Virus record (IMG/VR): IMGVR_UViG_2894352420_000001
Span: 1-64,000 of that record
Reading direction: 5' to 3' (one strand)
Length of the DNA stretch: 64,000 nt
DNA from: a virus
Taxonomy: Duplodnaviria; Caudoviricetes
How positions within the stretch are numbered: the stretch's first letter is position 1; the number at the start of each line of letters is the position of its first letter. A model generated the notes under the pieces. That model was not told where the DNA came from. It worked only from the letters and a program-made list of their open reading frames with translations, and did not search any database. Positions 1 through 64,000 of the stretch are shown piece by piece. The position numbers and the translations under genes were made by a program.

Positions 1-3000
1 TTATGTCCATGTATTATCCCAGACTCCGGCTGCATACCAAAATCCATCTGCATAAACTAAGGTAGCAAGAGCTCCCCCAGCAATGTCAAAATTATTTGCG
101 CCTCTTACAGTTTCTAAAATTCTAAGGTTGGCTGAATCATTCTGTTGCAAAACCATTATCTCCTTTCCGTTATAGATTGGCCTACTTGGTGTAGTAAATT
201 TAACCGCTGATATTGTGGATCCAACTTTTAAGCCGTTTATGACAATAAAATCATACAATGAGGGATCGATCAATCTTGCGTCCGCATTTAGTGTTTCCTT
301 ATAGGTACTTTTTCCATTGATTAATGATTCATTAATAAGGGCTTTCCCGGTTAAAGCCAATATTGCATAATTGCTCAAACCGCCAGAGGCTTCGAAAATT
401 GCTCCAACATTATTTGCGCCAGCAATTTTTGACGAAAAGTAGGCAGCTGCTGAAATTCCAGATGCCGAAGAAACTGCGTTTGCGCCAATAATTGCTTTGG
501 TTACGTTGTTTCCTGATCCGGAAGCAGCAACAATCACAGCTGTTCCGTCATAATTTGTAATTCCGCCAGATCCAATTGACCAGCTTCCTGATATTATGGT
601 GCCGTCAGAATTAATTCGGCACGGAGCGACATTCCTATTTGCATAAGGCGCGCCGAAGAATGCCACAACTGGACCGTCTCCCGAAACGTTAAATCCACAT
701 ATCCCAGCCATTCCGATATTACTGGAATTGAATACTTCTATTTTCTTCCGGGCTTCAATTTCACCAGACTGCTTTATCCGTAAAGGAGCAACTGCCCTGT
801 TGTCATACCCCGCCCCGGCCCAAAGCCTAATTGAATTATCAGCGGTACCCTCTCCGGTTATACCCGCCAGAATACTTCCACCACTTCCAGCTAATTGAAT
901 GCGCCCTGAGGTAACAATTCCTCCGTCAATAGTGGTAACCGTATTATCATAATTAGACGCAGCGTCCCAATCCAAGGCATTGAATGCACCTGTCAGCCTC
1001 TCTACAAGACAACGTTTTATATTGGTACCATCTGCCCAAAGATCACCTATATTATAAGGTGTGACCGGTGTTGTTACAAATATTTGCCTTTTATGATCAG
1101 CTGTGTCTTTTGCAAGTGCAGCCAAAGCAAGTGCCGTTTGTATATCCGAATCTGAAAGAATCTGCCAGCTGTATACTGCGCCATTTTTTACATAACGATA
1201 CGATTTTCCAGTATTTGTGTTATAAAACAAATCGTTTACGTGCGCATCCCTTACTTCATTTGTTATCCAGTTGGTTGTTGGCTCGTTAGATAGTGTTGGG
1301 TCATAGGCATAATACCAGGTATCAATTTTCCCGTCAATACCAGCCAAAGTTTCATTCACATAATTAGTCAAAGTGCTAAAATCTTCTTCCAGATCCGCCA
1401 CAATTCCTTTTGTTCCATCGGCGCGCCTAAAAGTGATCTTGCCTCCTATTTCTCCGTTATTGAGATCGAAATAAGTATCGCCACCAGCGCTTTTAATCAT
1501 CCCAGTCGTTATAAATCCACCATTGATTGTCGTGGCGCCATAAGTTAGGTTAATCCAGCGAATGAAAAGAATAGGATCTACCGAGTGAAGCACACCCAGA
1601 AGAAAATGATAATATGTCGCATCATCATTTACTTTGATTTGATTCTGCGAAAAGAGGATGGATCCTGCATTTGTTGTTTTGTTACAGCGTCCATATATAT
1701 AGTAGAAATTGTCATTACCAAGGGAAACCGTTTGGGCATTTATCGTCCAGTTTCTAACAGCATCCTCGATCGTATAATGAACCAGTGATCCACCATCTAC
1801 CCGGACTACATTTTTATCTCCCTGATAATTCGGCCTGATCACCGTATTAAGCATCAGCTGCTGTGACTTGGCCCCCACGGAAAGCATACTTGTTTCGATG
1901 GAAAGAGGCTTTATTTTATCCGAATCGTAGTATCCATCTGTATCAAATACTCCTTTTAAAAGCTCTTGCTGCGTGCGCCAGTTCATCCGGGCTTTCTGTG
2001 GATTACGTAGGTCATTTATCCGGATGATTGTCTGGATATCGCGCTGATCATTGATAGTCTTGGCAATCGTGTTGACCTGATAGGAGTCCGAAACAACAAG
2101 GTCGTATTGATACTTAATCAATATTTGCCGTGTAAAACTGGTTATGCGCGTGGCCTTGTTAATTCCAAGATCGAGGTCTCGAATGTTTATGTAATCTCCG
2201 AGGGAAAAGAAATTAGTAATAGCCGAAGAAGAAGTCTGATTTGCCAAATATTCAGGTTTCACTTTCAAAGCAAATGAAACCATCGGCCAACAATTTGCAT
2301 CAACAAAAGATTGACCTTTTGTCCTTAATTCTGTTTCCGCCGCCGTGACATAAGTATCCGGCATGTTGATGTCCAGAATCACATACTTATCACCAACAGC
2401 AAACATGAACGGCGAATCAAGCAGGGGTTTAATTCCACCTTGCTTTTCAGTCAACGCGATCAGGTGAAAACTTTTGTCTGCATGAACATATCCAAGTTTC
2501 TCTTGTAATTCGAATTCATAGCCAGCCAGATTTCCTGAATTAAAATGAATTTTGGCCGAAGTTCCTGCTATCAGATATTTTGTGTTGCCGGCTGTATCCT
2601 TTTCATTCAAATCAAAATCCATGGTACCATCAACGAAGCCGGTGATATCACCTCCATAAATTGCAGTAATTGTTCCTTCACGCTGTGGCTTTACTTCGTC
2701 AAAGTTTTTTGAACCTTCAATTATACCCAATGCCGCTACCGACGCAGCATTTTCAACATAATCGGATCCTTCATCCCCAATTTTTAACCGGTCTGAAAAA
2801 TTCCGATAACCAGCTTTGATATTTTCTGTTGATCCCTTTGGATAAAGACGGTTAACCAATCCAGTTGGATTAACTGCTTTACGGCTGAGCTCATAAAGCC
2901 CATTACCTTTCCCATATGAAAAAGTATCATTAAGGATCTGCCCAATCTTTTTGACATTGATCGTCCTGGACCCATTTGAGTTCCGGATAATTTCAAATTC

Positions 3001-3516
3001 AGTAGAGAATGCCTGGCAAATAGTTTGAAGCGCAGCCAGGCAATCAAGATTTGAAAAAGTCACGGTTTTAGTGTCCGATTCTGCTATTTCTCCTTTAATC
3101 CACTTTCCTGCGCCAAAGGTTCGATTGGCGTTGTAGATCAGTGAGGAAATGAAAATATCTATAACGCCGGTAAGTGAAAACTCCCCAGAAGTATAAACGC
3201 CTAAAACGTCTGTATTAAAATACTGTGAGCGCAAAAGATCATACTGCACACCTTCAAAAACCAGATCATAGGAAAATTCCCGACCTGAGTTTTTTTGAGC
3301 TTGCGGCACATAATTCAGGGTATATTCGTCACTGAAAACCATGATTTTAGTTCCAATTTCCAGTTCCAGCGCTTTCGAGGATTGAACAGAAATATTGACT
3401 ACGTCCTGACCAAGGATCTCCTTCACCTGTTCTGCTTTGGTGATGTCCGTTGCAGGATTAGTGCGTCTGAGCGGAAAACGAGTTCCGTCGGTTTTGATTA
3501 AGATAATTTGCTCCAC
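1..3516 (-). CDS. Phage tail protein (Tal/host-specificity type, prophage tail endopeptidase-like N-terminus)
   Basis: 1171-aa ORF downstream of a Dit-like gene; Gly-rich low-complexity C-terminus typical of fibre or spike regions. Confidence 0.75.
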   Translation of the reverse strand: MEQIILIKTDGTRFPLRRTNPATDITKAEQVKEILGQDVVNISVQSSKALELEIGTKIMVFSDEYTLNYVPQAQKNSGREFSYDLVFEGVQYDLLRSQYFNTDVLGVYTSGEFSLTGVIDIFISSLIYNANRTFGAGKWIKGEIAESDTKTVTFSNLDCLAALQTICQAFSTEFEIIRNSNGSRTINVKKIGQILNDTFSYGKGNGLYELSRKAVNPTGLVNRLYPKGSTENIKAGYRNFSDRLKIGDEGSDYVENAASVAALGIIEGSKNFDEVKPQREGTITAIYGGDITGFVDGTMDFDLNEKDTAGNTKYLIAGTSAKIHFNSGNLAGYEFELQEKLGYVHADKSFHLIALTEKQGGIKPLLDSPFMFAVGDKYVILDINMPDTYVTAAETELRTKGQSFVDANCWPMVSFALKVKPEYLANQTSSSAITNFFSLGDYINIRDLDLGINKATRITSFTRQILIKYQYDLVVSDSYQVNTIAKTINDQRDIQTIIRINDLRNPQKARMNWRTQQELLKGVFDTDGYYDSDKIKPLSIETSMLSVGAKSQQLMLNTVIRPNYQGDKNVVRVDGGSLVHYTIEDAVRNWTINAQTVSLGNDNFYYIYGRCNKTTNAGSILFSQNQIKVNDDATYYHFLLGVLHSVDPILFIRWINLTYGATTINGGFITTGMIKSAGGDTYFDLNNGEIGGKITFRRADGTKGIVADLEEDFSTLTNYVNETLAGIDGKIDTWYYAYDPTLSNEPTTNWITNEVRDAHVNDLFYNTNTGKSYRYVKNGAVYSWQILSDSDIQTALALAALAKDTADHKRQIFVTTPVTPYNIGDLWADGTNIKRCLVERLTGAFNALDWDAASNYDNTVTTIDGGIVTSGRIQLAGSGGSILAGITGEGTADNSIRLWAGAGYDNRAVAPLRIKQSGEIEARKKIEVFNSSNIGMAGICGFNVSGDGPVVAFFGAPYANRNVAPCRINSDGTIISGSWSIGSGGITNYDGTAVIVAASGSGNNVTKAIIGANAVSSASGISAAAYFSSKIAGANNVGAIFEASGGLSNYAILALTGKALINESLINGKSTYKETLNADARLIDPSLYDFIVINGLKVGSTISAVKFTTPSRPIYNGKEIMVLQQNDSANLRILETVRGANNFDIAGGALATLVYADGFWYAAGVWDNTWT

Positions 3517-4739
3517 ACCTGTACCGCGTTAGTAGTGAATGTATCCTGATCAATATCTTCAATCACACCGGACATGACGATGTAGTATTCCCCGTTAGAG
3601 GAGTAATTATGTGTAATTGTGTTCGGCTCGTACAGCTGACTGGTTTGATTAAAATTGCTAAAAACGTCGTGCATAACCGATCCATCCCCCCAGTACACGT
3701 TAATCAAACTTGATGGTTTTAATGTAATTGAAACCGGCCCGGATGCGTCCGTTTTGATGAATTTTAAAATCCTTTTTACCGGCTCATCTTCTGTGAATTT
3801 CAACGTGAATTTGGTAAACATCTTACCGTCGCGCCATTTTTCAATATCGAATGGCATGGAATCTTTCACATAGGCTTCGAAGATCAATGGCTTGGTTCCC
3901 AATTGAATCATGATCCGGATTGTGCCTGACTTGGAGAGTTCTTCTTTAAATTCAAGCGCATTTTCAATCGTTGCATCCTTCCCGATTTCGGAGAACCAGC
4001 AGTCCATTTCAAATTGTCTTGGCTCAAATCTGATATCGTTCAGGTTGGTCGTTCTGCCGTGATAATCAGGCCAGTCGTATGAACTTGGATTCTTCATTTC
4101 CAACCTGTCGATGATTCCACGAATTGCTGAGACCGTAATCCCAAATTCCTTGAAATCACGGCCATTGATTAAATATTTCACTTCTAGTGTGGCGTTTGAA
4201 ATAATATTGGCAAAATCTGACTGGCTTAATACCTGGTCATTCAGGACAATGAAGTTGTCGATATAACTGAACCCACTTCCAGAGTTAGGAGAATTTGACA
4301 AAAGGCAAAATCCTGTGGGACTACCCCAGCCTTCCGGAGTTTCTTTGTTGTCTATGAGTTTCGCATTGACATAGGTCATAAACCTGGTTCCATCTTTTAC
4401 AATAGCAATATGAGTCCAGTTATGCAGTGTTGTTTTAAGCTCTACTCTTAAATACCTATTAGTCCCCGCATATTTGACAAGCACGTAGGTTTCAGTTGGG
4501 TATATTCCTTGAATTTCAGCCTGATACCAGACATGAACTGTGAAAGTTCCGTTGAGATTGATGGGTTGTGATCCAACTATTTCCGCTCTTCCATTACCCG
4601 GAAAATACACGCTATTGCCCTCTCTTCCTTTCGTAAATCGCCCGTCTGTAATCACAGCATGAAGACCGGAAGCGGAATAGTCATAGGCTATTTCCGATCC
4701 GTTCGACTCGTCGAATGGAAGGTGAAGTACTAGGGTCAT
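3498..4739 (-). CDS. LamG/ConA-like domain fused to a distal-tail (Dit-like) domain
   Basis: N-terminal LHLPFDE...NWTHIAIVKDG...YVNAKL pattern typical of LamG_3; C-terminal YLINGRDFKEFGITV...WPDYHG pattern seen in Bacteroidota phage Dit proteins. Confidence 0.65.
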   Translation of the reverse strand: MTLVLHLPFDESNGSEIAYDYSASGLHAVITDGRFTKGREGNSVYFPGNGRAEIVGSQPINLNGTFTVHVWYQAEIQGIYPTETYVLVKYAGTNRYLRVELKTTLHNWTHIAIVKDGTRFMTYVNAKLIDNKETPEGWGSPTGFCLLSNSPNSGSGFSYIDNFIVLNDQVLSQSDFANIISNATLEVKYLINGRDFKEFGITVSAIRGIIDRLEMKNPSSYDWPDYHGRTTNLNDIRFEPRQFEMDCWFSEIGKDATIENALEFKEELSKSGTIRIMIQLGTKPLIFEAYVKDSMPFDIEKWRDGKMFTKFTLKFTEDEPVKRILKFIKTDASGPVSITLKPSSLINVYWGDGSVMHDVFSNFNQTSQLYEPNTITHNYSSNGEYYIVMSGVIEDIDQDTFTTNAVQVWSKLS

Positions 4740-4782
4740 TTATAGTGTGTGTTCTCATACAAATGTAACATAAAATATTTTT

Positions 4783-4803
4783 TATACTTACAATGTAAAT
4801 ATA
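4783..4803. promoter_or_regulatory. Palindromic operator copy 1 between divergent sigma-A-type promoters
   Basis: TATACTTA-caatg-TAAATATA; TACATTTG on - strand at 4760-4767 and TACGTTTG on + strand at 4818-4825. Confidence 0.7.
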
Positions 4804-4828
4804 TTAAATAGTTTTAGTACGTTTGTTA

Positions 4829-4901
4829 TGCGGGGTGGAGGAGATGGTACCTCATTGGGCTCATAACCCAAAGATCGGTCGTTCGAGTCGACCTCCCGCT
4901 T
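4829..4901 (+). tRNA. Initiator tRNA-fMet (CAT)
   Basis: Full cloverleaf: acceptor TGCGGGG/TCCCGCT with unpaired 1:72, D-stem GAGG/CCTC with A11:U24, anticodon stem TTGGG/CCCAA with three G:C pairs, loop CTCATAA, T-arm GGTCG-TTCGAGT-CGACC; CCA not encoded. Confidence 0.93.
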
Positions 4902-4910
4902 CTAATTAAA

Positions 4911-5003
4911 GTGGTATTGTTTCTGTGAGAGGCTACAATACCATTCTTCGGAATGGAAGTTCCAACGAACCCAAATCGACTCTCACGCGATTTGGGTTTC
5001 TTC
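4911..5003 (+). promoter_or_regulatory. Kissing-loop hairpin / terminator-like RNA element A
   Basis: 10-bp stem 4911-4920/4935-4944 with loop GTGAGAG (4925-4931); 11-bp stem 4968-4978/4988-4998 with loop CTCTCAC (4980-4986), followed by a pyrimidine tail. Confidence 0.65.
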
Positions 5004-5013
5004 ATTTAAAAAT

Positions 5014-5548
5014 GGTCGTTAAAAGTGGAAGGAAGTGTTCTTTTTGGAAACGCAAACGCGTATCCGATTTGTATCGTAAGAAGTAAGGGAGTAGTAAAAA
5101 GGAGCTTGAATATTCATACGCGGAGAATTGAAAGGCGGGTGTTTTATGAAACCGGAAGGCTGGTATTCCTGGGAGTTCGATCCTCTCAACGGCCGCAACC
5201 ATCCAGACGACGAGAGGAGTTAGTAATACGGAATAAAGATCAAGAGGACGTTTACCCGGTAAAAGTGTAGGGAAATAATAAAGTCGCCCTTAGCCTGCTT
5301 GAAATTGAGGTCCTACAGGTGAAAACTCCACCGGGAATGTGTGACAAATTAGGCATTCCCGGTTTCAAAACTATCTGGATAACAACACTAAATAAGCGTA
5401 GAACCGATCCGTATAAATAATGAGGCAAGTACGGTCGATGTTGGTAAATCTAAGTGTTTTCTTGCCAGGTATCGTGAATGCCAAATGCAGATTAGTACAA
5501 CATAACGGGGATAGTACCGGCAGCAGTAAAATGTTGCCGGTTTTCAAA
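5014..5548 (+). ncRNA. Candidate large structured ncRNA
   Basis: At least 9 helices of 5-11 bp, including long-range and crossing pairs, plus a T-loop arm; no convincing ORF; directly downstream of the tRNA. Confidence 0.55.
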
Positions 5549-5578
5549 GATTTCATTTCAAATTACAATGCAACAGTC

Positions 5579-5797
5579 ATGACACAAGAATCAAAAGACA
5601 AATTGATTGCAGCAGGTCGTCAAGACTTGGTCGACAATTTCGAAATTAGTAAGTCTGGTAATGCTGGAATTTTACCTGGTGGCGAATTAGTTGATTGCCG
5701 TGTATATCCAAATGCAGTCCCGATTCCGCCAAATAATCCTTTTCTAAGTATTACGCCGCAAATGGCAAAAGATGCTGCAATAAATAATAAGAAATAG
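5579..5797 (+). CDS. Hypothetical protein (72 aa)
   Basis: 3' part of track ORF 5420..5797 (MTQESKDK...); the upstream part overlaps the structured RNA. Confidence 0.45.
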   Translation: MTQESKDKLIAAGRQDLVDNFEISKSGNAGILPGGELVDCRVYPNAVPIPPNNPFLSITPQMAKDAAINNKK

Positions 5798-5813
5798 AAC
5801 AACTTACACACAC

Positions 5814-6887
5814 ATGCCAAATTTCTGCCAAAAGTTCGCAATGAGATGTTCGGAGCAGCAGTGGAAAATTGCTCAGGTTGACGGATATCCTTTGTCTGTT
5901 CAATTGATAAAATTGGGATACGATCTTTCACTACTTCAATTTTACCCGAACAAGCCCTATGTTGCTACTTTCTACAAACAAAGTAGTAACAAGATTTCTA
6001 CAACTAATACCCCTTTTAAAGATGGCAGGGAGGTCATGGAAACATTTGATGCTTCGCTGTTCTATGCGCTTTGCTGCCAATTGGATGGAGATCATGTTAC
6101 GACAGGCGAATTTATTACCACCAATCAAGGCAAAGTATTTCAGGTCCATTCCTTAGAAGGTACCTGGCTGAGACATAACCACCCAGATGGGAAGAACTCA
6201 GCTTTCGCAAAGGCGTCTGTTCACAAAAGCACTTTCCCGGAATTATTTGCTTGGCTTAACGACAACCCGTTACCAGCTGTCGGAATGATTTCTATTGAAG
6301 AACAGATTCAAAAGAAAAATAAGCCTGAACGTAAGATCAAAACTTTGGAAGCAGAAGCCACTTCTGAATCAACACTGGCAGCAGCCGCAAAAATTTTGGC
6401 TTCTGTAAATGAGATGACCATTGAGCAAATGATTGATTGCTCAAATAGTTTGATTTATGGTGCGACTAAAAGCGAAAAAGAAATCTCTGATCAGGTTGCT
6501 GTTGAAATTATTCCAATAACTGAAAATAAATCCGTAGCGCCTCCATTCCCCTCTAATAAATCTGAGATTAATGAATGGTTAGGGAGTTTGGTTATTCCAA
6601 AAAGCAAGGATCCTGTCGTTCTGGAAAATATAAAATCTCACTGTATTTGTCAGCCAATGAATTTCAAAGATTTGCTGTCCTGGTTTGCTGATCACGATTC
6701 CATCGTATGGGGTTTTATTGAAAAAGGCGAGATTCATTCCGAAATCAGATCCATCAGTCATATATCGAAAGAAAGTGTTTTGTTGTCCGGAGATAATGCA
6801 GAGACGGAGTTTCATCAAATATTTCAGGATCAGCAGCACTTTTTAAACTATGCACTATCAAAAATCAAAACAGATAATCCATTATGA
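5814..6887 (+). CDS. Hypothetical phage protein
   Basis: 357-aa ORF with ACACACAC immediately before the ATG. Confidence 0.7.
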   Translation: MPNFCQKFAMRCSEQQWKIAQVDGYPLSVQLIKLGYDLSLLQFYPNKPYVATFYKQSSNKISTTNTPFKDGREVMETFDASLFYALCCQLDGDHVTTGEFITTNQGKVFQVHSLEGTWLRHNHPDGKNSAFAKASVHKSTFPELFAWLNDNPLPAVGMISIEEQIQKKNKPERKIKTLEAEATSESTLAAAAKILASVNEMTIEQMIDCSNSLIYGATKSEKEISDQVAVEIIPITENKSVAPPFPSNKSEINEWLGSLVIPKSKDPVVLENIKSHCICQPMNFKDLLSWFADHDSIVWGFIEKGEIHSEIRSISHISKESVLLSGDNAETEFHQIFQDQQHFLNYALSKIKTDNPL

Positions 6888-7243
6888 ACTTCTGGTATTT
6901 TTTCTTCACCATTTATTTAATAAGCGGCTTTATAGTCTTCAATAATATTGATTTCGAGAGCGATGATCTCTGTTTCCTGTCGGATGAAGCCAGGTTCTTT
7001 CTGCCATACATTGCTTGGATACCGGTAATTAATTCTATTAATGCCATTGGAATAATAGGTGTTGATATTTACTATTTGATTAAAAAATTAGTTTTTGATA
7101 TCAAATTTAAGATTTGGTTTTTGTATGCCAGGGAGATCAGTAATCGGTACTGGAAAATTCAAACTGATTTGATTAAGAAAAATGGTATTGACTGGTACTT
7201 GAAAGATTTAGATGAAGAAATAACCGGCTCTTTAAAAAAATGA
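6884..7243 (+). CDS. Hypothetical membrane protein
   Basis: Two hydrophobic segments; ATGA overlap with the upstream gene. Confidence 0.55.
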   Translation: MNFWYFFFTIYLISGFIVFNNIDFESDDLCFLSDEARFFLPYIAWIPVINSINAIGIIGVDIYYLIKKLVFDIKFKIWFLYAREISNRYWKIQTDLIKKNGIDWYLKDLDEEITGSLKK

Positions 7244-7363
7244 AAACTGTTGAAGATAAAAAGTTGATTGGCACCTTCATTATTGAAGAGTACGACGGCA
7301 AAAAATATAAAATGCTTTTCGTTGAAGAAGTTCCGGAAGAAAAGACCGATGAAATTATAAGTA

Positions 7364-7726
7364 ATGATCACAGAAATAACTTTTCCCGGGAAACTTCCCG
7401 GCAATAACGGGCCTGGGGGATTGCTCCGGATGCACTGGCGGAAAAGAAATAAGATCCGGGATACATGGGTTTGGTTTATTAAATCCAAAACAAAAAACCG
7501 GCATTTGGGGCCGGTTAAATTTGAATTGATTCGATATCACTGCCGACAGGAATTGGATTTTGATAATTTAGTTTCTACTGGAAAAATCCCTACGGATTGT
7601 TTAGTGTTGGCTGGGGTTATAATTGATGATAAGCCAGCGATAATCCAGGAACGGGAGTATCGGCAGGTTAAGGTTAAGAGGTTGGAGGATCAGAAGACGG
7701 TAATATTAATTGAGGATATACTGTAA
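7364..7726 (+). CDS. rusA: RusA-family Holliday junction resolvase
   Basis: LDFDNLVSTGKIPTDCLVLAGVIIDD matches the DxDN...K...D...G...DD pattern. Confidence 0.7.
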   Translation: MITEITFPGKLPGNNGPGGLLRMHWRKRNKIRDTWVWFIKSKTKNRHLGPVKFELIRYHCRQELDFDNLVSTGKIPTDCLVLAGVIIDDKPAIIQEREYRQVKVKRLEDQKTVILIEDIL

Positions 7727-7729
7727 GTG

Positions 7730-8017
7730 TTAATCTGGTTCAAAGTGCAATTTCTCTAACGGTTCTAACTGACTTTGTAGCATTAAATATTCAATATCAT
7801 TTTCACCCAATACTTGAATTTGCCAAAGTGTATCACCATTTAGATTCAAATCTTTAATATATATCTGCTTTATATTATCTTTAAGAGGAAAAGTAATATT
7901 TAGTTTACAGAGCTTTCCTTCTATAAATGGATCAGGAGTTGGCCCCAATTCTAAAACTTTTAACATAAACGCTGTCGCGCCCATTTTAACTTTATACTTA
8001 TAAATATTCATAATCAA
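7730..8017 (-). CDS. Hypothetical protein
   Basis: 95-aa ORF, third gene of an AT-rich antisense cassette. Confidence 0.5.
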   Translation of the reverse strand: MIMNIYKYKVKMGATAFMLKVLELGPTPDPFIEGKLCKLNITFPLKDNIKQIYIKDLNLNGDTLWQIQVLGENDIEYLMLQSQLEPLEKLHFEPD

Positions 8018-8436
8018 TTTGACAGATGCTCAATTGTGACCAATTCATAGTTTTCAATAACTTTTAAAAGTTTATGTCTACTCCGCTCTTTTACATTAAA
8101 TAACTTGTAATCTTCAACTTGTTGCCTCAACTCATTGATCCTATTTTTAATCGTATCATATTGAAAATTACCTTCTCGAAGTACTATTGAAAAGTCACTT
8201 TTGTTATTATTCAAATAAAAAAGAATATCACGCAAGTCCTCCAGATTGAGACTAATTTTTTCATCATAATTATTGTAAGTCCCAACCCTAGTGTTGATAT
8301 GATTAAATTGCACAAACTTACCTGAATGATGATTTTTTCTAAATTCCCGTTTGTGTGATCCTTTTGTCGTTTCTACAAATCTTAAATTAAGTAATATATC
8401 TGCAATATCAGATTGGCTTAAATATTCGCTTTTCAT
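8014..8436 (-). CDS. Hypothetical protein
   Basis: 140-aa ORF overlapping its neighbours. Confidence 0.6.
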   Translation of the reverse strand: MKSEYLSQSDIADILLNLRFVETTKGSHKREFRKNHHSGKFVQFNHINTRVGTYNNYDEKISLNLEDLRDILFYLNNNKSDFSIVLREGNFQYDTIKNRINELRQQVEDYKLFNVKERSRHKLLKVIENYELVTIEHLSN

Positions 8437-9028
8437 TAAATTTTAAGTTTAGTAATTTCCATTTCTCCAAAACCTTTACCGGATCATAAAGCACAAATGC
8501 CCCGCCATAATATTCAATCTTGTTGCCTGCATTGATATATTCCAGAGCCTTTTCTTTCATACCAACTTCCCGAGCAAGCGATAATACATATTCCTTTTGA
8601 TTCTTCCGAAGCGCTGTAAAGAATTCTATCGAAATATTTATTATTCGGTTTTCATTGGCCGGATCCTTCTGCTTTCGGTAAAGTTTTATCAGTAGATCAT
8701 AAGGCTTGTAATTTGGATATCGATGCTCAATCAGCGTTTCATAAATCCAAATTGCTTTTTCAGCCTCTCCTTTCTTTGTAAATTCCTGAGCTTGACTGAT
8801 TAGATTTAGAAACCATCGCTTTACTTGACCATAGATAAAGTAATCCCGGAATTCAACCGGTTTAAATTTTTGCAGGTAATGGTTTGTTGACATTCCTTCC
8901 GGCTTATCGTAATAGAAATTGAAAGGTGGGAATTGGCGCTGCATTTCCAGTAGCTTTTCGCCGAGTGTGGTTCCCGCAGTCGTATTATTAGCAATGAACT
9001 CTATTATTTGAAGTTGTAATTCCTGCAT
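8408..9028 (-). CDS. Hypothetical protein with a TPR-like helical pair
   Basis: KGEAEKAIWIYETLIEHRYPNYKPYDLLIKLYRK resembles one TPR unit. Confidence 0.6.
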   Translation of the reverse strand: MQELQLQIIEFIANNTTAGTTLGEKLLEMQRQFPPFNFYYDKPEGMSTNHYLQKFKPVEFRDYFIYGQVKRWFLNLISQAQEFTKKGEAEKAIWIYETLIEHRYPNYKPYDLLIKLYRKQKDPANENRIINISIEFFTALRKNQKEYVLSLAREVGMKEKALEYINAGNKIEYYGGAFVLYDPVKVLEKWKLLNLKFNEKRIFKPI

Positions 9029-9113
9029 ATGATATCTATTTCACATGCAAGATATAAGGATTTGGAAGAAGGGTCGGTTTTATTAGAATCGACAAAAAAG
9101 GTAATTTTTATAA

Positions 9114-9151
9114 TATATTTATATTGTAAGTATATTTTATTCATATATTTG
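9114..9151 (+). promoter_or_regulatory. Palindromic operator copy 2 plus sigma-A -7 box of the RNA-repair operon
   Basis: TATATTTA-tattg-TAAGTATA (9114-9134); TATATTTG (9144-9151). Confidence 0.7.
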
Positions 9152-9161
9152 TGATGTCATA

Positions 9162-9257
9162 TCGCAAAACTTTGGTGTACGAGCCTGATATTTTGCGAAA
9201 GCAACGGAGAAGTCCGTAAGCCCATTAACAGCTCGTACCTGTTTTTGGGTTTTTTTT
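9162..9257 (+). promoter_or_regulatory. Kissing-loop leader / attenuator element B
   Basis: Stem 9162-9169/9191-9198 with loop GTACGAGC (9177-9184); hairpin ACGGA-gaag-TCCGT; terminator-like stem with apical GCTCGTAC (9231-9238) and a T8 tract (9250-9257). Confidence 0.7.
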
Positions 9258-9351
9258 GTCTTGACCGGTATATCGATGAACTGAATTTTGGTAAAAGAAG
9301 AGCTACTAATTGACGAAGGCTTGTGTTTAATAACTTTATTAATTTTACAAA

Positions 9352-10368
9352 ATGAATAAAGAATTACTTCTTCAAATGATAAGTGAAAAGTTGGTGACGG
9401 TTCAAAAACACCCGTCCGCTGATTTGTTTATCTATAATTATTCACCCACTGTTCAATATGAAAAACTGTGGAATGAAATCACTTTGCAAACTCGCGGATT
9501 GATTCTTGATTCCGAAATGAATTACGTTGCTCGCCCATTCTCAAAATTTTTCAATTACGAAGAGCATAAGCCAGAAGAAATTCCACTGGTCCCTTTTCAA
9601 GTCTTTGATAAACTTGACGGATCGCTAGGTATTCTTTATTGGATAGAAAATGAGCCCTACATCGCTACGAGAGGAAGCTTTACAAGTAAACAGGCTCTTC
9701 ATGCAACGAGCATATTGCATGGAAATTATTCACATTCTTTTTCTAAGCTTGAAAAGGATAAAACTTATCTTTTTGAGATAATCTACCCAGAAAATAGAAT
9801 TGTAGTCAATTACGGCAAGCTTGATGATATAATCCTATTGGCGATTATTGATAACGAAACCGGCCTTGATTTACCATTACCTGATCAATCATTCTTTAAG
9901 TGCGTAAATAGATATGATGGTTTGTCGGATCTTAATAAAATACGAGAAATTGATAATGCTGACGATGAAGGTTTTGTAATTCTTTTCTCCAATGGAATGC
10001 GCCTTAAGATGAAATTCAAGGAATATGTTCGGCTTCACCGTATTATAACTGGGGTGTCGAATATTGCCATTTGGGAGTATTTAGCCGAAGGCAAACCTTT
10101 TGATGAATTACTTGATCGCGTGCCTGATGAGTTTTATGATTGGGTTAAGAAAACAGAATCGGAACTAACTGGTAAATTCACTGAGATACTGAATCAATGC
10201 AATAGTGTTTTCATGGTAAAAGAATCCAGAAAAGAAACTGCTTTATACTTTCAAACTCAGAAATATCCACCGATTTTATTCCTTATGCTGGACGAAAAAA
10301 GTACTCACAAGGCAATTTGGAAACTCGTGCGCCCGGCTTATTCAAAACCATTCAAAAACGAAATCTAA
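9352..10368 (+). CDS. T4 Rnl1-family ATP-dependent RNA ligase
   Basis: Nucleotidyltransferase motifs KLDGS, FEIIYPENRIVVNY, EGFVILF, RLKMKFKEY. Confidence 0.9.
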   Translation: MNKELLLQMISEKLVTVQKHPSADLFIYNYSPTVQYEKLWNEITLQTRGLILDSEMNYVARPFSKFFNYEEHKPEEIPLVPFQVFDKLDGSLGILYWIENEPYIATRGSFTSKQALHATSILHGNYSHSFSKLEKDKTYLFEIIYPENRIVVNYGKLDDIILLAIIDNETGLDLPLPDQSFFKCVNRYDGLSDLNKIREIDNADDEGFVILFSNGMRLKMKFKEYVRLHRIITGVSNIAIWEYLAEGKPFDELLDRVPDEFYDWVKKTESELTGKFTEILNQCNSVFMVKESRKETALYFQTQKYPPILFLMLDEKSTHKAIWKLVRPAYSKPFKNEI

Positions 10369-11201
10369 TGAAAGTAATATTAACTAAATGGCTACCGGGA
10401 TCAGGTAAATCTACATGGGCAAAAAGTATAATCGATAAAAATCCCAACACCTATAAAAGAATAAATAAGGACGATCTCCGCTCAATGATGGATAATTCCA
10501 ACTGGTCCAAGGACTCAGAAAAATTCATTATAAAGGTGCGTGATACACTAATTCTCCTTGCACTTGAACAAGGAAAGCACGTTATAATAGATGACACTAA
10601 CCTCGCCCCTAAACATGAGGTACATATCCATGATCTTATCAGAGGCAAAGCAGAATTGGAAATTAAGGATTTCACAGACGTCTCAATTGATACCTGCATC
10701 AAATGGGATTTAAAAAGAGCCAACTCCGTAGGTGAAAAAGTAATCCGAAACATGCACAATCAGTTTTTAAAACCTGAAAATGAAATAATTGAGTTTATTG
10801 ATGGCCTTACATCTGCAATTATCTGCGATCTGGACGGAACACTAGCAAATTTGAACGGACGAAACCCGTACGACGCTTCAAAATGCGATAACGACCTTCT
10901 TAATCACGTTGTCGCTGGGATTATAAAAGGAAAAACTGTCATTTTCATGTCTGGACGTGAGGATAAATACAGAGCCCAGACTGAGTTTTTCCTGTCAAAA
11001 CATGGAATAGAATACGTGGGCCTATTTATGCGTGCAACTGGCGATTCCAGAAAGGATTCAATTGTCAAACGAGAACTTTTCGATGCAAACGTCCGTGGAA
11101 GATACAACATAGAATTCGTTCTGGACGACAGAAATCAAGTGGTAGAAACTTGGCGCCAAATGGGTTTAATATGTTTACAGGTTGCAGAAGGAGATTTTTG
11201 A
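10368..11201 (+). CDS. pseT: T4 Pnkp (PseT)-like polynucleotide kinase / 3' phosphatase
   Basis: P-loop (W)LPGSGKST, RINKDDLR, IIDDTN; HAD motifs DLDGT and VLDDR; TAATG coupling to the ligase gene. Confidence 0.88.
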   Translation: MKVILTKWLPGSGKSTWAKSIIDKNPNTYKRINKDDLRSMMDNSNWSKDSEKFIIKVRDTLILLALEQGKHVIIDDTNLAPKHEVHIHDLIRGKAELEIKDFTDVSIDTCIKWDLKRANSVGEKVIRNMHNQFLKPENEIIEFIDGLTSAIICDLDGTLANLNGRNPYDASKCDNDLLNHVVAGIIKGKTVIFMSGREDKYRAQTEFFLSKHGIEYVGLFMRATGDSRKDSIVKRELFDANVRGRYNIEFVLDDRNQVVETWRQMGLICLQVAEGDF

Positions 11202-11217
11202 TCTAATTAATAATAAA

Positions 11218-11409
11218 ATGTTTAAAGTATATCAATACTCGACCGGGAAGCTTATCCCGTCTTTCAACGGAAAATCATTTTCGTCGATTGAAGATGCGCA
11301 GCAAAATATAAAATGGTGGTTTGAAATGAGAAGGAATAATCAATCTGCTCAGTTTGTAATTGCTTCCAATGATAGGATAGTTAAACTTTTAACCGTAGCA
11401 GATCTATGA
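11218..11409 (+). CDS. Small hypothetical protein
   Basis: In-operon ORF with ATGA overlap to the next gene; start chosen within track ORF 11182..11409. Confidence 0.5.
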   Translation: MFKVYQYSTGKLIPSFNGKSFSSIEDAQQNIKWWFEMRRNNQSAQFVIASNDRIVKLLTVADL

Positions 11410-12020
11410 ACGCCGTCAATAATTTTCAACAAATAAGATCTTTGCTAAACTGGGAATCTGACGGTGATTATTACTACTGTCAATTGATCCTCCGGAAGAA
11501 GGATGGCGCGACTACTTTTGGGAATAAGAATAACAGCGCCAGACTGATAAAAACGTATTGCTTTTTCAACTTTGAACAGTTTGATCAAAAGCAGGATGAG
11601 ATAATTCAACTATGTGAAGAATTCAAATGTAGGGCTGGAATATCTTTGAATAAAAGGAATGAAGAGAGGATAACTTTGGAATTGTTAAAGCAAATAACAG
11701 AAAGAATAATATCCAAAAACCACATTGGCATTAATGGAATTCTAAATTCCGCAAACGGACAGCAGACTAGTAAAGACAGGTTTTGGCTTATAGATTGTGA
11801 TTCCCCAGAAGAAATGGCCATTGCGTCACAAATTTTGTCAGATGAATCTATCAAGCCTGATGGAAATAAAATCTTAACCACGATTCCTACCTATGACGGA
11901 TTCCATTTGGTGACTAATAAATTCGACGTTATGTATTTTAACAAGCTTTGCCAGGAAAAAGGCATATCCGTTGAGATTCATAAGAATAATCCGGTGGCGC
12001 TGTATTATCCAAGCAAATGA
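11406..12020 (+). CDS. AEP (primase-polymerase) superfamily-like protein
   Basis: FWLIDCD (hhhDhD, motif I) and TYDGFHLV (motif II) with typical spacing. Confidence 0.5.
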   Translation: MNAVNNFQQIRSLLNWESDGDYYYCQLILRKKDGATTFGNKNNSARLIKTYCFFNFEQFDQKQDEIIQLCEEFKCRAGISLNKRNEERITLELLKQITERIISKNHIGINGILNSANGQQTSKDRFWLIDCDSPEEMAIASQILSDESIKPDGNKILTTIPTYDGFHLVTNKFDVMYFNKLCQEKGISVEIHKNNPVALYYPSK

Positions 12021-12041
12021 CACTATTCATTAAAATTTAAG

Positions 12042-12074
12042 AAAAGGCGGTAGATTTAACTATCGCCTTTTTTT
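12042..12074 (+). terminator. Intrinsic terminator ending the RNA-repair operon
   Basis: AAAAGGCGGTAG-atttaa-CTATCGCCTTTT followed by a T run. Confidence 0.8.
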
Positions 12075-12190
12075 GTTTTGAATTGTTTTATAACCGTTTA
12101 ATAAATTTTATCAAAAATATTACAATACAACTTTGTAATATCACATTTTTTTATTTACTAGCGAGCTCACGTTTTAATTACCCTTCCAAT

Positions 12191-12751
12191 ATGACTAAAA
12201 AGTGTACTAAAATAAGCCTGGAATACGAACTATATCAATTACTTTTAAACAAAAAGAAGGCCATAACTGAACCTCAAATTATTCTTGAAGACAGGGAGGG
12301 TAATTGGAGTAGATATCGGACATCCATTGAACATGACTCAGATGATGAAATAATTTTTGAAGCGGATAAGAAAAAAAGAGAAGCAAAATATGGATTAAAA
12401 ATATTTATTAAATATTTTATAGATAGTCCAGCCTATTACTTTGATTCGGATGGTCCTTCACATTTTAACAATGACGGAAATACAAAGTTAGACCGAACTC
12501 AAATTAAGACGCCTCATATTAATTACTATGATTCCAACGGTGTTAATAGAGCTTTAAGAGACGACTTTATTGATAAAAATGAAGAAAATCTGCAAACAGA
12601 TATTAACTTTGGAATGAGTTTTTTCTGCAAATACATTAATACTAATCAAAATACCATTATTCCACAAATAATTCAAAGTAAGCAATTGGGAATGTTTCCC
12701 GATGAAGAAATTGATTTACATTCTGGAATTACGTTCGACAATGAAGACTGA
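12191..12751 (+). CDS. Hypothetical protein (DUF6978-like by context)
   Basis: AT-rich ORF with a DSDGPSHFN...TPHINYY motif, overlapping a DUF1828-like gene. Confidence 0.5.
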   Translation: MTKKCTKISLEYELYQLLLNKKKAITEPQIILEDREGNWSRYRTSIEHDSDDEIIFEADKKKREAKYGLKIFIKYFIDSPAYYFDSDGPSHFNNDGNTKLDRTQIKTPHINYYDSNGVNRALRDDFIDKNEENLQTDINFGMSFFCKYINTNQNTIIPQIIQSKQLGMFPDEEIDLHSGITFDNED

Positions 12752-13586
12752 TCTAACCGGAATTTTCAGGAATGTAAAATCTCAATTTTGCAATCTGATT
12801 GACTATAAAATTCGAGGTAATACTATCGAAATAATAACAGCTGTAACAACATTGTCTAATCACTATGTTTCCGTATTTATTAGTAAAGAGGGGGAAAAAT
12901 TTGTGATTTCAGATGGTGGATGGGTTGATAGAGATTATTATAATGATATTCATGTTCCGGGGGAAGAAGATATTAATGTGCGAGTAGAAGATCAAATTAG
13001 ATTACACTACGGCATTAAAATAGCTACCCATAAAGACGGAACTGTCTACAATTACAAATCCACGGACGACGAAGACCTAATTGCTTTAATGGTGTTTGAG
13101 GTTAGTAATTTCATAAGTCTTCTTTCGAACAACCAGTCAATATCTTATTTAGAAGAAAAATCAATTGCTGAAAGAAAGAAATTCTCTACAGAGGTTAACG
13201 GTTTTCTTAAGCAAGCATTTGGAGGAGACTTGGAGCTCAATGACTCATTGTCGGTTGATAATGAAGAGTTGAATAATGTTAAGTTTAATGCGATTATACG
13301 AAAACCATCCCAAACTTATCTGGTAATGTATGTCACTGGCTACCATACCAGAAATTTTATTGGTAGCGCAAGTGAGGCGATTGTTAACTTCCAATTATCC
13401 AATAAATATACATCTGCAAAGAATTTTAGTAAGACAGCGATAATAAACAACCAGGCTAATGGCTTTAATCCCTATAAAGTAAACGACTATCTTCAAGAGT
13501 TAACTAATATTACAAACCATAAGTTAATTGAGTTTTATGATGATCGTGATTCTATTTTTAAACTGATACCGCAGAGAGCGTATTAG
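12741..13586 (+). CDS. DUF1828/DUF1829-like protein
   Basis: N-terminal IEIITAVTTLSNHYVSVFISKEGEKFVISDGGW resembles DUF1828; C-terminal alpha/beta domain. Confidence 0.55.
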   Translation: MKTDLTGIFRNVKSQFCNLIDYKIRGNTIEIITAVTTLSNHYVSVFISKEGEKFVISDGGWVDRDYYNDIHVPGEEDINVRVEDQIRLHYGIKIATHKDGTVYNYKSTDDEDLIALMVFEVSNFISLLSNNQSISYLEEKSIAERKKFSTEVNGFLKQAFGGDLELNDSLSVDNEELNNVKFNAIIRKPSQTYLVMYVTGYHTRNFIGSASEAIVNFQLSNKYTSAKNFSKTAIINNQANGFNPYKVNDYLQELTNITNHKLIEFYDDRDSIFKLIPQRAY

Positions 13587-13620
13587 TTAAATGCTTATTA
13601 TACTAATATCAGATTGAAAA

Positions 13621-13660
13621 ATTATTGCCCCGCTACCTTCTAAGTAGTAGGGCAATAAAA
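13621..13660. terminator. Probable bidirectional terminator between convergent genes
   Basis: TTATTGCCC...GGGCAATAA stem with AT-rich flanks. Confidence 0.65.
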
Positions 13661-13680
13661 TAATTTCAATATCTATTTTA

Positions 13681-16600
13681 TCAGCCCCCAAACTCCCGAT
13701 TAAAATTAGAATCTAATAGATTTAGCTTGTCGAGTTTTTTACTAATATCAACCAGTAAAACATTGTAGCTGGTATTATGAGCAATTGCTGTTAATTGAAA
13801 AAGCGAGTTGCGGAGAATTGTATTTGAATCTGCCTGGGTGATTCTAATGGCATTTATGGATCCGGCTAAAACGGAAGCAGTTTCCTGTGATACCCCTTGA
13901 ATTGATCCTTGTAATGGATCGGCTGATGATCCAGAAGATACACCGAATACATTTTTTAGCCCATATTTTTCCATTTCCTGGTTAATTAACTCTAAGCCTT
14001 CAGTGTAATCCTTTACACCTTGCTTAACATCCCCATTTGCGAAGAACTCACCAAGGTCATCAACAATTGTACCATCTCCACCAACTCCATATGAAGCCAC
14101 CATACTTTTCTCTAAATCTTTGAATTTTTGAGAGAAAATAGAAGTAAATAAAAGTTTTGATGCCATATCGGCAATTACATCACCAACCGCCTTCCCGAAT
14201 GCCAGTGCAGCGTCCGTTCCGTCGCGGAAGGATCCAACCAAAGCATCTCTAATACTGTCGCCTAACATTCCAGTCAACTCAGAAAGTCCTTCTAGTATTT
14301 GAGTTTTTGATTTATCTAGCTCATCACTGTAAGAAATTGTAGTTTCAAGCAATTCTTTTGTTTTATCATCAACCTGACCTGTTGCGATAAGAGACTTTGC
14401 CATAGCAACATTTAAGCTCTCCCATCCATCCACACCTTTTAATATAAGATCAGGATATTGTTCAAGTAGATTACCAAAAATATCTTTCTTTTTCTTAGCA
14501 AAAAGCCCACTAATCGCCCCTACTGCACCGCCAATCACCGCTCCGACCGCTGCTGTTGCAACGCTAAATAAACCAACACCAACAATACCTCCAATGACAG
14601 CACCTGCTGCGGCACCTGCTCCGGCTAACTGCCCAACAGACTTACCATCAACAACATTTTTTTGTCTTACTTTTGCTTGTCCATCATTTAGCCTGTCAAT
14701 TGCTTCCTGATATTTTTTTTGAGCATCTTGATATTGAGCTACCCCGGCTTTAATTTTAGCCTCTATATCATTATTGAAAATACTATCTTTCCCTGCATAT
14801 GATTGACCAATTTGCTGATTAAGTGCCAGTTGGTAATCATTTTCAAAACTAATACGTGCAAGAGCAAATGCCTTTTCCTCTTCATGACGCTTTTTTGAGG
14901 CAGATACCAAAGCGCCGACAATTGTTATAACACCCTGAATTGCCGCAGCATACTGGTTCATGCTGGTAGTGCCATCCTTATTCGTGGCGAATGCCTGCTT
15001 TATGTTTCCGTACTGCCCCGCTAATCCGGATAAAGCAGAACCAACGGAACCAATTCCGCCACCCATCTCCTGTAATACTTCGCTTAATTGCCCGATAGCA
15101 CCGGCAATCATATCCCATCTTTTTATACTTTTGGCTTTGTAATTTTCTTCAATATTTTGAAGAGTTTCCAGGTGCTGACGGTATTCTTCGGATTCTTTAT
15201 CCAGATTTTTAGTGAATTCGTCAAAATCTTTTCTTGCCTGAATAACTTTATCTCTGCTTATTTCATCATTTGAAAGCTTGGCTATTTTAGCAAATTCCTT
15301 GAATTCCTTAGATTTTTCAGCGACAAGAACATCCTGATCTTTATTAGCTTTTATTTCATCCTCATTGATCTGATTTAAAGCCTTGATGTAAGCTGCGCCT
15401 TTTTCTTTCCCGTAACGTTTTTCAAGTTCAATCCGCAGATCTTTAAACCGGTTTTCGATTTCAAGACGCTTTTGCTCGGATCCGGCAACTTCTAAAAGAT
15501 ATTGTCGAAAATTGTCTTTTCTTTGTGCTGATGCTTCATTGAGTTGCTGCTGTGTGTTTTTACGCTTCAACACAGAATCAGGCGACATATCAGTTGTGCC
15601 TAACTCGGACTGAACAGCTTTCAGCCTTTCAATTTCATCTGTCAAAGAAGTCGCAGACGTCCTGATATCATCTAGCCTTTTCTGAAACTTTTCCAGCGGG
15701 GTTTCTGCACCGGTAACATCCGAATACTCAACCTTTAATTTCACTAACTTTTCCTGCTCCTGTCCGGTCAACGAATCAGGATGAAAAGATTCAAATTCGT
15801 TTATTTGTTGCTTCAAATATTCGGCATAAGATTTACCTTGCGAGATCAGTCCGTCGAATTGCTCATTAGCCGCTTTCGCTCCAAGATTATCAACCCAAAG
15901 CTGATACTGGACATAAATCTTCTTCTTTTCTTCTAATTCTTCATCGAATGAGATGACTGCCAATTTTTTTCGGGCGTTAGCCGCATTCTTTTCAGCATCG
16001 GCAAGTATTGCCTGTTGTTTAGCAATTTGGCCTGTGTTGCTAACCGGTGTCTTTTCAAGTATTTCTTTTGATTTGGAAACTATGTAATCCCAATACGCAG
16101 CAGATCCATAGGGGCCCGATTTATCTGCCTCTTTTGCAGCCGCTTTACTTTCCTTGGAAATAGCTCCGGTAATCCTCGCTTTTTGCTTTTCAAGGTTATC
16201 AATATCCGCTTGAAGTTTCTTAAACTCTGTACTCGAAGATGCTGTTTGTTGAGCATCTTTTTTTGCTTTTATTTCTTCATCATAAGAAGCTACTGTTTTC
16301 TTGATAACCTTTTGTGTATTATCCGAAGACTTTAAACTAGCAGCGTCGGCGGACTGCAAAGCAGTTACACGTTCCAGGATTTTCTTTTGAAGTTCGCCTT
16401 CGCTTTGAACAATCTGTTTATTCGCTGCTATTGTATTCTGAGCCTGAATCTTAGCGAAATCAACTCCTGAAATAGCAGATCCAACCGCATTCCCGGCCGT
16501 CGCTGCCGCGCCAAGTATAGTTGATACAATTCCTGTATCCTTCTTGCCATTTTTAGCATCAAGTTGTCTTTGGATACTTTGATCAAGCTCGTTTTTAAGC

Positions 16601-17964
16601 GTATCTGTTTCAATTTGACGTTTCCTGGCTTCGATATATCCATTAATTACCTTCGTGCCCTCAGAGGTAGCAATATTTTCGAGCGTCAGCCCATTTAAGA
16701 GCTGTGGATGAATGGATATTAATTCTTTGAGCTTATTATTTCTGTCTTCACGGGAAGCATTTTCATTTTTTATCTGAGCAGTTAATACTTGAATCTTTGC
16801 ATTTTCTCCGGACAATGATTGCGATACAACATTATTCACATCAGCTATTCGTTGCTGTGCTTTTTCTGCTTGTGTGGTAGTATCGCGGAATAAAGCAACA
16901 GCAGTAATCAGTCCGACAAGTGCGGCTCCTGCTACAACGTAAGGATTTAAACCGGTAACTAAGTTGAATAATGCCTGAGCATCAGCAGCAGACTTAATTG
17001 TTCCGGCCAATTCAAAGAATAACTTAACAGGCCCAACGCTGGCAGCTATGGCTTGAACTGCGGCGGTCGCGACAATAGCAGCTTTATATGCTCCGTAGGT
17101 TGCAACAAGAACTTTCAGTACATCAAGTATTGGTTCGTAATTCTGAACAAGTGTAGTTGCGAATCCAATACCTGAAGCAAGAAGCCCTTCTTGACTTTTA
17201 CCAATATTATTAAATGCCTGCTCAACGGAATCCTCAAAGTTGGAATAGAGCCCGGTAAGGGATTTGCTTTGCTTCTCCATTAGGCCGGAGAACATACCAC
17301 CTGACTGGGTAAGCGTATTTATTGCTTTCTCAACTTCCGGGAATCCAACTTTTCCAGCTTCGACTAAATTTTTCACTTCAGATTCCGCAACTCCAAATTG
17401 ATCAGACAAGAGCCTGATTAGAGGAATCCCTCGACCTACGAACTGATTTAAATCGGCAGAGAATAACCTGCCTTGTGTTCGGGTTGTACCATATAGATAA
17501 GTAAGATCATTTAAAGGAATAGAAAGTCCCGATGCGATATCACCAAGTTTTGTCATAGTCTTGGTAACATCTTCACTTGCCACACCATAAGCAAGAAGCT
17601 GCTTGGCTCCGGTTGCAACCTCTTTTAAATTAAATGGCGTTGTAGCAGCAAGCTTAACGACGTCTGCAAATAAGGCGTCCGACTTGGTTTTATTTCCAAG
17701 CATCGTCTCAAATGCAATTTCAAGCTGCTGAAATTCTCCCCGGACCTGTATTAATTTCTGAGGAAGTGTAGCAAGCTGAGTAAATGCAAATGCACCACCT
17801 GCAAGTGTCGCAAGTTTACCAAACGCATCATTGACTTTTGTTGACTCGGTCGCCGCAGTATTAGTAAGCGCACGAATACGATTTGACATATCTTCAATGG
17901 CCGCATTGAATTGAGAATTCAATATTGTAGCCTCAAAAGAAAGGGCACCGTTGTTATTATTCAT
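13681..17964 (-). CDS. Tail tape measure protein
   Basis: 1427 aa; TPF...AKQLLAYG tape-measure motif; long helical and Gly/Ala-rich segments; follows the tail chaperone gene. Confidence 0.92.
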   Translation of the reverse strand: MNNNNGALSFEATILNSQFNAAIEDMSNRIRALTNTAATESTKVNDAFGKLATLAGGAFAFTQLATLPQKLIQVRGEFQQLEIAFETMLGNKTKSDALFADVVKLAATTPFNLKEVATGAKQLLAYGVASEDVTKTMTKLGDIASGLSIPLNDLTYLYGTTRTQGRLFSADLNQFVGRGIPLIRLLSDQFGVAESEVKNLVEAGKVGFPEVEKAINTLTQSGGMFSGLMEKQSKSLTGLYSNFEDSVEQAFNNIGKSQEGLLASGIGFATTLVQNYEPILDVLKVLVATYGAYKAAIVATAAVQAIAASVGPVKLFFELAGTIKSAADAQALFNLVTGLNPYVVAGAALVGLITAVALFRDTTTQAEKAQQRIADVNNVVSQSLSGENAKIQVLTAQIKNENASREDRNNKLKELISIHPQLLNGLTLENIATSEGTKVINGYIEARKRQIETDTLKNELDQSIQRQLDAKNGKKDTGIVSTILGAAATAGNAVGSAISGVDFAKIQAQNTIAANKQIVQSEGELQKKILERVTALQSADAASLKSSDNTQKVIKKTVASYDEEIKAKKDAQQTASSSTEFKKLQADIDNLEKQKARITGAISKESKAAAKEADKSGPYGSAAYWDYIVSKSKEILEKTPVSNTGQIAKQQAILADAEKNAANARKKLAVISFDEELEEKKKIYVQYQLWVDNLGAKAANEQFDGLISQGKSYAEYLKQQINEFESFHPDSLTGQEQEKLVKLKVEYSDVTGAETPLEKFQKRLDDIRTSATSLTDEIERLKAVQSELGTTDMSPDSVLKRKNTQQQLNEASAQRKDNFRQYLLEVAGSEQKRLEIENRFKDLRIELEKRYGKEKGAAYIKALNQINEDEIKANKDQDVLVAEKSKEFKEFAKIAKLSNDEISRDKVIQARKDFDEFTKNLDKESEEYRQHLETLQNIEENYKAKSIKRWDMIAGAIGQLSEVLQEMGGGIGSVGSALSGLAGQYGNIKQAFATNKDGTTSMNQYAAAIQGVITIVGALVSASKKRHEEEKAFALARISFENDYQLALNQQIGQSYAGKDSIFNNDIEAKIKAGVAQYQDAQKKYQEAIDRLNDGQAKVRQKNVVDGKSVGQLAGAGAAAGAVIGGIVGVGLFSVATAAVGAVIGGAVGAISGLFAKKKKDIFGNLLEQYPDLILKGVDGWESLNVAMAKSLIATGQVDDKTKELLETTISYSDELDKSKTQILEGLSELTGMLGDSIRDALVGSFRDGTDAALAFGKAVGDVIADMASKLLFTSIFSQKFKDLEKSMVASYGVGGDGTIVDDLGEFFANGDVKQGVKDYTEGLELINQEMEKYGLKNVFGVSSGSSADPLQGSIQGVSQETASVLAGSINAIRITQADSNTILRNSLFQLTAIAHNTSYNVLLVDISKKLDKLNLLDSNFNREFGG

Positions 17965-18269
17965 TACCTGGGGAGATTATTTTGGTAATTCATCAAAGAG
18001 TTAATTAGCCCATCATGAGAAACAGTCTTATCGGATTTTGAATTAGTGTCTTTATCACTTCCTGACTCGTATGAAGGCTGATCAATGAGCATGCGCATGA
18101 CAATGGCATATGGAATTTTCCAAAGAATATAATCCAGGGGCCATCCGAAATGTGCGCATATAGAACCGCGTGATCCATGAAGACTTTTTAGTCCTCGCTG
18201 TTTGTCTCTATCAGCTGCGGTTTTGTGGTCCTTGCTGTCCTGAGGTATCTGATAGAGTTGGTAAAATCC
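17964..18269 (-). CDS. Frameshifted extension (gpT-like) of the tail assembly chaperone
   Basis: The -1 frame opens just upstream of G GAT TTT (18269-18263) and stays open to a TAA overlapping the tape measure ATG; encodes ...GSICAHFGWPLDYILWKIPY... Confidence 0.7.
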   Translation of the reverse strand, partial: GFYQLYQIPQDSKDHKTAADRDKQRGLKSLHGSRGSICAHFGWPLDYILWKIPYAIVMRMLIDQPSYESGSDKDTNSKSDKTVSHDGLINSLMNYQNNLPR

Positions 18270-18685
18270 CCGTAATTAGCCATCGTATTGATGATGGTCG
18301 TTAACTGGAGTAACTGCTTCGGCGTGATTCTCATAAAGAAATAACCAGCAAGAAAATTTACCAGGAATGGATAAAATGGACTGTTATTTAGCCAGGCAAT
18401 GGCAACGATCTTTGCGCATCGATATGCGTGTGCTTTGGTTAAATTCTTTACTTCATGAAGCGGATTTATATTAATCAATTCTTCATCAAGATCAAGATTG
18501 ATATACTCGCCACTGAGCCTGTCCATGACACCTAATGGAAAACTCGTAATGGTGAAAGATCTTGTTTTACTTTTACTAAACCAGCCCGTAAATCTTTTGG
18601 TCACAGTAAAGAACATACCATTGTTATTGATGATATCGAGTTCTTTTTTTTCCGCCAATAGCGGATCGAATTCTGTTTCTTCCAT
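18188..18685 (-). CDS. Tail assembly chaperone (gpG-like)
   Basis: Position between major tail and tape measure genes; slippery site near its 3' end. Confidence 0.75.
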   Translation of the reverse strand: MEETEFDPLLAEKKELDIINNNGMFFTVTKRFTGWFSKSKTRSFTITSFPLGVMDRLSGEYINLDLDEELININPLHEVKNLTKAHAYRCAKIVAIAWLNNSPFYPFLVNFLAGYFFMRITPKQLLQLTTIINTMANYGDFTNSIRYLRTARTTKPQLIETNSED

Positions 18686-18696
18686 AGTGTGTATTC

Positions 18697-18727
18697 AAAA
18701 AAAGCCTCGGCTAAGAGGCTTTTTTTT
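18697..18727. terminator. Bidirectional intrinsic terminator after the major tail gene
   Basis: AAAAAAAGCCTC-ggctaa-GAGGCTTTTTTT. Confidence 0.75.
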
Positions 18728-18751
18728 ATAATTTTAAGTGTGTTTTTTTGA

Positions 18752-19267
18752 TTAAGCTACCACTACTTCCGGCCCAAATTCCCAAGGCGATGTTAATGCC
18801 TTTGTTGGCTGCAAAACAGACAAAAGAACATCGACAAGATAAAGCCCATCTTTTTGTAGGTTGAAATTTGCTTTTGCTGAAAGTTGGGTACGGATTAGTG
18901 TAATAATCTTACCCTTCTTTGGGACGATCTTAACAGACTTTTCGATGGTTACAGCTTGCAATGGCGCTTTCCATATCTTATTTGCTTCGGTTGTCCCTGT
19001 TACAGTACCTCCAAACAATGCCACCATGTCATCGGATGTGACGTTCATTAAAGAAATCATCATGGTCAATGCACCTGGCGTTACGTCCTTATCCAATGGC
19101 TGATCCGATTGGATAGACATAAAGTCTTTGGTTGTTGCGTCAGCCTGGGTTAAGGCCGCAGTTGAATCGGCATATATTGCTCCGATTGAAGTGAAGGCGG
19201 TAGCAACCCCACCATCAACAGCGATGGTCCCAATCTGGACATCACTGGTACCTCTTGTTACTCCCAT
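18752..19267 (-). CDS. Major tail tube protein
   Basis: 171 aa, beta-rich, canonical position. Confidence 0.75.
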   Translation of the reverse strand: MGVTRGTSDVQIGTIAVDGGVATAFTSIGAIYADSTAALTQADATTKDFMSIQSDQPLDKDVTPGALTMMISLMNVTSDDMVALFGGTVTGTTEANKIWKAPLQAVTIEKSVKIVPKKGKIITLIRTQLSAKANFNLQKDGLYLVDVLLSVLQPTKALTSPWEFGPEVVVA

Positions 19268-19300
19268 TATAGTGTGTGTTTTAAATTTTAATGTGTGTGA

Positions 19301-19714
19301 TTATTCCAGATTTTCAAAAATGAAATTTATTCTGATATTCATATAGTGTTGATTAATCTCCGGTTGTCTGATTAATGCTGTGCTGGCGATATAAAGGCTA
19401 AAATCTGAACCATATATATTGTTAAGAATAGACTTTAAAATCTCAACAAGTGTTTGAAGCCTGGATTCATTGGGAACAAAAAATGGTTTATTTGCTGGTC
19501 CTTGCTGCAAATCGACAACATGAATATTGACATTAGAAACTCCTTTTTGAAGACTACCGTCACTTAATGCAATTGTATTGACAACGATATCCTCCAACTT
19601 TGAATCGGCCGGTCTCACACTTTTATAAATGCTACCGGTAATGGCATACGCAAGCGTGGGATCACTCTTTAAAATCTTAAATATCTCAGTTGACTGATCC
19701 AGCGCTGTTTTCAT
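19301..19714 (-). CDS. Tail completion / terminator protein
   Basis: 137 aa, position between neck and tail tube genes. Confidence 0.6.
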   Translation of the reverse strand: MKTALDQSTEIFKILKSDPTLAYAITGSIYKSVRPADSKLEDIVVNTIALSDGSLQKGVSNVNIHVVDLQQGPANKPFFVPNESRLQTLVEILKSILNNIYGSDFSLYIASTALIRQPEINQHYMNIRINFIFENLE

Positions 19715-20154
19715 TTCATTGCTTTAATTTTCGCTAACATCTTCGCTTTTAGTTTCGGGAATTCCGATGATGCAAGCATTTCAGCAGACGTTAACACATC
19801 GTAACCCATCGATTCAACGGCTGCCGCATAATCCATTCCGGCCACTACGATCAAAGCATATCCTTTTCCGGCGCGAGATGACAGTTCATCAGCTAACTGT
19901 CTTCCGGTTGCCGCACCTAGCTTCGAATCAGGGAAATAGTGACTGTAAACAACTCCATTAACAATAAGTACATAACCGATCGATGCCCGAAGATTTCCTG
20001 TCTGATCCTTGTAAGTATCCAGCGACCTGGCATGATTTACAAGTTCTTCACCTAGCGCCTGAAGTTGAAGGATAATCGCGCGATTGATTCTCTGGTACCT
20101 CTTTTCAAGCTCTCTCCTGAAATCAGCCGCGGTAAACTTGGATTTTACACCCAT
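19711..20154 (-). CDS. HK97 gp10-like neck / tail-completion protein
   Basis: YKDQTGNLRASIGY...YAAAVE motif. Confidence 0.75.
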   Translation of the reverse strand: MGVKSKFTAADFRRELEKRYQRINRAIILQLQALGEELVNHARSLDTYKDQTGNLRASIGYVLIVNGVVYSHYFPDSKLGAATGRQLADELSSRAGKGYALIVVAGMDYAAAVESMGYDVLTSAEMLASSEFPKLKAKMLAKIKAMK

Positions 20155-20468
20155 AATTTTGAATTCAGCTGCTTGGTTTCAAATCGTTTCACAACACCTT
20201 CAAGCTTAATATGCCCTTCCAATTCCACTTTTATCTTTGTCCCTCGGGCAATTTCCGTTGTTCCCTCAGGCATAAGAATCAAATACTCATATACATAAGC
20301 ATTTCCGTCCGTGACCGTTATGTAAGAACCATTTCCATTCTCCTTGCTTCTGCAAATACCAACTTTTACCCATTCAGCAGCTTGTGGAATCCAATTTCCA
20401 TCTGCATCCTGTCCGCCTGGACTTGTCTGGATATATTGAAACAATTCGTATGGATATTGAGCGAACAT
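20145..20468 (-). CDS. Head-tail joining (head closure) protein
   Basis: Position; GGQDADGNW motif; start MFAQY lies just after the upstream stop. Confidence 0.6.
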   Translation of the reverse strand: MFAQYPYELFQYIQTSPGGQDADGNWIPQAAEWVKVGICRSKENGNGSYITVTDGNAYVYEYLILMPEGTTEIARGTKIKVELEGHIKLEGVVKRFETKQLNSKLWV

Positions 20469-20469
20469 A

Positions 20470-20799
20470 TTACCAGAGATTTGAAGCGTTTCTGATTTTT
20501 GGACCGTTTCCAAACTGATCAATCAATTCTTTGCATCCACTCTGCTTTGCAAGGGAAAGTAAAGAACTTGCGAAACTGGAATCAGAATATTGAATCGTGA
20601 AACCATCTTCTGAAATTGACTTGACTCCTTTATCCGTTTGAATTTCATTAATTGCCAAACCATAGATCAAGCATTTGTTAGTAGGATAATATTCCTCGGA
20701 AGGATTTAATCCAATTAGTTCGGCAGCAATACTTAACCTTTCATCAGAAAGTTTTGCATTGCTGCCGATCAAATGCTTTATGAGCGCAAGGTTTGTCAT
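20470..20799 (-). CDS. Head-tail connector protein
   Basis: SISEDGFTIQYS motif typical of adaptor proteins; position. Confidence 0.55.
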   Translation of the reverse strand: MTNLALIKHLIGSNAKLSDERLSIAAELIGLNPSEEYYPTNKCLIYGLAINEIQTDKGVKSISEDGFTIQYSDSSFASSLLSLAKQSGCKELIDQFGNGPKIRNASNLW

Positions 20800-21131
20800 T
20801 CTGCTTCATTAGTTTTGGCGCCTTCATCGGCCGTTTGGCTTTTATCCTCCGCCTGTCCAGATCCAGAATTTGCTTCGGATCCTGAACTTTCTTCACCTTG
20901 ATTATCGCCAGAATCCGCTTGTTCTTTATCAGAATCGGCTTTTGCTTTAATCTCGGTTTTCAAAGGAGGTTCCACTAACCCTCTTGAAACCAAACTTTCA
21001 AGTACACTTTTTTCAAGGTGACTGACATCGCTACCGACATAATGAATCTTATTAAAATCGGTGCGATCGCGGAATTCATCTTTAACAATGAAACCTTGGT
21101 TTTCAACAACATCCTTTTTCTTTCCTGCCAT
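20796..21131 (-). CDS. Hypothetical head-region protein with acidic low-complexity tail
   Basis: 111-aa ORF coupled to the capsid gene. Confidence 0.6.
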   Translation of the reverse strand: MAGKKKDVVENQGFIVKDEFRDRTDFNKIHYVGSDVSHLEKSVLESLVSRGLVEPPLKTEIKAKADSDKEQADSGDNQGEESSGSEANSGSGQAEDKSQTADEGAKTNEAE

Positions 21132-22213
21132 TACGCTTGAACAGTTTTAGTGTCAATCGTGTAAATCTGATCTACATTTGAAATCACCGGAAGTGATCTC
21201 GACTGAGAATTCGTATACTCAGCAAGTGAAGGACGGTTCGTTCTGAATTTCGACACCTGGATATAATTGTCCGCCTTTTCATAAGACACACCTGCAACCG
21301 GAGAGTTTTCCTCCGCTAAACGAGCATAGACCAAAGATCCAAGTACACCAGCCGGAGCAAGAACAACGCGACCTTCTGCCCATGGCTTGTAAGAAGATGT
21401 TTTTCCGTCGATTTGGTAACGAATTGAACGGTCTACCAGAACCACATCCAGACCAGTGATTGCCTTGAAAAGAGCGACAGCGGCATCTTGCCCAGGTGTG
21501 GGCTTAACTGTACCCAAATTACCAATAGATATAGCATAACGGTCTTTAAAGGCCGCACTATTCATCAGGTTTTTAAGTGCGAATTTATCAAGGTAAGCTA
21601 CCTGTGGTGAATTTCCGTCACCATTGGCTTTATCCTTTACTCTGTCGATATCGGCAAGAGGATCAGCAGTAGAAGGGCTTGACCAAAGGATGTTGGCACC
21701 AAATTTGTTTTCGGCATAATACCCATAGTCTACGCGAATACCGGCGCCAACGTTTTCAGAAGCAATCTCTGCAACACCTTCAGAAAACCCACGAAGAAAT
21801 GTACCTTCATTCGTTTCGTACTGACCAGCAATAACAGCTTTGGTATGATTGAATAGATTTTTTACAATCTGCCCCTCAGTGCCGCCAATTGCAATGGTAG
21901 TTTGAATATCGGTCAGTTGTTGTTCGTTCAACCAACGCTCAATACCAACCTTTGGAATCTTACCGCCCATTGCACTTGTTCCGCCGGATGTTTTGGTCGG
22001 AACAGGTGAATCCAAAGCGATATAATCGGCTCTTACGAACTGATTTTGTTCAGAAACCGTATCCCACATACCAGTAACAGAGAAAACCTGCTCGGTTAAT
22101 TGCGTATGCAGATATGGTAGCGGGTTTTTAGTCCCGTTCAACTCCTGAACATATCTTAGGACTACCGGCTTGAACCATTTTTTAACGTAGTCCGGAAATA
22201 ATGACTGTTCCAT
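21131..22213 (-). CDS. Major capsid protein (lambda gpE-like, HK97 fold)
   Basis: 360 aa, follows scaffold and decoration genes; PLADIDR...QVAYLD pattern of capsid E family. Confidence 0.8.
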   Translation of the reverse strand: MEQSLFPDYVKKWFKPVVLRYVQELNGTKNPLPYLHTQLTEQVFSVTGMWDTVSEQNQFVRADYIALDSPVPTKTSGGTSAMGGKIPKVGIERWLNEQQLTDIQTTIAIGGTEGQIVKNLFNHTKAVIAGQYETNEGTFLRGFSEGVAEIASENVGAGIRVDYGYYAENKFGANILWSSPSTADPLADIDRVKDKANGDGNSPQVAYLDKFALKNLMNSAAFKDRYAISIGNLGTVKPTPGQDAAVALFKAITGLDVVLVDRSIRYQIDGKTSSYKPWAEGRVVLAPAGVLGSLVYARLAEENSPVAGVSYEKADNYIQVSKFRTNRPSLAEYTNSQSRSLPVISNVDQIYTIDTKTVQA

Positions 22214-22263
22214 TCTTTAAAATATAAAAGTGTGTGTGTGATTATATTGGCGATTTCAGCTTA

Positions 22264-22932
22264 TCAGGCTTGATCGCTTGTCCACCGTATACGGTTAGCC
22301 GTTGCTGTATTAAATGCAGCTTTGATGCTGGCAACCGCGAATGGTGAGGCTACTTCATTAACTGCTCCATGCACCAAAATACCAGCAAACGCAGCTGATG
22401 CTTCGATGGTCGCAATCAGAATACCCACATATTCATGTCCCGAAGGAAGTGCCGTATAGGCAGATGCAGCTCCATCTGTTTCGGAAACAAAAACTGTAAA
22501 ACCAGATCCGGCTGTGCCGATATTTGCAGCAGCAGCACTTAGACTATCGCCATATTTATACCCGGTTCCCGCAGTTGTTAAAGTCGCACTGATCACTGAG
22601 CCTCCTGCAACTACAATAGTCGCCTTTGCTCCACTTCCTGTCCCACCTGTAAGTGTTACATTGGAATAGGTACCAGCATTTACATACCCAGTGCCCGCAG
22701 TGATTGCACCCAGCTTCACAATTGCTCCGGCTATTGAAACCGGCATTGGCTTGTGATCAGCAGTTGTAGAATTTTTGATGATGACATGGCCTGCTTTTAA
22801 GACATGCAATGGATATCCATTAACGTCAAGGGATCGGCCACCCTTTAAACTTTCGAGCATTTCGACGATTACGATGTTATCGTTTTCAGTCGAATAATTT
22901 TTTCGATCGCGATTTAAACTTACTACGGACAT
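22264..22932 (-). CDS. Head decoration protein with an inserted Gly/Thr-rich domain
   Basis: Position between scaffold and capsid; GGRSLDV...LKAGHVII N-terminus and YVGILIATI...ILVHGAVNE C-terminus flank an ~80-aa insert. Confidence 0.6.
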   Translation of the reverse strand: MSVVSLNRDRKNYSTENDNIVIVEMLESLKGGRSLDVNGYPLHVLKAGHVIIKNSTTADHKPMPVSIAGAIVKLGAITAGTGYVNAGTYSNVTLTGGTGSGAKATIVVAGGSVISATLTTAGTGYKYGDSLSAAAANIGTAGSGFTVFVSETDGAASAYTALPSGHEYVGILIATIEASAAFAGILVHGAVNEVASPFAVASIKAAFNTATANRIRWTSDQA

Positions 22933-22943
22933 GATTTCTGATT

Positions 22944-23636
22944 TTAAAGTGCACCAAAGATGCTATCAACCTCCTCCTTGGAGGCTTCTTTTCCAGCACC
23001 ACCTCCAACAGGAGTAAATGGACGACCGGATTGTCCCAAACCAAGATCTGAAAGCTTTTGAGACGCCTGGGAAATTTTTGCTTCCGTAGCAGTCACATAT
23101 TCTTGAAAAGCTTCATCTGTTTCAAATTTCGAAGGATCGAAATTATCAATGTATACATCCTTTAAAATAGGATTGAAGTCTTTCAGCTTCGTTTCAAAGA
23201 TTTGTTTCCTTGATTCGCTTGTTTTGCCCGATTCGATAGCTGCCAGTTTATCTGAAAGTAACTTGTTGGCCTCTAACTGCGCCTTGTTGCTTTCAATTAA
23301 CCCTTTTGCCCATTCCGGCACCTCATTGGAATCTTTTGATTTATCCTTGCCGTTTTCAGAACTGCCCCCGGCGGAAGATTCTTTTTCTTTTTTAGCTGCC
23401 TCCTCTTTTTCGTCTTCTTTTTCCTTATCCTTTGCAGCGATTTCAGCAGCAGCGATTCGGTTAATTTCGGACTGGAAAGCTTTTAACATTGCACCGACCC
23501 CGTCAACAGCCTCGTCGATTTCGGTTTCTTCTTTAACGCTTTTCTCGAGATATTCAAGAACCACATTAATTGCTTTCTGGCTGTACCCAAGTGATTTGTA
23601 CTTATTTACAAGCGCTAAGCGTAATTTCTCTTTCAT
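22944..23636 (-). CDS. Capsid scaffolding protein
   Basis: Charged coiled-coil, EVPEWAK motif, first gene of the head operon. Confidence 0.65.
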   Translation of the reverse strand: MKEKLRLALVNKYKSLGYSQKAINVVLEYLEKSVKEETEIDEAVDGVGAMLKAFQSEINRIAAAEIAAKDKEKEDEKEEAAKKEKESSAGGSSENGKDKSKDSNEVPEWAKGLIESNKAQLEANKLLSDKLAAIESGKTSESRKQIFETKLKDFNPILKDVYIDNFDPSKFETDEAFQEYVTATEAKISQASQKLSDLGLGQSGRPFTPVGGGAGKEASKEEVDSIFGAL

Positions 23637-23668
23637 GAAGAATTTGATGTGTGTGTGTAGTGTCAGGA

Positions 23669-23721
23669 CAAAACTATAAATAATATTTTATACTTACAAT
23701 ATAAATATATTTTTATCTTTG
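23669..23721. promoter_or_regulatory. Divergent promoters with palindromic operator copy 3
   Basis: TAGTTTTG (-, 23669-23676), TATACTTA-caata-TAAATATA (23689-23709), TATCTTTG (+, 23714-23721). Confidence 0.72.
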
Positions 23722-23743
23722 TTGGGTAAAACACATACACACT

Positions 23744-24211
23744 ATGAAGAACTTAATTTTTGCTTTAATTGGAATACTATATCTGGGAAGTGCTCGTGCT
23801 CAGGTTACTGTAACCTTTCCTGCGGGAAATATTGCCAGCGAAGAATGGGTCAAATCTCTTGTCACCAAAAAGATAGATTCATTGTCAACGGTGCATTCGA
23901 ATGGGACTAAAAATATTCCGGATTCAGTCGTTCCTTTGCCGAACTGTTTACGGGGGCCAACGATTCAATCGATTACCTTCGACACCATGACTGGAATTTC
24001 AATACTGTTTGACGGAAAGGATGTCTTTGGATTGGATTATCTTCTACTAGGGCCGATTTATGAAATCGTGACGAAAGGTTCTTTGAAGCCAACGAGTAAT
24101 ATCATTAAGATAGGATATCAAAGCCTGCCCCCTGGGGACTACCACCTGACGGTAACTGCAAATACCTGCACCGGGAAAGATTCAAAAGACTTTACCATTA
24201 AGAAAAAATGA
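23744..24211 (+). CDS. Exported protein with one Cys-flanked Ig/Fn3-like domain
   Basis: Signal peptide ...SARA/Q; ASEEWV motif; C..GP.I...C domain. Confidence 0.7.
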   Translation: MKNLIFALIGILYLGSARAQVTVTFPAGNIASEEWVKSLVTKKIDSLSTVHSNGTKNIPDSVVPLPNCLRGPTIQSITFDTMTGISILFDGKDVFGLDYLLLGPIYEIVTKGSLKPTSNIIKIGYQSLPPGDYHLTVTANTCTGKDSKDFTIKKK

Positions 24212-26793
24212 GAAAGTACTTTTTAAGTCTGCTACTACTTGTAGCAGCCCTTCCGATATTCTCTCAATCTGTAATAACCTACCCTTCTTCCGGCAATATC
24301 GCAACAGAAGAATGGGTTCAGAACTATCTATTTGATCAATTAGAGAAATACAATATCTCTGATTGTGATCTACGTATTGACACCATCGTTCAAGAGGGCT
24401 CTGCTATTGAAATAGGATTAACCGTCTCGCTTCAAAACCTGAACAACTATTCAATCAGGATTGTAAAGGGTGAGCAAACGTGGTTTTGGAACGCGGTACC
24501 CTATACTGTTGGTGAAAGGATGCGTATCGAAGGTGTTCCACGGCTTGATTCAGTCAGAATAACAATCAGGCCTACCTTGCACCCTACATGTTACGTGGGT
24601 TTCAATTACAATCTGGGAGGTGGGGATAACCCTGATCCAACGGACCCAACAGATCCTTCGAATCCAAATCCTACGGTTCCGTGCGCATCAGGACCTACTT
24701 TGCTGACAATTACCAATGTTCAGGCAACAGCGCTTACTGCTACTTTTCACGGAAACGGGGTATTTGAAGTATTGTGGAGAATTAAAAATGGAGCAGGAGC
24801 GACAATTCGAAGTGGAAATCTAACGCCTACCTCGTCAACTTTAAATTTCACTTACAGCGCAATTCCGTACGGAAATTATACACTTGATTTAATAGGAACG
24901 AGCTGTATAGGTTCCAGTAGCAAAACGTTTGTTTATCAGGATCCCGGAGGAATAGACCCAGGAACTCCGCCTGTTCAGAATAACGTAATTCCTGCTTTTT
25001 CACAGGTTCCGAAGTTACTTGTTACAATTTCAAATGTAAATGGTGTTTATTCTGATAATACCGCTGACGATTACCAAGAATCTGGCATAACCTACCGTAA
25101 CGCTAACGGCCGGAAATATAGGGCCCTTTACTGGTTAAATGAAGTTCCTTGGAAAAATTCAGATAATTCGATTAAATCATTTAAGAATGTTACTATTCCA
25201 AACGGTATTCTTCTTACGGTAAGGAAAGAATATGCTGACGTAAATTGGGCCGGTTCTAATTCTCATACCGATTTCAAGAACAGAGGCTGGGATATTTGGC
25301 TTCACGCAAATGAAAACCCCAACGCAGACGGTTCTTGGTTGCTTGCCACGGCTGTTACGCAGATAACGACAAATAACGGGGTTGATTTAAATACAGGCTC
25401 TTTGGTTCGGGATAATAACCCTTCGTGGTTAGATGCTAGTAAATATGTGCCTCAATTCTATTTCAACCCTTCCAGTTACTCACCAGATAAGCCAGTTACA
25501 TTACATGCTTTTCCGGCTGGAAATACAGCGCAAGAAACAGCAGACCATTTGTCGGCCGGAGGTATTAATCACCTTTGGTGGCAAAACCTTCACGGAGCCG
25601 GTATTTACACAAACGGAGCTCCGACTCCAGGGGTAGACACGCATGGTATTTTACCTTCTTTCAACCTTTCAAGTACTGATTATTATAATATAATCAAAGG
25701 TGTTTATGGGATTGAGCTTACACCGTACGGTGGTCAAGCAACTTGCGAACAGGCCCGCACTGTTGCAGATGGTATTTTTATTTGCGAAGGCTGCGTTTAT
25801 ACGGATGAATTTACAGAAGGGTTGTACCCGCAATTTGCACCTTCGAGGGAATGTTTTTACCAACGATTTAATGAAAGAGTAGCGGCGCTTGGATATACCA
25901 AAGTTCAGTTACTTGGTGATTATGGTTATGGATCTCAAAATGTTGGGTTGAACGGGAAAGATCCTTTAGGATCCTATGCACTAAGTTTGACAAATTCTAA
26001 TGTTGTAAATAACCTTGAAAATGTAGATGGATCCAATAATACAGGGTTTAAACAATACGCCCAGGGTGCATATAATTACCGTGGCACTGTAATCGGTGAT
26101 TACTACGCTATAACTGGTCTTTCTCCTGCAAGGGGAACAGCGAAATTCTGGGAAGCATTGGTTACTATAAATGCGACGCCAAACAAAGCAAAAATGTTGT
26201 TCGCTACCGACCTTATGCAGTCAAATGCACACGGGGCGGATGTTCCTTATAAAGATTCGGGAACCCTTTTGGCGAATGGAAGTATCAGTTACGATTACCC
26301 TGATACGCCCGCCGAAATAATGAAATTTGACGCGTTCTTTTCGCTTTTGGTTTACGATTCATGGTATTATTGGCAAGCATTTGGAGCGAAAAAAGTAAGC
26401 GATATTGACTGGAGGCGCACGGGTATTTGTCTTGATGCCGGGGTGGTTGGTAGTAGAATGTATGCCCGGTTAATCCCTACCCTAAACCAGGCTGGAAGAC
26501 AAATTTATGCCTGTGATTACACAGCAAATGGCGTGCCTTTTACCAGCTCAACAACAGAACGGAGGTTGCCTATAAAAGGAGTTCCACGTTACGACAACCG
26601 CTATTTCAATGAAGCGTTAGCAGCAAATAAAGGAGTTGCGCTTTGTATTCCAGGAACCAAAAAAGCATTTTTCTATTATAACACAAACATTGATCCTTCT
26701 GTAATAGAAACCGTGATTATAACTTATAACGGTGTCCAATTCAACCTGGGTCAAGTGGCTGGAAGTACAATGGTGGTGGCTTACGAACCTTGA
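24208..26793 (+). CDS. Large exported protein (Ig/Fn3-like domains, Pro-rich linker, possible C-terminal glycan-active domain)
   Basis: Signal peptide ...PIFS/Q; ATEEWV; DPTDPT linker; C..GP...C domain. Confidence 0.7.
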   Translation: MRKYFLSLLLLVAALPIFSQSVITYPSSGNIATEEWVQNYLFDQLEKYNISDCDLRIDTIVQEGSAIEIGLTVSLQNLNNYSIRIVKGEQTWFWNAVPYTVGERMRIEGVPRLDSVRITIRPTLHPTCYVGFNYNLGGGDNPDPTDPTDPSNPNPTVPCASGPTLLTITNVQATALTATFHGNGVFEVLWRIKNGAGATIRSGNLTPTSSTLNFTYSAIPYGNYTLDLIGTSCIGSSSKTFVYQDPGGIDPGTPPVQNNVIPAFSQVPKLLVTISNVNGVYSDNTADDYQESGITYRNANGRKYRALYWLNEVPWKNSDNSIKSFKNVTIPNGILLTVRKEYADVNWAGSNSHTDFKNRGWDIWLHANENPNADGSWLLATAVTQITTNNGVDLNTGSLVRDNNPSWLDASKYVPQFYFNPSSYSPDKPVTLHAFPAGNTAQETADHLSAGGINHLWWQNLHGAGIYTNGAPTPGVDTHGILPSFNLSSTDYYNIIKGVYGIELTPYGGQATCEQARTVADGIFICEGCVYTDEFTEGLYPQFAPSRECFYQRFNERVAALGYTKVQLLGDYGYGSQNVGLNGKDPLGSYALSLTNSNVVNNLENVDGSNNTGFKQYAQGAYNYRGTVIGDYYAITGLSPARGTAKFWEALVTINATPNKAKMLFATDLMQSNAHGADVPYKDSGTLLANGSISYDYPDTPAEIMKFDAFFSLLVYDSWYYWQAFGAKKVSDIDWRRTGICLDAGVVGSRMYARLIPTLNQAGRQIYACDYTANGVPFTSSTTERRLPIKGVPRYDNRYFNEALAANKGVALCIPGTKKAFFYYNTNIDPSVIETVIITYNGVQFNLGQVAGSTMVVAYEP

Positions 26794-26819
26794 TTAACAG
26801 ATAACATACACACTTTTTA

Positions 26820-28595
26820 ATGAAAAGATTAACCGGAATAATAATTTTATTACTTGTTCAAAGTTTATCCTTTGGGCAAGTAAATGTTCACATAAGTAAC
26901 GGAGGCCGTGCAGCAACTCAGGAATGGGTAAAGGTCTACCTGGAAACTCTGCTGAATCGTATAGAAGCTCCTGTTGACACTGGCGGAGTAACTACTCCTC
27001 CTTCGCCTATTTGTTCAGGTCCAAATATTCAGTCTGTTTCTTCCACAAGTCCAACAGGCCTGACTTTCACCTGGTCAGGTTTGAATGTTCCGGATATTGT
27101 ATGGACTGTAAGTAATAGCACTGGTATTCTTCGTACAGGATCGGTTAATTCATCAAATCCGACCCGCAGCATTATTTACAATTCAATTGGTTATGGTACT
27201 TTTTCTTTTAGTATTAAAGGAATTGGATGCCCTACAACTCCTGCGCCTGTAAGTTTCACTTTAGAAGCTCCCCCGGTTATTGTTTCTTCCGGAAGAAGAA
27301 TTTATATGAATACATCAGGGTATGGATTTAGCGCATCTGACCCGTATGGTATCGATCAGGATTGGAGAAAAAGAATAGAAGCATTTACAAGCCTGAATTA
27401 TAATGGTGTTACGTTTTCTGGCATCAACGGGGTAAGGCTATGTATGAAGTGGATGGACTATGAGCCTTCCCAGGGTTTATATAATGATGCAAAGTTGATT
27501 GCGGCAATAAATTATTGTAAAAGCAAAGGCCTCAAATTAGCTATCTGCGTATTTCCTCTTAGAATAGCTACCGATGGATTCATTCCGGAGAGCGAGCGCG
27601 CGAAAGGATCTGGCGGGACAATATGGATAACAGAAATCGATAAGATAACGCTGGCACCATATAGCGTCATTGCAAAGTCAAAGTTCAGGGCTATGATAAA
27701 ACATCTAGCTTCAATAATGGCTCAGTATCCCAACGACACGGATTATATATCTATGGGTTATGGGAATAGTGAAGAATTTTGGAACCCGATTGTACAGACC
27801 TACGCACCATCAGCTTTCAGTGAGTTAACCGGATATTCTGACGTAGATAGATCAGCATGGGCAACTTATGCAGCGGCCAATGGGCATGCAGGTTTAGCGC
27901 CACCAGTTACTCCAAACATTGCTAATGCATACGATACTGGGTATTTCTGGACTACTGAAAATGGCAAATTATGGTATGATTTCATAACGGATGGATTAGT
28001 AAATCTTCATGCGACATTCCGAGATGCAGTGCATGAGGGCGGGGTAAAAGCATGTGGATTCTATGCCGACGCAGGTGGTGCGCAATCAGCCTGGTACATG
28101 ACTTACCGATTGAACAAGATATTTGCCGGATGCGATGTGATGTATTCATCCGAAGGCGCAAATAGGTATGATCTAGGTACTAAGCTACTTTCAGCTGATG
28201 TAAATCTTGGCACCTTCCCCAACGCAGAAGCTGGAATTGAATTTGACCCCGAAGATCTTTCAACGGACGGATCTACCAATTACGGGAATAATACCGATTC
28301 TGGTCATTTACTCGAATACGGTTCTTCATTCTTTAAGCGAGGCGGCAAGATTATACATTTCGCCTTGGCTTATAGTTTTGGGGAAAATGGCACGAATAAT
28401 AATATCATTCAATTAGCTCCGGCGCTTTGGGTGCTTCAAAATGACTATGTCAAGTCTACAACGATTCCACCGATTACCTCAGTGCCAACCATTACTTTTC
28501 CGATAACAAGTTTTTCAGGTGATCAGGGATACCGGTCACTATGGTCTTCAAACGGTGGCGGCACAGACAAACAAGTAAGGATAAAAATAGAATAA
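26820..28595 (+). CDS. Exported glycoside hydrolase-like protein (clan GH-A TIM barrel) with an Ig/Fn3-like domain
   Basis: Signal peptide ...LSFG/Q; ATQEWV; GVRLCMKWMDYEPSQGLYNDAKLIAAINYCKSKGLKLAI resembles the GH42/GH35 W..EP..G.Y motif. Confidence 0.6.
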   Translation: MKRLTGIIILLLVQSLSFGQVNVHISNGGRAATQEWVKVYLETLLNRIEAPVDTGGVTTPPSPICSGPNIQSVSSTSPTGLTFTWSGLNVPDIVWTVSNSTGILRTGSVNSSNPTRSIIYNSIGYGTFSFSIKGIGCPTTPAPVSFTLEAPPVIVSSGRRIYMNTSGYGFSASDPYGIDQDWRKRIEAFTSLNYNGVTFSGINGVRLCMKWMDYEPSQGLYNDAKLIAAINYCKSKGLKLAICVFPLRIATDGFIPESERAKGSGGTIWITEIDKITLAPYSVIAKSKFRAMIKHLASIMAQYPNDTDYISMGYGNSEEFWNPIVQTYAPSAFSELTGYSDVDRSAWATYAAANGHAGLAPPVTPNIANAYDTGYFWTTENGKLWYDFITDGLVNLHATFRDAVHEGGVKACGFYADAGGAQSAWYMTYRLNKIFAGCDVMYSSEGANRYDLGTKLLSADVNLGTFPNAEAGIEFDPEDLSTDGSTNYGNNTDSGHLLEYGSSFFKRGGKIIHFALAYSFGENGTNNNIIQLAPALWVLQNDYVKSTTIPPITSVPTITFPITSFSGDQGYRSLWSSNGGGTDKQVRIKIE

Positions 28596-28609
28596 TATTA
28601 AAATTTATC

Positions 28610-28963
28610 ATGAAACCAAACTTTAAAAAGATCCTGATTGCAGGCGGAATTGTACTGATAAGTATTACTTGTTTTGTGCTTTACGTCCAATTTAAAAGAC
28701 AAAATCAAGCTCCAAAACAGCCAATTGATATTGCTTTGGACAGTGCAGACTATTGGAGAAAGGAGGTAATCAAGGCAGATAATAATTTAAAAGATGCACA
28801 ACAAAACTTAAAAATTCATGAAGGAAACATTGACAGCCTGGCAAAAGATATGGCCACCGATAGTTTTGCTATGGTTATCCGTCGCAGCGTGCTACGGGCA
28901 AGAGTCAAAAGTGATATTAGAGCAGGTGAAATACGTGACAGCATTAGAAGACAGCACCCTTAA
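28610..28963 (+). CDS. Putative inner-membrane spanin-like protein
   Basis: N-terminal TM plus coiled coil; 3' half overlapped by the next gene; lysis region. Confidence 0.4.
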   Translation: MKPNFKKILIAGGIVLISITCFVLYVQFKRQNQAPKQPIDIALDSADYWRKEVIKADNNLKDAQQNLKIHEGNIDSLAKDMATDSFAMVIRRSVLRARVKSDIRAGEIRDSIRRQHP

Positions 28964-29210
28964 ATTCGAAGCTTTAAAACCTTATGTCCGACAATTGCAA
29001 ATCACACATAAACTTCAATCTGAGGCCTATGAATCAGAAAAACGTTCCCACATGTTCGACAACATCCTGCATGAATCAAAAGTGTCTGAATGCCAGACGG
29101 CACTTGACTCCGAAAAAGAGGCCGGGCGAAGGAAAGGCATTAAAGGAGCAATAATTGGAGCTGCTGCAATCACGCTGATTCGAGTTATTGCAAAGGTTGC
29201 CAGCCAATAA
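28818..29210 (+). CDS. Putative spanin-like envelope protein overlapping the previous gene
   Basis: Signal-like segment ending VAAC/YGQ, coiled coil, C-terminal hydrophobic helix. Confidence 0.35.
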   Translation: MKETLTAWQKIWPPIVLLWLSVAACYGQESKVILEQVKYVTALEDSTLKFEALKPYVRQLQITHKLQSEAYESEKRSHMFDNILHESKVSECQTALDSEKEAGRRKGIKGAIIGAAAITLIRVIAKVASQ

Positions 29211-29245
29211 ATACACACACTAACAAAGCAAAACTCACTACCAGC

Positions 29246-29683
29246 GTGGAGAATAATATTGATAAAATCACCGACTTAACCGAGAAAAAGCCTACCCAGG
29301 CAATCATCTACATGCTTCTTACGGCACTGCTATCTCTGTCGGGCGTCATCGTCTGGCAAAATAACAAATTAGGCAATAAGGATGAAGAAAAGGAAGTCGC
29401 AGTAGCCAATCAACTCACAGCCGACAGCAAAGAAATATCCTTTTGGAAAGATCTGTATAAGGATATGAAAAAGGAGAAAGATGATTGCAACAGCCTTGTT
29501 GTGGTGCGCACTGACGCAACTGCAATAAAGGATCAGGAAAGGATAAAATTTCTCGAAGAAAGCATAAAAGGAAGTATAAAATCAACCAAAAAGCAAGCGG
29601 TCAGCATTCAGAAGCTTTCCGAAACGATCCCAACTGTCAAAACACCAACTATTACTCCAAACAATCAAACCAATGAAAACTAA
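29246..29683 (+). CDS. Membrane-anchored coiled-coil protein (holin-like candidate)
   Basis: One N-proximal TM segment, lysis region, ACACACAC leader. Confidence 0.4.
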   Translation: MENNIDKITDLTEKKPTQAIIYMLLTALLSLSGVIVWQNNKLGNKDEEKEVAVANQLTADSKEISFWKDLYKDMKKEKDDCNSLVVVRTDATAIKDQERIKFLEESIKGSIKSTKKQAVSIQKLSETIPTVKTPTITPNNQTNEN

Positions 29684-30113
29684 ACATGTAACCTGGATAA
29701 CTTTGTTGCCTTTGGCTTGCCTCGTTATTTTGCTGGCTATGGGCGTAAAATCTCAACAAAGTCCAACGCAGCAATTATCAAAAGTAGATTCATTGCAAAT
29801 TCCTGCCGGTATTAAATTACCTGACAGCACTCAGATAAAGCTTGTTGTCAGAGCAAAACGACTGGATAAACTTGACAGCCTTCTTTCGCTCGATAGCATG
29901 TTAAAAGCCAGCAATGAAAGGGCAATCGTAAATGTCAAAAAGAAAATTGCACGATTTGAACAGTACCGCAAAACCCCAATAGTTGAGCTGATTCCAAAAT
30001 CAAAGCCTTCCTTGGTCGTCAACCCACCGGTTCTTCCTGACTCGATCCCTTTTAAAAAAAAGCCGAAACGCTCAGTCTTAATGAGGATGAAGGACTTCAT
30101 TAACAAGCCTTAA
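29673..30113 (+). CDS. Membrane-anchored or exported hypothetical protein
   Basis: N-terminal hydrophobic segment; basic Pro-rich C-terminus. Confidence 0.5.
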   Translation: MKTKHVTWITLLPLACLVILLAMGVKSQQSPTQQLSKVDSLQIPAGIKLPDSTQIKLVVRAKRLDKLDSLLSLDSMLKASNERAIVNVKKKIARFEQYRKTPIVELIPKSKPSLVVNPPVLPDSIPFKKKPKRSVLMRMKDFINKP

Positions 30114-30178
30114 AGGCCGTCGGCGGAGACCCCGCCGATTACAAAATCATACACACAATTATAACAGAAATAATTAAA

Positions 30179-30703
30179 ATGGGCATTGTCCTCTGGCTTT
30201 TAGCCAAAATACTTTCTAATCTTCTTTCCATACCCGCTTTCTTTCACACCATCGCAGGAGCAATCCGTTTTAAAGGTGGCTGGAATTACATCAACCGATC
30301 ATTCCTAAATGCGGCCTACGCAGAAGATGTATATGGAAACATCGCATATGCGACTATGCTCAATGATCTGTTCATCAAAAAAGGCGGCTACCACTACGGT
30401 GCCCGGAATGAAACAATCAGCTCTGCCACTGGGAAAAACTGGGTGAACGGCAAACTAGCTTTTTTGGGCATGGGACTTGCCGGTACATTGAACCTGATTG
30501 ATTATCGTAACTGGGAAAAAGGAGGACACTGCTGGGTTTCGATTCAAGGATGGTCTCAGTATGATTTCATTGGCAAGAGACCGCCACGACGTGTGCCGGT
30601 TTATTATACTGCTTCTTTTATCCTGCTTGCTTTCATCCTTCTTTTTGCCCTTTGGAAATTATCCATGTGGCTGATCATCATTCTTCACACACTACTATTT
30701 TAA
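30179..30703 (+). CDS. Phage lysis-region membrane protein
   Basis: TM segments at both ends; DVYGN...ETISSATGKN...HC motif seen in phage lysis cassettes. Confidence 0.5.
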   Translation: MGIVLWLLAKILSNLLSIPAFFHTIAGAIRFKGGWNYINRSFLNAAYAEDVYGNIAYATMLNDLFIKKGGYHYGARNETISSATGKNWVNGKLAFLGMGLAGTLNLIDYRNWEKGGHCWVSIQGWSQYDFIGKRPPRRVPVYYTASFILLAFILLFALWKLSMWLIIILHTLLF

Positions 30704-31158
30704 TGAAAACACAAAAAGAATTAATTGCGAAGCTCGGTAACCCATATACGGCTCTCAAAACGTTTGAGAAAAAATGGATGGAATACTGGGATATCCCAGA
30801 CGACATCAACAAAGAAATTCCTGCCCTACCCAATAAGGTTTACATGAACTACCTGATCATCCAGCCTTTTGAAGACACGATGCGTGAGTTGATTGCGACT
30901 GGTCTTCACAAAGAAATTAAGACATGGGATGGATGCTTTAATGTTCGCACCAAACGTGGACAATCCGGGATTTCTGTTCATTCTTGGGGCATTGCGGTTG
31001 ATCTGAATGCTGCATGGAATACTTTTCATGGAAAAGTTTCCTGGTCAAATGAGTTCTTGGATGTTTGGAGACGCAATGGCTGGATTTGTGGTGCGGATTG
31101 GTCGAAGGCATCCGTTGATGGGATGCATTTTCAGGGAGACAATTTTGTTCCTGCGTAA
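30703..31158 (+). CDS. Endolysin, M15 family Zn peptidase
   Basis: CFNVRTKRG...SVHSWGIAVDLN...DGMHFQ (SxHxxGxAxD plus distal His). Confidence 0.88.
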   Translation: MKTQKELIAKLGNPYTALKTFEKKWMEYWDIPDDINKEIPALPNKVYMNYLIIQPFEDTMRELIATGLHKEIKTWDGCFNVRTKRGQSGISVHSWGIAVDLNAAWNTFHGKVSWSNEFLDVWRRNGWICGADWSKASVDGMHFQGDNFVPA

Positions 31159-31443
31159 TAGGCTTGTCTTCCTAGCAAATATTGATAACTTTGAATCAAG
31201 AATTAAAATAATTGAACAGGTGGCGAAAATAAACGCGCGATCGAGAGTGAGAACAACAACTGATATAGAAGATGTGATACAAATGCTAGCTGTTTTTACA
31301 TCTGAAATTAAGGGCCGTTTGACTTGCATTAATTCATTGATCACTAACCAGATTTAGGATTAAAATTCAAACTGTAAAAAGTCTAGTCGGGTGTGGTGCC
31401 TGGTAAGTTCTCTTGAAGGTTTCAATCCTTCTCTGTTCATAAT

Positions 31444-31480
31444 AAAAATGGCCGGAAGATAAATTCTTCCGGCCATTTTT
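31444..31480. terminator. Bidirectional intrinsic terminator
   Basis: AAAAATGGCCGGAAGA-taaat-TCTTCCGGCCATTTTT between convergent genes. Confidence 0.85.
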
Positions 31481-31483
31481 ATT

Positions 31484-33328
31484 TTATGAAACGTCAATTC
31501 TTTGCAATTGCGTGAAGAGTTCAAGAAACTCGATTGATATGAACTCAGGGAATTCCTCAAAAACGTCTTCTAAAATTTTCTTTTTAAAACCATCATTCTT
31601 GTATTCTGGCTTCTTAAAAAACGGAAATGCATCCTTAACTAATTCCTCTAACCTATGACCAGGGTAGTTCAAAATCCAGTTAGGAACCAAAATTTTAAAA
31701 CCATTAATCATTTTACATTCTGAAAGACCTTCTACCAATAATTCATGATCTGCTTTTATTTTCAATAGTCCTGTAACTTTTTCACTTACTGTTTGCATTT
31801 GATCATTATCAATGCCTGATATTTTCGAAATTTTATCCGTTTCTTTAAAACCAATTTTTTCTTTGTCAATAACCTTTTCTAAAAGAAGAAATATTCCCAA
31901 AAAGAAAGGTTCAAAAAGATAATTTTCAATACTGTACCTTTTGTTCTCGCCTAACACTTTAATATTGTCATAACTGACATTCCCACTGTCATTATCGATT
32001 ATTCCAGCGACATACTTGTTTCCAGCGCTTAATAATTCTTTTGTAAAACGTTTTACTTTTTCGCATCCACCATCCTCTTTTCCTGTTGACACAAAAGTCA
32101 AGGACACATCTTGCAGCAGCTTGTCGCTAATAAGAGAATATATTGAGTTATAAACTATAAAATCAATATTTGATTCAACAAATACTTGCCGTTTGTCCTC
32201 GTACAGTAAATTCAAATTATTCAACCCCGCAGTTAGGGATTTAATAGCTTTCTTTTTTCCAATTTTTATTGGATAACCTTTTTCTCTATCCATTAAATAA
32301 ATTGCAGATTCCGGGACTAATGCTATCGTTGTAGGAGAATGGGTAGTCATTATCACCTTGACGCCATTTGCTCCCACTATTACATCTTGTATGACATCCA
32401 ATAATAATTTAGACATTGAAGGATGTAATAGAGAATCGGGTTCATCAAACAGAATTAATTGAGGAAAATTGCCTCCTATTGTCGATGAGTATAGCGCAAA
32501 AATCAAAGACATAATTGTCTTTTCACCTGAAGACAAAAATAGGAAATAGATCAAATTACCATTTTCAACATCTTTAAGCTGCACCTGTGGAATATAATCT
32601 TCGTTCATTGGTGTTTCGTAAACTACACGGTACTTAAAATTTGCTCTTTCTAAGATTTCATTGAATACTACCCATGGTGCCTTTTTACCGGAAGTTAGGT
32701 GATTGTAATATTTATTTTTTAAGTAAAATTGGTAAAATAACAATTGTATAGAGGGAGAAAACAGCTCATTTAGCACATCAAGAAAAACTATATAATCATT
32801 TATCGTTAGGTCACTTGGTGCCTTATTACTCTTATCACATAAATCTTTAACATATTTAAGCTTATGTTCCTGTATTTTAACAATATCATTTTGGAAATGC
32901 ATAAGATTTGTCGCCAGATTCCCAATCGCATGTGATCTAAAAAATTCCAAAATAACTTGGTTTAGAGCAGCAACTTCTTCCTCCAAATTTTGGTATTTAA
33001 TATGTCTGGTAAGTGATAATGCCATGACAATAGGCCGCAAGATGCCCCAACTCGTTGTTAAGTCATTTACTAAATTATTTTCGTTGCCATCTATATAATT
33101 CAAACCTGGACTTACATAAACGGCATTTTCTAATATCTTATTTTCGTCGTCATATATACCTCCAAAACGCGAATAATCCCGTACCATCCCTTGACATGCG
33201 TTCAAGATCCACTGTAACAATTGAGTTTTACCTGAACCATTTTCTCCTGTCAAAACGGTAAAATCATTTAAATCGATTGGACCGGCATCTTTTAAAATCT
33301 GGTCATTGCCTTGTAAATGTAAAATCAT
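31484..33328 (-). CDS. ABC-type (AAA_15/AAA_21) ATPase fused to a TOPRIM-like domain (OLD/PARIS-like)
   Basis: GENGSGKT, LSSGEK, ILFDEPDSLLHP, MTTHSP; C-terminal VFVES..D, GGCEKV, GIIDND, RYSIENYL. Confidence 0.75.
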   Translation of the reverse strand: MILHLQGNDQILKDAGPIDLNDFTVLTGENGSGKTQLLQWILNACQGMVRDYSRFGGIYDDENKILENAVYVSPGLNYIDGNENNLVNDLTTSWGILRPIVMALSLTRHIKYQNLEEEVAALNQVILEFFRSHAIGNLATNLMHFQNDIVKIQEHKLKYVKDLCDKSNKAPSDLTINDYIVFLDVLNELFSPSIQLLFYQFYLKNKYYNHLTSGKKAPWVVFNEILERANFKYRVVYETPMNEDYIPQVQLKDVENGNLIYFLFLSSGEKTIMSLIFALYSSTIGGNFPQLILFDEPDSLLHPSMSKLLLDVIQDVIVGANGVKVIMTTHSPTTIALVPESAIYLMDREKGYPIKIGKKKAIKSLTAGLNNLNLLYEDKRQVFVESNIDFIVYNSIYSLISDKLLQDVSLTFVSTGKEDGGCEKVKRFTKELLSAGNKYVAGIIDNDSGNVSYDNIKVLGENKRYSIENYLFEPFFLGIFLLLEKVIDKEKIGFKETDKISKISGIDNDQMQTVSEKVTGLLKIKADHELLVEGLSECKMINGFKILVPNWILNYPGHRLEELVKDAFPFFKKPEYKNDGFKKKILEDVFEEFPEFISIEFLELFTQLQRIDVS

Positions 33329-33453
33329 TCTGTTTCAAAATTATAATGGAGGCTACTTTCTTGGCTAATGTAGGTATTTTTTTATCTCGTTTTTGATAAA
33401 GCCGCTAAGCTTATAAATATTCGCTGTCATGTCAATGTTGTCAATATTTTAAC

Positions 33454-33472
33454 ATACTTATATTGTAAGTAT
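33454..33472. promoter_or_regulatory. Palindromic operator copy 4
   Basis: Perfect ATACTTA-tattg-TAAGTAT upstream of the SGNH gene; imperfect -7 box TATATTTA at 33480-33487. Confidence 0.7.
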
Positions 33473-33523
33473 TTTTAATTATATTTACGATATAAAAAGA
33501 TTACCATACACACACTACGAAAA

Positions 33524-36500
33524 ATGGGATTACTTGCCGGGATTGGCGACTTTGGTTTGGACGCAATACTTCAAGCTGCCCTTGATGCAAAAGTAAAAGC
33601 TGTATTGGCTGCAAATTCAGCTGAAGAATCATTAATTTCAGTGCTAGGACCATTTAAACCACAAAATACATCATGGAATGTATTAACAAATACTCCAAAT
33701 TTATCTGCACTTGGATTAGTACAATCCGATCAAGGAAAGTTATGGATTGTTGCAGTTGGCGGGACCAGTAATTTAACCGGAACATCAATAACGTATAATA
33801 TTGGTGATTCAGTTTACTGGAGTGGTCAAAATTGGGTGCGTAGGGCATTCACTATATCTTCAAAAAGTATAGGAACCACAGAACTTAAAGATGCATCCGT
33901 TACGCCTAATAAGACTACGTTCTTTACTTACGGTAAAAATTTATTTAATAAATACCTTGTAATAGAGGGATCAGCTGTAAATAATTCTGGAGCAATACAA
34001 TCTAGTCAATCTACGTACTCAATAAGTGGAAAGTGTTCAGTTTTACCTTTAACGACTTATACTTTGTCTGGGAGTATATTCAGCCCGGCATTTGTTAAGG
34101 TTAGGTTCGAAGACGAGCTTGGTAACTTTTTAGGTGTTTACAATGCTAACAGTGCAAATTTCACAAGCCTACCTGCCACTTTTTCTACACCGGCTAATTG
34201 CACGAACCTTATTTTTAACACAAAAACGGCTTCATCTGGCAATTACGACAACATTCAATTAGAATTGGGTTCCGTAGCTACTTCTTACGAACCATTCAAA
34301 CTTAATGTTTCATTTCCTTTGCTTGGGTTACCACTTAATTCGGTAACAAAAGATTCTATATTAGATAGAGTTGTGTCTGCCATAAAAACAGATTTTATCA
34401 TTGCCGGTAAAAATAAAATTGACAAATCTGCAATTGTTGAAAACTTAGTTATTACTGATACTGGCCTGATAAATGCTTCTAATGGGTATTCTATTGTTAA
34501 ATGTGAAGTAAAGCCATTAGCTCAATATATTTACAGTGGCGTTATGAATGCTCAAAGTGGGGTTAGAATAAGATTTGAAGATTCTTCAGGTACTTTTCTT
34601 GGTGTTTATAACGCTGTGTCGGCAAATTTCACTACCCTCCCTGCTACATTTACGACACCAGCGAATTGTACTAGGTTGTGGATTTCAACTAAAATAAATT
34701 CGACTTCGGATTATAATACTATTCAGCTCGAATTGGGGGCAACAGTTACACAATATGAATCTTTTTATTTAGCGTTAGATTCAATTTATACTAATGCGTT
34801 GAGCTCTTTTTCTAAATATGATATTGATTATATATTATCTAAGTTCAGCGTTAAAGGAAAGAATTTAATTGATAAGAATAAAATAATAGAAGGGTTAACT
34901 TTAAACAATTCCGGGTCGATACTTTCGCTTGCTAATTATTCAATGATTCTTGTAAATGTACTACCTAATACAGCTTACACATATTCTGGAGTAATTGGAT
35001 TTCCTAGTGGAACCAAAGTTCGTTTTGAGCAATCTGACGGAACATTTATTAGCGTTTACAACGCTAATGGCGCAAATTTCACCACCTTGCCTGCAACTTT
35101 TACGACACCAGCGAATTGTACTAGATTGTGGATTTCAACTAAAATAAATTCAACTTCAGATTACAATACTATTCAGCTTGAGCTAGGATCTGTTGCAACA
35201 GTATACGAAGCTTATAAAATAACTATGTCTTCTGATAATGTTGATTTATCCAGCGTTTACACAAAAGCACAGTCGGATTTAATTTATGGAAAGTTGACAG
35301 TTCCATCTAAAAACTTAATAAATAAAGACTTAATTCAAGAAAATAAGGGTTTAACTAATACAACTGGCCTTATTGTAACACAGGCTGGTTATGCTATATG
35401 TCCGGCAGTAGTTGAACCTTCAACTCAATATGTATATTCTGGAACGATGGTTCTACCTCAATATGTTAAAATCAGATTTGAGGATGCTTCCGGTGCTTTT
35501 TTGGGACTTTACAATTCGAATTCCGCTGATTTTTCAACGCTCCCTGCTGTATTTTATACCCCTGCTAACTGTGTGAAAATTTACATTACTGTTAAAACAG
35601 TAGGGACTTCAGATTATAACTCAATTCAATTAGAGAAAGGTGCCGTTCCAACAACGTATATTGCATTTGGCAATAAGATACCATCAAGCCAACTTGATCT
35701 TGTTTTATACTACACAAAGGCGCAATCCGACGCTACTTTCGCTAACGCGGCATCTTTTTATACAAAAGTGCAATCTGATTTGCTATATGCAAAATATACG
35801 ATCCAAGGAAAGAATTTATTCAACAAAGCTGCAGTAATTGAAGGGCAAGCTGTGTCCAATACTGGGGCCATTGTTAATGATGCTACTTACGCAATAACAG
35901 AAAAAATTACTGTAACCCCTTCGACAGTTTATACTCTTTCAGGTGCGATAGGCGGTGCGCCATTTATTAAGATTCGTTATGAGCAATCTGACGGAACTTT
36001 TATTAGTGTTTACAATGCGAATAGTGCAAATTTCACCAACCTACCTGCTACTTTTACGACACCAGCCGGATGTACAAAGGTTATAATAAATGTAAAAGCT
36101 AATTCGACCTCGGATTATAATACTATTCAGATTGAGCTAGGATCTGTTGCAACATCTTACGTTTCATTTGGGAGTAAATTAGATGCCTCAAACATTGACC
36201 TTTCATCGTATTACACTAAAAATCAAACAGATGCAGTCTTCGTAAAACCAAACGTTCCAAGTAAAAATTTAATTGATAAAAGTAAAATAATTGAAGCGCA
36301 AGCTGTAAATAATACAGGCGCAATAGTAAATCAATCCGGTTACGCGATTACCGAAAAAATTACTGTTTTGCCTCTAACATCTTACACTTTATCTGGAACA
36401 GTTCAGAATCCACAGTACGTAAAGATTCGGTATGAAGATGCAGGTGGTGCACTTTTGGGCGTTTATAACGCGAATTCTGCAAACTTTTCAACATTGCCTG

Positions 36501-37303
36501 CAACCTTTACTACACCTAGTCTATGCGTAAAGGTAATTATTAACGTCAAGGCCGCTGGTACATCAAACTACGACACAGTTCAACTTGAATTAGGTACAGT
36601 CGCAACAGGATATACAGCCGGAATAAATAAAATTAATCCAGATTATTTAGATCTAAGCGCGCTGAATTTAAGCGGGTACGTCAGTAAAGCTTCGTATCTA
36701 ATTTGGCAAGGTAAAAAATGGGCTTTTCTTGGTGATAGTATTACTGCCCAAGGCTATTACATTCCATATGTGCAGGCTGTGCACGGATTTACTTGGGAAA
36801 AAGATGGTATTGGTGGAAGTTGTATTGCCCAGGGGAAAGAGGATATTGAAAATGACGGCGTTCATAGAACAGCATTTGTAGACAGAATAGCTGGCATAAC
36901 AGCAATGGCGGCCGATGGAATATTTATTTTTGGTGGAACAAACGACTGGTATTATAATGTACCTATTGGCGTAGTTACTGACACGGTAAAAACTACGTTT
37001 TACGGAGCGCTAAAATATCTGCTAGCCACTTTACAATCTCAAAATGTTGGAAAAACGATCGTGATTTGCACTCCCCTTCAACGTGGCAATAGCCGGGCTA
37101 ATTATACAGCTCAGAAAGCTTATGCAGATGCAATTAAAGAAGTGTCCGGGATGTATTCTGTGCCGCTTCTTGATTTGTTTAATAGCTCTGGAATAACCTA
37201 CGAAAATATTGGTCAATTTACCAGTGATAATGTACACCCTTCCTCCGCAGTTGGCGCACCTTACATTGCTAGGAAGATGAATAGTTTTTTATTTAGAGTA
37301 TAA
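33524..37303 (+). CDS. Fibre- or spike-like protein with six ~150-aa repeated modules and a C-terminal SGNH/GDSL esterase
   Basis: Six KNL(F/I)(N/D)K...IQLELG repeats; FLGDSIT, GGTND and DNVHP catalytic blocks. Confidence 0.8.
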   Translation: MGLLAGIGDFGLDAILQAALDAKVKAVLAANSAEESLISVLGPFKPQNTSWNVLTNTPNLSALGLVQSDQGKLWIVAVGGTSNLTGTSITYNIGDSVYWSGQNWVRRAFTISSKSIGTTELKDASVTPNKTTFFTYGKNLFNKYLVIEGSAVNNSGAIQSSQSTYSISGKCSVLPLTTYTLSGSIFSPAFVKVRFEDELGNFLGVYNANSANFTSLPATFSTPANCTNLIFNTKTASSGNYDNIQLELGSVATSYEPFKLNVSFPLLGLPLNSVTKDSILDRVVSAIKTDFIIAGKNKIDKSAIVENLVITDTGLINASNGYSIVKCEVKPLAQYIYSGVMNAQSGVRIRFEDSSGTFLGVYNAVSANFTTLPATFTTPANCTRLWISTKINSTSDYNTIQLELGATVTQYESFYLALDSIYTNALSSFSKYDIDYILSKFSVKGKNLIDKNKIIEGLTLNNSGSILSLANYSMILVNVLPNTAYTYSGVIGFPSGTKVRFEQSDGTFISVYNANGANFTTLPATFTTPANCTRLWISTKINSTSDYNTIQLELGSVATVYEAYKITMSSDNVDLSSVYTKAQSDLIYGKLTVPSKNLINKDLIQENKGLTNTTGLIVTQAGYAICPAVVEPSTQYVYSGTMVLPQYVKIRFEDASGAFLGLYNSNSADFSTLPAVFYTPANCVKIYITVKTVGTSDYNSIQLEKGAVPTTYIAFGNKIPSSQLDLVLYYTKAQSDATFANAASFYTKVQSDLLYAKYTIQGKNLFNKAAVIEGQAVSNTGAIVNDATYAITEKITVTPSTVYTLSGAIGGAPFIKIRYEQSDGTFISVYNANSANFTNLPATFTTPAGCTKVIINVKANSTSDYNTIQIELGSVATSYVSFGSKLDASNIDLSSYYTKNQTDAVFVKPNVPSKNLIDKSKIIEAQAVNNTGAIVNQSGYAITEKITVLPLTSYTLSGTVQNPQYVKIRYEDAGGALLGVYNANSANFSTLPATFTTPSLCVKVIINVKAAGTSNYDTVQLELGTVATGYTAGINKINPDYLDLSALNLSGYVSKASYLIWQGKKWAFLGDSITAQGYYIPYVQAVHGFTWEKDGIGGSCIAQGKEDIENDGVHRTAFVDRIAGITAMAADGIFIFGGTNDWYYNVPIGVVTDTVKTTFYGALKYLLATLQSQNVGKTIVICTPLQRGNSRANYTAQKAYADAIKEVSGMYSVPLLDLFNSSGITYENIGQFTSDNVHPSSAVGAPYIARKMNSFLFRV
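34651..35178 (+). repeat. Near-identical coding repeats in modules 2 and 3
   Basis: 34651-34728 vs 35101-35178: 78 nt with 4 synonymous differences. Confidence 0.85.
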
Positions 37304-37314
37304 AAAATATAACA

Positions 37315-37521
37315 ATGGACTACAAAGAACTTTTAAAGAAATATATAAAACACGTTGTTGATTGTGAATCAACCGACTTTGTACAGGATATGGAAACTAT
37401 TCCTTGGAAAAAGGATGATAAATATCCAAACCAATATCCCAACCTGGAACAGTTAATTTGGACTAAGGAAGAAATTGAAGCAATAGTGGAACTTTCCGGA
37501 TTCGATGAAAGAGAGGCTTAA
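37315..37521 (+). CDS. Hypothetical protein
   Basis: 68-aa ORF in operon context. Confidence 0.5.
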   Translation: MDYKELLKKYIKHVVDCESTDFVQDMETIPWKKDDKYPNQYPNLEQLIWTKEEIEAIVELSGFDEREA

Positions 37522-37529
37522 ATATTTCT

Positions 37530-38156
37530 ATGAAACAGAACATAAAATTATCTATTCTCGACAACAATGAAGGGCAGATTGAAGGGCTTCCTGCGAATCC
37601 CAGATTTATTAAAGACGCTGACTTCTTAACGCTTCGCCAATCAATCATCGATGATCCGGAGTTTTTGGATATCCGCGAAATGGTGGTTATTCCTTTTAAT
37701 AAAAGGTTTGTCATTATTGGAGGAAATATGCGATTAAAAGCGATTGAAGAAGTCGTTGCTATGCTACAAACTGAATTCGATCAGCTGGTCGAAAGCAAGC
37801 GCCATGAAAGCTTTTTCCTTGACTGGTTTGCTGCAATTACGATGCTGCGTGATAAGAAAGAGGCTCCATGCCGGGTTCTCCCCAAAGACACACCTACCGA
37901 AAAGTTAAGAGCTTACGCCGTCAAAGATAATCTGAGTTTTGGAAAGTGGGACCACGACATGCTTAGCTCAGAGTGGGATCAAAAAGAATTGAAGCATTGG
38001 GGCATGGACGTGCCGAATCTGGTTGACGACAAAAGTGAGGAAGACCCAATTAAAGGCATCAGCAAAAAGCTTCAGGTTGAGTGCGGCGACGTAAACAAAC
38101 TGGAAGATCTTTTTGAAGAGCTGCAAACTCGTGGCTTTGAATGCATTTTAAAGTAA
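37530..38156 (+). CDS. ParB/Srx-like domain protein upstream of terminase
   Basis: ANPRFIKD...FVIIGGNMRLKA motif. Confidence 0.75.
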   Translation: MKQNIKLSILDNNEGQIEGLPANPRFIKDADFLTLRQSIIDDPEFLDIREMVVIPFNKRFVIIGGNMRLKAIEEVVAMLQTEFDQLVESKRHESFFLDWFAAITMLRDKKEAPCRVLPKDTPTEKLRAYAVKDNLSFGKWDHDMLSSEWDQKELKHWGMDVPNLVDDKSEEDPIKGISKKLQVECGDVNKLEDLFEELQTRGFECILK

Positions 38157-38163
38157 GCCACTC

Positions 38164-38787
38164 ATGACAGATCCACGGAGAAAAGATAAACAGAAAGCGA
38201 GCGCAAGACGGGTTATCGTCGCCGAGTGCTATAAGAAAGGTATGACTATCCGTCAGACTTGCGAGGTTGTGATGAAGCAAATGGGACTGGATAAACTACC
38301 AAGTGTCAAAGCTGTTTTTAACGACCGTCATGCCCTTCTGGCTGAATGGAGAAGTGAAAGAATGAGCGACATAGATGATATGGTTCAGCTCGAATTGCAG
38401 CGCATTGATGACGCCGTAATGGTTCTTTGGGATGCATGGCAAAAATCATCTACCGATCATAAGTCCAAATTTACCAAGCGAAAGGGCGAGTTACCAGCAG
38501 CCGGAAAAGGGAAAGGTGACAAGGAAATTGCATCTGACAAAATAACGACAACTCATTTGGAGCAAGGCGAAAAGGAAGAAATCAACTTTGGTGATCCAAG
38601 ATACATTTCTGAAATCCGTTTTCAGCTGATCGAGAGGCGTAAGCTTTTAGGTATGTATGCTCCGGAGAAGAAAGAACTGACTGGGAAAAATGGCTCTCCC
38701 CTACGCGCACCGATAACATTTCTTAGCGCCGAAAATATGACTGACGAGCAGATTGAAAAGTTTTTAAATGATAGGGATAACCACTAA
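38164..38787 (+). CDS. terS: Terminase small subunit
   Basis: N-terminal HTH-like region; KKELTGKNGSPL C-terminal motif; precedes terL. Confidence 0.75.
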   Translation: MTDPRRKDKQKASARRVIVAECYKKGMTIRQTCEVVMKQMGLDKLPSVKAVFNDRHALLAEWRSERMSDIDDMVQLELQRIDDAVMVLWDAWQKSSTDHKSKFTKRKGELPAAGKGKGDKEIASDKITTTHLEQGEKEEINFGDPRYISEIRFQLIERRKLLGMYAPEKKELTGKNGSPLRAPITFLSAENMTDEQIEKFLNDRDNH

Positions 38788-39979
38788 GGTTTTTGATTCA
38801 CTAAATGCTTCATTCTTGTCTGAAAAATATAATGTGTTTGTTCTGGAAGGAGGTTCCAGAAGTTCGAAAACGCATAGTATTATCCAGTTTTGGATTAGAT
38901 GGGCATATATAAACGAGTCTAGGACAAAGCGTGTGGTGGTTGCACGTTTGAAAGGAACATGGCTAAATGGTACCGTTTATAAAGACTTCATTGACGTTTT
39001 AAAAGGGTACGGATTATATGATCGTAAGTCTGAAAATAAAACCAATAAAATCTACACCTTATTTGGTACAGAGTTCTGGTTTGTTGGTTTGGATGATCCT
39101 CAGAAAATACATGGTATGCAAACTGACGCTTTCTGGATAAACGAAGCTGTGGAAGCTTCAAAAGACTCATACGATCAGCTAATGCAACGTTGTAAGGGTT
39201 TTGCGATACTTGATTACAACCCCAGTGAAGAAGAACACTGGATTTACGACAGTGTTTGTAAGCGCGAGAAAACATGGTATTCGCATAGCACTATGCTTGA
39301 CAATCGACTGATCCCTAAAAATGCCAAAGAACAAATTCTATCATATGAGCCTACACCTGATAATTATAAAAATGGTACTGTCGATAAGCGCAAATGGCTG
39401 ATATACGGGCTAGGCAAACGTGCTAAAATTGAAGGTCTCGTTTTTGAAAATTGGGAGATTGTTCCGGAAATACCAAGCATGGCAATTCAGTACCAGGGGC
39501 TCGATTTTGGTTATACTAATGATGTAACAGCGCTGGAAAATGTAGGAATCTGGAAGGGAGAAAATAGTCTGTACATGGATGAGCTGTGTTATAAAACCCA
39601 CATGACTTCCAGCGATATAATAAATACTTTAAAATCTGTAAATCGAAACCGCAAGATTTGGAGTGAAAGCGCCGACCCTCGTTTAGTTAATGAGATATTC
39701 GTTGCCGGATTTAATATTCATGCCGTCCAAAAATATCAAGGTTCTGTAAAAGCTGGCATTGACAAGATGAAATCAATGAAATTATTTGTCACCGAAGGTT
39801 CATTGAATATAATAAAGGAATTAAAAAACTATACGTATAAGCAGGACAAAAATGGCGTATGGCTGAATGAACCTATAGATGCATGGAATCACAGTATTGA
39901 TGGATCTCGATATGTGGTAATGTCTGAATTACTTGGCAAGCCAGAGCCAAAAAGAAATCTTGGAAGTTTTTTACGATAA
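38768..39979 (+). CDS. terL: Terminase large subunit (PBSX family)
   Basis: LEGGSRSSKT, FWINEA, LDYNP, GLDFGYTND, NHSIDGSRY. Confidence 0.93.
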   Translation: MIGITTKVFDSLNASFLSEKYNVFVLEGGSRSSKTHSIIQFWIRWAYINESRTKRVVVARLKGTWLNGTVYKDFIDVLKGYGLYDRKSENKTNKIYTLFGTEFWFVGLDDPQKIHGMQTDAFWINEAVEASKDSYDQLMQRCKGFAILDYNPSEEEHWIYDSVCKREKTWYSHSTMLDNRLIPKNAKEQILSYEPTPDNYKNGTVDKRKWLIYGLGKRAKIEGLVFENWEIVPEIPSMAIQYQGLDFGYTNDVTALENVGIWKGENSLYMDELCYKTHMTSSDIINTLKSVNRNRKIWSESADPRLVNEIFVAGFNIHAVQKYQGSVKAGIDKMKSMKLFVTEGSLNIIKELKNYTYKQDKNGVWLNEPIDAWNHSIDGSRYVVMSELLGKPEPKRNLGSFLR

Positions 39980-39990
39980 TACACACACTA

Positions 39991-41433
39991 ATGAATTACG
40001 AAACTCTTAAACAGTGGCTGAATCAGGTTTCTGATACAACCAAGCTTATAAATATTTTGTGCTCCCAAGGAAAGGATTTCAAAATTGAAGATCTGAAAAA
40101 ACAGTGGGATGTAAAGGAACACGCAGTAATGAATGAGTCTATCCGTCCTAAAAGAACTGTTAATTACGAATATGATGAATCCGATGGGAATGGTGGTTTT
40201 GTAACAAAAACTGGTACAAAACAGGAGTATGTTAATCGCATCCCTGTACCAATGCAAAAAAACATCGTTGGCAAAGCTGTTACATTCCTGTTTGGTAATC
40301 CCGTAGATATCCAGTCAGATGCAGCTTCTCCAGAGGAAATATTGGTTCTTGACGCTATAAAAAAGATTCTTGACGACAATAAAACGGATAGCCAAAACAG
40401 AGTAATAGCCAAAAATCTATTCAAAAGTACTCAGGTAGTAGAGATTTGGTATCCTGAACTGAAAGAAGAAGAGCACGAAGATTATGGATTTAAAACAAAA
40501 TTCAGGCTTCGTTTGTCAATTTTTAGTCCATGGGACGGAAGTGAACTCTATCCCTATTTTGATGAAAAAGGAGATCTCATCGCTTTTAGCAGGTTGTTTG
40601 TCATTAAAGATGATGAAAACAAAAATGTTAAACATTTTGAATGTTATACCTCCGATAACTATTATTTATGGCAGAATAATCAGCAAGGCTGGACTTTAAG
40701 TAAAAAAACACCAAACATTTTAAAACGAATTCCACTGGTTTTTGCGGAGCAGGAAGATGCGGAATGGGCCGATGTGCAATTTGCTATCGAAAGGCTTGAA
40801 ATTCTTCTTTCTAGTCATGGAGACACCAATGATTATAATGGATCCCCGACGGTTGTCGCAGAAGGTCAAATTTTAAGTTTGGGAAAAAAAGGAGAACAGG
40901 GAAAAGTAATAGAAGTTGAGAAAGGTGGTAAAGTTGGCCTTATGGTTTGGGAAGGAGCGCCGGAATCTATTAGAATGGAAGTTGAAAACATGTTTAAGGT
41001 GATACTTACCTACACCCAAACACCAGATATATCATTCGAAGCTGTTAAAGGAATGGGGGCCATCTCCGGCATCGCTCTACGCTTATTATTTATGGATGCA
41101 CATTTAAAGGTCATGGATAAGCGTGAGACATTTGATCCCTATCTAAAACGCCGTTTAAATATTATAAAATCATTTGTCGGCTCGATGAACGTTGCCTGGG
41201 CAAAAACGGCTAGCAAGCTTAAAGTTGATGCTGAAATTATTCCATATACTATAAAAGACGTAATGGAAGAAATTAACGCCTTGGTCGTTGCAAACGGCGG
41301 TAAACCAATTATAAGTCAGATGCAGTCAGTAAATAAAGCTGGTTTAGTTTCTGATCCAGTTGCTGATTTTAAACAGATCCAGGAAGAAACAACTACGGCA
41401 AACACCTTTAGTATTTCAGGGCCGACGATATAA
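39991..41433 (+). CDS. Portal protein, SPP1 family
   Basis: 480 aa after terL; YTQTPDISFE...SGIALRLLF motif. Confidence 0.9.
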   Translation: MNYETLKQWLNQVSDTTKLINILCSQGKDFKIEDLKKQWDVKEHAVMNESIRPKRTVNYEYDESDGNGGFVTKTGTKQEYVNRIPVPMQKNIVGKAVTFLFGNPVDIQSDAASPEEILVLDAIKKILDDNKTDSQNRVIAKNLFKSTQVVEIWYPELKEEEHEDYGFKTKFRLRLSIFSPWDGSELYPYFDEKGDLIAFSRLFVIKDDENKNVKHFECYTSDNYYLWQNNQQGWTLSKKTPNILKRIPLVFAEQEDAEWADVQFAIERLEILLSSHGDTNDYNGSPTVVAEGQILSLGKKGEQGKVIEVEKGGKVGLMVWEGAPESIRMEVENMFKVILTYTQTPDISFEAVKGMGAISGIALRLLFMDAHLKVMDKRETFDPYLKRRLNIIKSFVGSMNVAWAKTASKLKVDAEIIPYTIKDVMEEINALVVANGGKPIISQMQSVNKAGLVSDPVADFKQIQEETTTANTFSISGPTI

Positions 41434-41455
41434 TTACAAAAACAGAAACAACTGA

Positions 41456-41989
41456 ATGGTCACAAAATTAGGCTACAACACAACTATTTTCGAAGGAGCA
41501 AGGGCCATTATTCAATCTGATCATGTTGCAATTGATATGATCATGTGCATGCTAGGGCGGCTAATCTCAAACGGAACATACCGGGCAGTTTATGAACATG
41601 CGTTGGATCCAACCAAGGTTATAAAGATTGAATATGGCCACGTACAAAAGACAGACCATGATTGCACAATGCAAAACAGCTACTGCAACATTCAGGAGTT
41701 TCTTATGTGGCGAGAGATAGAAGGATTGACGGGAAAACTCGAATGGGTTAAAAATTGGTTCGCTCTTATTGACTGGATAAGTCCGGGTGGCCATATTATG
41801 TGCATGGCAAAAACTTCGGAAATGCCCGAGTTAAAAAGGCCTGACAAAATACCACGTTTTATGTGGGATGTTAAACAGGATAATTTCGGATGGATTGGAG
41901 ATAAGTTCGTTTGTCATGACTATGGTCATGTTCAAGCGTTTACTTCTTACAGTACAAAAATGATGACACTAAAAGAAATTTGGGATTAA
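41456..41989 (+). CDS. Small protein-kinase-like protein
   Basis: ISNGTYRAVY (Gly loop), VIK, QEF, DVKQDNFG (catalytic loop), HDYG (DFG-like). Confidence 0.65.
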   Translation: MVTKLGYNTTIFEGARAIIQSDHVAIDMIMCMLGRLISNGTYRAVYEHALDPTKVIKIEYGHVQKTDHDCTMQNSYCNIQEFLMWREIEGLTGKLEWVKNWFALIDWISPGGHIMCMAKTSEMPELKRPDKIPRFMWDVKQDNFGWIGDKFVCHDYGHVQAFTSYSTKMMTLKEIWD

Positions 41990-42030
41990 TAATTCAATTA
42001 TGGCGAATTCGCCATAATTAAACACACACT

Positions 42031-43752
42031 ATGTCAAAGCCTCGTAACTGGGAAGCTGACCATTTAAATAACGTTGAAGCATTCGCACAAAAAGTAAGAC
42101 TCCTTTACTTCAATGCGATCAAGGAAGCGGTGCGTATGGGCCTGTCGGTAAACTTTAATCCGGATAAGCCTTTTGCTTTCTCAGACTTTCCCGCTTTAAA
42201 TGACCGGGTAAAAAATCTATTCGAATCTCTTTCCGGGAAGATGCTGGCGACGATAGATTCGGGCACTCAGCACGAATGGTTATTGTCTGCATCGAAAAAC
42301 GATGATCTGGTGAATTCAATCATCAAATCTACCAAGTTCCCGAAGGAAACAATCGATCGCTACATGGACCGGAATCTGGACGCCTTGAAGGCATTTCAGT
42401 CCAGAAAATCCGAAGGTTTAAATCTTTCCGACCGTGTGTGGAAACTAACTGATCAGTTCAAACAGGAATTGGAGCTTGGTCTTGATGTCGGAATGGCAGA
42501 AGGAAAATCCGCAGCGGATCTTGCCCGGGATATTCAGTCCTACCTTAATGATCCGGATAAACTTTTTAGACGGGTTAGAGATGCGCGAGGAGTCCTTCAT
42601 CTTTCCAAGGCAGCAAAGGCCTATTCTCCCGGTCAAGGTGTTTACAGGAGCAGCTTCAAAAATGCAATGCGGGTCACCAGGTCCGAGATCAACATGGCCT
42701 ACCGTACGTCTGATCATGAGCGCTGGCAAAATCTTGATTTCGTTGTCGGATTTGAAGTGCGCAGAAGTAATAATCCGTTCCCATGTGTGGTTTGCGAAAG
42801 CCTGAAAGGCAGATATCCAAAAACTTTCAGGTTTAGGCAGTGGCATCCGCAATGCCGCTGTAATTGTGTTTCAATTCTGGCTACCAAGGAGGAAATTGAT
42901 AACCTGACCGACATAATTTTGAACGGTGATGATACTTCCGGATTTAAATCAGTCAATGAGATTACACAAATGCCGGAAGGATGGACAGAATGGATATCCG
43001 AAAACAAAGACCGGTTGCTTCGTGCCAAATCGCAGCCCTATTTCATAAAAGACAATTTTAAAAATGGAACCGTAACAGGCGGTCTTAATTTTGCCATAGG
43101 CAAGAAACCGGTTGTGATCAAATTGGATCCAGTTGTTGCCGATCCAAAATATACGCCTTCTAGCATTGGTGAATATGAAAAGAAATACGATGTTAAGATC
43201 AACCGTGATATTTTCTCAAAATTAAAAAGCGATGTGCCGATGACAACGAGCAAAGCGAAAGGATCGCATTACGATCCGGTTGCCAAAGCCGTCAATATTA
43301 AACCTGATAAACGCCTTGATCAAAGTAAATGGGAGCAAGAATCTATCATTTACCACGAATACGGTCATGCTGTGGACTGGGCAAATGGCATCAGGGACAC
43401 TAAGGAAGTTAAAAACTTGATGACAAAATTCCGAAAGGATTTGCAGGCCAATCGGTCACAGGGATATATGGACTTACAAAATAAATGGAAAGATGCCTAT
43501 ATAAATGCAGACAAAGCAGATCACGACACGATTGAAAAAATCGGAGCATTTGCAGATACTCTGATGTCGTTAAATCCTGGATACGGTTTTGGTCATACAA
43601 AAGCCTACTTTGCTCACACAGGTAAAAAAGAAGCAGAGTTTATCGCACATGCCTTTGAGAATAAATTTGCAGGCAATAGCGTTTTCAAGGAAATAGCGCC
43701 AGAGCTTTATGAAGCGATGATTAATCTGATTGACGAGTTCCTGGCTAAATAA
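42031..43752 (+). CDS. MuF (SPP1 gp7-like) minor head protein with a C-terminal zincin-like domain
   Basis: LSDRVW, RVTRSEINMAY, WHPQCRC MuF motifs; C-terminal YHEYGHAVD and EFIAHAF. Confidence 0.8.
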   Translation: MSKPRNWEADHLNNVEAFAQKVRLLYFNAIKEAVRMGLSVNFNPDKPFAFSDFPALNDRVKNLFESLSGKMLATIDSGTQHEWLLSASKNDDLVNSIIKSTKFPKETIDRYMDRNLDALKAFQSRKSEGLNLSDRVWKLTDQFKQELELGLDVGMAEGKSAADLARDIQSYLNDPDKLFRRVRDARGVLHLSKAAKAYSPGQGVYRSSFKNAMRVTRSEINMAYRTSDHERWQNLDFVVGFEVRRSNNPFPCVVCESLKGRYPKTFRFRQWHPQCRCNCVSILATKEEIDNLTDIILNGDDTSGFKSVNEITQMPEGWTEWISENKDRLLRAKSQPYFIKDNFKNGTVTGGLNFAIGKKPVVIKLDPVVADPKYTPSSIGEYEKKYDVKINRDIFSKLKSDVPMTTSKAKGSHYDPVAKAVNIKPDKRLDQSKWEQESIIYHEYGHAVDWANGIRDTKEVKNLMTKFRKDLQANRSQGYMDLQNKWKDAYINADKADHDTIEKIGAFADTLMSLNPGYGFGHTKAYFAHTGKKEAEFIAHAFENKFAGNSVFKEIAPELYEAMINLIDEFLAK

Positions 43753-43948
43753 ACTCAATCTCGGAGTGTTCTCCAACAATACCTTCTGGCAGTTCAACTA
43801 ATCCTATTTTTTTGCCCTGACTTTCTGCCTCTTCCAGTTTTTTAAAGAATACTTCATCATCAGCCATTACCATACGTGCAGTCCATAGGGTCTGTGCGTA
43901 TTCATTTTTGAGGTCAGTATACTTGTCGAATAATTCTTGTCCAGTCAT
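43745..43948 (-). CDS. Hypothetical protein
   Basis: 67-aa acidic ORF convergent on MuF. Confidence 0.5.
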   Translation of the reverse strand: MTGQELFDKYTDLKNEYAQTLWTARMVMADDEVFFKKLEEAESQGKKIGLVELPEGIVGEHSEIEFI

Positions 43949-43954
43949 TTTAAT

Positions 43955-44440
43955 TTACAAAGATTCGTGATAAGATTTGTCTGTTTGATCCATTCTTTTT
44001 CTGGCTGTTTCAACGGCATCTTCTTCATTTTCGCCAAAAAATGTTCCTTCCGCATATCCGAAACCCTTTTCATTTGGGAAATAAAAGACCGGTTCCTGAA
44101 AATTTATTGCTGTCCTTATTTCATGTACAATTCCTAGTTCATCAATATTCATCCAAAATAAGCCACCTGACTTTAAAGCATCCTTCTCATATTCGTCTAA
44201 TGTGATCTGACTCAATCCTGATTCAGGCAACTTTTTACACATCGCTGTGGCTGATTTGTAGTCAGAAAAATAACCCAAGGTTGCATATTCGTTTTCTTCA
44301 TTTGGTGATGACACCTCGTAAATGAATTGATATCCATTATCAAATTTCGATTTGAATGCAGCCATTGCATTTTCAGGATCAATGCCTTTAAATACTTCCG
44401 AGGAGAAGAATTCTTTTAATTGATTTTCGTTTGGCATCAT
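43955..44440 (-). CDS. Hypothetical protein
   Basis: 161-aa ORF. Confidence 0.6.
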   Translation of the reverse strand: MMPNENQLKEFFSSEVFKGIDPENAMAAFKSKFDNGYQFIYEVSSPNEENEYATLGYFSDYKSATAMCKKLPESGLSQITLDEYEKDALKSGGLFWMNIDELGIVHEIRTAINFQEPVFYFPNEKGFGYAEGTFFGENEEDAVETARKRMDQTDKSYHESL

Positions 44441-44442
44441 AA

Positions 44443-44781
44443 CTAATCATGTTTTAATGGTACCCCAATTAAAATTTCCCTTGAACAATTGCCAGTCAAA
44501 TAGTCGCAAGCTAATACGGCGATAGCCCTTCCCTGGATTGATTTCGCGCTGATCCTTCGATAATCCTTGATGTCATCAACCAATATGTCAACCGCTTCTT
44601 CGTATCCTTCTCGGACAAAAGCGTTTATTGGCAGCATCATATCTGGCGATTCCAGTCTTTCATAAAGTAATGCGATCGTTTCTTCTATTTGCTCTTCCGT
44701 TGGAGGCCCAGCTGGCTGCATGATCAGTGGCTGTATCGGAAACTCCTGTACTATCTCATTGTTAGTCATTTGTATTGTCAA
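44443..44781 (-). CDS. Hypothetical protein
   Basis: 112-aa ORF. Confidence 0.6.
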   Translation of the reverse strand: MTIQMTNNEIVQEFPIQPLIMQPAGPPTEEQIEETIALLYERLESPDMMLPINAFVREGYEEAVDILVDDIKDYRRISAKSIQGRAIAVLACDYLTGNCSREILIGVPLKHD

Positions 44782-44852
44782 AATTTGAAGTGTAAATATA
44801 CAAAATTGGGAAATGCATAATAAACTACCGCCAGATCAGAGGACAATTCTTT

Positions 44853-45278
44853 TTATGGAGATATCGTTACGGTTTTAGAATAATCTTTGGCAGATAAGTC
44901 ATATTTCCGTTCTAAATTTTTAGCATAATTATCGTACTGTTGATAGGTTTTAAATTTACCCGTAAAATCTCTGGCCTCTTTTAAAGTTTTGGATAGAAAA
45001 GGATTTAAAACAGGTCTATCCCCCAATACAAAATATTCCACAGCTTCGTCATAAGTATAAAACCCATCTTTGGAAACCAGTACTACTAAATATCCTTCTG
45101 AGCCTCCATGTGGCAATATTTTAAACTGAAATTTTTCTTGCGGACCATGTAAAATACCTGCTTCTAAAAGATGCTTCTTTGTCCAGTTAAAACGAACCAC
45201 TCCATACCAAACATCTAATCCATCTACAATAAGAAAAGATGTAAAAAAGATAATTAAAATAAAAGCTAAAATTTTCAT
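44853..45278 (-). CDS. Hypothetical exported or membrane protein
   Basis: N-terminal hydrophobic segment; ATGA overlap with the methyltransferase gene. Confidence 0.55.
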   Translation of the reverse strand: MKILAFILIIFFTSFLIVDGLDVWYGVVRFNWTKKHLLEAGILHGPQEKFQFKILPHGGSEGYLVVLVSKDGFYTYDEAVEYFVLGDRPVLNPFLSKTLKEARDFTGKFKTYQQYDNYAKNLERKYDLSAKDYSKTVTISP

Positions 45279-46798
45279 GTTGATTGTTTTTTAGATTGTT
45301 TTTTCCAAGTTGATTCCGGTAATGGATTCCCTTTCGCTTTTCCATACGCCTGATTTAAACGTGCCCAGTCGTTTTCATCCCTGAATTCGAAGTGTCCCGT
45401 CCCTTTTTTAAAGACTTTAAACCTAAAAAAGCCCCATTCGTACCAGGTGTTTGGTTGAAACCTATTTTCATGCTTGATTATAAATGTGCCCAGAAAGTTT
45501 ACTTTTGGCGTTCCATCTGGATTTAGATGCTTATAGGTTTTGATAAGATCACCCGCTTCGTCTCTTTCGCAAGGGGCATATTTAATTTGCTCTACCTTAT
45601 CAAAGTCCTTGCCCGTAAGAAAGCAAAGTGCTTTGGTTAAATCCATGATATAACCAAAATTAGATTGATAGTCCTTTATTTGGAGTCCCTCGCGGTCGTA
45701 TCCCATTTCCGCAATCCATCCAGTAATAAATTTACGATTTAACATGTGGCCTGAATTTGTTTTCCAGCCTTCTACCTTAAAACGGTTCTCATGCGTATGC
45801 ATCGTAAACCTATCAACTGCTTCAATGATTGCTTTCTGCATATTATTATCAGAAGTTCCGACAATAATTTCCACCATTCTAAATATGTTCTTCATGGTGA
45901 AAGGATAATTAAAGCGACTTTCTACAAACTTGTTAACATCAGCCAATACTCCCTTGGTCATGTATTTTTCAAGGTTGAATTTCTTAAAAACATTTTTCCA
46001 GCATTGTTTTTGGAGCTGTCTGGCAAAAGTGTTTTTATCTCTAATCTCGCCGTCCCGAACGTCGTCATTGCCAGACATTTTAAAATTAAAACCGCCATAT
46101 TGACCAAAATCCATTTGTTTGCAAATTTGATTCAACTCTGCACCTATGTCAGAGAACTTATCAAAGCACCTTAATGCACCCGAGTAATTATTTACAAGTG
46201 CCTGTATCTCGTTATATTTAATCAATCCATCGGACTGATTAAGCTCTGGCATATCGAAATAAAAACCATCAAAATCAGGATTTGTCGCGGTCATTGGTTT
46301 GAATAGGTGAATGATTGCAACTTCTACATCCGTTGTTTTTTCAGCCTCTGTATACATCGAACCTTTGTTCTCGGCAGATCCATAATTTTTAATCAACATC
46401 GAAAGCTCGGATCGATAAGTTGAGTACGGGTTGTGGATTGTTTTATAGTTACACTGAGCAATAATTTCACAGCCTTCCGGTGCGATTTTCCATGCATGTA
46501 AAATATGTTTATCTGCGTTCGAAAACGGCGGGTTCATTAAGATCATTTGAACATGGCTAATTTGTTCATTAGATGTTTGAAACCAATCTGAGCCTATAAC
46601 ACTGTGCTTTACACCTGCCAATGTTCTAAGCTGTGGATGTTTTTCTATTGCCAGTGTGTTAGATGCTCCGGCATCGGCGGCATAGTTAAGTAAGTCTCCT
46701 TTACCTGCCGAAGGATCGAGAACTACTTTGCCGTAGCAGTCGGCATTCATCGCTTCCCATGCTGCTTTATTCGTGGGGTAGAATTCAGAATCGAACAT
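45275..46798 (-). CDS. Class I SAM-dependent amino-methyltransferase with DUF4942-like C-terminus
   Basis: EFYPT, VLDPSAGKGDL, MNPPF; FKVFKKGTGHFEF C-terminal motif. Confidence 0.82.
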   Translation of the reverse strand: MFDSEFYPTNKAAWEAMNADCYGKVVLDPSAGKGDLLNYAADAGASNTLAIEKHPQLRTLAGVKHSVIGSDWFQTSNEQISHVQMILMNPPFSNADKHILHAWKIAPEGCEIIAQCNYKTIHNPYSTYRSELSMLIKNYGSAENKGSMYTEAEKTTDVEVAIIHLFKPMTATNPDFDGFYFDMPELNQSDGLIKYNEIQALVNNYSGALRCFDKFSDIGAELNQICKQMDFGQYGGFNFKMSGNDDVRDGEIRDKNTFARQLQKQCWKNVFKKFNLEKYMTKGVLADVNKFVESRFNYPFTMKNIFRMVEIIVGTSDNNMQKAIIEAVDRFTMHTHENRFKVEGWKTNSGHMLNRKFITGWIAEMGYDREGLQIKDYQSNFGYIMDLTKALCFLTGKDFDKVEQIKYAPCERDEAGDLIKTYKHLNPDGTPKVNFLGTFIIKHENRFQPNTWYEWGFFRFKVFKKGTGHFEFRDENDWARLNQAYGKAKGNPLPESTWKKQSKKQST

Positions 46799-46806
46799 GA
46801 CATTAA

Positions 46807-46920
46807 AAATCAAAAAGCCCGAAAAGAAAAGAGTCTGGCCACTCAAATCGATTCAGGCTTTAATGAATATAGTTTAAAACATTTCAAACAGCAGCTGGCC
46901 AGAGCGGACATTTGAAATGT
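46807..46920 (-). promoter_or_regulatory. Kissing-loop leader / attenuator element C
   Basis: On - strand: 10-bp stem 46920-46911/46888-46879 with loop TCTGGCCA; terminator-like stem 46861-46852/46823-46814 with apical TGGCCAGA, then a U-rich tail. Confidence 0.7.
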
Positions 46921-46925
46921 GCCAA

Positions 46926-46969
46926 CAAATGTAAGAATTTATTATATACTTATATTATAAGTATATAAT
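46926..46969 (-). promoter_or_regulatory. -7 box plus palindromic operator copy 5
   Basis: TACATTTG (-, 46926-46933); perfect 12-bp arms ATTATATACTTA-tatta-TAAGTATATAAT (46941-46969). Confidence 0.75.
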
Positions 46970-47013
46970 AATAAGCAATAAATATGGAAATATTATTTTT
47001 AAACTAACCGAAT

Positions 47014-47045
47014 TGGATTTCTTCCATATAATTGGAAATAATCCA
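47014..47045 (+). promoter_or_regulatory. Tandem TGGA-N5-TCCA sites (Bacteroidota SOS-box-like)
   Basis: TGGAtttctTCCA (47014-47026) and TGGAaataaTCCA (47033-47045) upstream of umuD. Confidence 0.65.
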
Positions 47046-47103
47046 TTTTTTCATTGACAATATGGCTTTCTTTGATTGATCTTTGCTAAAAACTTCATCA
47101 ACT

Positions 47104-47544
47104 ATGGAAATCCCGGAGCTGTCAGAAAAACTTGAATTATTCCCTTTTACAAGTGATCACGCTATAATTCTTCCCGTTGTGGCTGGTATTAGCGCGGGAT
47201 TTCCCTCTCCGGCCGCCGACTTCATTGACGTGGCCATTGATCTAAGTAAAGAAATAGTGAAAAATCCTTCATCCACATTTCTGGGGCGCGTTAAAGGCGA
47301 CTCCATGCAAGATATCGGAATAGATGACGGCGATATTATTGTGGTGGACAAAAGCCTGCCCTATAAGGACAATTGCATTGCGGTATGTTTCATCGATCAG
47401 GAATTTACAGTCAAGCGCATACTTATCGATAAAGATATTTGCTGGCTTATTGCAGAAAATGGCAAATACCCGCCCATCCAGGTTACTTCTGAAAGCGAAT
47501 TTATCATTTGGGGCGTAGTTACCAGCGTAATTAAATTCTTCTGA
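47104..47544 (+). CDS. umuD: UmuD-like S24 peptidase
   Basis: SAGFPSPA cleavage site, GDSM, TVKR; no DNA-binding domain. Confidence 0.88.
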
Positions 47545-47545
47545 T

Positions 47546-48808
47546 ATGTTCGCACTGGTTGATTGCAATAATTTCTATGCTTCATGCGAACGTGTGTTCC
47601 GTCCGGAACTCAACGGCGTTCCGATCGTGGTTCTATCAAATAACGACGGTTGTGTTATAGCCAGGTCCAATGAAGCAAAAACACTTGGAATAAAGATGGG
47701 AGCTCCAGCCTTCGAGTACGAAAAGGATTTTGAGAAAAATGGCGTAAAGGTTTTTTCAAGTAACTACGCACTTTACGGAGATATGAGTAGCCGGGTAATG
47801 AACATCCTTTCTACATTCTCTCCGGAGGTTGAAGTTTACAGTATCGATGAAGCCTTTATTCAATTTGATGGATTTGAACTCTTTGATCTTCAAAAAATCG
47901 GCGAAGAAATGCGCAGCGTGGTAACAAAATCAACAGGTATTCCAATATCTGTCGGAATTGCCCCCACAAAAGCGTTAGCGAAGGTCGCCAATAAGATTGC
48001 AAAGAAATTTCAACATACCACGGCCGGGGTTTATGTAATAAAAAGCGAAACCCAAATTCAAAGGGCAATCCAATGGACAAAAGTTGAAGATGTCTGGGGA
48101 ATCGGTCGGCAACATGCAAAGAGACTGAATGCACTAGGCGTTTTTACAGCACTTGATTTCACCCGTATGAATCAGGGATGGGTGCAAAATAATATGTCAA
48201 TCGTTGGGCTCAGGCTTCAACATGAACTGGCCGGTAGGCGCCGCCTTGAACTTGAAGAAGAAAAGAAAAAACAGAACATAGCGACAACCCGAAGCTTTGA
48301 CCAGAATTATACTGAATTCTCTGACATCCACGAGCGTGTTGTAACTTTTGCAACTATATGTGCTCAGAAACTCCGCAAGCAGGACTCTTGCTGTAATGCA
48401 TTGATGATTTTCGTTCATACCAATGCATTCAGGCCCGATCAGCCACAGTATGCGAGAAATGTGGTCCTTCAACTACCCTATCCTACCAATTCGAGTATTG
48501 AATTAGCGAGGTTCGCGGCTGATGGTTTGAAAAAAATTTTTAAATTGGGCTTCGCTTATAAAAAAGCTGGCGTAATCGCGTTGGAAATTACACCGGCAAA
48601 CTATGGACAACGGAGCATATTTGAGAATTCTGATCCCAGACATGGCCCGCTTTTTGCTGTTGTCGATAAGTTAAATAAGTCACTGGGAAATCAGAAAATA
48701 AAACTTGCGGCTCAGGATCTTGGACGTACATGGAAGATGAAACAGGAGAGACTATCACCACGCTATACAACTAAACTGGATGAAATTATAATTATACACG
48801 CAAAATAG
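47546..48808 (+). CDS. umuC: Y-family DNA polymerase (UmuC / Pol V)
   Basis: [26 protein letters not shown]-terminal LSPRYTT. Confidence 0.93.
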
Positions 48809-48809
48809 T

Positions 48810-49490
48810 ATGTGTTATCATACCAAACTTACAGCAGACGCGATGTCAGTCGCAAAGGCTCTGAAAGCAGAGTTCTTGGAGAAAGATATTTATACGCCAT
48901 CCGTCGAAATAAATGGATTTCAATCTCCCGAATATCCTATTGTACGGTGGGATGAGCGGCCGATCATTCAGTTTTATGAATGGGGCCTGATCGCTGATTG
49001 GTTAACTTTTAAAGGGTTTGCAAAGAACAGCCCGGAAGTAAAGAAAGCTAGAAACCAATGTCTGAACGCGCGCCTTGAAGAATTGCCTGAAAAATCTTCC
49101 TTTAAGAATAAGATTTCCAACCGTTGCATTATACCAATGGATGGAATGTATGAATGGCAGTGGGAAATGCCTGGAAATCCAAAATCAAAGAAAACCAAAT
49201 ATATGGTAACCAAGCCTGACAATGGTATCTTCTGTTGTGCAGGGCTTTTTAATGAATGGAAGGATCCTAAAACAGGCGCAACGACTTACTGCTACACAAT
49301 CTGCACAACTGAGGGCAATGAGCTAATGAAGAAAATTAAAAATGAGGGAGAACGGATGTTGGTCGTTCTTAATCCGGATGAGCACGAGCACTGGCTTAAC
49401 CCACAAATACCGGAAATGGCATTTTTTGACCGGTCGTATATTGAACTAAAAGCCGTGTTGGCTGTACCAAAACAAATATCTCTATTTTAG
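48810..49490 (+). CDS. SOS response-associated peptidase (SRAP/HMCES-like)
   Basis: Cys2 start MCY, LNARLE, GMYEWQ. Confidence 0.85.
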   Translation: MCYHTKLTADAMSVAKALKAEFLEKDIYTPSVEINGFQSPEYPIVRWDERPIIQFYEWGLIADWLTFKGFAKNSPEVKKARNQCLNARLEELPEKSSFKNKISNRCIIPMDGMYEWQWEMPGNPKSKKTKYMVTKPDNGIFCCAGLFNEWKDPKTGATTYCYTICTTEGNELMKKIKNEGERMLVVLNPDEHEHWLNPQIPEMAFFDRSYIELKAVLAVPKQISLF

Positions 49491-49518
49491 CTTATCTATT
49501 ATATTATAATTTCTAATA

Positions 49519-49953
49519 ATGCATGGATTCATTAACCTTGACTCGGATACACTAATTCAATGCCTTGGGCGTGAAATCGAATACTATGAACTCTGGGATC
49601 CTGAACTGGGGGATTTTAAATGCGGCAGAAGCTTTATCCACGGCACCTATTTAGATGATAATGGATCCATTAAAATATATGCTGATTTAATATGGGGAGA
49701 TAGCCTAGACCAAATCAAAGAAGGTGATGGCGGATTTTGTTTTGCCAATGGATCATACATTTACCTTGCTCCGGCGCCATTTCAAATTTTCAGAATAACA
49801 TGGCTAAATAATTCGGGTGTTCAAGAAAAGAAAATAATACCAGCTGAAACATACATGGATGTTGAGCTAACTGCAAGATTGTTTACAACTGAACCATATC
49901 AAACTGTACGAATAAATTTAGACGGAACTGTTTACAATCCTATTTTACAATAA
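49519..49953 (+). CDS. Hypothetical protein
   Basis: 144-aa ORF with TAATG coupling to the Fpg-like gene. Confidence 0.55.
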   Translation: MHGFINLDSDTLIQCLGREIEYYELWDPELGDFKCGRSFIHGTYLDDNGSIKIYADLIWGDSLDQIKEGDGGFCFANGSYIYLAPAPFQIFRITWLNNSGVQEKKIIPAETYMDVELTARLFTTEPYQTVRINLDGTVYNPILQ

Positions 49954-50735
49954 TGCCAGAGATACCAGAACTGAATGTAATTGCTAAAACCCTTCAGGAA
50001 TATTTTAAGGGAGAAAAAATCAATAAAATCGAATTTCCATGGACTAAAAAGCTCAATGTCCCGGAAGATGAATTTCGCGAAGCCGTAAAAGGCGCAGTCC
50101 TCAAAAAGGTTGACAGAGATGGGAAAGAAATTCAATTTCATCTTGACAACGGGAATGTGATTGGAATCCATTTGATGCTAACGGGCAAAATGTATTTGCT
50201 ACCAACGGATGAAAAAATAAGCAATCCTATTTTTAACATTATGTTTAGCAATGGTGGTGGAATATGTGTTACTGATAACATGGGGCAGGCCAGGTCAATT
50301 TTGAATCCAGAATCAACAGGAATCCCCGACGTGTTGTCGAATCATTTTACTTTGTCTTATCTAGCATCCCTCTTATCAAATTCTAATTCAAAAATTAAAC
50401 AAATTTTAACCGACCAGAATAAGATTAAAGGCTTAGGAAATGCATATGTTGATGAAATCTTGTGGAATGTAAAGATTTCACCGTTTTCAATCAGTAAAAG
50501 AGTTCCAGATGATAAAGTTAAGGAGTTGTTTGACGCAATTCCAGAAATTACAAATGCCGCTTCACAAGCGATAGAACAGAGACAGGATCCGGAAGATATA
50601 TTTGCGATGAAAAATAAAGAACACCGCTTTGTACACAATTCGAAGCTCACCCATACAATGGATGGAGAAGAAATAATTATCGGTAAAATCGGACAGTCTA
50701 AAACTTATTATACCGAAAGTCAAATTCAATATTAA
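49953..50735 (+). CDS. Fpg/Nei-family DNA glycosylase / AP lyase without Cys zinc finger
   Basis: MPEIPE N-terminus, DGKEI, HLMLTG, H2TH motif KGLGNAYVDEILW. Confidence 0.85.
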   Translation: MPEIPELNVIAKTLQEYFKGEKINKIEFPWTKKLNVPEDEFREAVKGAVLKKVDRDGKEIQFHLDNGNVIGIHLMLTGKMYLLPTDEKISNPIFNIMFSNGGGICVTDNMGQARSILNPESTGIPDVLSNHFTLSYLASLLSNSNSKIKQILTDQNKIKGLGNAYVDEILWNVKISPFSISKRVPDDKVKELFDAIPEITNAASQAIEQRQDPEDIFAMKNKEHRFVHNSKLTHTMDGEEIIIGKIGQSKTYYTESQIQY

Positions 50736-50750
50736 AACGAATACAAAATT

Positions 50751-51278
50751 ATGCATGAAAATATTTACGCCTTACCTACCCCATCCGAAATGGATCCGGA
50801 AGCCGATATACATTTTGTGGCCGGCAAAAATGATATGCCGACGGAAATCGAATCATTAAATGCATTTTCCGAAACAATTCGTGAATATATTGGCCATCCA
50901 CATTTTTTTGATTTCTTCTCCGGAGAAAAACCTATTGATGACATTTTCTGGTATTTAATATTCAATTACCAGAAAGTAGTGCAGTATTATCTTCATGCCC
51001 AGATTACGCAGAATGAAGATTCACGATTCATAATCACGCATTTTGACTACTTCTACGGACATTTTGCGAAAACCGTTAAATATGAAGGTTCGAAAAAATT
51101 CGAAAAAACAATTGATTTAATAACTGCTGTCTTCAATTATTTCGACAAAAATGAGCCAATCGAGATTCTTGATTCATTTGAAAGTCAGGACAAAATGGTG
51201 GAATATTACCTGGCCTTGAAAAACCTTTATTATGGCGACCCTACATTATATCTTGAAGTTGTAGGTAAATATTTATGA
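50751..51278 (+). CDS. Hypothetical protein
   Basis: 175-aa ORF ending the + strand cassette. Confidence 0.6.
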   Translation: MHENIYALPTPSEMDPEADIHFVAGKNDMPTEIESLNAFSETIREYIGHPHFFDFFSGEKPIDDIFWYLIFNYQKVVQYYLHAQITQNEDSRFIITHFDYFYGHFAKTVKYEGSKKFEKTIDLITAVFNYFDKNEPIEILDSFESQDKMVEYYLALKNLYYGDPTLYLEVVGKYL

Positions 51279-51347
51279 GAAATAATAGGAAATAACTGTT
51301 TTAGTTGGAAATCTTCGGAAGAATGATAAAACCGGTTTAGCGTTTTG

Positions 51348-51572
51348 CTATTCCGGTTTTTTTGTTAATACATAATAGGCGGTAGTATTATTTTTCAAGT
51401 GAAGATAAATTATGCCTTCACTAACAAGTTCGCAAAGCATTGTTTTGTCTTTTTCATACGCCCCGTTTTTCTTCCGATACTCGTAGCTAAGAGTAATGTG
51501 CTTCAAAAAAATGGCTTTTAACTTATCTTTTTCGCTCATGTATTTTTCGGTTTTTGTTCTTTCAGAAACCAT
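51348..51572 (-). CDS. Hypothetical protein
   Basis: 74-aa ORF coupled to the HNH gene. Confidence 0.45.
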   Translation of the reverse strand: MVSERTKTEKYMSEKDKLKAIFLKHITLSYEYRKKNGAYEKDKTMLCELVSEGIIYLHLKNNTTAYYVLTKKPE

Positions 51573-52027
51573 TAAATTCTGTCTTCTTCGTAAAGCTCAA
51601 AATAGAACTTCACTTCTTCATTTGTTTCGGATACCAGTCCATACCGCTTCGCAATCTTGTACTGAGTGTTGATTTCATTTAGATGCTTCATAAATCCAGC
51701 AATGAGTTTCCTAAATTCTTCAAGTGACATTGAATGCTTATTAATATTACAGGAAGCACAAGATGGATTTTGATTCTCAATTCTAAAAGCTTCCGGATTT
51801 TCAAATCCATCATTTACCCATCTTGAAGTTACAAATGCTGTGGAAGTATCATTTTCTGTCGTTGGATTCCCATTTGTCCAATGGGCTGGAATCATCTTTT
51901 GCTTTCTACGGCACGGTTCTATTTCATCAATGTGAAATTTTCCGTTCAAATCGCATCCACAATAGGCGCATTTTCCGTCAAACTTATCGTAAATCAGTTG
52001 GCGTTTTTCTCTCTTGGTCATACTCAC
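51572..52027 (-). CDS. HNH endonuclease family protein
   Basis: CAYCG...HIDEIEP...NPSCASCNINK. Confidence 0.75.
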   Translation of the reverse strand: MSMTKREKRQLIYDKFDGKCAYCGCDLNGKFHIDEIEPCRRKQKMIPAHWTNGNPTTENDTSTAFVTSRWVNDGFENPEAFRIENQNPSCASCNINKHSMSLEEFRKLIAGFMKHLNEINTQYKIAKRYGLVSETNEEVKFYFELYEEDRI

Positions 52028-52043
52028 TATTACTTGATATGGG

Positions 52044-52304
52044 TCATATAAACGAGGTATAAAATTTTTCTCTTGCCAATTCGATTAACTTCTTATGCGG
52101 TATCCAGCTCTGAGCAATTAGAGCTTCCAATCCCATTTCGTTAGTAGTAACATCGTATAAATAGCCAGCTTCATCACCACCATTGTCACACCATACGGTC
52201 AATTTTACATTGTCCGGCATAGGTTTAATTTCGTGACCATCTTTGTGTATATCGGTAAAATAATCTTTAAATAGCCAGATTTGTTCAGGCGTTAATTCTT
52301 TCAT
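52044..52304 (-). CDS. Hypothetical protein
   Basis: 86-aa ORF in early operon. Confidence 0.5.
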   Translation of the reverse strand: MKELTPEQIWLFKDYFTDIHKDGHEIKPMPDNVKLTVWCDNGGDEAGYLYDVTTNEMGLEALIAQSWIPHKKLIELAREKFYTSFI

Positions 52305-52326
52305 TCTTTCAATTTGGTTAGCCTGT

Positions 52327-52737
52327 CTATTTCTGCTGTGATGTTATCAAATCAGGATTTTCGTGAATGTTTCCTATAATTCTCAGTGTCGTCGAAGCAT
52401 ACGACGGATCTATTGTCTCATACTCCATATCCTTTAAAATGGGATAATTTGATTTCATTCCCCAGTTTCCGTAATCTGAAAAAACGATTTCAAAACGATC
52501 CTCCATAACATATTCTTGAACAATGTCGCCTTCGTAGATCGCAATGGTTTTAATGTCTTCCATTCCTATGAATTGACCAACCGTTTCGGGTATTACATCC
52601 GATTCCAAACCGGTTTCGGGATTGTGGATTCTGAATTCATTTCCACATCCAGCGAATCGTTTTGAGTGGATGAAATTTCCGTAAACCCATTCTCCATTAT
52701 GAACAGACTTTGCTCTGAATATTATTTCTCTTTTCAT
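52327..52737 (-). CDS. YopX family protein
   Basis: MKREIIFRAK...PETVGQFIG...IYEGDIV...IIGNIHENPDL. Confidence 0.9.
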   Translation of the reverse strand: MKREIIFRAKSVHNGEWVYGNFIHSKRFAGCGNEFRIHNPETGLESDVIPETVGQFIGMEDIKTIAIYEGDIVQEYVMEDRFEIVFSDYGNWGMKSNYPILKDMEYETIDPSYASTTLRIIGNIHENPDLITSQQK

Positions 52738-53015
52738 CTTTCAGAATCATCAAAGTGAAAAAAGACACTACCAGCCTCAAAAACAACCCGGGCATCTTGG
52801 CCTTGATATTCAAGATATTCTTGAAACTCTTCTTCGCTTATTGAGCTTTCAGAAAAAGCCCCGTATTCACTGTACCAGTGGTCTTCATCAAATGGGCTAA
52901 TAGTGATTGGTCCGCCAGGAAAGCCCATGTCCTGATCACCCATGATAACAGCATCTTGCTCTAACTGTTCGTCAGTGAGCGTCTCTAAAAATTCTTTTAT
53001 GTCTTTTAGTTTCAT
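52734..53015 (-). CDS. Hypothetical acidic protein
   Basis: 93 aa, ATGA overlaps. Confidence 0.55.
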   Translation of the reverse strand: MKLKDIKEFLETLTDEQLEQDAVIMGDQDMGFPGGPITISPFDEDHWYSEYGAFSESSISEEEFQEYLEYQGQDARVVFEAGSVFFHFDDSER

Positions 53016-53233
53016 TCGTCAATAAAGTTTGATTGTTCCTCTGTGGTAAAATATTCCATGAAGTCAGATTCTTCACGCGTAACGATAATCTGAACTTGAA
53101 GCTGTCCATTATCTGTAAAAATATCGAGTGCTGCCTTTTTCATGGAATCAACAGGCAAGCTCTCTTTCATTTCGGAGATCAGGTCGATCGCTGCGGCCTC
53201 TAATAGCAATTTTTGATTGTCTTTCAGTTTCAT
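53012..53233 (-). CDS. Hypothetical protein
   Basis: 73 aa, ATGA overlap. Confidence 0.5.
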   Translation of the reverse strand: MKLKDNQKLLLEAAAIDLISEMKESLPVDSMKKAALDIFTDNGQLQVQIIVTREESDFMEYFTTEEQSNFIDE

Positions 53234-53286
53234 ATTTCTCTTAGTTTAGTTTTACCCCTCAAATCAAGAATAAGAGGGGTGTTATT

Positions 53287-53688
53287 TTAGATCTTTAAGG
53301 TTTGCAGGTAAATCATATTTTCCACCCAACAAAATACCGTAAGCAGCAAGCTCATTTGCCGGAGGCTATCAACATTGTGAGGAGTTAAAAGCATCTCGTC
53401 GTCGTCACACATGAAATCAGATTTATCCAAGCCACAGGCATTGCCTGGAACTGTAATATGTTCAGGACCAAACTCACCCCATCTAACAGAAATCCTTTCG
53501 TATTCGGTATTTGTATAACCATGGTACTGAAACCAATACGGAGACATGTTTTTGATACCGATATCAATTTTTTCTTGTGTCAAATCGGTTTTTGCAACTT
53601 TCTCTTTAAATTCCTTAAATAGTTTTATTGAAAATCCGCATCCGCCCATTTTATTAATGTCGGGATGCCATGCTTCTATTCTATACAT
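53287..53688 (-). CDS. Hypothetical phage protein
   Basis: 133-aa ORF. Confidence 0.6.
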   Translation of the reverse strand: MYRIEAWHPDINKMGGCGFSIKLFKEFKEKVAKTDLTQEKIDIGIKNMSPYWFQYHGYTNTEYERISVRWGEFGPEHITVPGNACGLDKSDFMCDDDEMLLTPHNVDSLRQMSLLLTVFCWVENMIYLQTLKI

Positions 53689-53851
53689 AAAGTGCTAATC
53701 TGTTAAAGTTTTTGATTTGAAAATCTCTTCGCTGCTTCCTCGCAAAACTCCCGGATACTTCGTTCCGATCGTTTATTGCTTTCGAAATAATACTTCCAGG
53801 AATCGCAGGAATTTTCTTTTGCGAGTTCGTTTAAAATATCGAGGAATGATT

Positions 53852-54622
53852 TCATGATGGAAATTCTCTAAGTTTTAAATGATTTAATGATTCCGGCCAC
53901 TCATCCATGTTTCCTCCGTGCCGGTCTTTTAATCCCAGTTGCTTGGAGAGGTATGTCCCAAGCTGCTTTACGAAAATCTTTGTATCAGCGCCAAGCAACA
54001 TATTACTGTGCGTATCAGAAAAGGCTTCAACTAAATATTCTATCCACTCGACGGAGCATGGGCGGTATCTGTATTTCCCGCTATCATTACCACTTTCTCC
54101 ACCAATAATTACCCAGTCCAATGCGCCTCGGAATCCTTCTGTTATTTTTCCATGTAATGGTTCGAAACTTGCGAACTTGGTTTTCGCCGGAACACGTTCA
54201 AGAATATCGATTCGATCGACTGATGCCTGGCTTCCAACCGAAGTTCCAAGCCAAACATTATCCCATCCATCACCCCAATCTTCGGGCAGATGATTGAATA
54301 TTCTTTCCGGTCTTTTCGTTAAAATCTGGAACGTGTGCTGCGGACATTTACGAATTATATCCCAGGCTTCATTTCGATAGGAGTCAATCTCCGGATGAAA
54401 GAAATCAGTTAAGGAGCTTGTAAAAATCCTCGAAGGATCCTTCAATTTCAGAGGAAGATTAAATACAGTTTTTGTACGCACGACCTCTTTGGGTTTGTAG
54501 CGCGTTTCGTTAAGACTTTCCCTGAACATGTAACAAAAAAGACAATCCGCATCTACTTTTGAACAACCACGGGCGATATTCCATGTGGCATCGCACCAAG
54601 AAATATTACTTATTTTTCCCAT
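53852..54622 (-). CDS. Gp37/Gp68 (DUF5131) family protein
   Basis: ISWCDATWNIARGCSKVDADCLFCY, ILTKRPER, WVIIGGESG. Confidence 0.88.
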   Translation of the reverse strand: MGKISNISWCDATWNIARGCSKVDADCLFCYMFRESLNETRYKPKEVVRTKTVFNLPLKLKDPSRIFTSSLTDFFHPEIDSYRNEAWDIIRKCPQHTFQILTKRPERIFNHLPEDWGDGWDNVWLGTSVGSQASVDRIDILERVPAKTKFASFEPLHGKITEGFRGALDWVIIGGESGNDSGKYRYRPCSVEWIEYLVEAFSDTHSNMLLGADTKIFVKQLGTYLSKQLGLKDRHGGNMDEWPESLNHLKLREFPS

Positions 54623-55106
54623 TTTGATTTGTTCTTAATTTGTGACAGGTAGAGCAAACTGATTCAACGTTCTCATGACATTTGGAATCATACCCCAAGT
54701 GATGATCATATTCATGGCGCTTACCGCCCGGCGTGTAGATATGTTGGCAATCGACGCAAGGCAAATCATTGGGGTGCGGAATTAAACGTTGCTCAACCAA
54801 GTAATTAACTCGTCTGCGAGCTTGTCGTTTGTCCCCGTCACGCGCATTTACAAAATTTCTTCCGGCGCTTGGCCTCAACTTTGGGCTGTATTTAATCTTA
54901 GCTGTTTCATTTCTATAAGATTGACATGCCGATGTTAAACCGTCGTACCTGCTTTTATCTGAACCGAAATCTGCACGATGGTGCCATGAATTACACCCAT
55001 AACACCACTTAAATCCGCTCTCAACTTGTTTATTGTAGAATTCCACAGACAAGCCATTCCTATTACAAAAATCTCTAATCCGTCCATTAGTAGTCTGTGC
55101 CATCAA
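54606..55106 (-). CDS. HNH-like endonuclease
   Basis: CVDC...HEYDHHLGY...VCSTCH. Confidence 0.6.
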   Translation of the reverse strand: MMAQTTNGRIRDFCNRNGLSVEFYNKQVESGFKWCYGCNSWHHRADFGSDKSRYDGLTSACQSYRNETAKIKYSPKLRPSAGRNFVNARDGDKRQARRRVNYLVEQRLIPHPNDLPCVDCQHIYTPGGKRHEYDHHLGYDSKCHENVESVCSTCHKLRTNQNGKNK

Positions 55107-55333
55107 TGATACGGTTGAAGTTTAGACTTTTTGTACTGCTTATTCCGGCGAATTTCATCCTCGTAAGAAGATTTGATATCCAGAACGATATTGCCTTTCC
55201 AGTTTCCATCGTAGGCTTTTCTATACTTCGTTTCCCACCCATTTGTTTCTTTAATCTGAAATTGGACGGTATTTTGCATTTCCGATCTGGTGATAATTAC
55301 CCGTTCAGTAGATGATATTGGGATTGTTCTCAT
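55103..55333 (-). CDS. Hypothetical protein
   Basis: 76-aa ORF. Confidence 0.45.
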   Translation of the reverse strand: MRTIPISSTERVIITRSEMQNTVQFQIKETNGWETKYRKAYDGNWKGNIVLDIKSSYEDEIRRNKQYKKSKLQPYH

Positions 55334-55361
55334 ATTGTAACTTATGGTTAATAGTAGTTGA

Positions 55362-55661
55362 TTATTTCATGATTGAAGCCATTTCCTCAATCGTTGGAGT
55401 GCGTTCTTCATCACACATGGTGCAGCGCATTTTGCTGTATTCTTTCGGAAAAGTAATGACCGGATTGTAGTCATGCGGAGCGCCATTCAAACAGTCAGCT
55501 GGGTAAGCCTGGTGATCGATGGAAATCGATGTTGTAAAAACAAATCCGTTTTCACATTTAGGACATTCCTGCTGGTAAGTGATATCTTCTTCGCAACCAA
55601 ACCCATCATCATGACAGATTTCTATTTCGGCGCCGCAGTAGGGACAATTAACGTCATACAT
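55362..55661 (-). CDS. Zn-ribbon-containing small protein
   Basis: CPYCG...CPKC...CTMC. Confidence 0.6.
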   Translation of the reverse strand: MYDVNCPYCGAEIEICHDDGFGCEEDITYQQECPKCENGFVFTTSISIDHQAYPADCLNGAPHDYNPVITFPKEYSKMRCTMCDEERTPTIEEMASIMK

Positions 55662-56133
55662 GATTGAAAGATGGTTTTGAGGTTTCAGGATTGATAAAAT
55701 GCAAATCACCCTCAGGAGTAAGCATAAGCGGCACATCAAATCGCTTAAACTGCTTCTGCATTTCCTGCCAGAACAAAGTCTGTTGAGCTTTATGAATTTC
55801 ACCCATGGATAAACCGATCATCAGCAGATTACCGAACATTTGCACGATATCTTCCATTTGATCATTGACTTTGTTCAGATCGGTCCCTTCAACTTCATTC
55901 CCCCAAAGGCTGGACTTTGCATGGTTTTCGAGCTCGTAAGTGAAAGCTTTGGCAACAAGTTTTAATTTGTGTTTGTACAGATCGGTGTACTCCATCTCAT
56001 CAAGCGATCTGATAAGATAATGGACCGCGGCAGAAAGTGTTAGGGCAAGAGCTTTCTCTTTATCGTTGAGTGGTCTTTTCTCTTTTACTAATGATCGAAT
56101 TTTGGGCGGAAGCATAGTTTTTTCATTCATCAC
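55654..56133 (-). CDS. Hypothetical protein
   Basis: 159-aa ORF. Confidence 0.55.
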   Translation of the reverse strand: MMNEKTMLPPKIRSLVKEKRPLNDKEKALALTLSAAVHYLIRSLDEMEYTDLYKHKLKLVAKAFTYELENHAKSSLWGNEVEGTDLNKVNDQMEDIVQMFGNLLMIGLSMGEIHKAQQTLFWQEMQKQFKRFDVPLMLTPEGDLHFINPETSKPSFNHV

Positions 56134-56171
56134 TTAAAAAATTAGACATTTTTAGACGGATTTTTAGACAT

Positions 56172-56369
56172 TTACTTCATCAATTCCCAGGTACCAAACC
56201 TTACATTCCGGTCAATATCTTTTGCCTGAACTGGGAACGCTTCTCCTTTTTTCTCTTCCGGATAAACACATCTGGCCATCAGGTGTGAGACTTTTCTTTT
56301 TCCTTGCATGATCTCGCCGTTGAAAACTTCATAGCTGGATCCGTAATTTGTTTTGTATGTTCCTGTCAT
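56172..56369 (-). CDS. Hypothetical protein
   Basis: 65-aa ORF directly after dnaB. Confidence 0.45.
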   Translation of the reverse strand: MTGTYKTNYGSSYEVFNGEIMQGKRKVSHLMARCVYPEEKKGEAFPVQAKDIDRNVRFGTWELMK

Positions 56370-56371
56370 GG

Positions 56372-57886
56372 TTAAAATGGGGGTTCGATGTTGTTAAAAG
56401 CTTCGTTTCTTTGATAGTTGTGAATTCTTTGTGCTTCCGGATTAGGGATTTTGGTATTTACTGCTTCAAAGGGAGTCTGAAAAGCCGCATCCAAATCCGA
56501 AAACTTGGTATACTTTCCGGTGAATTTCAGCTTTACGGTATCCAGAGAACCTGACCTGTTTTTTGCCAAAATCAGTTCTCCGGTACCAAGAACTGAATTG
56601 CCAGCATCATCCTCAGTTATTCCGTAGTATTCTGGACGGTAAAGAAACATTACGACGTCAGCGTCCTGCTCAATGGATCCGGATTCACGTAAATCGGATA
56701 GCTGTGGGCGCTTTTCACCTCCCCTGGTTTCAACAGCACGGCTTAACTGAGAAAGAGCTATTACAGGGACATCCAATTCCTTTGCCAGATTTTTAAGTGA
56801 CCTGGAAATCATTGCAATTTCCTGTTCTCGGTTTCCTGCTCCTTTCCCACCTGAATCGGCTGTCATCAACTGCAAATAATCAATGACAATCATCTGGATA
56901 TCATGCTGCGCTTTAAGCCGGCGGCACTTGGCCCGTAATTCAAGAATTGAAAGCGCCGGAGTGTCATCAATGAAAATCGGAGCATTGTGAAGTCTCTGTA
57001 TTTTCAGATGCATTCTATCCCATTCATGCAGCTCCATTTGTCCTTTTCGGATCTTCTCGCTGTCAATTTCAGCTTCGGCGGAAATAAGGCGATTCACGAG
57101 TTGAACCGAAGACATTTCAAGCGAAAACATCGCCACAGGGATATTAAATTCTACCGCTGCATTTCTCAGAGAAGAAACTACAAAAGCTGTTTTTCCCATG
57201 CCGGGCCGAGCTGCAAGAATGGTAAGTTCTGTCTTTTGCCATCCCGAAGTAAGCCGGTCAAGTGCCGTAAATCCCGAAGGAACGCCCGTCAAGCCAGTCC
57301 CGTTACCCTTTTTCAAATCCATTTCAACTAACGTCTTCCGGATCAACGAGCCCATGTTTTCATAGCTTTTCTTGATTCCTGATTCTGTGATTTTAAAAAG
57401 GGATTGTTCCGCATGATCCAGCAATTCAAAGACATCTGTTGAATCTTCGAAAGCGCTACGAAGCATCTCCGACGAAACTCCAATCATCTCTCTTTTTATC
57501 GCCGATTCAACTATTAGCCGGGTATGATACTCAATATTAGCAGCGGAGTTTACCTTCATGGTAAGCTCCATGATGGCAGTTTTTCCACCTACAATTTCAA
57601 GCTCACCTGACTTTCTAAGTTTCGCTGAAACTGTCAGGATATCGATCGGCTCAGACTCCTTGAACAATTCGAGAATCCCTGCATAGATCCGTTGATGAGA
57701 ATCCTTATAAAAACTACTTGGTTTTAAAATATCAACGACAGATGTTAAGGCGTCTTTTTCAATCATTAGAGCGCCAAGAACCGCTTCTTCAAGGTCAATT
57801 GCCTGAGGCGGCAACTTCCCCAACGAATTATCAACTATAAAATTTCTTTGGGTTTTATTATCTGGTCTTGTATCAGTTCGATTCAT
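56372..57886 (-). CDS. dnaB: Replicative DNA helicase
   Basis: LPPQAIDLE, AARPGMGKT, IDYLQL, LSQLSR, LRESGSIEQDAD. Confidence 0.96.
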   Translation of the reverse strand: MNRTDTRPDNKTQRNFIVDNSLGKLPPQAIDLEEAVLGALMIEKDALTSVVDILKPSSFYKDSHQRIYAGILELFKESEPIDILTVSAKLRKSGELEIVGGKTAIMELTMKVNSAANIEYHTRLIVESAIKREMIGVSSEMLRSAFEDSTDVFELLDHAEQSLFKITESGIKKSYENMGSLIRKTLVEMDLKKGNGTGLTGVPSGFTALDRLTSGWQKTELTILAARPGMGKTAFVVSSLRNAAVEFNIPVAMFSLEMSSVQLVNRLISAEAEIDSEKIRKGQMELHEWDRMHLKIQRLHNAPIFIDDTPALSILELRAKCRRLKAQHDIQMIVIDYLQLMTADSGGKGAGNREQEIAMISRSLKNLAKELDVPVIALSQLSRAVETRGGEKRPQLSDLRESGSIEQDADVVMFLYRPEYYGITEDDAGNSVLGTGELILAKNRSGSLDTVKLKFTGKYTKFSDLDAAFQTPFEAVNTKIPNPEAQRIHNYQRNEAFNNIEPPF

Positions 57887-58661
57887 TTTGATTTAGATTA
57901 ACAAGCTCGCCTGATTCTGTCAGCATAAACTCCAATTCGACAAGCATCCCTATAAAATCATTGTAGGCAGTATTCTGGCAAATTCCTTTAACTGACTCCT
58001 CAGGAGCATCTTTATTCTTCTTTTTGACATTCAGGTAAATAGTTTCCTTCACTTTGGGGGCCAATTCGTAAACACCCAATGATTCCAGATTCCGGAACAG
58101 GACATCACCTAAATCCACGCGGTGTGCAGGATCCTTCCTGCGTGCATCGGCATAGCCGTTCGCTACTTTTGATGCAGTTGAAATCCTTTCGGCAGTAGTA
58201 ATTTCCGGCGCAGACAACGGGGCATTATCCGCCTGCTGAGCAAACTTGACCATCACCGGTTTTCGAATTGAATCGAAGTACAGCCTAATCCATCTGACAA
58301 ACTTTGATGATGAAAAAAATATGTCCTTGCCTTCATCAAAATGCCCGTCAATGCCCATTTCCAGCGCTTTCAATATCTCATTTTGAGTGGCGAAAGGAAA
58401 CTTGGCGCAATCCGCTTCGATGGTTTGAATGAAAACTAATTCCTCTTTGTCACCGCGGGATTTCAGCCCCAGACGGATCGTGGCGATGTTACTGATTTTT
58501 TCAGCCAGCGAAAGCAGATCACAATCTTTCAACTTTTGATTCCGATCTGAGACCGTCGATAATTCAACAATCTGATTTTCAAAAACAGATAATTTTTCCA
58601 TCAGGAAATCATTCTGAATTTTGAAAGTGATGCTTTGTGAGCGTGTTGATGTTATTTCCAT
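57873..58661 (-). CDS. Hypothetical replication-module protein
   Basis: 262-aa ORF between initiator and dnaB. Confidence 0.55.
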   Translation of the reverse strand: MEITSTRSQSITFKIQNDFLMEKLSVFENQIVELSTVSDRNQKLKDCDLLSLAEKISNIATIRLGLKSRGDKEELVFIQTIEADCAKFPFATQNEILKALEMGIDGHFDEGKDIFFSSSKFVRWIRLYFDSIRKPVMVKFAQQADNAPLSAPEITTAERISTASKVANGYADARRKDPAHRVDLGDVLFRNLESLGVYELAPKVKETIYLNVKKKNKDAPEESVKGICQNTAYNDFIGMLVELEFMLTESGELVNLNQNESN

Positions 58662-59596
58662 GATTCATTTTTTTGTGCTTCACGCTGTTCCCTGATAAGA
58701 TTTACGGCTTTCCTGGTTGTCTCAACTGCAGTTTGTATTTTCCCTTTTTCGGGCTCTGATTTAGCAAGCGATGCTTTTTCAGCTCTCCAAACCGGCATAA
58801 ATTTTGGCATCCAAGCTGTAAAATATCTTCTGATATCGCTTTCAGATTTGATTCCGTGTTTTTCTGCCTTGCGATCAGAAACAAATCGATCAATCAATTC
58901 AAAATATTCACTTTCAGATACATGTGCGTTTTTTTTACACGCAGTCAAAATATCAGAATCGATTTTAAAAATTTTTTCAACTTCTTCCCAGCTTGGTATA
59001 GGCTTTCGATGATCCAGAGGATTTTCTTTCAAATCGTCTGCGAGTTTTTGAAGTTCATTTTTTACGAAATCCGGAATACCATCGTACGAAGAATCTGCTG
59101 TCGTCTCTTTTTCATCTACGTCAGTAGATGTTTTTTCTTCTTTACCTTTTACTTTACCTTTAGTTTGCGGTGTTTCTGTGACAGAAACACCGATAGAGTC
59201 GGAATTTCTGTCAAATTTACCTGACTTTCGCGCCTGCTGCTGAGAATTTTGTCTTGACAGATTTCGCTTTTCGTATACTGCTTTTAGCTTTTCATCTAAG
59301 GTTTTGCTGTATATTTTGCCATCTAGTTCAAATAAAAGTTCCAACCTGACACAGTAACTCAACACATCCCGTATTTCTGTGACAGAAACTCCGAAGTCTC
59401 CGGCTAAAAGCTCTGTTTCAAGTTCATTATTAACCCAACGATTCTCGTCGGCGGTGGTCAAAACTTCCAGAAACATAGTCCAAATGGCGTATCCAGGCAG
59501 TCCGTATTTAGCACGTATTGCTTTTATTTTCCTATGGTTGCGCATATCACCATCGTGACCAAAAAAATCAGCGTTATTTTTTGTGGGTCTTGGCAT
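58652..59596 (-). CDS. Replication initiator (DUF4373 / Lin1244-like N-terminus)
   Basis: FFGHDGDMRNHRKIKAIRAKYGLPGYAIW; low-complexity linker; upstream of helicase. Confidence 0.75.
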   Translation of the reverse strand: MPRPTKNNADFFGHDGDMRNHRKIKAIRAKYGLPGYAIWTMFLEVLTTADENRWVNNELETELLAGDFGVSVTEIRDVLSYCVRLELLFELDGKIYSKTLDEKLKAVYEKRNLSRQNSQQQARKSGKFDRNSDSIGVSVTETPQTKGKVKGKEEKTSTDVDEKETTADSSYDGIPDFVKNELQKLADDLKENPLDHRKPIPSWEEVEKIFKIDSDILTACKKNAHVSESEYFELIDRFVSDRKAEKHGIKSESDIRRYFTAWMPKFMPVWRAEKASLAKSEPEKGKIQTAVETTRKAVNLIREQREAQKNESWK

Positions 59597-59611
59597 GATT
59601 GCTTTAAATTT

Positions 59612-60154
59612 TCAATTTGATACGGCCTGCTGAAATAAATCCCGAAAATTCATATTGGTCAATCCGCCAAATCCATCATCAACGAGATTCGTTGGGATGA
59701 AATCTTCAAAGTTAGATCTCACGAAATGAACGCCTTCTATATCTACTGAGTAAGTATAACAACTTGTCCTACATGAAGACCCGGCTGCGAAGATAAAATT
59801 GGAATCAAGGTCAATCGAAGCACCGATCAGGACGATACAATAAGAAATCATATAGTCCTCAAATAGACATTTCTCTCGAAAATACTTCACCAATCCTGCT
59901 TCATATCTACATGCTTGACCGAATGCTCCAAAGCCTATTTGATCCTTTTTAAGTTCATATATGGATACTTGTATAGTATTCTCGCCGAGAAAATCGGTTG
60001 ACGAAATCCCTACAACATCCGCAATTCCATATGCTCCCATATCAACCTGCTTTAAAATTACTTTATGGTCAAAACATGTCAAGCCTCTCCGGATTAATAT
60101 TTCGGTGTTATCAGTTGATAACATATTCTCCAAATCTTTCTCCAATATTTTCAT
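59612..60154 (-). CDS. PD-(D/E)XK nuclease-like protein (NucS C-terminal-like)
   Basis: EKDLE...GIADVVGI...IYELK...GQACRY. Confidence 0.55.
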   Translation of the reverse strand: MKILEKDLENMLSTDNTEILIRRGLTCFDHKVILKQVDMGAYGIADVVGISSTDFLGENTIQVSIYELKKDQIGFGAFGQACRYEAGLVKYFREKCLFEDYMISYCIVLIGASIDLDSNFIFAAGSSCRTSCYTYSVDIEGVHFVRSNFEDFIPTNLVDDGFGGLTNMNFRDLFQQAVSN

Positions 60155-60195
60155 ATTCGAATTTAACCTAACGATTATAATTATACGTACTCCTT

Positions 60196-60483
60196 TTACA
60201 GCGAAGTTGATCTCTTATTCCGGAATACTTCAACGGATTCAATAATCGAGCGGGGAATGCTTAGTACTTTCTGCCCTTTTTCAAAACCAATAACTTTTCC
60301 TTCATCGTTTTGAACGGCTACTTCTCCGGAATATAAAAGACGGACACAACCGTTTTTGAAGTTTAATATTCCTTCATCAACTAATTCTCCGGTGAATAAA
60401 AGCGATGGCGCTTTAAATGGAGGCTCTCCTCCTTTGGTTTTAATCTGGATGAGCTGGCCAACTTTTATATGACTTGTGAACAT
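60196..60483 (-). CDS. Hypothetical protein
   Basis: 95-aa ORF behind leader element D. Confidence 0.55.
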   Translation of the reverse strand: MFTSHIKVGQLIQIKTKGGEPPFKAPSLLFTGELVDEGILNFKNGCVRLLYSGEVAVQNDEGKVIGFEKGQKVLSIPRSIIESVEVFRNKRSTSL

Positions 60484-60509
60484 AAAAATGTAATTTTGAG
60501 AGTTCTATA

Positions 60510-60637
60510 AAAACAGGAATTCCCGGAAGAGACAGCGGATGACTAGTCCTATCGTGTGCCAAGAACACACAACTGCCCCCTTCCGGGAATGTACAATCCT
60601 TGGAGTTGTAACTCAAAAAGTAGTCAGCCTTTTGGAG
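60510..60637 (-). promoter_or_regulatory. Kissing-loop leader element D
   Basis: On - strand: stem 60637-60629/60620-60612 with loop containing TGACTA; 11-bp stem 60590-60580/60529-60519 enclosing sub-hairpins, one with loop containing TAGTCA. Confidence 0.5.
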
Positions 60638-60644
60638 CGATAAG

Positions 60645-60690
60645 CAAATGTAATTAATATTTATTTATACTTACAATATAAGTATAAATA
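60645..60690 (-). promoter_or_regulatory. -7 box plus palindromic operator copy 6
   Basis: TACATTTG (-, 60645-60652); perfect 12-bp arms TATTTATACTTA-caata-TAAGTATAAATA (60662-60690). Confidence 0.75.
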
Positions 60691-60698
60691 TTTTTTTA

Positions 60699-61856
60699 TT
60701 AATCGTAAGTTTTTAATAATACGGGCATCAGAAGAATAGTCAACGATTTGCCGTATTTAGTTTTAGGATGAAATAGTGCGCATCTGTTACTCGCAGTCAC
60801 TTTGATTTCAACATCCCCACTGTACCCCGAAAGTGAATGTTTTAACAGCTTTGCATTGAAACCAATTATGATATCAGTGTCCTGAGAAATAGTTTGAACA
60901 GCCATAACCTGTGATGTTTGAATATCGTAATCGAAATCCTGTGTTGCTATTTTTAAAGCATCTTTCGAAAATTCAAACTCAACCTGGTGAGTCACTTCGT
61001 TGCTCATAAGCCTGGCTAATTCTAGCCGGTTCAAAAGCAAATTTAATGGTGCATTAACGTGGACTTTAACATCCTGAGAGATGGCGTTTTCATAATCCGG
61101 ATATCTACCATCCATTTTCTTTGTAACAACGGTACAGTTGTCAAAGATGAACGAAGCGGTCGCCTTGCCCACTTGTATTTCGACATTCTCAGATCTGGTA
61201 GTACGATTGGCTTCGAAAATATCAGATAATACCTTGTTGACAATAAACGAAGGAAAGTTAAACTGAATGTCAGTCTCATACCTTGTCAATCTGTGGCCAT
61301 CAGTTGAAACTATTTTCACATGCTCACCATAGCTGTCAATGTAAATTCCTGTCATAGCTGGACGGAGATTATCGCTTGAGGTGGACTTTTTACAAAGTTT
61401 TAGCCCTTCGCGCAGCTGGTGTAAACCCATCTGGAAAATCCCATTTTCATCACCTGCGGCGGGGAGTCTTGGCATTTCTAAATAAGTATAGTCTTCTCTT
61501 AACGTGATCGATGCATCTGTCCAGCTAATACAGATCTTTTTAAGCTTTTCTTCACCTGACACCTCAAACTGAATATGCTCATCGCTTATATATTTGATGA
61601 TGCTATTAAGTCTGGCAAACTCAATTGTGAATATCCCTGGCTGCATTACCTGCTTCAATGGAACTTTGATCAAAACGGCGGTGATCAAATCGGATCCTGA
61701 TATCAAAAGGCTGTCATCTCTGACTTCCACTATTATGGATTCGAGCATTGGAACAATTGGTGAGCGGCTCATGACCTTGGATATTACTTTTAAAGCATTC
61801 CGAAGATCCTTTGTGGCTACCCTGGCCACAATTGTCTTTTCAAGTGTTGCTTGCAT
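60699..61856 (-). CDS. dnaN: DNA polymerase III beta sliding clamp
   Basis: LLISGSDL, RPAMTGI, VSTDGHRL, GRYPDYE, IGFNAKLL, LLMPV. Confidence 0.9.
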   Translation of the reverse strand: MQATLEKTIVARVATKDLRNALKVISKVMSRSPIVPMLESIIVEVRDDSLLISGSDLITAVLIKVPLKQVMQPGIFTIEFARLNSIIKYISDEHIQFEVSGEEKLKKICISWTDASITLREDYTYLEMPRLPAAGDENGIFQMGLHQLREGLKLCKKSTSSDNLRPAMTGIYIDSYGEHVKIVSTDGHRLTRYETDIQFNFPSFIVNKVLSDIFEANRTTRSENVEIQVGKATASFIFDNCTVVTKKMDGRYPDYENAISQDVKVHVNAPLNLLLNRLELARLMSNEVTHQVEFEFSKDALKIATQDFDYDIQTSQVMAVQTISQDTDIIIGFNAKLLKHSLSGYSGDVEIKVTASNRCALFHPKTKYGKSLTILLMPVLLKTYD

Positions 61857-61945
61857 GATATTTAAATTTTAAAAAATTTGAAATCGTTACTGGTTATCCC
61901 AAACGGGATTTCGAAGTATGTCGAAGGCATATATTACTCTCAACG

Positions 61946-62443
61946 TTAAAGATTTTCGCGCTCGGCCATCACCTCAGACAATGGCCGCATGTTTGCCGGA
62001 ATTTCGTCCACTTCTTCTTCCGCAGTGTAAGGGAAAACATCCAGGATCGGCGTCAAATTCATGTCCGTAGTTTCGTAAGGAATTAGCATGGTGCGCAGAC
62101 TTTCGGTGATTCGTTGTAATGCCTGATCAATGCCGTCAGCATTCACTAGCATATAATTAACAACCTTTTTTTCCTTGCCGGATTTTTCATCGACAGAAAA
62201 GTATATCACTTTGGCTTTGAACCACTTTTCGCCATCTTCGTAAGTGAAAAGATCAGCCAGACGCATGCGGGTAATTGATGTGACACTGAAATCACTTGCA
62301 CCGGTTGTTATGCGTTTATATCCGTTTACTTCAGCTTCCGTGTAGGAAACTGCGTCAAACAAATATGCTTCGTTATGCGTTTTTAGACTTCCCGCGCTGT
62401 CTTCTGCCTGGAATCTAATTTTAACTAAATAATAGCTAGCCAT
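61946..62443 (-). CDS. DUF4494-like Bacteroidota protein
   Basis: YLFDAVSYTEAE...EKWFKAKV...MLVNA motif. Confidence 0.75.
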   Translation of the reverse strand: MASYYLVKIRFQAEDSAGSLKTHNEAYLFDAVSYTEAEVNGYKRITTGASDFSVTSITRMRLADLFTYEDGEKWFKAKVIYFSVDEKSGKEKKVVNYMLVNADGIDQALQRITESLRTMLIPYETTDMNLTPILDVFPYTAEEEVDEIPANMRPLSEVMAERENL

Positions 62444-63092
62444 GTACTTGTTGTTTTGTTGATCTGTAAGGTTTTATAATTGCTTCACTAAAACTCATGC
62501 GCTGTAATCTATTCCAGAGGGCAGAGCGCGATACTCCTAAGTCTTTTGCCCAATAGGATAGTGGCTTTCTTATTCCATTGTGCTCTAAAAATATGGTTCT
62601 ACGAGTATTGTTACTTTGCTCTTCAGTAGTTGCCCACTTGCAATTATCTGGGCAATAGTTTTCATTGACCCTAATTCTTTCAATCGATAAGATATCTGAA
62701 TACCCGTTGCCTGTAGCCCACAAGTGGAAATTCATGTAATCCATCCACTCATCACACATTGTTATCCCGCGCCCTCCATAGTTTTTATACCCTGGCTCAT
62801 TCTGGTTATAACACCTCTTTTTAATTCCTTTCCAAATTGAGTAAAGCCTGTTTTTGCCAGAAACCCTGTTTGATAAACCATGGGTAACGCATCTTTTTAT
62901 GATATTTGATACCCTTTTACATCCGCAGGTTTTAGATTTTCCAGCTTTCAAATCAGCGCCATTTACCGAAATCTGTTTTCCACATGAGCATACGCAAACC
63001 CACTGAGGTTTTTTAGAATTGCTATATCCGGAGAATTTTATTACCTCCAAGTCGCCAAATTTCTTTCCTTTCAAGTCTGTTATAGTTTTCAT
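62436..63092 (-). CDS. HNH-type homing endonuclease-like protein
   Basis: WVCVCSCG, KTCGC, THG, IWKGIKKRC, YGGRGITMCDEW, SIERIRVNENYCPDNCKW. Confidence 0.8.
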   Translation of the reverse strand: MKTITDLKGKKFGDLEVIKFSGYSNSKKPQWVCVCSCGKQISVNGADLKAGKSKTCGCKRVSNIIKRCVTHGLSNRVSGKNRLYSIWKGIKKRCYNQNEPGYKNYGGRGITMCDEWMDYMNFHLWATGNGYSDILSIERIRVNENYCPDNCKWATTEEQSNNTRRTIFLEHNGIRKPLSYWAKDLGVSRSALWNRLQRMSFSEAIIKPYRSTKQQVHG

Positions 63093-63160
63093 ATCAAATT
63101 TTTGATAAGTAACAGCTGGCCATATTTGTTTTAAATTAGATTGTGAATGATTGTTTATTA

Positions 63161-63268
63161 ATCAGGTAAATTCGAATCTTTGATTTTCTTTGACAATGGT
63201 TGTCGCAAAAGGGAAATCGGTTTTGGAAACTTGTTCGAGCATACTCTGCAATACTACCGACCATTCTG
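63161..63268 (-). pseudogene. 3' remnant of a small conserved Bacteroidota phage gene
   Basis: Start-less frame ...SVVLQSMLEQVSKTDFPFATTIVKENQRFEFT*, resembling (from memory) the GS.VL...Q...FPF.TTI....FT C-terminus of a small phage protein family. Confidence 0.4.
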
Positions 63269-63871
63269 CTATTCGTAGACAAAATTCGTTTTGTTACTAC
63301 GCTTCCCTGAAAGCATTGCGGTTAGATGATTTCGACTTACCCCAATATGCAAAGCGGCTTCCTTGACGCTATTAAATTTTTGTCCCGTCAAGCTGTCTAT
63401 TACAGAAATAGAACCTTTATGTCCAAAATTTCCCACTTTCAAAGGTGTTTGAATAGCGCTCCCAGAATCCCATCCATTATGTATTCTTCTTCTGATGGTA
63501 TTGTATTTACTTACTGGCCATTTTAATTTTTCAGAAAGAAGTGTTAGTGAAATAAGTTCTCCATCATAATCAACCATTACAGTATTCGACCTATTTGAAG
63601 TATTTACAATCTTGGTAACAAACCTGCAATTCTCTGGATAGTAACCTTTATCATTTTCTTTTCTGTCCAATTCAAGGCCTTGCTCATATCCATTTTCGAG
63701 CGCCCAGTCCCGAAAAACAGTAAAAACCTCCCACTCTGAACAAACGGTAATTCCCTTGTCAAAATAATGCTCACGTCCTTTCCATTTAGACAATACTCTT
63801 TGACGCATAGAAGCCCATTTTTTAAAAAGATCTGTATTGGTTTCACCGTGCATTTCCCTAAACTTTCTCAT
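63269..63871 (-). CDS. HNH-type homing endonuclease-like protein with C-terminal NUMOD1/HTH
   Basis: HGET...WASMRQR, ITVCSEW, LDRKENDKGYYPENCRF; C-terminal FNSVKEAALHIGVS. Confidence 0.75.
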   Translation of the reverse strand: MRKFREMHGETNTDLFKKWASMRQRVLSKWKGREHYFDKGITVCSEWEVFTVFRDWALENGYEQGLELDRKENDKGYYPENCRFVTKIVNTSNRSNTVMVDYDGELISLTLLSEKLKWPVSKYNTIRRRIHNGWDSGSAIQTPLKVGNFGHKGSISVIDSLTGQKFNSVKEAALHIGVSRNHLTAMLSGKRSNKTNFVYE

Positions 63872-63891
63872 ATATCATAAATTAATACAAA

Positions 63892-63965
63892 CAAATGTAC
63901 ATCTTTTCTTTTACATTAATTATAAAAATGTACATTTATTTATTTACTTTTTATAAGTACATTTG
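63892..63965. promoter_or_regulatory. Divergent switch region: two -7 boxes and three GTAC-centred palindromes
   Basis: TACATTTG on - (63892-63899) and on + (63958-63965); AAATGTACAT, AAATGTACATTT and AAGTACATTT sites. Confidence 0.65.
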
Positions 63966-63968
63966 CAT

Positions 63969-64000
63969 ATGGATATAGAGAATTACTTAAAAAATCAGTC
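63969..64000 (+). CDS. 5' end of a probable repressor gene (truncated by window), apparently leaderless
   Basis: ATG 3 nt after the -7 box; MDIENYLKNQ...; divergent from the early operon; identity inferred from position only. Confidence 0.35.
   Translation, partial: MDIENYLKNQ

What the first reader, a model, noticed from the sequence alone, without database searches (positions are those of the whole stretch)
4744..42030. ACACAC(T) element just upstream of 14 start codons, mostly morphogenesis and lysis genes
Seen within 0-25 nt of starts at 4739, 5814, 18685, 19267, 22213, 23636, 23744, 26820, 29246, 30179, 30703, 33524, 39991 and 42031 (e.g. aacacacactATG, atacacacactaATG), always on the coding strand. 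There are double copies before 18685 and 19267, and the copy before 30703 lies inside the end of the previous CDS. By eye I saw none before the early/replication genes (43.7-63.9 kb) or the RNA-repair genes. Established: Bacteroidota mostly do not use Shine-Dalgarno pairing. Inference: an RNA-level late translation enhancer or a binding site for a phage RNA-binding protein.
Basis: partly seen in the sequence, partly recalled or inferred. Interest (0 to 1): 0.7.

Follow-up and report, generated by a model that had tools for sequence, protein, structure and literature searches.

The report
Start-linked ACACACAC motif, phage late genes
A prophage of a Dyadobacter-like soil bacterium, whose phylum does not use the usual ribosome-binding signal, puts the same short word (ACACACACT) just before the start codon of about half of its separately started head, tail and lysis genes. 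The word most likely marks where translation starts, much like the unexplained 'start-associated sequences' of some mycobacteriophages.

Summary
All 14 listed starts carry ACACAC 0-25 nt upstream on the coding strand, and both double copies are real. No early, replication or RNA-repair gene has it.

- **Enrichment:** ACACAC is the top enriched word before late genes (13/43, p about 1e-18) against 0/33 early genes.
- **Same phage family, same host genus:** four diverged prophages in other species of the genus (inferred Dyadobacter; capsid 43-48% identical) and two metagenomic relatives use the same word.
- **Same family, other genera:** relatives in four other genomes do not. One 70%-identical relative uses CATACTATAC instead.
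- **Spacing:** of 67 pooled sites, 49 lie 0-8 nt from ATG. The word is at 51% of genes with a 4-100 nt gap and 4% of overlapping genes.
- **Host:** it shows the same spacing 6-fold above background, but in only about 0.5% of genes and in no ribosomal-protein gene.
- **No match:** it does not pair with the visible 16S 3' tail or fit a promoter. No phage RNA-binding protein or sigma factor was found.

Best reading: an RNA-level element at the translation start that stands in for Shine-Dalgarno (about 0.5). Its partner is unknown. A dedicated binding factor, an RNA cleavage site or an L5-type DNA site remain possible.

The parts
4744..4752 (-). ACACACACT, 5 nt before the ATG of the tail-protein gene 3498-4739. 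It lies about 2 nt after the predicted transcription start of a TAcaTTTG (-7 box) promoter.
   Evidence: PHROG tail protein
5806..5813 (+). ACACACAC directly abutting the ATG of ORF 5814-6887 (function unknown). The gap after the previous ORF is 16 nt.
18686..18692 (-). ACACACT, 0 nt before the ATG of ORF 18188-18685, in the position of a tail chaperone gene. It follows directly after a terminator-like hairpin.
18697..18719 (-). Intrinsic-terminator-like hairpin (GCCTC...GAGGC plus a T7 run) between the major-tail-like gene and the next gene. It is flanked on both sides by motif copies.
   Evidence: sequence
18737..18743 (-). Second copy (AAACACACT) between the stop of 18752-19267 and the terminator. 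No start codon follows it. A copy at this place is seen in 5 of 8 related phages.
19271..19279 (-). ACACACACT followed by ATA and the ATG of ORF 18752-19267 (major-tail position).
19290..19298 (-). Upstream second copy (CACACACAT) just after the stop of 19301-19714.
22229..22239 (-). CACACACACACT, 16 nt before the ATG of the major capsid gene 21131-22213.
   Evidence: Conserved in L014 and L016.
23648..23658 (-). ACACACACACA, 12 nt before the ATG of ORF 22944-23636 (first gene of the head operon, phrog_5824). It lies just after the predicted transcription start.
23735..23743 (+). ATACACACT abutting the ATG of ORF 23744-24211, the first gene of the divergent operon.
26806..26814 (+). ATACACACT, 5 nt before the ATG of ORF 26820-28595.
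29213..29221 (+). ACACACACT, 24-25 nt before a GTG start (29246). This is the weakest of the 14 sites.
30151..30157 (+). ACACACA, 21-22 nt before the ATG of ORF 30179-30703, which lies next to the lysis gene.
30685..30693 (+). TCACACACT inside the 3' end of ORF 30179-30703, 9-10 nt before the ATG of the endolysin-like ORF 30703-31158.
33508..33516 (+). ACACACACT, 7-8 nt before the ATG of the tail-fibre gene 33524-37303.
39981..39989 (+). ACACACACT followed by A and the ATG of the portal gene 39991-41433. It fills almost all of the 11-nt spacer after the large terminase gene.
42022..42030 (+). ACACACACT abutting the ATG of the minor-head / ADP-ribosyltransferase-like gene 42031-43752.

Best explanation
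ACACACAC(T)(A) is a start-associated sequence. It acts in cis on the mRNA of phage late genes, in the place where a Shine-Dalgarno sequence would sit in other bacteria.

**What it does.** It promotes initiation or re-initiation of translation at cistrons that are not coupled to the previous gene by overlap.

**Host.** The host is a Spirosomaceae bacterium, inferred to be Dyadobacter. Ribosomes of this phylum (Bacteroidota) do not use Shine-Dalgarno pairing.

**Shown.**
- The anatomy of the sites: coding strand, spacing to the ATG, and restriction to one gene class.
- Preference for uncoupled cistrons.
- Conservation of the word across diverged phages of one host genus.
- The same word at the same spacing in a few host genes.
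- No complementarity to the visible 16S 3' tail.

**Inferred.**
- That the word raises translation.
- That the host translation machinery reads it. Of my 0.5, I put about 0.3 on a ribosomal component or a host protein, and about 0.2 on a dedicated factor that I could not see.

The phage lineage appears to have fixed one member of a set of G-free, C/A-rich words that are enriched before host starts.
For: **Position and strand**
- The word is coding-strand only and 0-25 nt from all 14 starts.
- Among 67 pooled sites from 7 phages, the gap to the ATG is 0-8 nt in 49, with a mode of 1 nt.
- In the late modules, 38/75 genes with a 4-100 nt gap carry it against 3/77 overlapping genes (Fisher p = 1e-11).

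**Geometry that excludes a promoter box**
- The word fills 11-16 nt intercistronic spacers (39991, 5814).
- It follows a terminator directly (18685).
- It lies inside the previous CDS (30703).
- At four promoters it sits at about +3 to +15 of the predicted transcript, that is, in the 5' UTR. Promoter geometry is from PMC6847099.

**Conservation**
- The 8-9 nt word is identical in prophages G201, G301, G319 and G048, whose capsid proteins are only 43-48% identical to this one.

**Host**
- ACACAC clusters with a 0-8 nt gap number 27, against 4.7 per 9-nt bin further upstream. This holds on the sense strand only.
- CACACA and ACACAC rank 1st and 4th of 908 hexamers for enrichment at -22..-1.

**Precedent**
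- Cluster K mycobacteriophage start-associated sequences (PMC3203893).
Against: **No functional data.** Nothing here measures translation.

**Points against a generic strong signal**
- Highly expressed host genes (the ribosomal-protein operon) lack the word, and only about 0.5% of host genes have it.
- Early phage genes have none (0/33). Low-copy late genes such as the lysis and tape-measure genes do have it. So the word follows gene class, not protein abundance, which points to regulation.

**Points towards a lineage-specific partner**
- Unrelated HK97-capsid prophages of the same genus mostly use another word, TCATCAACAA.
- A 70%-identical relative uses CATACTATAC.

**Other difficulties**
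- A copy with no start codon sits before the terminator after the major-tail gene in 5 of 8 phages.
- Predicted local RNA structure does not differ between starts with and without the motif.
- The word cannot pair with the 16S 3' tail.
- The published structure of an initiation complex of an SD-less Flavobacterium johnsoniae ribosome shows no ordered mRNA upstream of -3 (PMC13000457).
Confidence: 0.5

Rival explanations
1. The word is the binding site on mRNA of a dedicated trans-acting factor, either a phage-encoded or host-encoded RNA-binding protein or a small RNA. The factor switches late-gene translation on late in infection, or keeps it off in the lysogen. Analogues are T4 RegA and Mu Com, or GcvB acting on C/A-rich enhancers.
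For: - The word is restricted to late genes whatever their copy number.
- Different phage lineages in the same host genus use different exact words: ACACACACT, TCATCAACAA and CATACTATAC.
- There is a copy next to a terminator with no start codon after it.
- Sequence conservation is far tighter than a simple composition effect would need.
Against: - No RNA-binding domain was found in the window ORFs. Many of those ORFs have no family at all, so this is weak evidence.
- No gene is shared only by the motif-positive phages, apart from 23744 and 24208, which look like fibre genes.
- The only GUGUGU-bearing leader (60484-60640, minus strand) is not conserved in G301.
- Host genes unrelated to phage carry the word at the same spacing.
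Confidence: 0.2
2. The word is an endoribonuclease processing site. Cleavage there cuts the polycistronic late transcripts into messages with very short leaders or none. Analogues are the ACA or UAC specificity of MazF-type nucleases, and T4 RegB acting on GGAG.
For: - The modal arrangement is ACACACT directly before ATG.
- Copies lie at cistron junctions and beside a terminator.
- The word is made of tandem ACA/CAC units.
Against: - No nuclease candidate was found.
- A copy just 5' of the terminator would remove the protective 3' hairpin.
- Four copies already lie at the 5' end of primary transcripts.
- Nothing in the sequence distinguishes cleavage from binding.
Confidence: 0.1
3. The word is a DNA-level site of the mycobacteriophage L5 'stoperator' type. 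In that system an asymmetric site oriented with transcription is bound by a prophage protein, which blocks elongation into the late genes during lysogeny.
For: - The word is asymmetric, in one orientation, intergenic, in many copies and specific to the phage. L5 sites share these properties (as discussed in PMC3203893).
- It avoids coding sequence.
Against: - The operators at this prophage's promoters are a different, palindromic sequence, ATACTTA-N4-TAAGTAT.
- The word is absent from the whole early half.
- The tight 0-8 nt spacing to the ATG, and the same spacing in ordinary host genes, are not expected of a transcription roadblock.
Confidence: 0.08
4. The word is a late promoter or initiator element that starts leaderless or near-leaderless transcripts. 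It would be read by a phage-specific polymerase or sigma factor. ACACACTATA resembles positions -8 to -1 of the SP6 and K11 promoters (from memory, not tested).
For: - It is a phage-lineage-specific word in front of many late genes, including eight consecutive genes in G301.
- Other phages in this scan were read as having late promoters that abut start codons (earlier notes e1-5853021 and e1-2664718; these are leads only).
Against: - In 19 of 67 sites the word ends 0-2 nt from the ATG. A -7/-10-type box there would start transcription inside the ORF (geometry from PMC6847099).
- No RNA polymerase or sigma domain was found in the window.
- Ordinary -7 boxes (TAnnTTTG) already stand upstream of four copies.
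- Nothing is conserved upstream of the copies that lie inside operons.
Confidence: 0.05

Closest known systems
Start-Associated Sequences (SAS) of Cluster K mycobacteriophages (Pope et al. 2011, PMC3203893; function still untested in 2025, PMC12699233)
   Same: - A short asymmetric repeat in 11-19 copies per genome.
- One orientation only.
- A few nt (3-7) upstream of start codons, mostly ATG.
- Confined to one half of the genome.
- Sometimes overlaps the stop codon of the upstream gene.
- Rare in the host.
- Conserved across diverged relatives.
   Different: - SAS is GGGATAGGAGCCC and contains the Shine-Dalgarno core that pairs with 16S. This word is G-free and cannot pair with the 16S 3' tail.
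- SAS marks non-structural genes. This word marks structural and lysis genes.
- No extended inverted-repeat (ESAS) companion was seen.
- The host phylum does not use Shine-Dalgarno pairing.
C/A-rich (ACA) translational enhancers of enterobacteria and CA-repeat enhancers in E. coli (Sharma 2007; Yang 2014; Martin-Farmer & Janssen 1999; cited from memory, not read here)
   Same: Tandem CA/ACA units beside the start codon, thought to help 30S binding without pairing to the anti-Shine-Dalgarno sequence.
   Different: - Those elements work alongside a Shine-Dalgarno sequence and are loosely defined by composition.
- Here one exact 8-9 nt word recurs, there is no Shine-Dalgarno sequence, and use is restricted to one phage gene class.
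Kozak-like upstream adenines of Bacteroidia (A-3, A-6, A-12, A-13; PMC6847099, PMC13000457)
   Same: - The same phylum and the same region of the mRNA.
- This host shows the A-rich peak at -14..-11.
- The commonest motif registers keep A at -3.
   Different: - The known determinants are single adenines at fixed positions.
- This is a specific C-alternating word whose register to the ATG varies from 0 to 8 nt.
- It is absent from the most highly expressed host genes.
Stoperators of mycobacteriophage L5 / Cluster A
   Same: Many asymmetric, orientation-specific intergenic copies in a temperate phage.
   Different: - Stoperators have the same sequence as the promoter operator and are spread over the whole genome.
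- Here the promoter operator is a different palindrome, and the word occurs only in late genes, tied to the ATG.

Membership tests
Start-associated sequences (Cluster K mycobacteriophage type) | A short asymmetric repeat, more than 10 copies per genome, in the orientation of the downstream gene | tested here: met
   16 copies in the window, all on the coding strand. There are 5-15 per related prophage.
Start-associated sequences (Cluster K mycobacteriophage type) | Placed a few nt upstream of the start codon | tested here: met
   The gap is 0-8 nt in 49 of 67 pooled sites.
Start-associated sequences (Cluster K mycobacteriophage type) | Contains the Shine-Dalgarno core and can pair with the 16S 3' end; consensus GGGATAGGAGCCC | tested here: not met
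   The word has no G. The 16S 3' end seen on contig C48 reads ...GGAACACCUCCUUUCU and has no complement to it.
Start-associated sequences (Cluster K mycobacteriophage type) | Essentially absent from the host genome | tested here: inconclusive
   It precedes 0.9% of host ORFs, as do other A3C3 words. But it is 6-fold enriched at the 0-8 nt spacing.
Shine-Dalgarno sequence | Complementary to the 3' tail of 16S rRNA | tested here: not met
Bacteroidota sigma-A promoter (-33 TTTG / -7 TAnnTTTG) | Matches the -7 box and lies about 5 nt upstream of a transcription start that precedes the ATG | tested here: not met
   There is no TTTG in the word. It ends 0-2 nt from the ATG in 19 of 67 sites. True -7 boxes lie upstream of it at four sites.
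T7/SP6-type single-subunit RNA polymerase promoter | A polymerase gene is present in the phage, and the transcription start directly after TATA precedes the ATG | tested here: not met
   No RNA polymerase family was found in any large ORF. In ACACACTATG sites the start would fall after the ATG.
L5-type stoperator | Same sequence as the repressor operator at the regulated promoters, and spread over the whole prophage | tested here: not met
   The promoter operator is the palindrome ATACTTA-N4-TAAGTAT. There are no copies at 43.7-64 kb.
C/A-rich translational enhancer | Raises translation when placed next to a start codon | not testable with these tools
   Only composition and position fit. A reporter assay or toeprint is needed.

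The most novel reading that the evidence does not exclude
Shine-Dalgarno-less Bacteroidota may have a second, sequence-specific code for choosing start sites. In this reading, discrete G-free words (ACACACACU, UCAUCAACAA, CAUACUAUAC, AACUAAA) dock on a defined ribosomal or ribosome-associated receptor. Each phage lineage standardises on one word to drive its late genes. The word would then be a true functional replacement for Shine-Dalgarno, with its own receptor still to be found.
Probability: 0.25. Interest if true: 0.8.

Novelty: new variant of a known kind. Interest (0 to 1): 0.55.

Why it matters
How ribosomes of Bacteroidota pick start codons without Shine-Dalgarno pairing is only partly understood. 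The known determinants are single upstream adenines and low RNA structure (PMC6847099, PMC13000457).

A discrete 8-9 nt word, conserved over deep phage divergence and tied to start codons, gives a handle that can be mutated, pulled down and toeprinted. This is true whether its partner is the ribosome or a regulator.

It also extends the unexplained start-associated sequences of mycobacteriophages to a second phylum and to late genes. It suggests that such words are a general phage device.

In practice, the word helps to call starts and to recognise late modules in Spirosomaceae prophages. It may also be useful as an expression part.

Tried and rejected
- **Host-wide trait:** rejected as a simple reading. 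0.9% of host ORFs carry the word against 21% of window ORFs, and the ribosomal-protein operon has none. A weak positional signal in the host is real.
- **Pairing with the 16S 3' tail:** rejected. The rest of the 16S is withheld, so other segments could not be checked.
- **An unstructured landing pad only:** predicted folding and unpaired probability of -40..+40 do not differ between starts with and without the motif.
- **Anti-motif small RNA:** the only GUGUGU in a transcribed leader (about 60565, minus strand) folds on its own CACAC and is missing from the homologous leader in G301.
- **Phage initiator tRNA as a partner:** the window's initiator-type tRNA-Met is absent from the other motif-positive phages.
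- **Phage-encoded sigma factor, polymerase or RNA-binding protein:** no Pfam or PHROG hit.
- **A gene present only in motif-positive phages:** only 23744 and 24208, which are probably fibre genes.
- **Rfam:** only the tRNA.
- **Close relatives:** none in GenBank phages or IMG/VR. Relatives came from genomes and from the large protein collection.
- **Genus-wide count of ACACACTATAATG:** 21 against 3 control hits in 62 genomes, and 15 against 16 in 274 genomes of other genera. This is inflated by orthologous loci, so it counts only as weak support.
- **Host of L015:** could not be identified.

Full report
**1. What the window is**

The window (G000:C23:47332-111331) lies in a 7.39-Mb genome of 39.7% G+C. 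It carries a siphovirus-like prophage. Identified genes:

| Coordinates | Strand | Gene or family |
|---|---|---|
| 1-4739 | - | tail proteins |
| 9352-11201 | + | Rnl1-type RNA ligase plus PNKP |
| 13681-17964 | - | tape measure |
| 21131-22213 | - | major capsid (Phage_cap_E) |
| 30703-31158 | + | endolysin-like |
| 33524-37303 | + | tail fibre |
| 38768-39979 | + | large terminase |
| 39991-41433 | + | portal |
| 42031-43752 | + | minor head / ADP-ribosyltransferase-like |
| 47083-50735 | + | UmuD/UmuC/SRAP/Fpg-like cargo |
| 56372-57886 | - | DnaB helicase |
| 60699-61856 | - | sliding clamp |

The host genus is inferred to be Dyadobacter (Spirosomaceae). Two capsid relatives named 'Dyadobacter sp. 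LHD-138' and 'Dyadobacter bucti' sit on contigs of 33,927 and 475,452 bases. These are exactly the lengths of G319:C55 and G301:C37, both of which are 'same genus' as G000. 'Spirosoma pollinicola' (8,794,837 bases) matches G219 of genus g7.

**2.

- ACACAC occurs 34 times against 15.1 +/- 4.2 in shuffles.
The double copies before 18685 and 19267 are real. The copy before 30703 lies inside the previous ORF.
- A blind word count puts ACACAC first among words in the 30 nt upstream of ORFs at 1-43.8 kb (13 of 43 against 0.28 expected, p = 1.4e-18). It finds none before the 33 ORFs at 43.7-64 kb.
- The consensus is (A/T)ACACACAC-T-A.

**3. It is not a promoter box**

- Four copies (before 4739, 23636, 23744 and 33524) lie downstream of host-type promoters. 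Three of these have a TAnnTTTG -7 box and the fourth a degenerate one. Each promoter carries a shared palindrome, ATACTTA-N4-TAAGTAT.
- In Bacteroidota the -7 box spans -12 to -5 (PMC6847099). The word therefore falls at about +3 to +15 of the transcript, which is in the 5' UTR.
- The other copies are inside operons. One fills the 11-nt spacer between the terminase and portal genes. One abuts the ATG of 5814. One follows an intrinsic-terminator-like hairpin directly (18685). One is inside a CDS (30703).
- In 19 of 67 pooled sites the word ends 0-2 nt from the ATG. A -7/-10-type element there would start transcription inside the gene.
- No sigma factor or RNA polymerase family was found.

**4. 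Relatives**

No close relative exists in GenBank phages or IMG/VR. Capsid searches in genomes and in the large protein collection gave a graded series.

- Metagenomic contigs L014 (83% capsid identity) and L016 (62%) keep ACACACAC before the capsid, major-tail, chaperone and tape-measure genes.
- Prophages of four other species of the same genus keep the identical word before 5-15 late genes each. These are G201, G301, G319 and G048, and their capsids are only 43-48% identical to this one.
- Prophages of the same capsid family in other genera do not have it. These are G219, G296, G032 and G145, at 45-50% identity.
- L015 (70% identity, host unknown) has CATACTATAC at the equivalent places.

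The word is therefore held by selection over deep divergence. It follows host genus or regulatory background rather than descent of the structural genes.

**5. Spacing and coupling**

- In 67 pooled sites the gap from ACACAC to ATG is 0-8 nt in 49 and at most 18 nt in 63. The mode is 1 nt, as in ACACACTATG.
- In the late modules of the seven phages, 38 of 75 genes with a 4-100 nt gap carry the word.
- Only 3 of 77 genes that overlap or abut the previous gene carry it (Fisher p = 1e-11).
- This fits an element needed where translation must start afresh. Any intergenic element would, however, also avoid coding sequence.

**6. The host**

- Only 50 of 5560 host ORFs (0.9%) have ACACAC within 31 nt, no more than other A3C3 words, against 13 of 61 in the window.
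- The ribosomal-protein operon has none.
- Within the host the word is nonetheless position-specific. There are 27 clusters at a 0-8 nt gap against 4.7 per 9-nt bin further upstream, on the sense strand only.
- CACACA and ACACAC rank 1st and 4th of 908 hexamers for enrichment at -22..-1.
- The host genes concerned are heterogeneous: aquaporin, RuvA, DprA, an ECF sigma factor, a Wza-like exporter, several PD-(D/E)XK and other small mobile-type genes.
- Other G-free words (AACTAAA, ACCTAAC, CATCAAC) are enriched there too.

**7. Other phages of the same genus**

- Ten HK97-capsid prophages were examined.
- Eight have no ACACAC before any start.
- At least five use TCATCAACAA before capsid, tail and also early genes.
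- One (G315) has four ACACAC sites.

So several exact words coexist in one host genus. This is the main argument for lineage-specific partners, and it stands against a single ribosomal receptor.

**8. Partner searches that failed**

- The 16S 3' end visible on contig C48 (...GGAACACCUCCUUUCU) has no complement to the word. The rest of the 16S is withheld.
- No conserved anti-motif RNA was found.
- The window's initiator-type tRNA-Met is not shared by the other motif-positive phages.
- Predicted structure does not differ between starts with and without the word.
- No gene is specific to the motif-positive phages, apart from probable fibre genes.

**9. Reading**

The anatomy is that of the start-associated sequences of Cluster K mycobacteriophages. 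Those are a 13-bp asymmetric repeat in 11-19 copies, 3-7 bp before starts, confined to one genome half, and of unproven function (PMC3203893, PMC12699233).

Here the word has no Shine-Dalgarno core, sits in late genes, and occurs in a phylum whose ribosomes ignore Shine-Dalgarno (PMC7797042, PMC13000457).

My odds are:

| Reading | Probability |
|---|---|
| Cis-acting RNA element at translation initiation | about 0.5 |
| Dedicated trans-factor site | 0.2 |
| RNA cleavage site | 0.1 |
| L5-type stoperator | 0.08 |
| Promoter | 0.05 |

One fact is unexplained by the main reading. A copy with no start codon sits just before the terminator after the major-tail gene in 5 of 8 phages.

**10. Earlier scan notes**

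Notes on other genomes describe phage late promoters abutting start codons, and phage initiator tRNAs. They led me to weigh the promoter rival and to look at the tRNA. Neither changed the verdict.

Noticed in passing
window 4829-4902 (+): The prophage carries a tRNA-Met(CAU) of initiator type. It has three G:C pairs at the base of the anticodon stem, an anticodon arm identical to that of the host initiator (G000:C34:61361-61434), and a 1x72 mismatch. It is not found in the related prophages examined.
   Followed up: partly
window 4903-5419: A 517-nt stretch with no ORF lies next to the tRNA. It contains a T-arm-like GGGAGTTCGATCCTCTC followed by ...ACCA, so it may be a structured or tRNA-like RNA. 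Rfam and ARAGORN find nothing there.
   Followed up: partly
window 4781-4793(-), 23687-23699(-), 33460-33480(+), 60664-60688(-), 9124-9136(+), 46955-46967(+): A palindromic, operator-like element, ATACTTA-TATT-GTAAGTAT, overlaps the -33 region of at least five phage promoters, each with a TAnnTTTG -7 box. It stands before both late and early operons and is probably the prophage repressor site.
   Followed up: partly
window 9352-11201 (+): A T4-type RNA ligase 1 (PF09511) and a polynucleotide kinase-phosphatase (PF25109) lie side by side. This is a tRNA-repair pair of the kind phages use against anticodon nucleases.
   Followed up: no
window 47083-50735 (+): A cargo block of UmuD-like S24 peptidase, Y-family polymerase (UmuC-like), SRAP and an Fpg-type glycosylase sits inside the prophage.
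   Followed up: no
HK97-capsid prophages fetched: G152 (L106-L107), G316 (L096-L097), G331 (L114-L115), G311 (L112-L113), G313 (L100-L101): A second start-associated word, (T)TCATCAACAA(AC), lies 3-25 nt before the capsid, tail, fibre and some early genes of unrelated HK97-capsid prophages of the same host genus.
   Followed up: partly
L015:8400-14450: A relative with 70% capsid identity (NCBI assembly contig, 49% G+C) has CATACTATAC where this phage has ACACACACT. The motif has been swapped at homologous sites.
   Followed up: partly
window 18737-18743 (-) and the equivalent places in L014, L016, G201 and G315: A motif copy with no start codon lies 5-15 nt upstream of the terminator hairpin that follows the major-tail gene. 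It is present in 5 of 8 phages and is unexplained.
   Followed up: partly
window 60484-60640 (-): The roughly 155-nt leader of ORF 60196-60483 contains a GUGUGU...CACAC hairpin. It is the only transcribed anti-motif in the window, and it is not conserved in the G301 homologue.
   Followed up: yes
G000 genome-wide: Host start regions are enriched 7-10 fold in the G-free words AACTAAA and ACCTAAC at -20..-1. They also show the A-rich peak at -14..-11 described for Flavobacterium.
   Followed up: partly

What the first reader, a model, noticed from the sequence alone, without database searches (positions are those of the whole stretch)
4911..60637. Phage-wide family of leader RNAs: a 5' hairpin loop complementary to the apical loop of a terminator-like stem (4 copies, different sequences)
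Seen: four promoter-linked segments share one architecture while their sequences differ. A (4911-5003, +): GTGAGAG/CTCTCAC. B (9162-9257, +): GTACGAGC/GCTCGTAC. C (46807-46920, -): TCTGGCCA/TGGCCAGA. D (60510-60637, -): TGACTA/TAGTCA. In each, the complementary words lie in loops, and the second hairpin is terminator-like and precedes a gene or RNA. B, C and D begin about 6-11 nt after a TAnnTTTG box that follows the palindromic operator; A follows the tRNA transcribed from such a promoter. Inference: complementarity kept across non-homologous sequences argues for a selected kissing or pseudoknot contact. It could be an attenuation/antitermination switch read by a phage factor, or could release short RNAs acting in trans (compare HK022 put RNAs, P4 CI RNA, P1 C4). 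I do not recognise a named family for it.
Basis: partly seen in the sequence, partly recalled or inferred. Interest (0 to 1): 0.85.

Follow-up and report, generated by a model that had tools for sequence, protein, structure and literature searches.

The report
Kissing-loop leader RNAs of a phage
Four operons of this Bacteroidota prophage start with a short folded RNA in which the tip of a first hairpin base-pairs with the tip of a terminator-like hairpin, each copy using its own letters; related phages keep the pairing through matched mutations, so it is a real, uncatalogued RNA element whose job, probably gating transcription, is untested.

Summary
All four segments fold as described. In each, the minimum-energy fold puts the complementary words in apical loops: A GUGAGAG/CUCUCAC, B GUACGAGC/GCUCGUAC, C UCUGGCCA/UGGCCAGA, D UGACUA/UAGUCA. 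Loop shuffles give p = 0.003, 0.001, 0.0007 and 0.027. My own scanner finds loop complements of 6 nt or more only at these four places in the window. In 900 kb of host DNA it finds only AT-rich words, at control rate.

The four are exactly the long leaders behind four of the six palindrome-plus-TAnnTTTG promoters. They share no significant sequence with each other, and Rfam has no match.

The decisive new evidence comes from related IMG/VR phages (G405, G409, G410), which hold homologues of leader A. In six aligned copies, 4 of the 7 kissing pairs change on both sides and none changes on one side only. One copy carries a coordinated one-base deletion. The kiss was not part of the search model. 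The homologue of leader D also carries one compensatory change.

The selected loop-loop contact is therefore shown. Its function as an attenuator or transcription gate is inferred.

Earlier notes of this scan describe the same kind of element in at least ten other phage genomes. I found no published description.

The parts
4784..4802 (.). Palindromic operator upstream of the tRNA-Met / leader A promoter. It also faces a divergent promoter for the gene at 3498-4739.
4818..4825 (+). -7 box TACGTTTG (Bacteroidota TAnnTTTG type) driving tRNA-Met plus leader A
   Evidence: position confirmed
4829..4902 (+). tRNA-Met, lying between the promoter and leader A. It is absent at the homologous place in relative G405.
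4910..5006 (+). Leader A. It has an 11-bp 5' hairpin whose loop holds GUGAGAG (4925-4931), a 5-bp middle hairpin with a GGAA loop, and a 12-13-bp terminator-like hairpin whose loop holds CUCUCAC (4980-4986). The tail is UUUCUUCAUUU.
9115..9133 (.). Palindromic operator of the leader B promoter
9144..9151 (+). -7 box TATATTTG, 10 nt before the 5' hairpin of leader B
9162..9257 (+). Leader B. The 5' hairpin loop holds GUACGAGC (9177-9184). A small middle hairpin follows. The terminator-like hairpin loop holds GCUCGUAC (9231-9238) and is followed by U8. Downstream lie the RNA ligase gene (9352-10368) and a polynucleotide kinase gene.
46946..46964 (.). Palindromic operator of the leader C promoter
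46926..46933 (-). -7 box TACATTTG, 5 nt before the 5' hairpin of leader C
46807..46920 (-). Leader C. The 10-bp 5' hairpin loop holds UCUGGCCA (46896-46903). The 10-bp terminator-like hairpin has an apical part holding UGGCCAGA (46834-46841), followed by a U-rich run. The in-frame ATG of the DUF4942 methyltransferase gene at 46798 lies about 10 nt after the run.
60667..60685 (.). Palindromic operator of the leader D promoter, just after the sliding-clamp gene
60645..60652 (-). -7 box TACATTTG, 7 nt before the 5' hairpin of leader D
60510..60637 (-). Leader D. The 5' hairpin loop holds UGACUA (60621-60626). A middle hairpin follows. A long GC-rich stem encloses two small hairpins, one of which has UAGUCA in its loop (60540-60545). 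The U-run starts 5-6 nt after the stem. The ATG of the replication operon is at 60483.

Best explanation
These are promoter-proximal structured leader RNAs of about 95-130 nt. In each, a hairpin at or near the 5' end of the transcript makes a 6-8-bp Watson-Crick loop-loop ('kissing') contact with the apical loop of a terminator-like hairpin. That second hairpin lies just before the first gene in C and D; for A this holds in relative G405, and B lies 95 nt before its gene. Each copy has its own pair of words, so each leader recognises only its own partner.

**Shown:**
- the fold;
- the non-random and mutually exclusive complementarity;
- conservation of the whole element in related phages;
- compensatory change in the kissing helix.

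**Inferred:**
- transcription starts a few nt after the TAnnTTTG box (the established Bacteroidota -7 element);
- the 3' hairpin with its pyrimidine-rich tail stops part of the transcripts, so the leader acts as a gate or attenuator on four non-structural operons: the genes behind the tRNA, tRNA repair, methylase and replication;
- the kiss sets how well that stop works, either by locking the terminator fold or by being the feature that a factor recognises by shape rather than by sequence.

Genes C and D have no room for a promoter of their own, so some read-through must occur. The confidence given is for the whole statement including the gate function; that the element is a real RNA with a selected loop-loop contact I hold at about 0.9.
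For: **Fold and loop positions:**

**Chance tests:**. No comparable loop pair was found in about 1.7 Mb of other phage and prophage DNA, apart from one clean case in L384.

**Cognate pairing:** the cognate pair has the longest Watson-Crick word in every row and column of a 6 x 6 matrix, 6-8 nt against 5 or fewer.

**Leader A homologues:** a covariance model that did not contain the kiss found them at 44-113 bits.
- On the six-sequence alignment, 95% of cells pair.
- 17 pairs change on both sides, against 6.1 +/- 1.7 in shuffles (0 of 500) and 5-7 in slid controls.
- In the kiss alone, 4 of 7 pairs change on both sides (shuffles 0.8 +/- 0.8, 0 of 500; slid controls 0-2). None changes on one side only, and 97.6% of cells pair.

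**Leader D homologue in G405:** the big stem has compensatory changes, and the kiss changes A-U to G-C.

**Conservation:** leader A is the best conserved long stretch between the window and G405, at 82% over 96 nt (85% in a short-word search) against 63-74% for genes. Only a 36-nt match is higher, at 92%.

**Context in relatives:** the leaders sit 10-30 nt after TAnnTTTG boxes, and the start codon lies 5-15 nt after the element in most copies.
Against:
- The tool set's terminator scan lists none of the four hairpins.
- The tails are interrupted U-tracts, and in D the tail is displaced from the stem. Termination may therefore be weak or absent.
- No alternative antiterminator fold was found.
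- No antiterminator or RNA-binding protein was recognised in the phage.
- A plain strong terminator would not need a kiss, so its role in termination is conjecture.
- In A and B the linker is short (7 free nt plus a 5-bp hairpin). A straight coaxial intramolecular kiss would be strained.
- In L384 the same design follows a gene rather than a promoter.
Confidence: 0.5

Rival explanations
1. The leaders are released as stable small RNAs (5' hairpin, 3' terminator hairpin) that act in trans. Each carries both halves of its own address, so accumulated copies could kiss the nascent copy of the same leader. That would give operon-specific feedback or a timer, as in P4 CI or plasmid copy-control RNAs.
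For: - The 5'-terminal hairpin and 3' hairpin are the usual build of a stable bacterial small RNA.
- Every copy has a different, mutually exclusive word pair. That is what one expects if cross-talk in trans matters.
- The short linkers in A and B make an intermolecular contact sterically easy.
- Leader B may have a separate promoter-like box (TAATTTTA) in front of the ligase gene, which would make B a free-standing RNA gene.
- Leader A is conserved beyond what the fold alone needs: the middle hairpin and loop flanks are also kept.
Against: - Different words can also arise by neutral compensatory drift in unrelated copies.
- A scan of the window for other targets of the loops gave nothing beyond chance.
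- Genes C and D must be read through the hairpin, so the RNA is at least also a leader.
- The phage has its own terminase and portal, so a packaging-RNA role is unlikely.
Confidence: 0.2
2. The element is a stability or processing module, not a transcription gate. The kiss ties the 5' hairpin to the 3' hairpin into a compact, nearly continuous helix. This either protects the message from 5'-end-dependent and 3' exonucleases or forms a double-strand-specific nuclease site that sets the 5' end of the mature mRNA.
For: - The hairpin sits directly at the 5' end of the predicted transcript and directly before the start codon.
- The tails are poor U-tracts in A and D.
- The same design occurs between two genes in L384 and after a tRNA in the window. 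A processing or stabilising role fits both places.
Against: - The pyrimidine-rich tail after the second hairpin is conserved in all six A-type copies, and is a clean U7-8 tract in B and in the G405 copy of D. That points to termination.
- Nothing here tests decay.
Confidence: 0.15
3. The loop complements are chance, or a by-product of a DNA-level feature such as protein-binding inverted repeats or quasi-palindrome correction.
For: AT-rich loops give 6-nt complements at roughly one locus per 64 kb in host DNA. The C word contains the palindrome TGGCCA. The D word is only 6 nt (p = 0.027).
Against: - The four p-values combine to about 2e-7 by Fisher's method (my arithmetic).
- All four long operator-linked leaders carry the feature.
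- The words differ between copies, so no single protein site explains them.
- Compensatory changes in homologues are not expected from chance.
Confidence: 0.02

Closest known systems
Promoter-proximal terminator units of phages (lambda PR' - 6S RNA - tR', released by Q) and 5' leader attenuators in general
   Same: A promoter is followed within about 100-200 nt by a hairpin plus U-rich tail that must be read through to express the operon. A short leader RNA is the default product.
   Different: No Q-like or N-like protein, nut/qut-like site or alternative antiterminator fold was found. The defining extra here is a covarying loop-loop contact between a 5' hairpin and the terminator loop, which those units lack. 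(The lambda facts are from my own knowledge.)
Zipper-type attenuator of pLS20 conjugation operons (PMC13401043)
   Same: A leader in which an upstream stem-loop is complementary to a downstream intrinsic terminator. It is found at the head of operons of mobile elements.
   Different: In pLS20 the complementarity covers the terminator itself and extends a long central stem into an antiterminator. Here it is confined to the two loops, the central hairpin is only 5 bp, and both hairpins can coexist with the contact.
Riboswitches with a regulatory kissing loop (cobalamin L5-L13; guanidine-IV, PMC11611296)
   Same: A loop of an upstream hairpin kisses the loop of the hairpin that decides expression or termination.
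   Different: Those have conserved ligand-binding nucleotides and a single sequence family. Here the loop letters are free to vary and no Rfam riboswitch model matches. Ligand sensing is therefore unlikely.
P4 CI RNA (seqB with seqA/seqC) and P1/P7 C4 RNA
   Same: Phage leader-encoded RNAs whose loop pairs with complementary sites on the same transcript and affects transcription or translation downstream.
   Different: Those are single immunity RNAs, processed by RNase P, with targets outside a terminator loop. Here there are four or more copies per phage, each with its own address. Rfam C4 does not match. (Mechanistic facts are from my own knowledge.)
phi29-family packaging RNA (PMC4201828) and the ColE1 RNA I/RNA II kissing complex bound by Rom
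   Same: Two loops of complementary sequence that covary between related phages. Rom shows that a protein can read a kissing complex by shape.
   Different: pRNA loops pair between molecules to build a ring on the portal of phages without a terminase. This phage has a terminase and portal. No Rom-like protein was recognised.

Membership tests
Any Rfam 15 family | Score at or above the family's gathering threshold | tested here: not met
   The whole window at gathering threshold gives only tRNA. The four regions at E <= 5 give only chance-level hits far below gathering scores.
A-type kissing-loop leader (family defined here, model R1) | 5' hairpin, GGAA-looped middle hairpin and terminator-like hairpin with a UUCUUC-type tail, found by a covariance model | tested here: met
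   Window A scores 117.6 bits. G405, G410 and three G409 copies score 44-113 bits, all with E <= 2.5e-8. Leaders B, C and D and the L384 element are not matched, so they are analogues, not shown homologues.
A-type kissing-loop leader (family defined here, model R1) | Loop-loop helix kept by compensatory change | tested here: met
   4 of 7 pairs change on both sides, none on one side only, and 97.6% of cells pair. None of 500 shuffles reaches this. The kiss was not in the model.
Intrinsic (Rho-independent) terminator | GC-rich stem directly followed by a U-tract | tested here: inconclusive
   B and C are good. A has an interrupted tract, and in D the tract starts 5-6 nt after the stem. The simple scan lists none of them. 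Activity cannot be tested here.
Classical attenuator / riboswitch expression platform | Mutually exclusive antiterminator fold that competes with the terminator stem | tested here: not met
   The complementarity covers the loops only. The MFE and centroid folds keep both hairpins.
pLS20 zipper-type attenuator | Upstream stem-loop complementary to the terminator stem, extending a long central stem | tested here: not met
   Read against the abstract. The central hairpin is 5 bp and its flanks are not complementary.
P4 CI / P1 C4 antisense RNA | Sequence and structure family (Rfam C4); RNase P processing; one immunity RNA per phage | tested here: not met
   No Rfam match. There are four copies with different words. 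Processing cannot be tested here.
HK022 put RNA | Two-stem-loop RNA that binds RNA polymerase in cis and suppresses downstream terminators | not testable with these tools
   No model is at hand. The four leaders share no sequence, which argues against one polymerase-binding surface.
ANTAR dual-hexaloop target | Two hexaloops with A at position 1 and G at position 4, the second hairpin overlapping the terminator's 5' arm | tested here: not met
   The loops GUGAGA, UCUCAC, GUACGA, CUGGCC and GGCCAG do not fit. The second hairpin is itself the terminator-like hairpin. (Consensus as in PMC3369931 and PMC8934654, listed.)
phi29-type pRNA | Packaging RNA of phages that lack a classical terminase; Rfam pRNA model | tested here: not met
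   No Rfam match. Terminase and portal are present.

The most novel reading that the evidence does not exclude
The kissing-loop leaders form an address-coded regulatory layer common to many phages. Every early operon starts with a terminator that is locked or unlocked through its own loop-loop contact. The key would be either a shape-reading (Rom-like) factor that recognises any kissing complex, or the accumulating leader RNA itself acting in trans on nascent copies. Either would give an RNA-only, operon-specific timer of early gene expression.
Probability: 0.2. Interest if true: 0.88.

Novelty: new variant of a known kind. Interest (0 to 1): 0.72.

Why it matters
Phage early gene control is understood mainly from lambda-type antiterminators and repressors. 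Here a short RNA module recurs several times per genome, and only the fact of loop-loop pairing is conserved, not its letters.

If it gates transcription, it would be a compact, programmable terminator control. Each copy is orthogonal by design, which would interest both phage biology and RNA engineering. It would also explain many conserved non-coding stretches at the heads of operons in Bacteroidota and other phages.

The element gives a directly testable system: four natural orthogonal pairs in one genome, plus natural compensatory variants in relatives.

Tried and rejected
- **Operator pattern scan of IMG/VR**. It gave only chance AT-rich hits.
- **Relatives sought through individual proteins.** RNA ligase: the gene is mobile and its upstream region is not syntenic. 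Portal and methylase in IMG/VR: no relatives. Sliding clamp in 5.8 billion proteins: best hit 31% identity. Methylase relatives at 60-67% identity: these lie in other contexts (some conjugative-element-like, one phage-like) and have no leader C.
- **Prophages of the same genus with a related portal**. They share no operator and no kissing leaders.
- **Emticicia and Chitinophaga prophages with the same palindrome**. The palindrome marks late promoters with short leaders; the two scanner hits there lie inside genes.
- **Metagenome scan with a conserved core of leader A**. Two unrelated coding hits.
- **Homology among A, B, C and D**. Not significant, so I dropped the idea that A and B are paralogues with compensatory loop changes.
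- **Search of the window for trans targets of the loops**. Uninformative.
- **Zipper-type and ANTAR readings.** Rejected on anatomy.
- **D-position leader of G410** (L419). It is AU-rich and weakly folded, with only an AUUAAU self-complement, so I did not count it.


Full report
**What is there**

The window lies in contig 23 of a 7.4-Mb Bacteroidota genome. Protein names point to Dyadobacter or its relatives. The window is almost entirely a siphovirus-type prophage. Recognised genes include:
- tape measure, major head, portal and terminase;
- DnaB helicase and a replication initiator;
- a sliding clamp, a DUF4942 methyltransferase and a UmuD-like protein;
- an Rnl1-type RNA ligase with a polynucleotide kinase.

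A 19-bp palindrome, ATACTTAYANTRTAAGTAT, occurs six times in the window. It occurs nowhere else in the genome at one mismatch or fewer. Each copy lies next to one or two TAnnTTTG boxes, the established -7 element of Bacteroidota promoters. Four copies are followed by long leaders: B, C and D directly, and A after a tRNA-Met gene. The other two copies (23690 and 33454) drive short unstructured leaders that run straight into start codons.

**Check of the observation**

All four leaders fold into a 5' hairpin and a long terminator-like hairpin followed by a T-rich run. A, B and D also have a small middle hairpin. Z-scores are -3.2 to -4.9. In the minimum-energy folds the complementary words lie in apical loops of 6-8 nt:

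| Leader | 5' hairpin loop | Terminator-like hairpin loop |
|---|---|---|
| A | GUGAGA | UCUCAC |
| B | GUACGA | CUCGUAC |
| C | CUGGCC | GGCCAG |
| D | GCUGACUA | CUAGUCA |

The full Watson-Crick words are 7, 8, 8 and 6 nt. Shuffling generously defined loops gives p = 0.003, 0.001, 0.0007 and 0.027. By Fisher's method (my arithmetic) the combined p is about 2e-7. This applies to a set fixed in advance, namely all the long operator-linked leaders.

I wrote a scanner that looks for a T-run, a terminator hairpin and an upstream hairpin, and then takes the longest complement between loops.
- In the window it finds words of 6 nt or more only at these four loci, among 255 candidates.
- In 900 kb of host DNA it finds 14 loci among 4222 candidates. 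Their words are AT-rich with at most one G or C (one exception, a pyrimidine run) and their stems are weak. The rate equals that of two control measures.

The four leaders do not resemble each other in sequence. In a matrix of six distinct leaders, each 5' loop has its longest complement with its own terminator loop: 6-8 nt against 5 or fewer. Rfam has no match at gathering threshold or at E <= 5.

**Relatives and covariation**

Most routes to relatives failed; they are listed under tried and rejected. Two routes worked.

The first route started from the methylase and RNA ligase hits. Both pointed to one IMG/VR record, G405, which is 79.6 kb and complete. It proved syntenic with the window.
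- G405 holds a homologue of leader A at 82% identity. This is the best conserved long stretch between the two phages.
- The homologue lies directly behind a TATATTTG box, with no tRNA in between.
- G405 also holds a homologue of leader D at the syntenic place, between the homologues of the 165-aa and 95-aa proteins.
- In the A pair, the terminator stem has two compensatory double changes and both loop words are unchanged.
- In the D pair, the large stem has several compensatory changes and the 5' hairpin is rebuilt. The kissing words change from UGACUA/UAGUCA to (G)UGGCU/AGCCA(C). That is an A-U pair replaced by G-C in the middle of the kiss.

The second route used an alignment of the 165-aa protein. 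It found four more phages. I built a covariance model from the two A copies, with the kissing columns left unpaired. It then found one A-type leader in G410 and three in G409, at 44-75 bits.

| Copy | 5' loop word | Terminator loop word |
|---|---|---|
| Window A and G405 | GUGAGAG | CUCUCAC |
| G410 | AUGAGAG | CUCUCAU |
| G409, first copy | GUGAUAG | CUAUCAC |
| G409, second copy (coordinated one-base deletion) | GUGAGG | CCUCAC |
| G409, third copy | GUAGAAGG | CCUUCUAC |

Counts on the six-sequence alignment:
- For the whole structure, 95% of cells pair. 17 pairs change on both sides, against 6.1 +/- 1.7 in shuffles (0 of 500) and 5-7 when partners are slid.
- For the kiss alone, 4 of 7 pairs change on both sides and none on one side only. 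97.6% of cells pair. Shuffles give 0.8 +/- 0.8 (0 of 500) and slid controls give 0-2.

The nested helices were fitted by the model, so those counts lean towards the model's structure. The kiss was not in the model.

G409 has at least two further leaders of the same design with other words: GUUGCAG/CUGCAAC and GUUCGAG/CUCGAAC. An unrelated phage fragment, L384, has one with GUCGAAG/CUUCGAC, placed between two genes.

In the relatives, the A-type leaders start about 10-30 nt after a TAnnTTTG box. Start codons lie 5-15 nt after the element in most copies. G409 has its own palindrome (AAATATC-N7-GATATTT) at these promoters.

**What it is and how it probably works**

The following is shown:
- it is a conserved, multi-copy structured RNA module;
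- its loop-loop helix is under selection;
- each copy has its own word pair;
- it lies between a promoter and the first gene of non-structural operons.

The following is inferred. The 3' hairpin and its conserved pyrimidine-rich tail stop part of the transcripts, and the kiss tunes or reports that stop. Genes C and D have no room for a promoter of their own, so read-through must occur.

I could not decide whether the kiss strengthens the stop, delays terminator folding, or is the handle for a shape-reading factor. No antiterminator or RNA-binding protein was recognised. The terminator quality of A and D is doubtful.

The main rivals are a released small RNA acting in trans on its own nascent copies, and a stability or processing module. 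Chance is practically excluded.

**Comparison with what is known**

The nearest published ideas are these:
- lambda-type promoter-proximal terminators;
- the pLS20 zipper attenuator (PMC13401043);
- the regulatory kissing loops of the cobalamin and guanidine-IV riboswitches (listed);
- the P4 CI and P1 C4 RNAs;
- the self-pairing phi29 pRNA.

The element fails the defining features of each, as set out under membership test. Five literature searches found no description of it. The library is limited, so this is absence in what was searched, not proof of absence.

Earlier AI notes of this scan report the same kind of kissing-loop terminator leader in at least ten other phage genomes. I did not check those notes.

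**Verdict**

The selected kissing contact is supported by covariation. The function is untested. I rate it a new variant of a known kind: a promoter-proximal terminator leader with an address-coded tertiary contact.

Noticed in passing
window 4784-4802, 23690-23708, 33454-33472; loci L250, L252, L254, L261, L269, L282, L286, L300, L304: The same 19-bp palindrome marks late-gene promoters in prophages of Emticicia (three species) and in a Chitinophaga pinensis MAG. There it is followed after 6-9 nt by TATATTTG and a short leader with an ATCCACA or ACACAC box. It therefore looks like a conserved promoter element of a wider group of Bacteroidota siphophages, probably the site of a phage regulator.
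   Followed up: partly
window 4740-4830 and 23637-23743: The palindromes at 4784 and 23690 appear to serve divergent promoters. On the opposite strand each has a TAnnTTTG box followed by an ACACACAC(T) box just before the start codon of a structural or late gene (3498-4739 and 22944-23636).
   Followed up: no
window 4829-4902 versus G405 24046-24065: In this phage a tRNA-Met gene sits between the promoter and leader A. In relatives G405, G409 and G410 the leader follows the promoter directly, so the tRNA is an insertion here or was lost in the relatives.
   Followed up: partly
window 5003-5420: About 400 nt after leader A has no long ORF. There is only a 24-aa basic ORF (5012-5086), starting 6 nt after the leader, and a few 25-27-aa ORFs. 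Other first-reader notes propose a structured or tRNA-like RNA here. In G405 a 207-aa gene follows the leader instead.
   Followed up: no
window 9352-11201: Leader B heads a tRNA-repair pair: an Rnl1-type RNA ligase and a polynucleotide kinase/phosphatase. In G405 the same pair lies behind RusA without a leader, so the leader came or went with a rearrangement.
   Followed up: partly
G409 20080-20160, 40705-40790, 51854-51940 (loci L424-L426): The three A-type leader promoters of phage G409 share a palindrome of their own, AAATATC-N7-GATATTT, in place of the window's operator. The architecture (operator, -7 box, kissing leader, ATG) is kept while every sequence part differs.
   Followed up: no
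window 45275-46798; loci L306-L311: The DUF4942 methyltransferase has 60-67% identical relatives in several contigs. Some are Dyadobacter-type conjugative-element contexts (SSB, ArdC, DUF3945 neighbours) and one is another phage. The gene is shared between mobile elements.
   Followed up: partly
window 47083-48808: The phage carries a UmuD-like S24 peptidase and a Y-family (UmuC-like) polymerase gene, divergent from leader C.
   Followed up: no
alignment A8, columns 41-54: The middle hairpin of the A-type leaders keeps a GGAA (GNRA-type) tetraloop in five of six copies. This hints at a further tertiary contact in the folded RNA.
   Followed up: no
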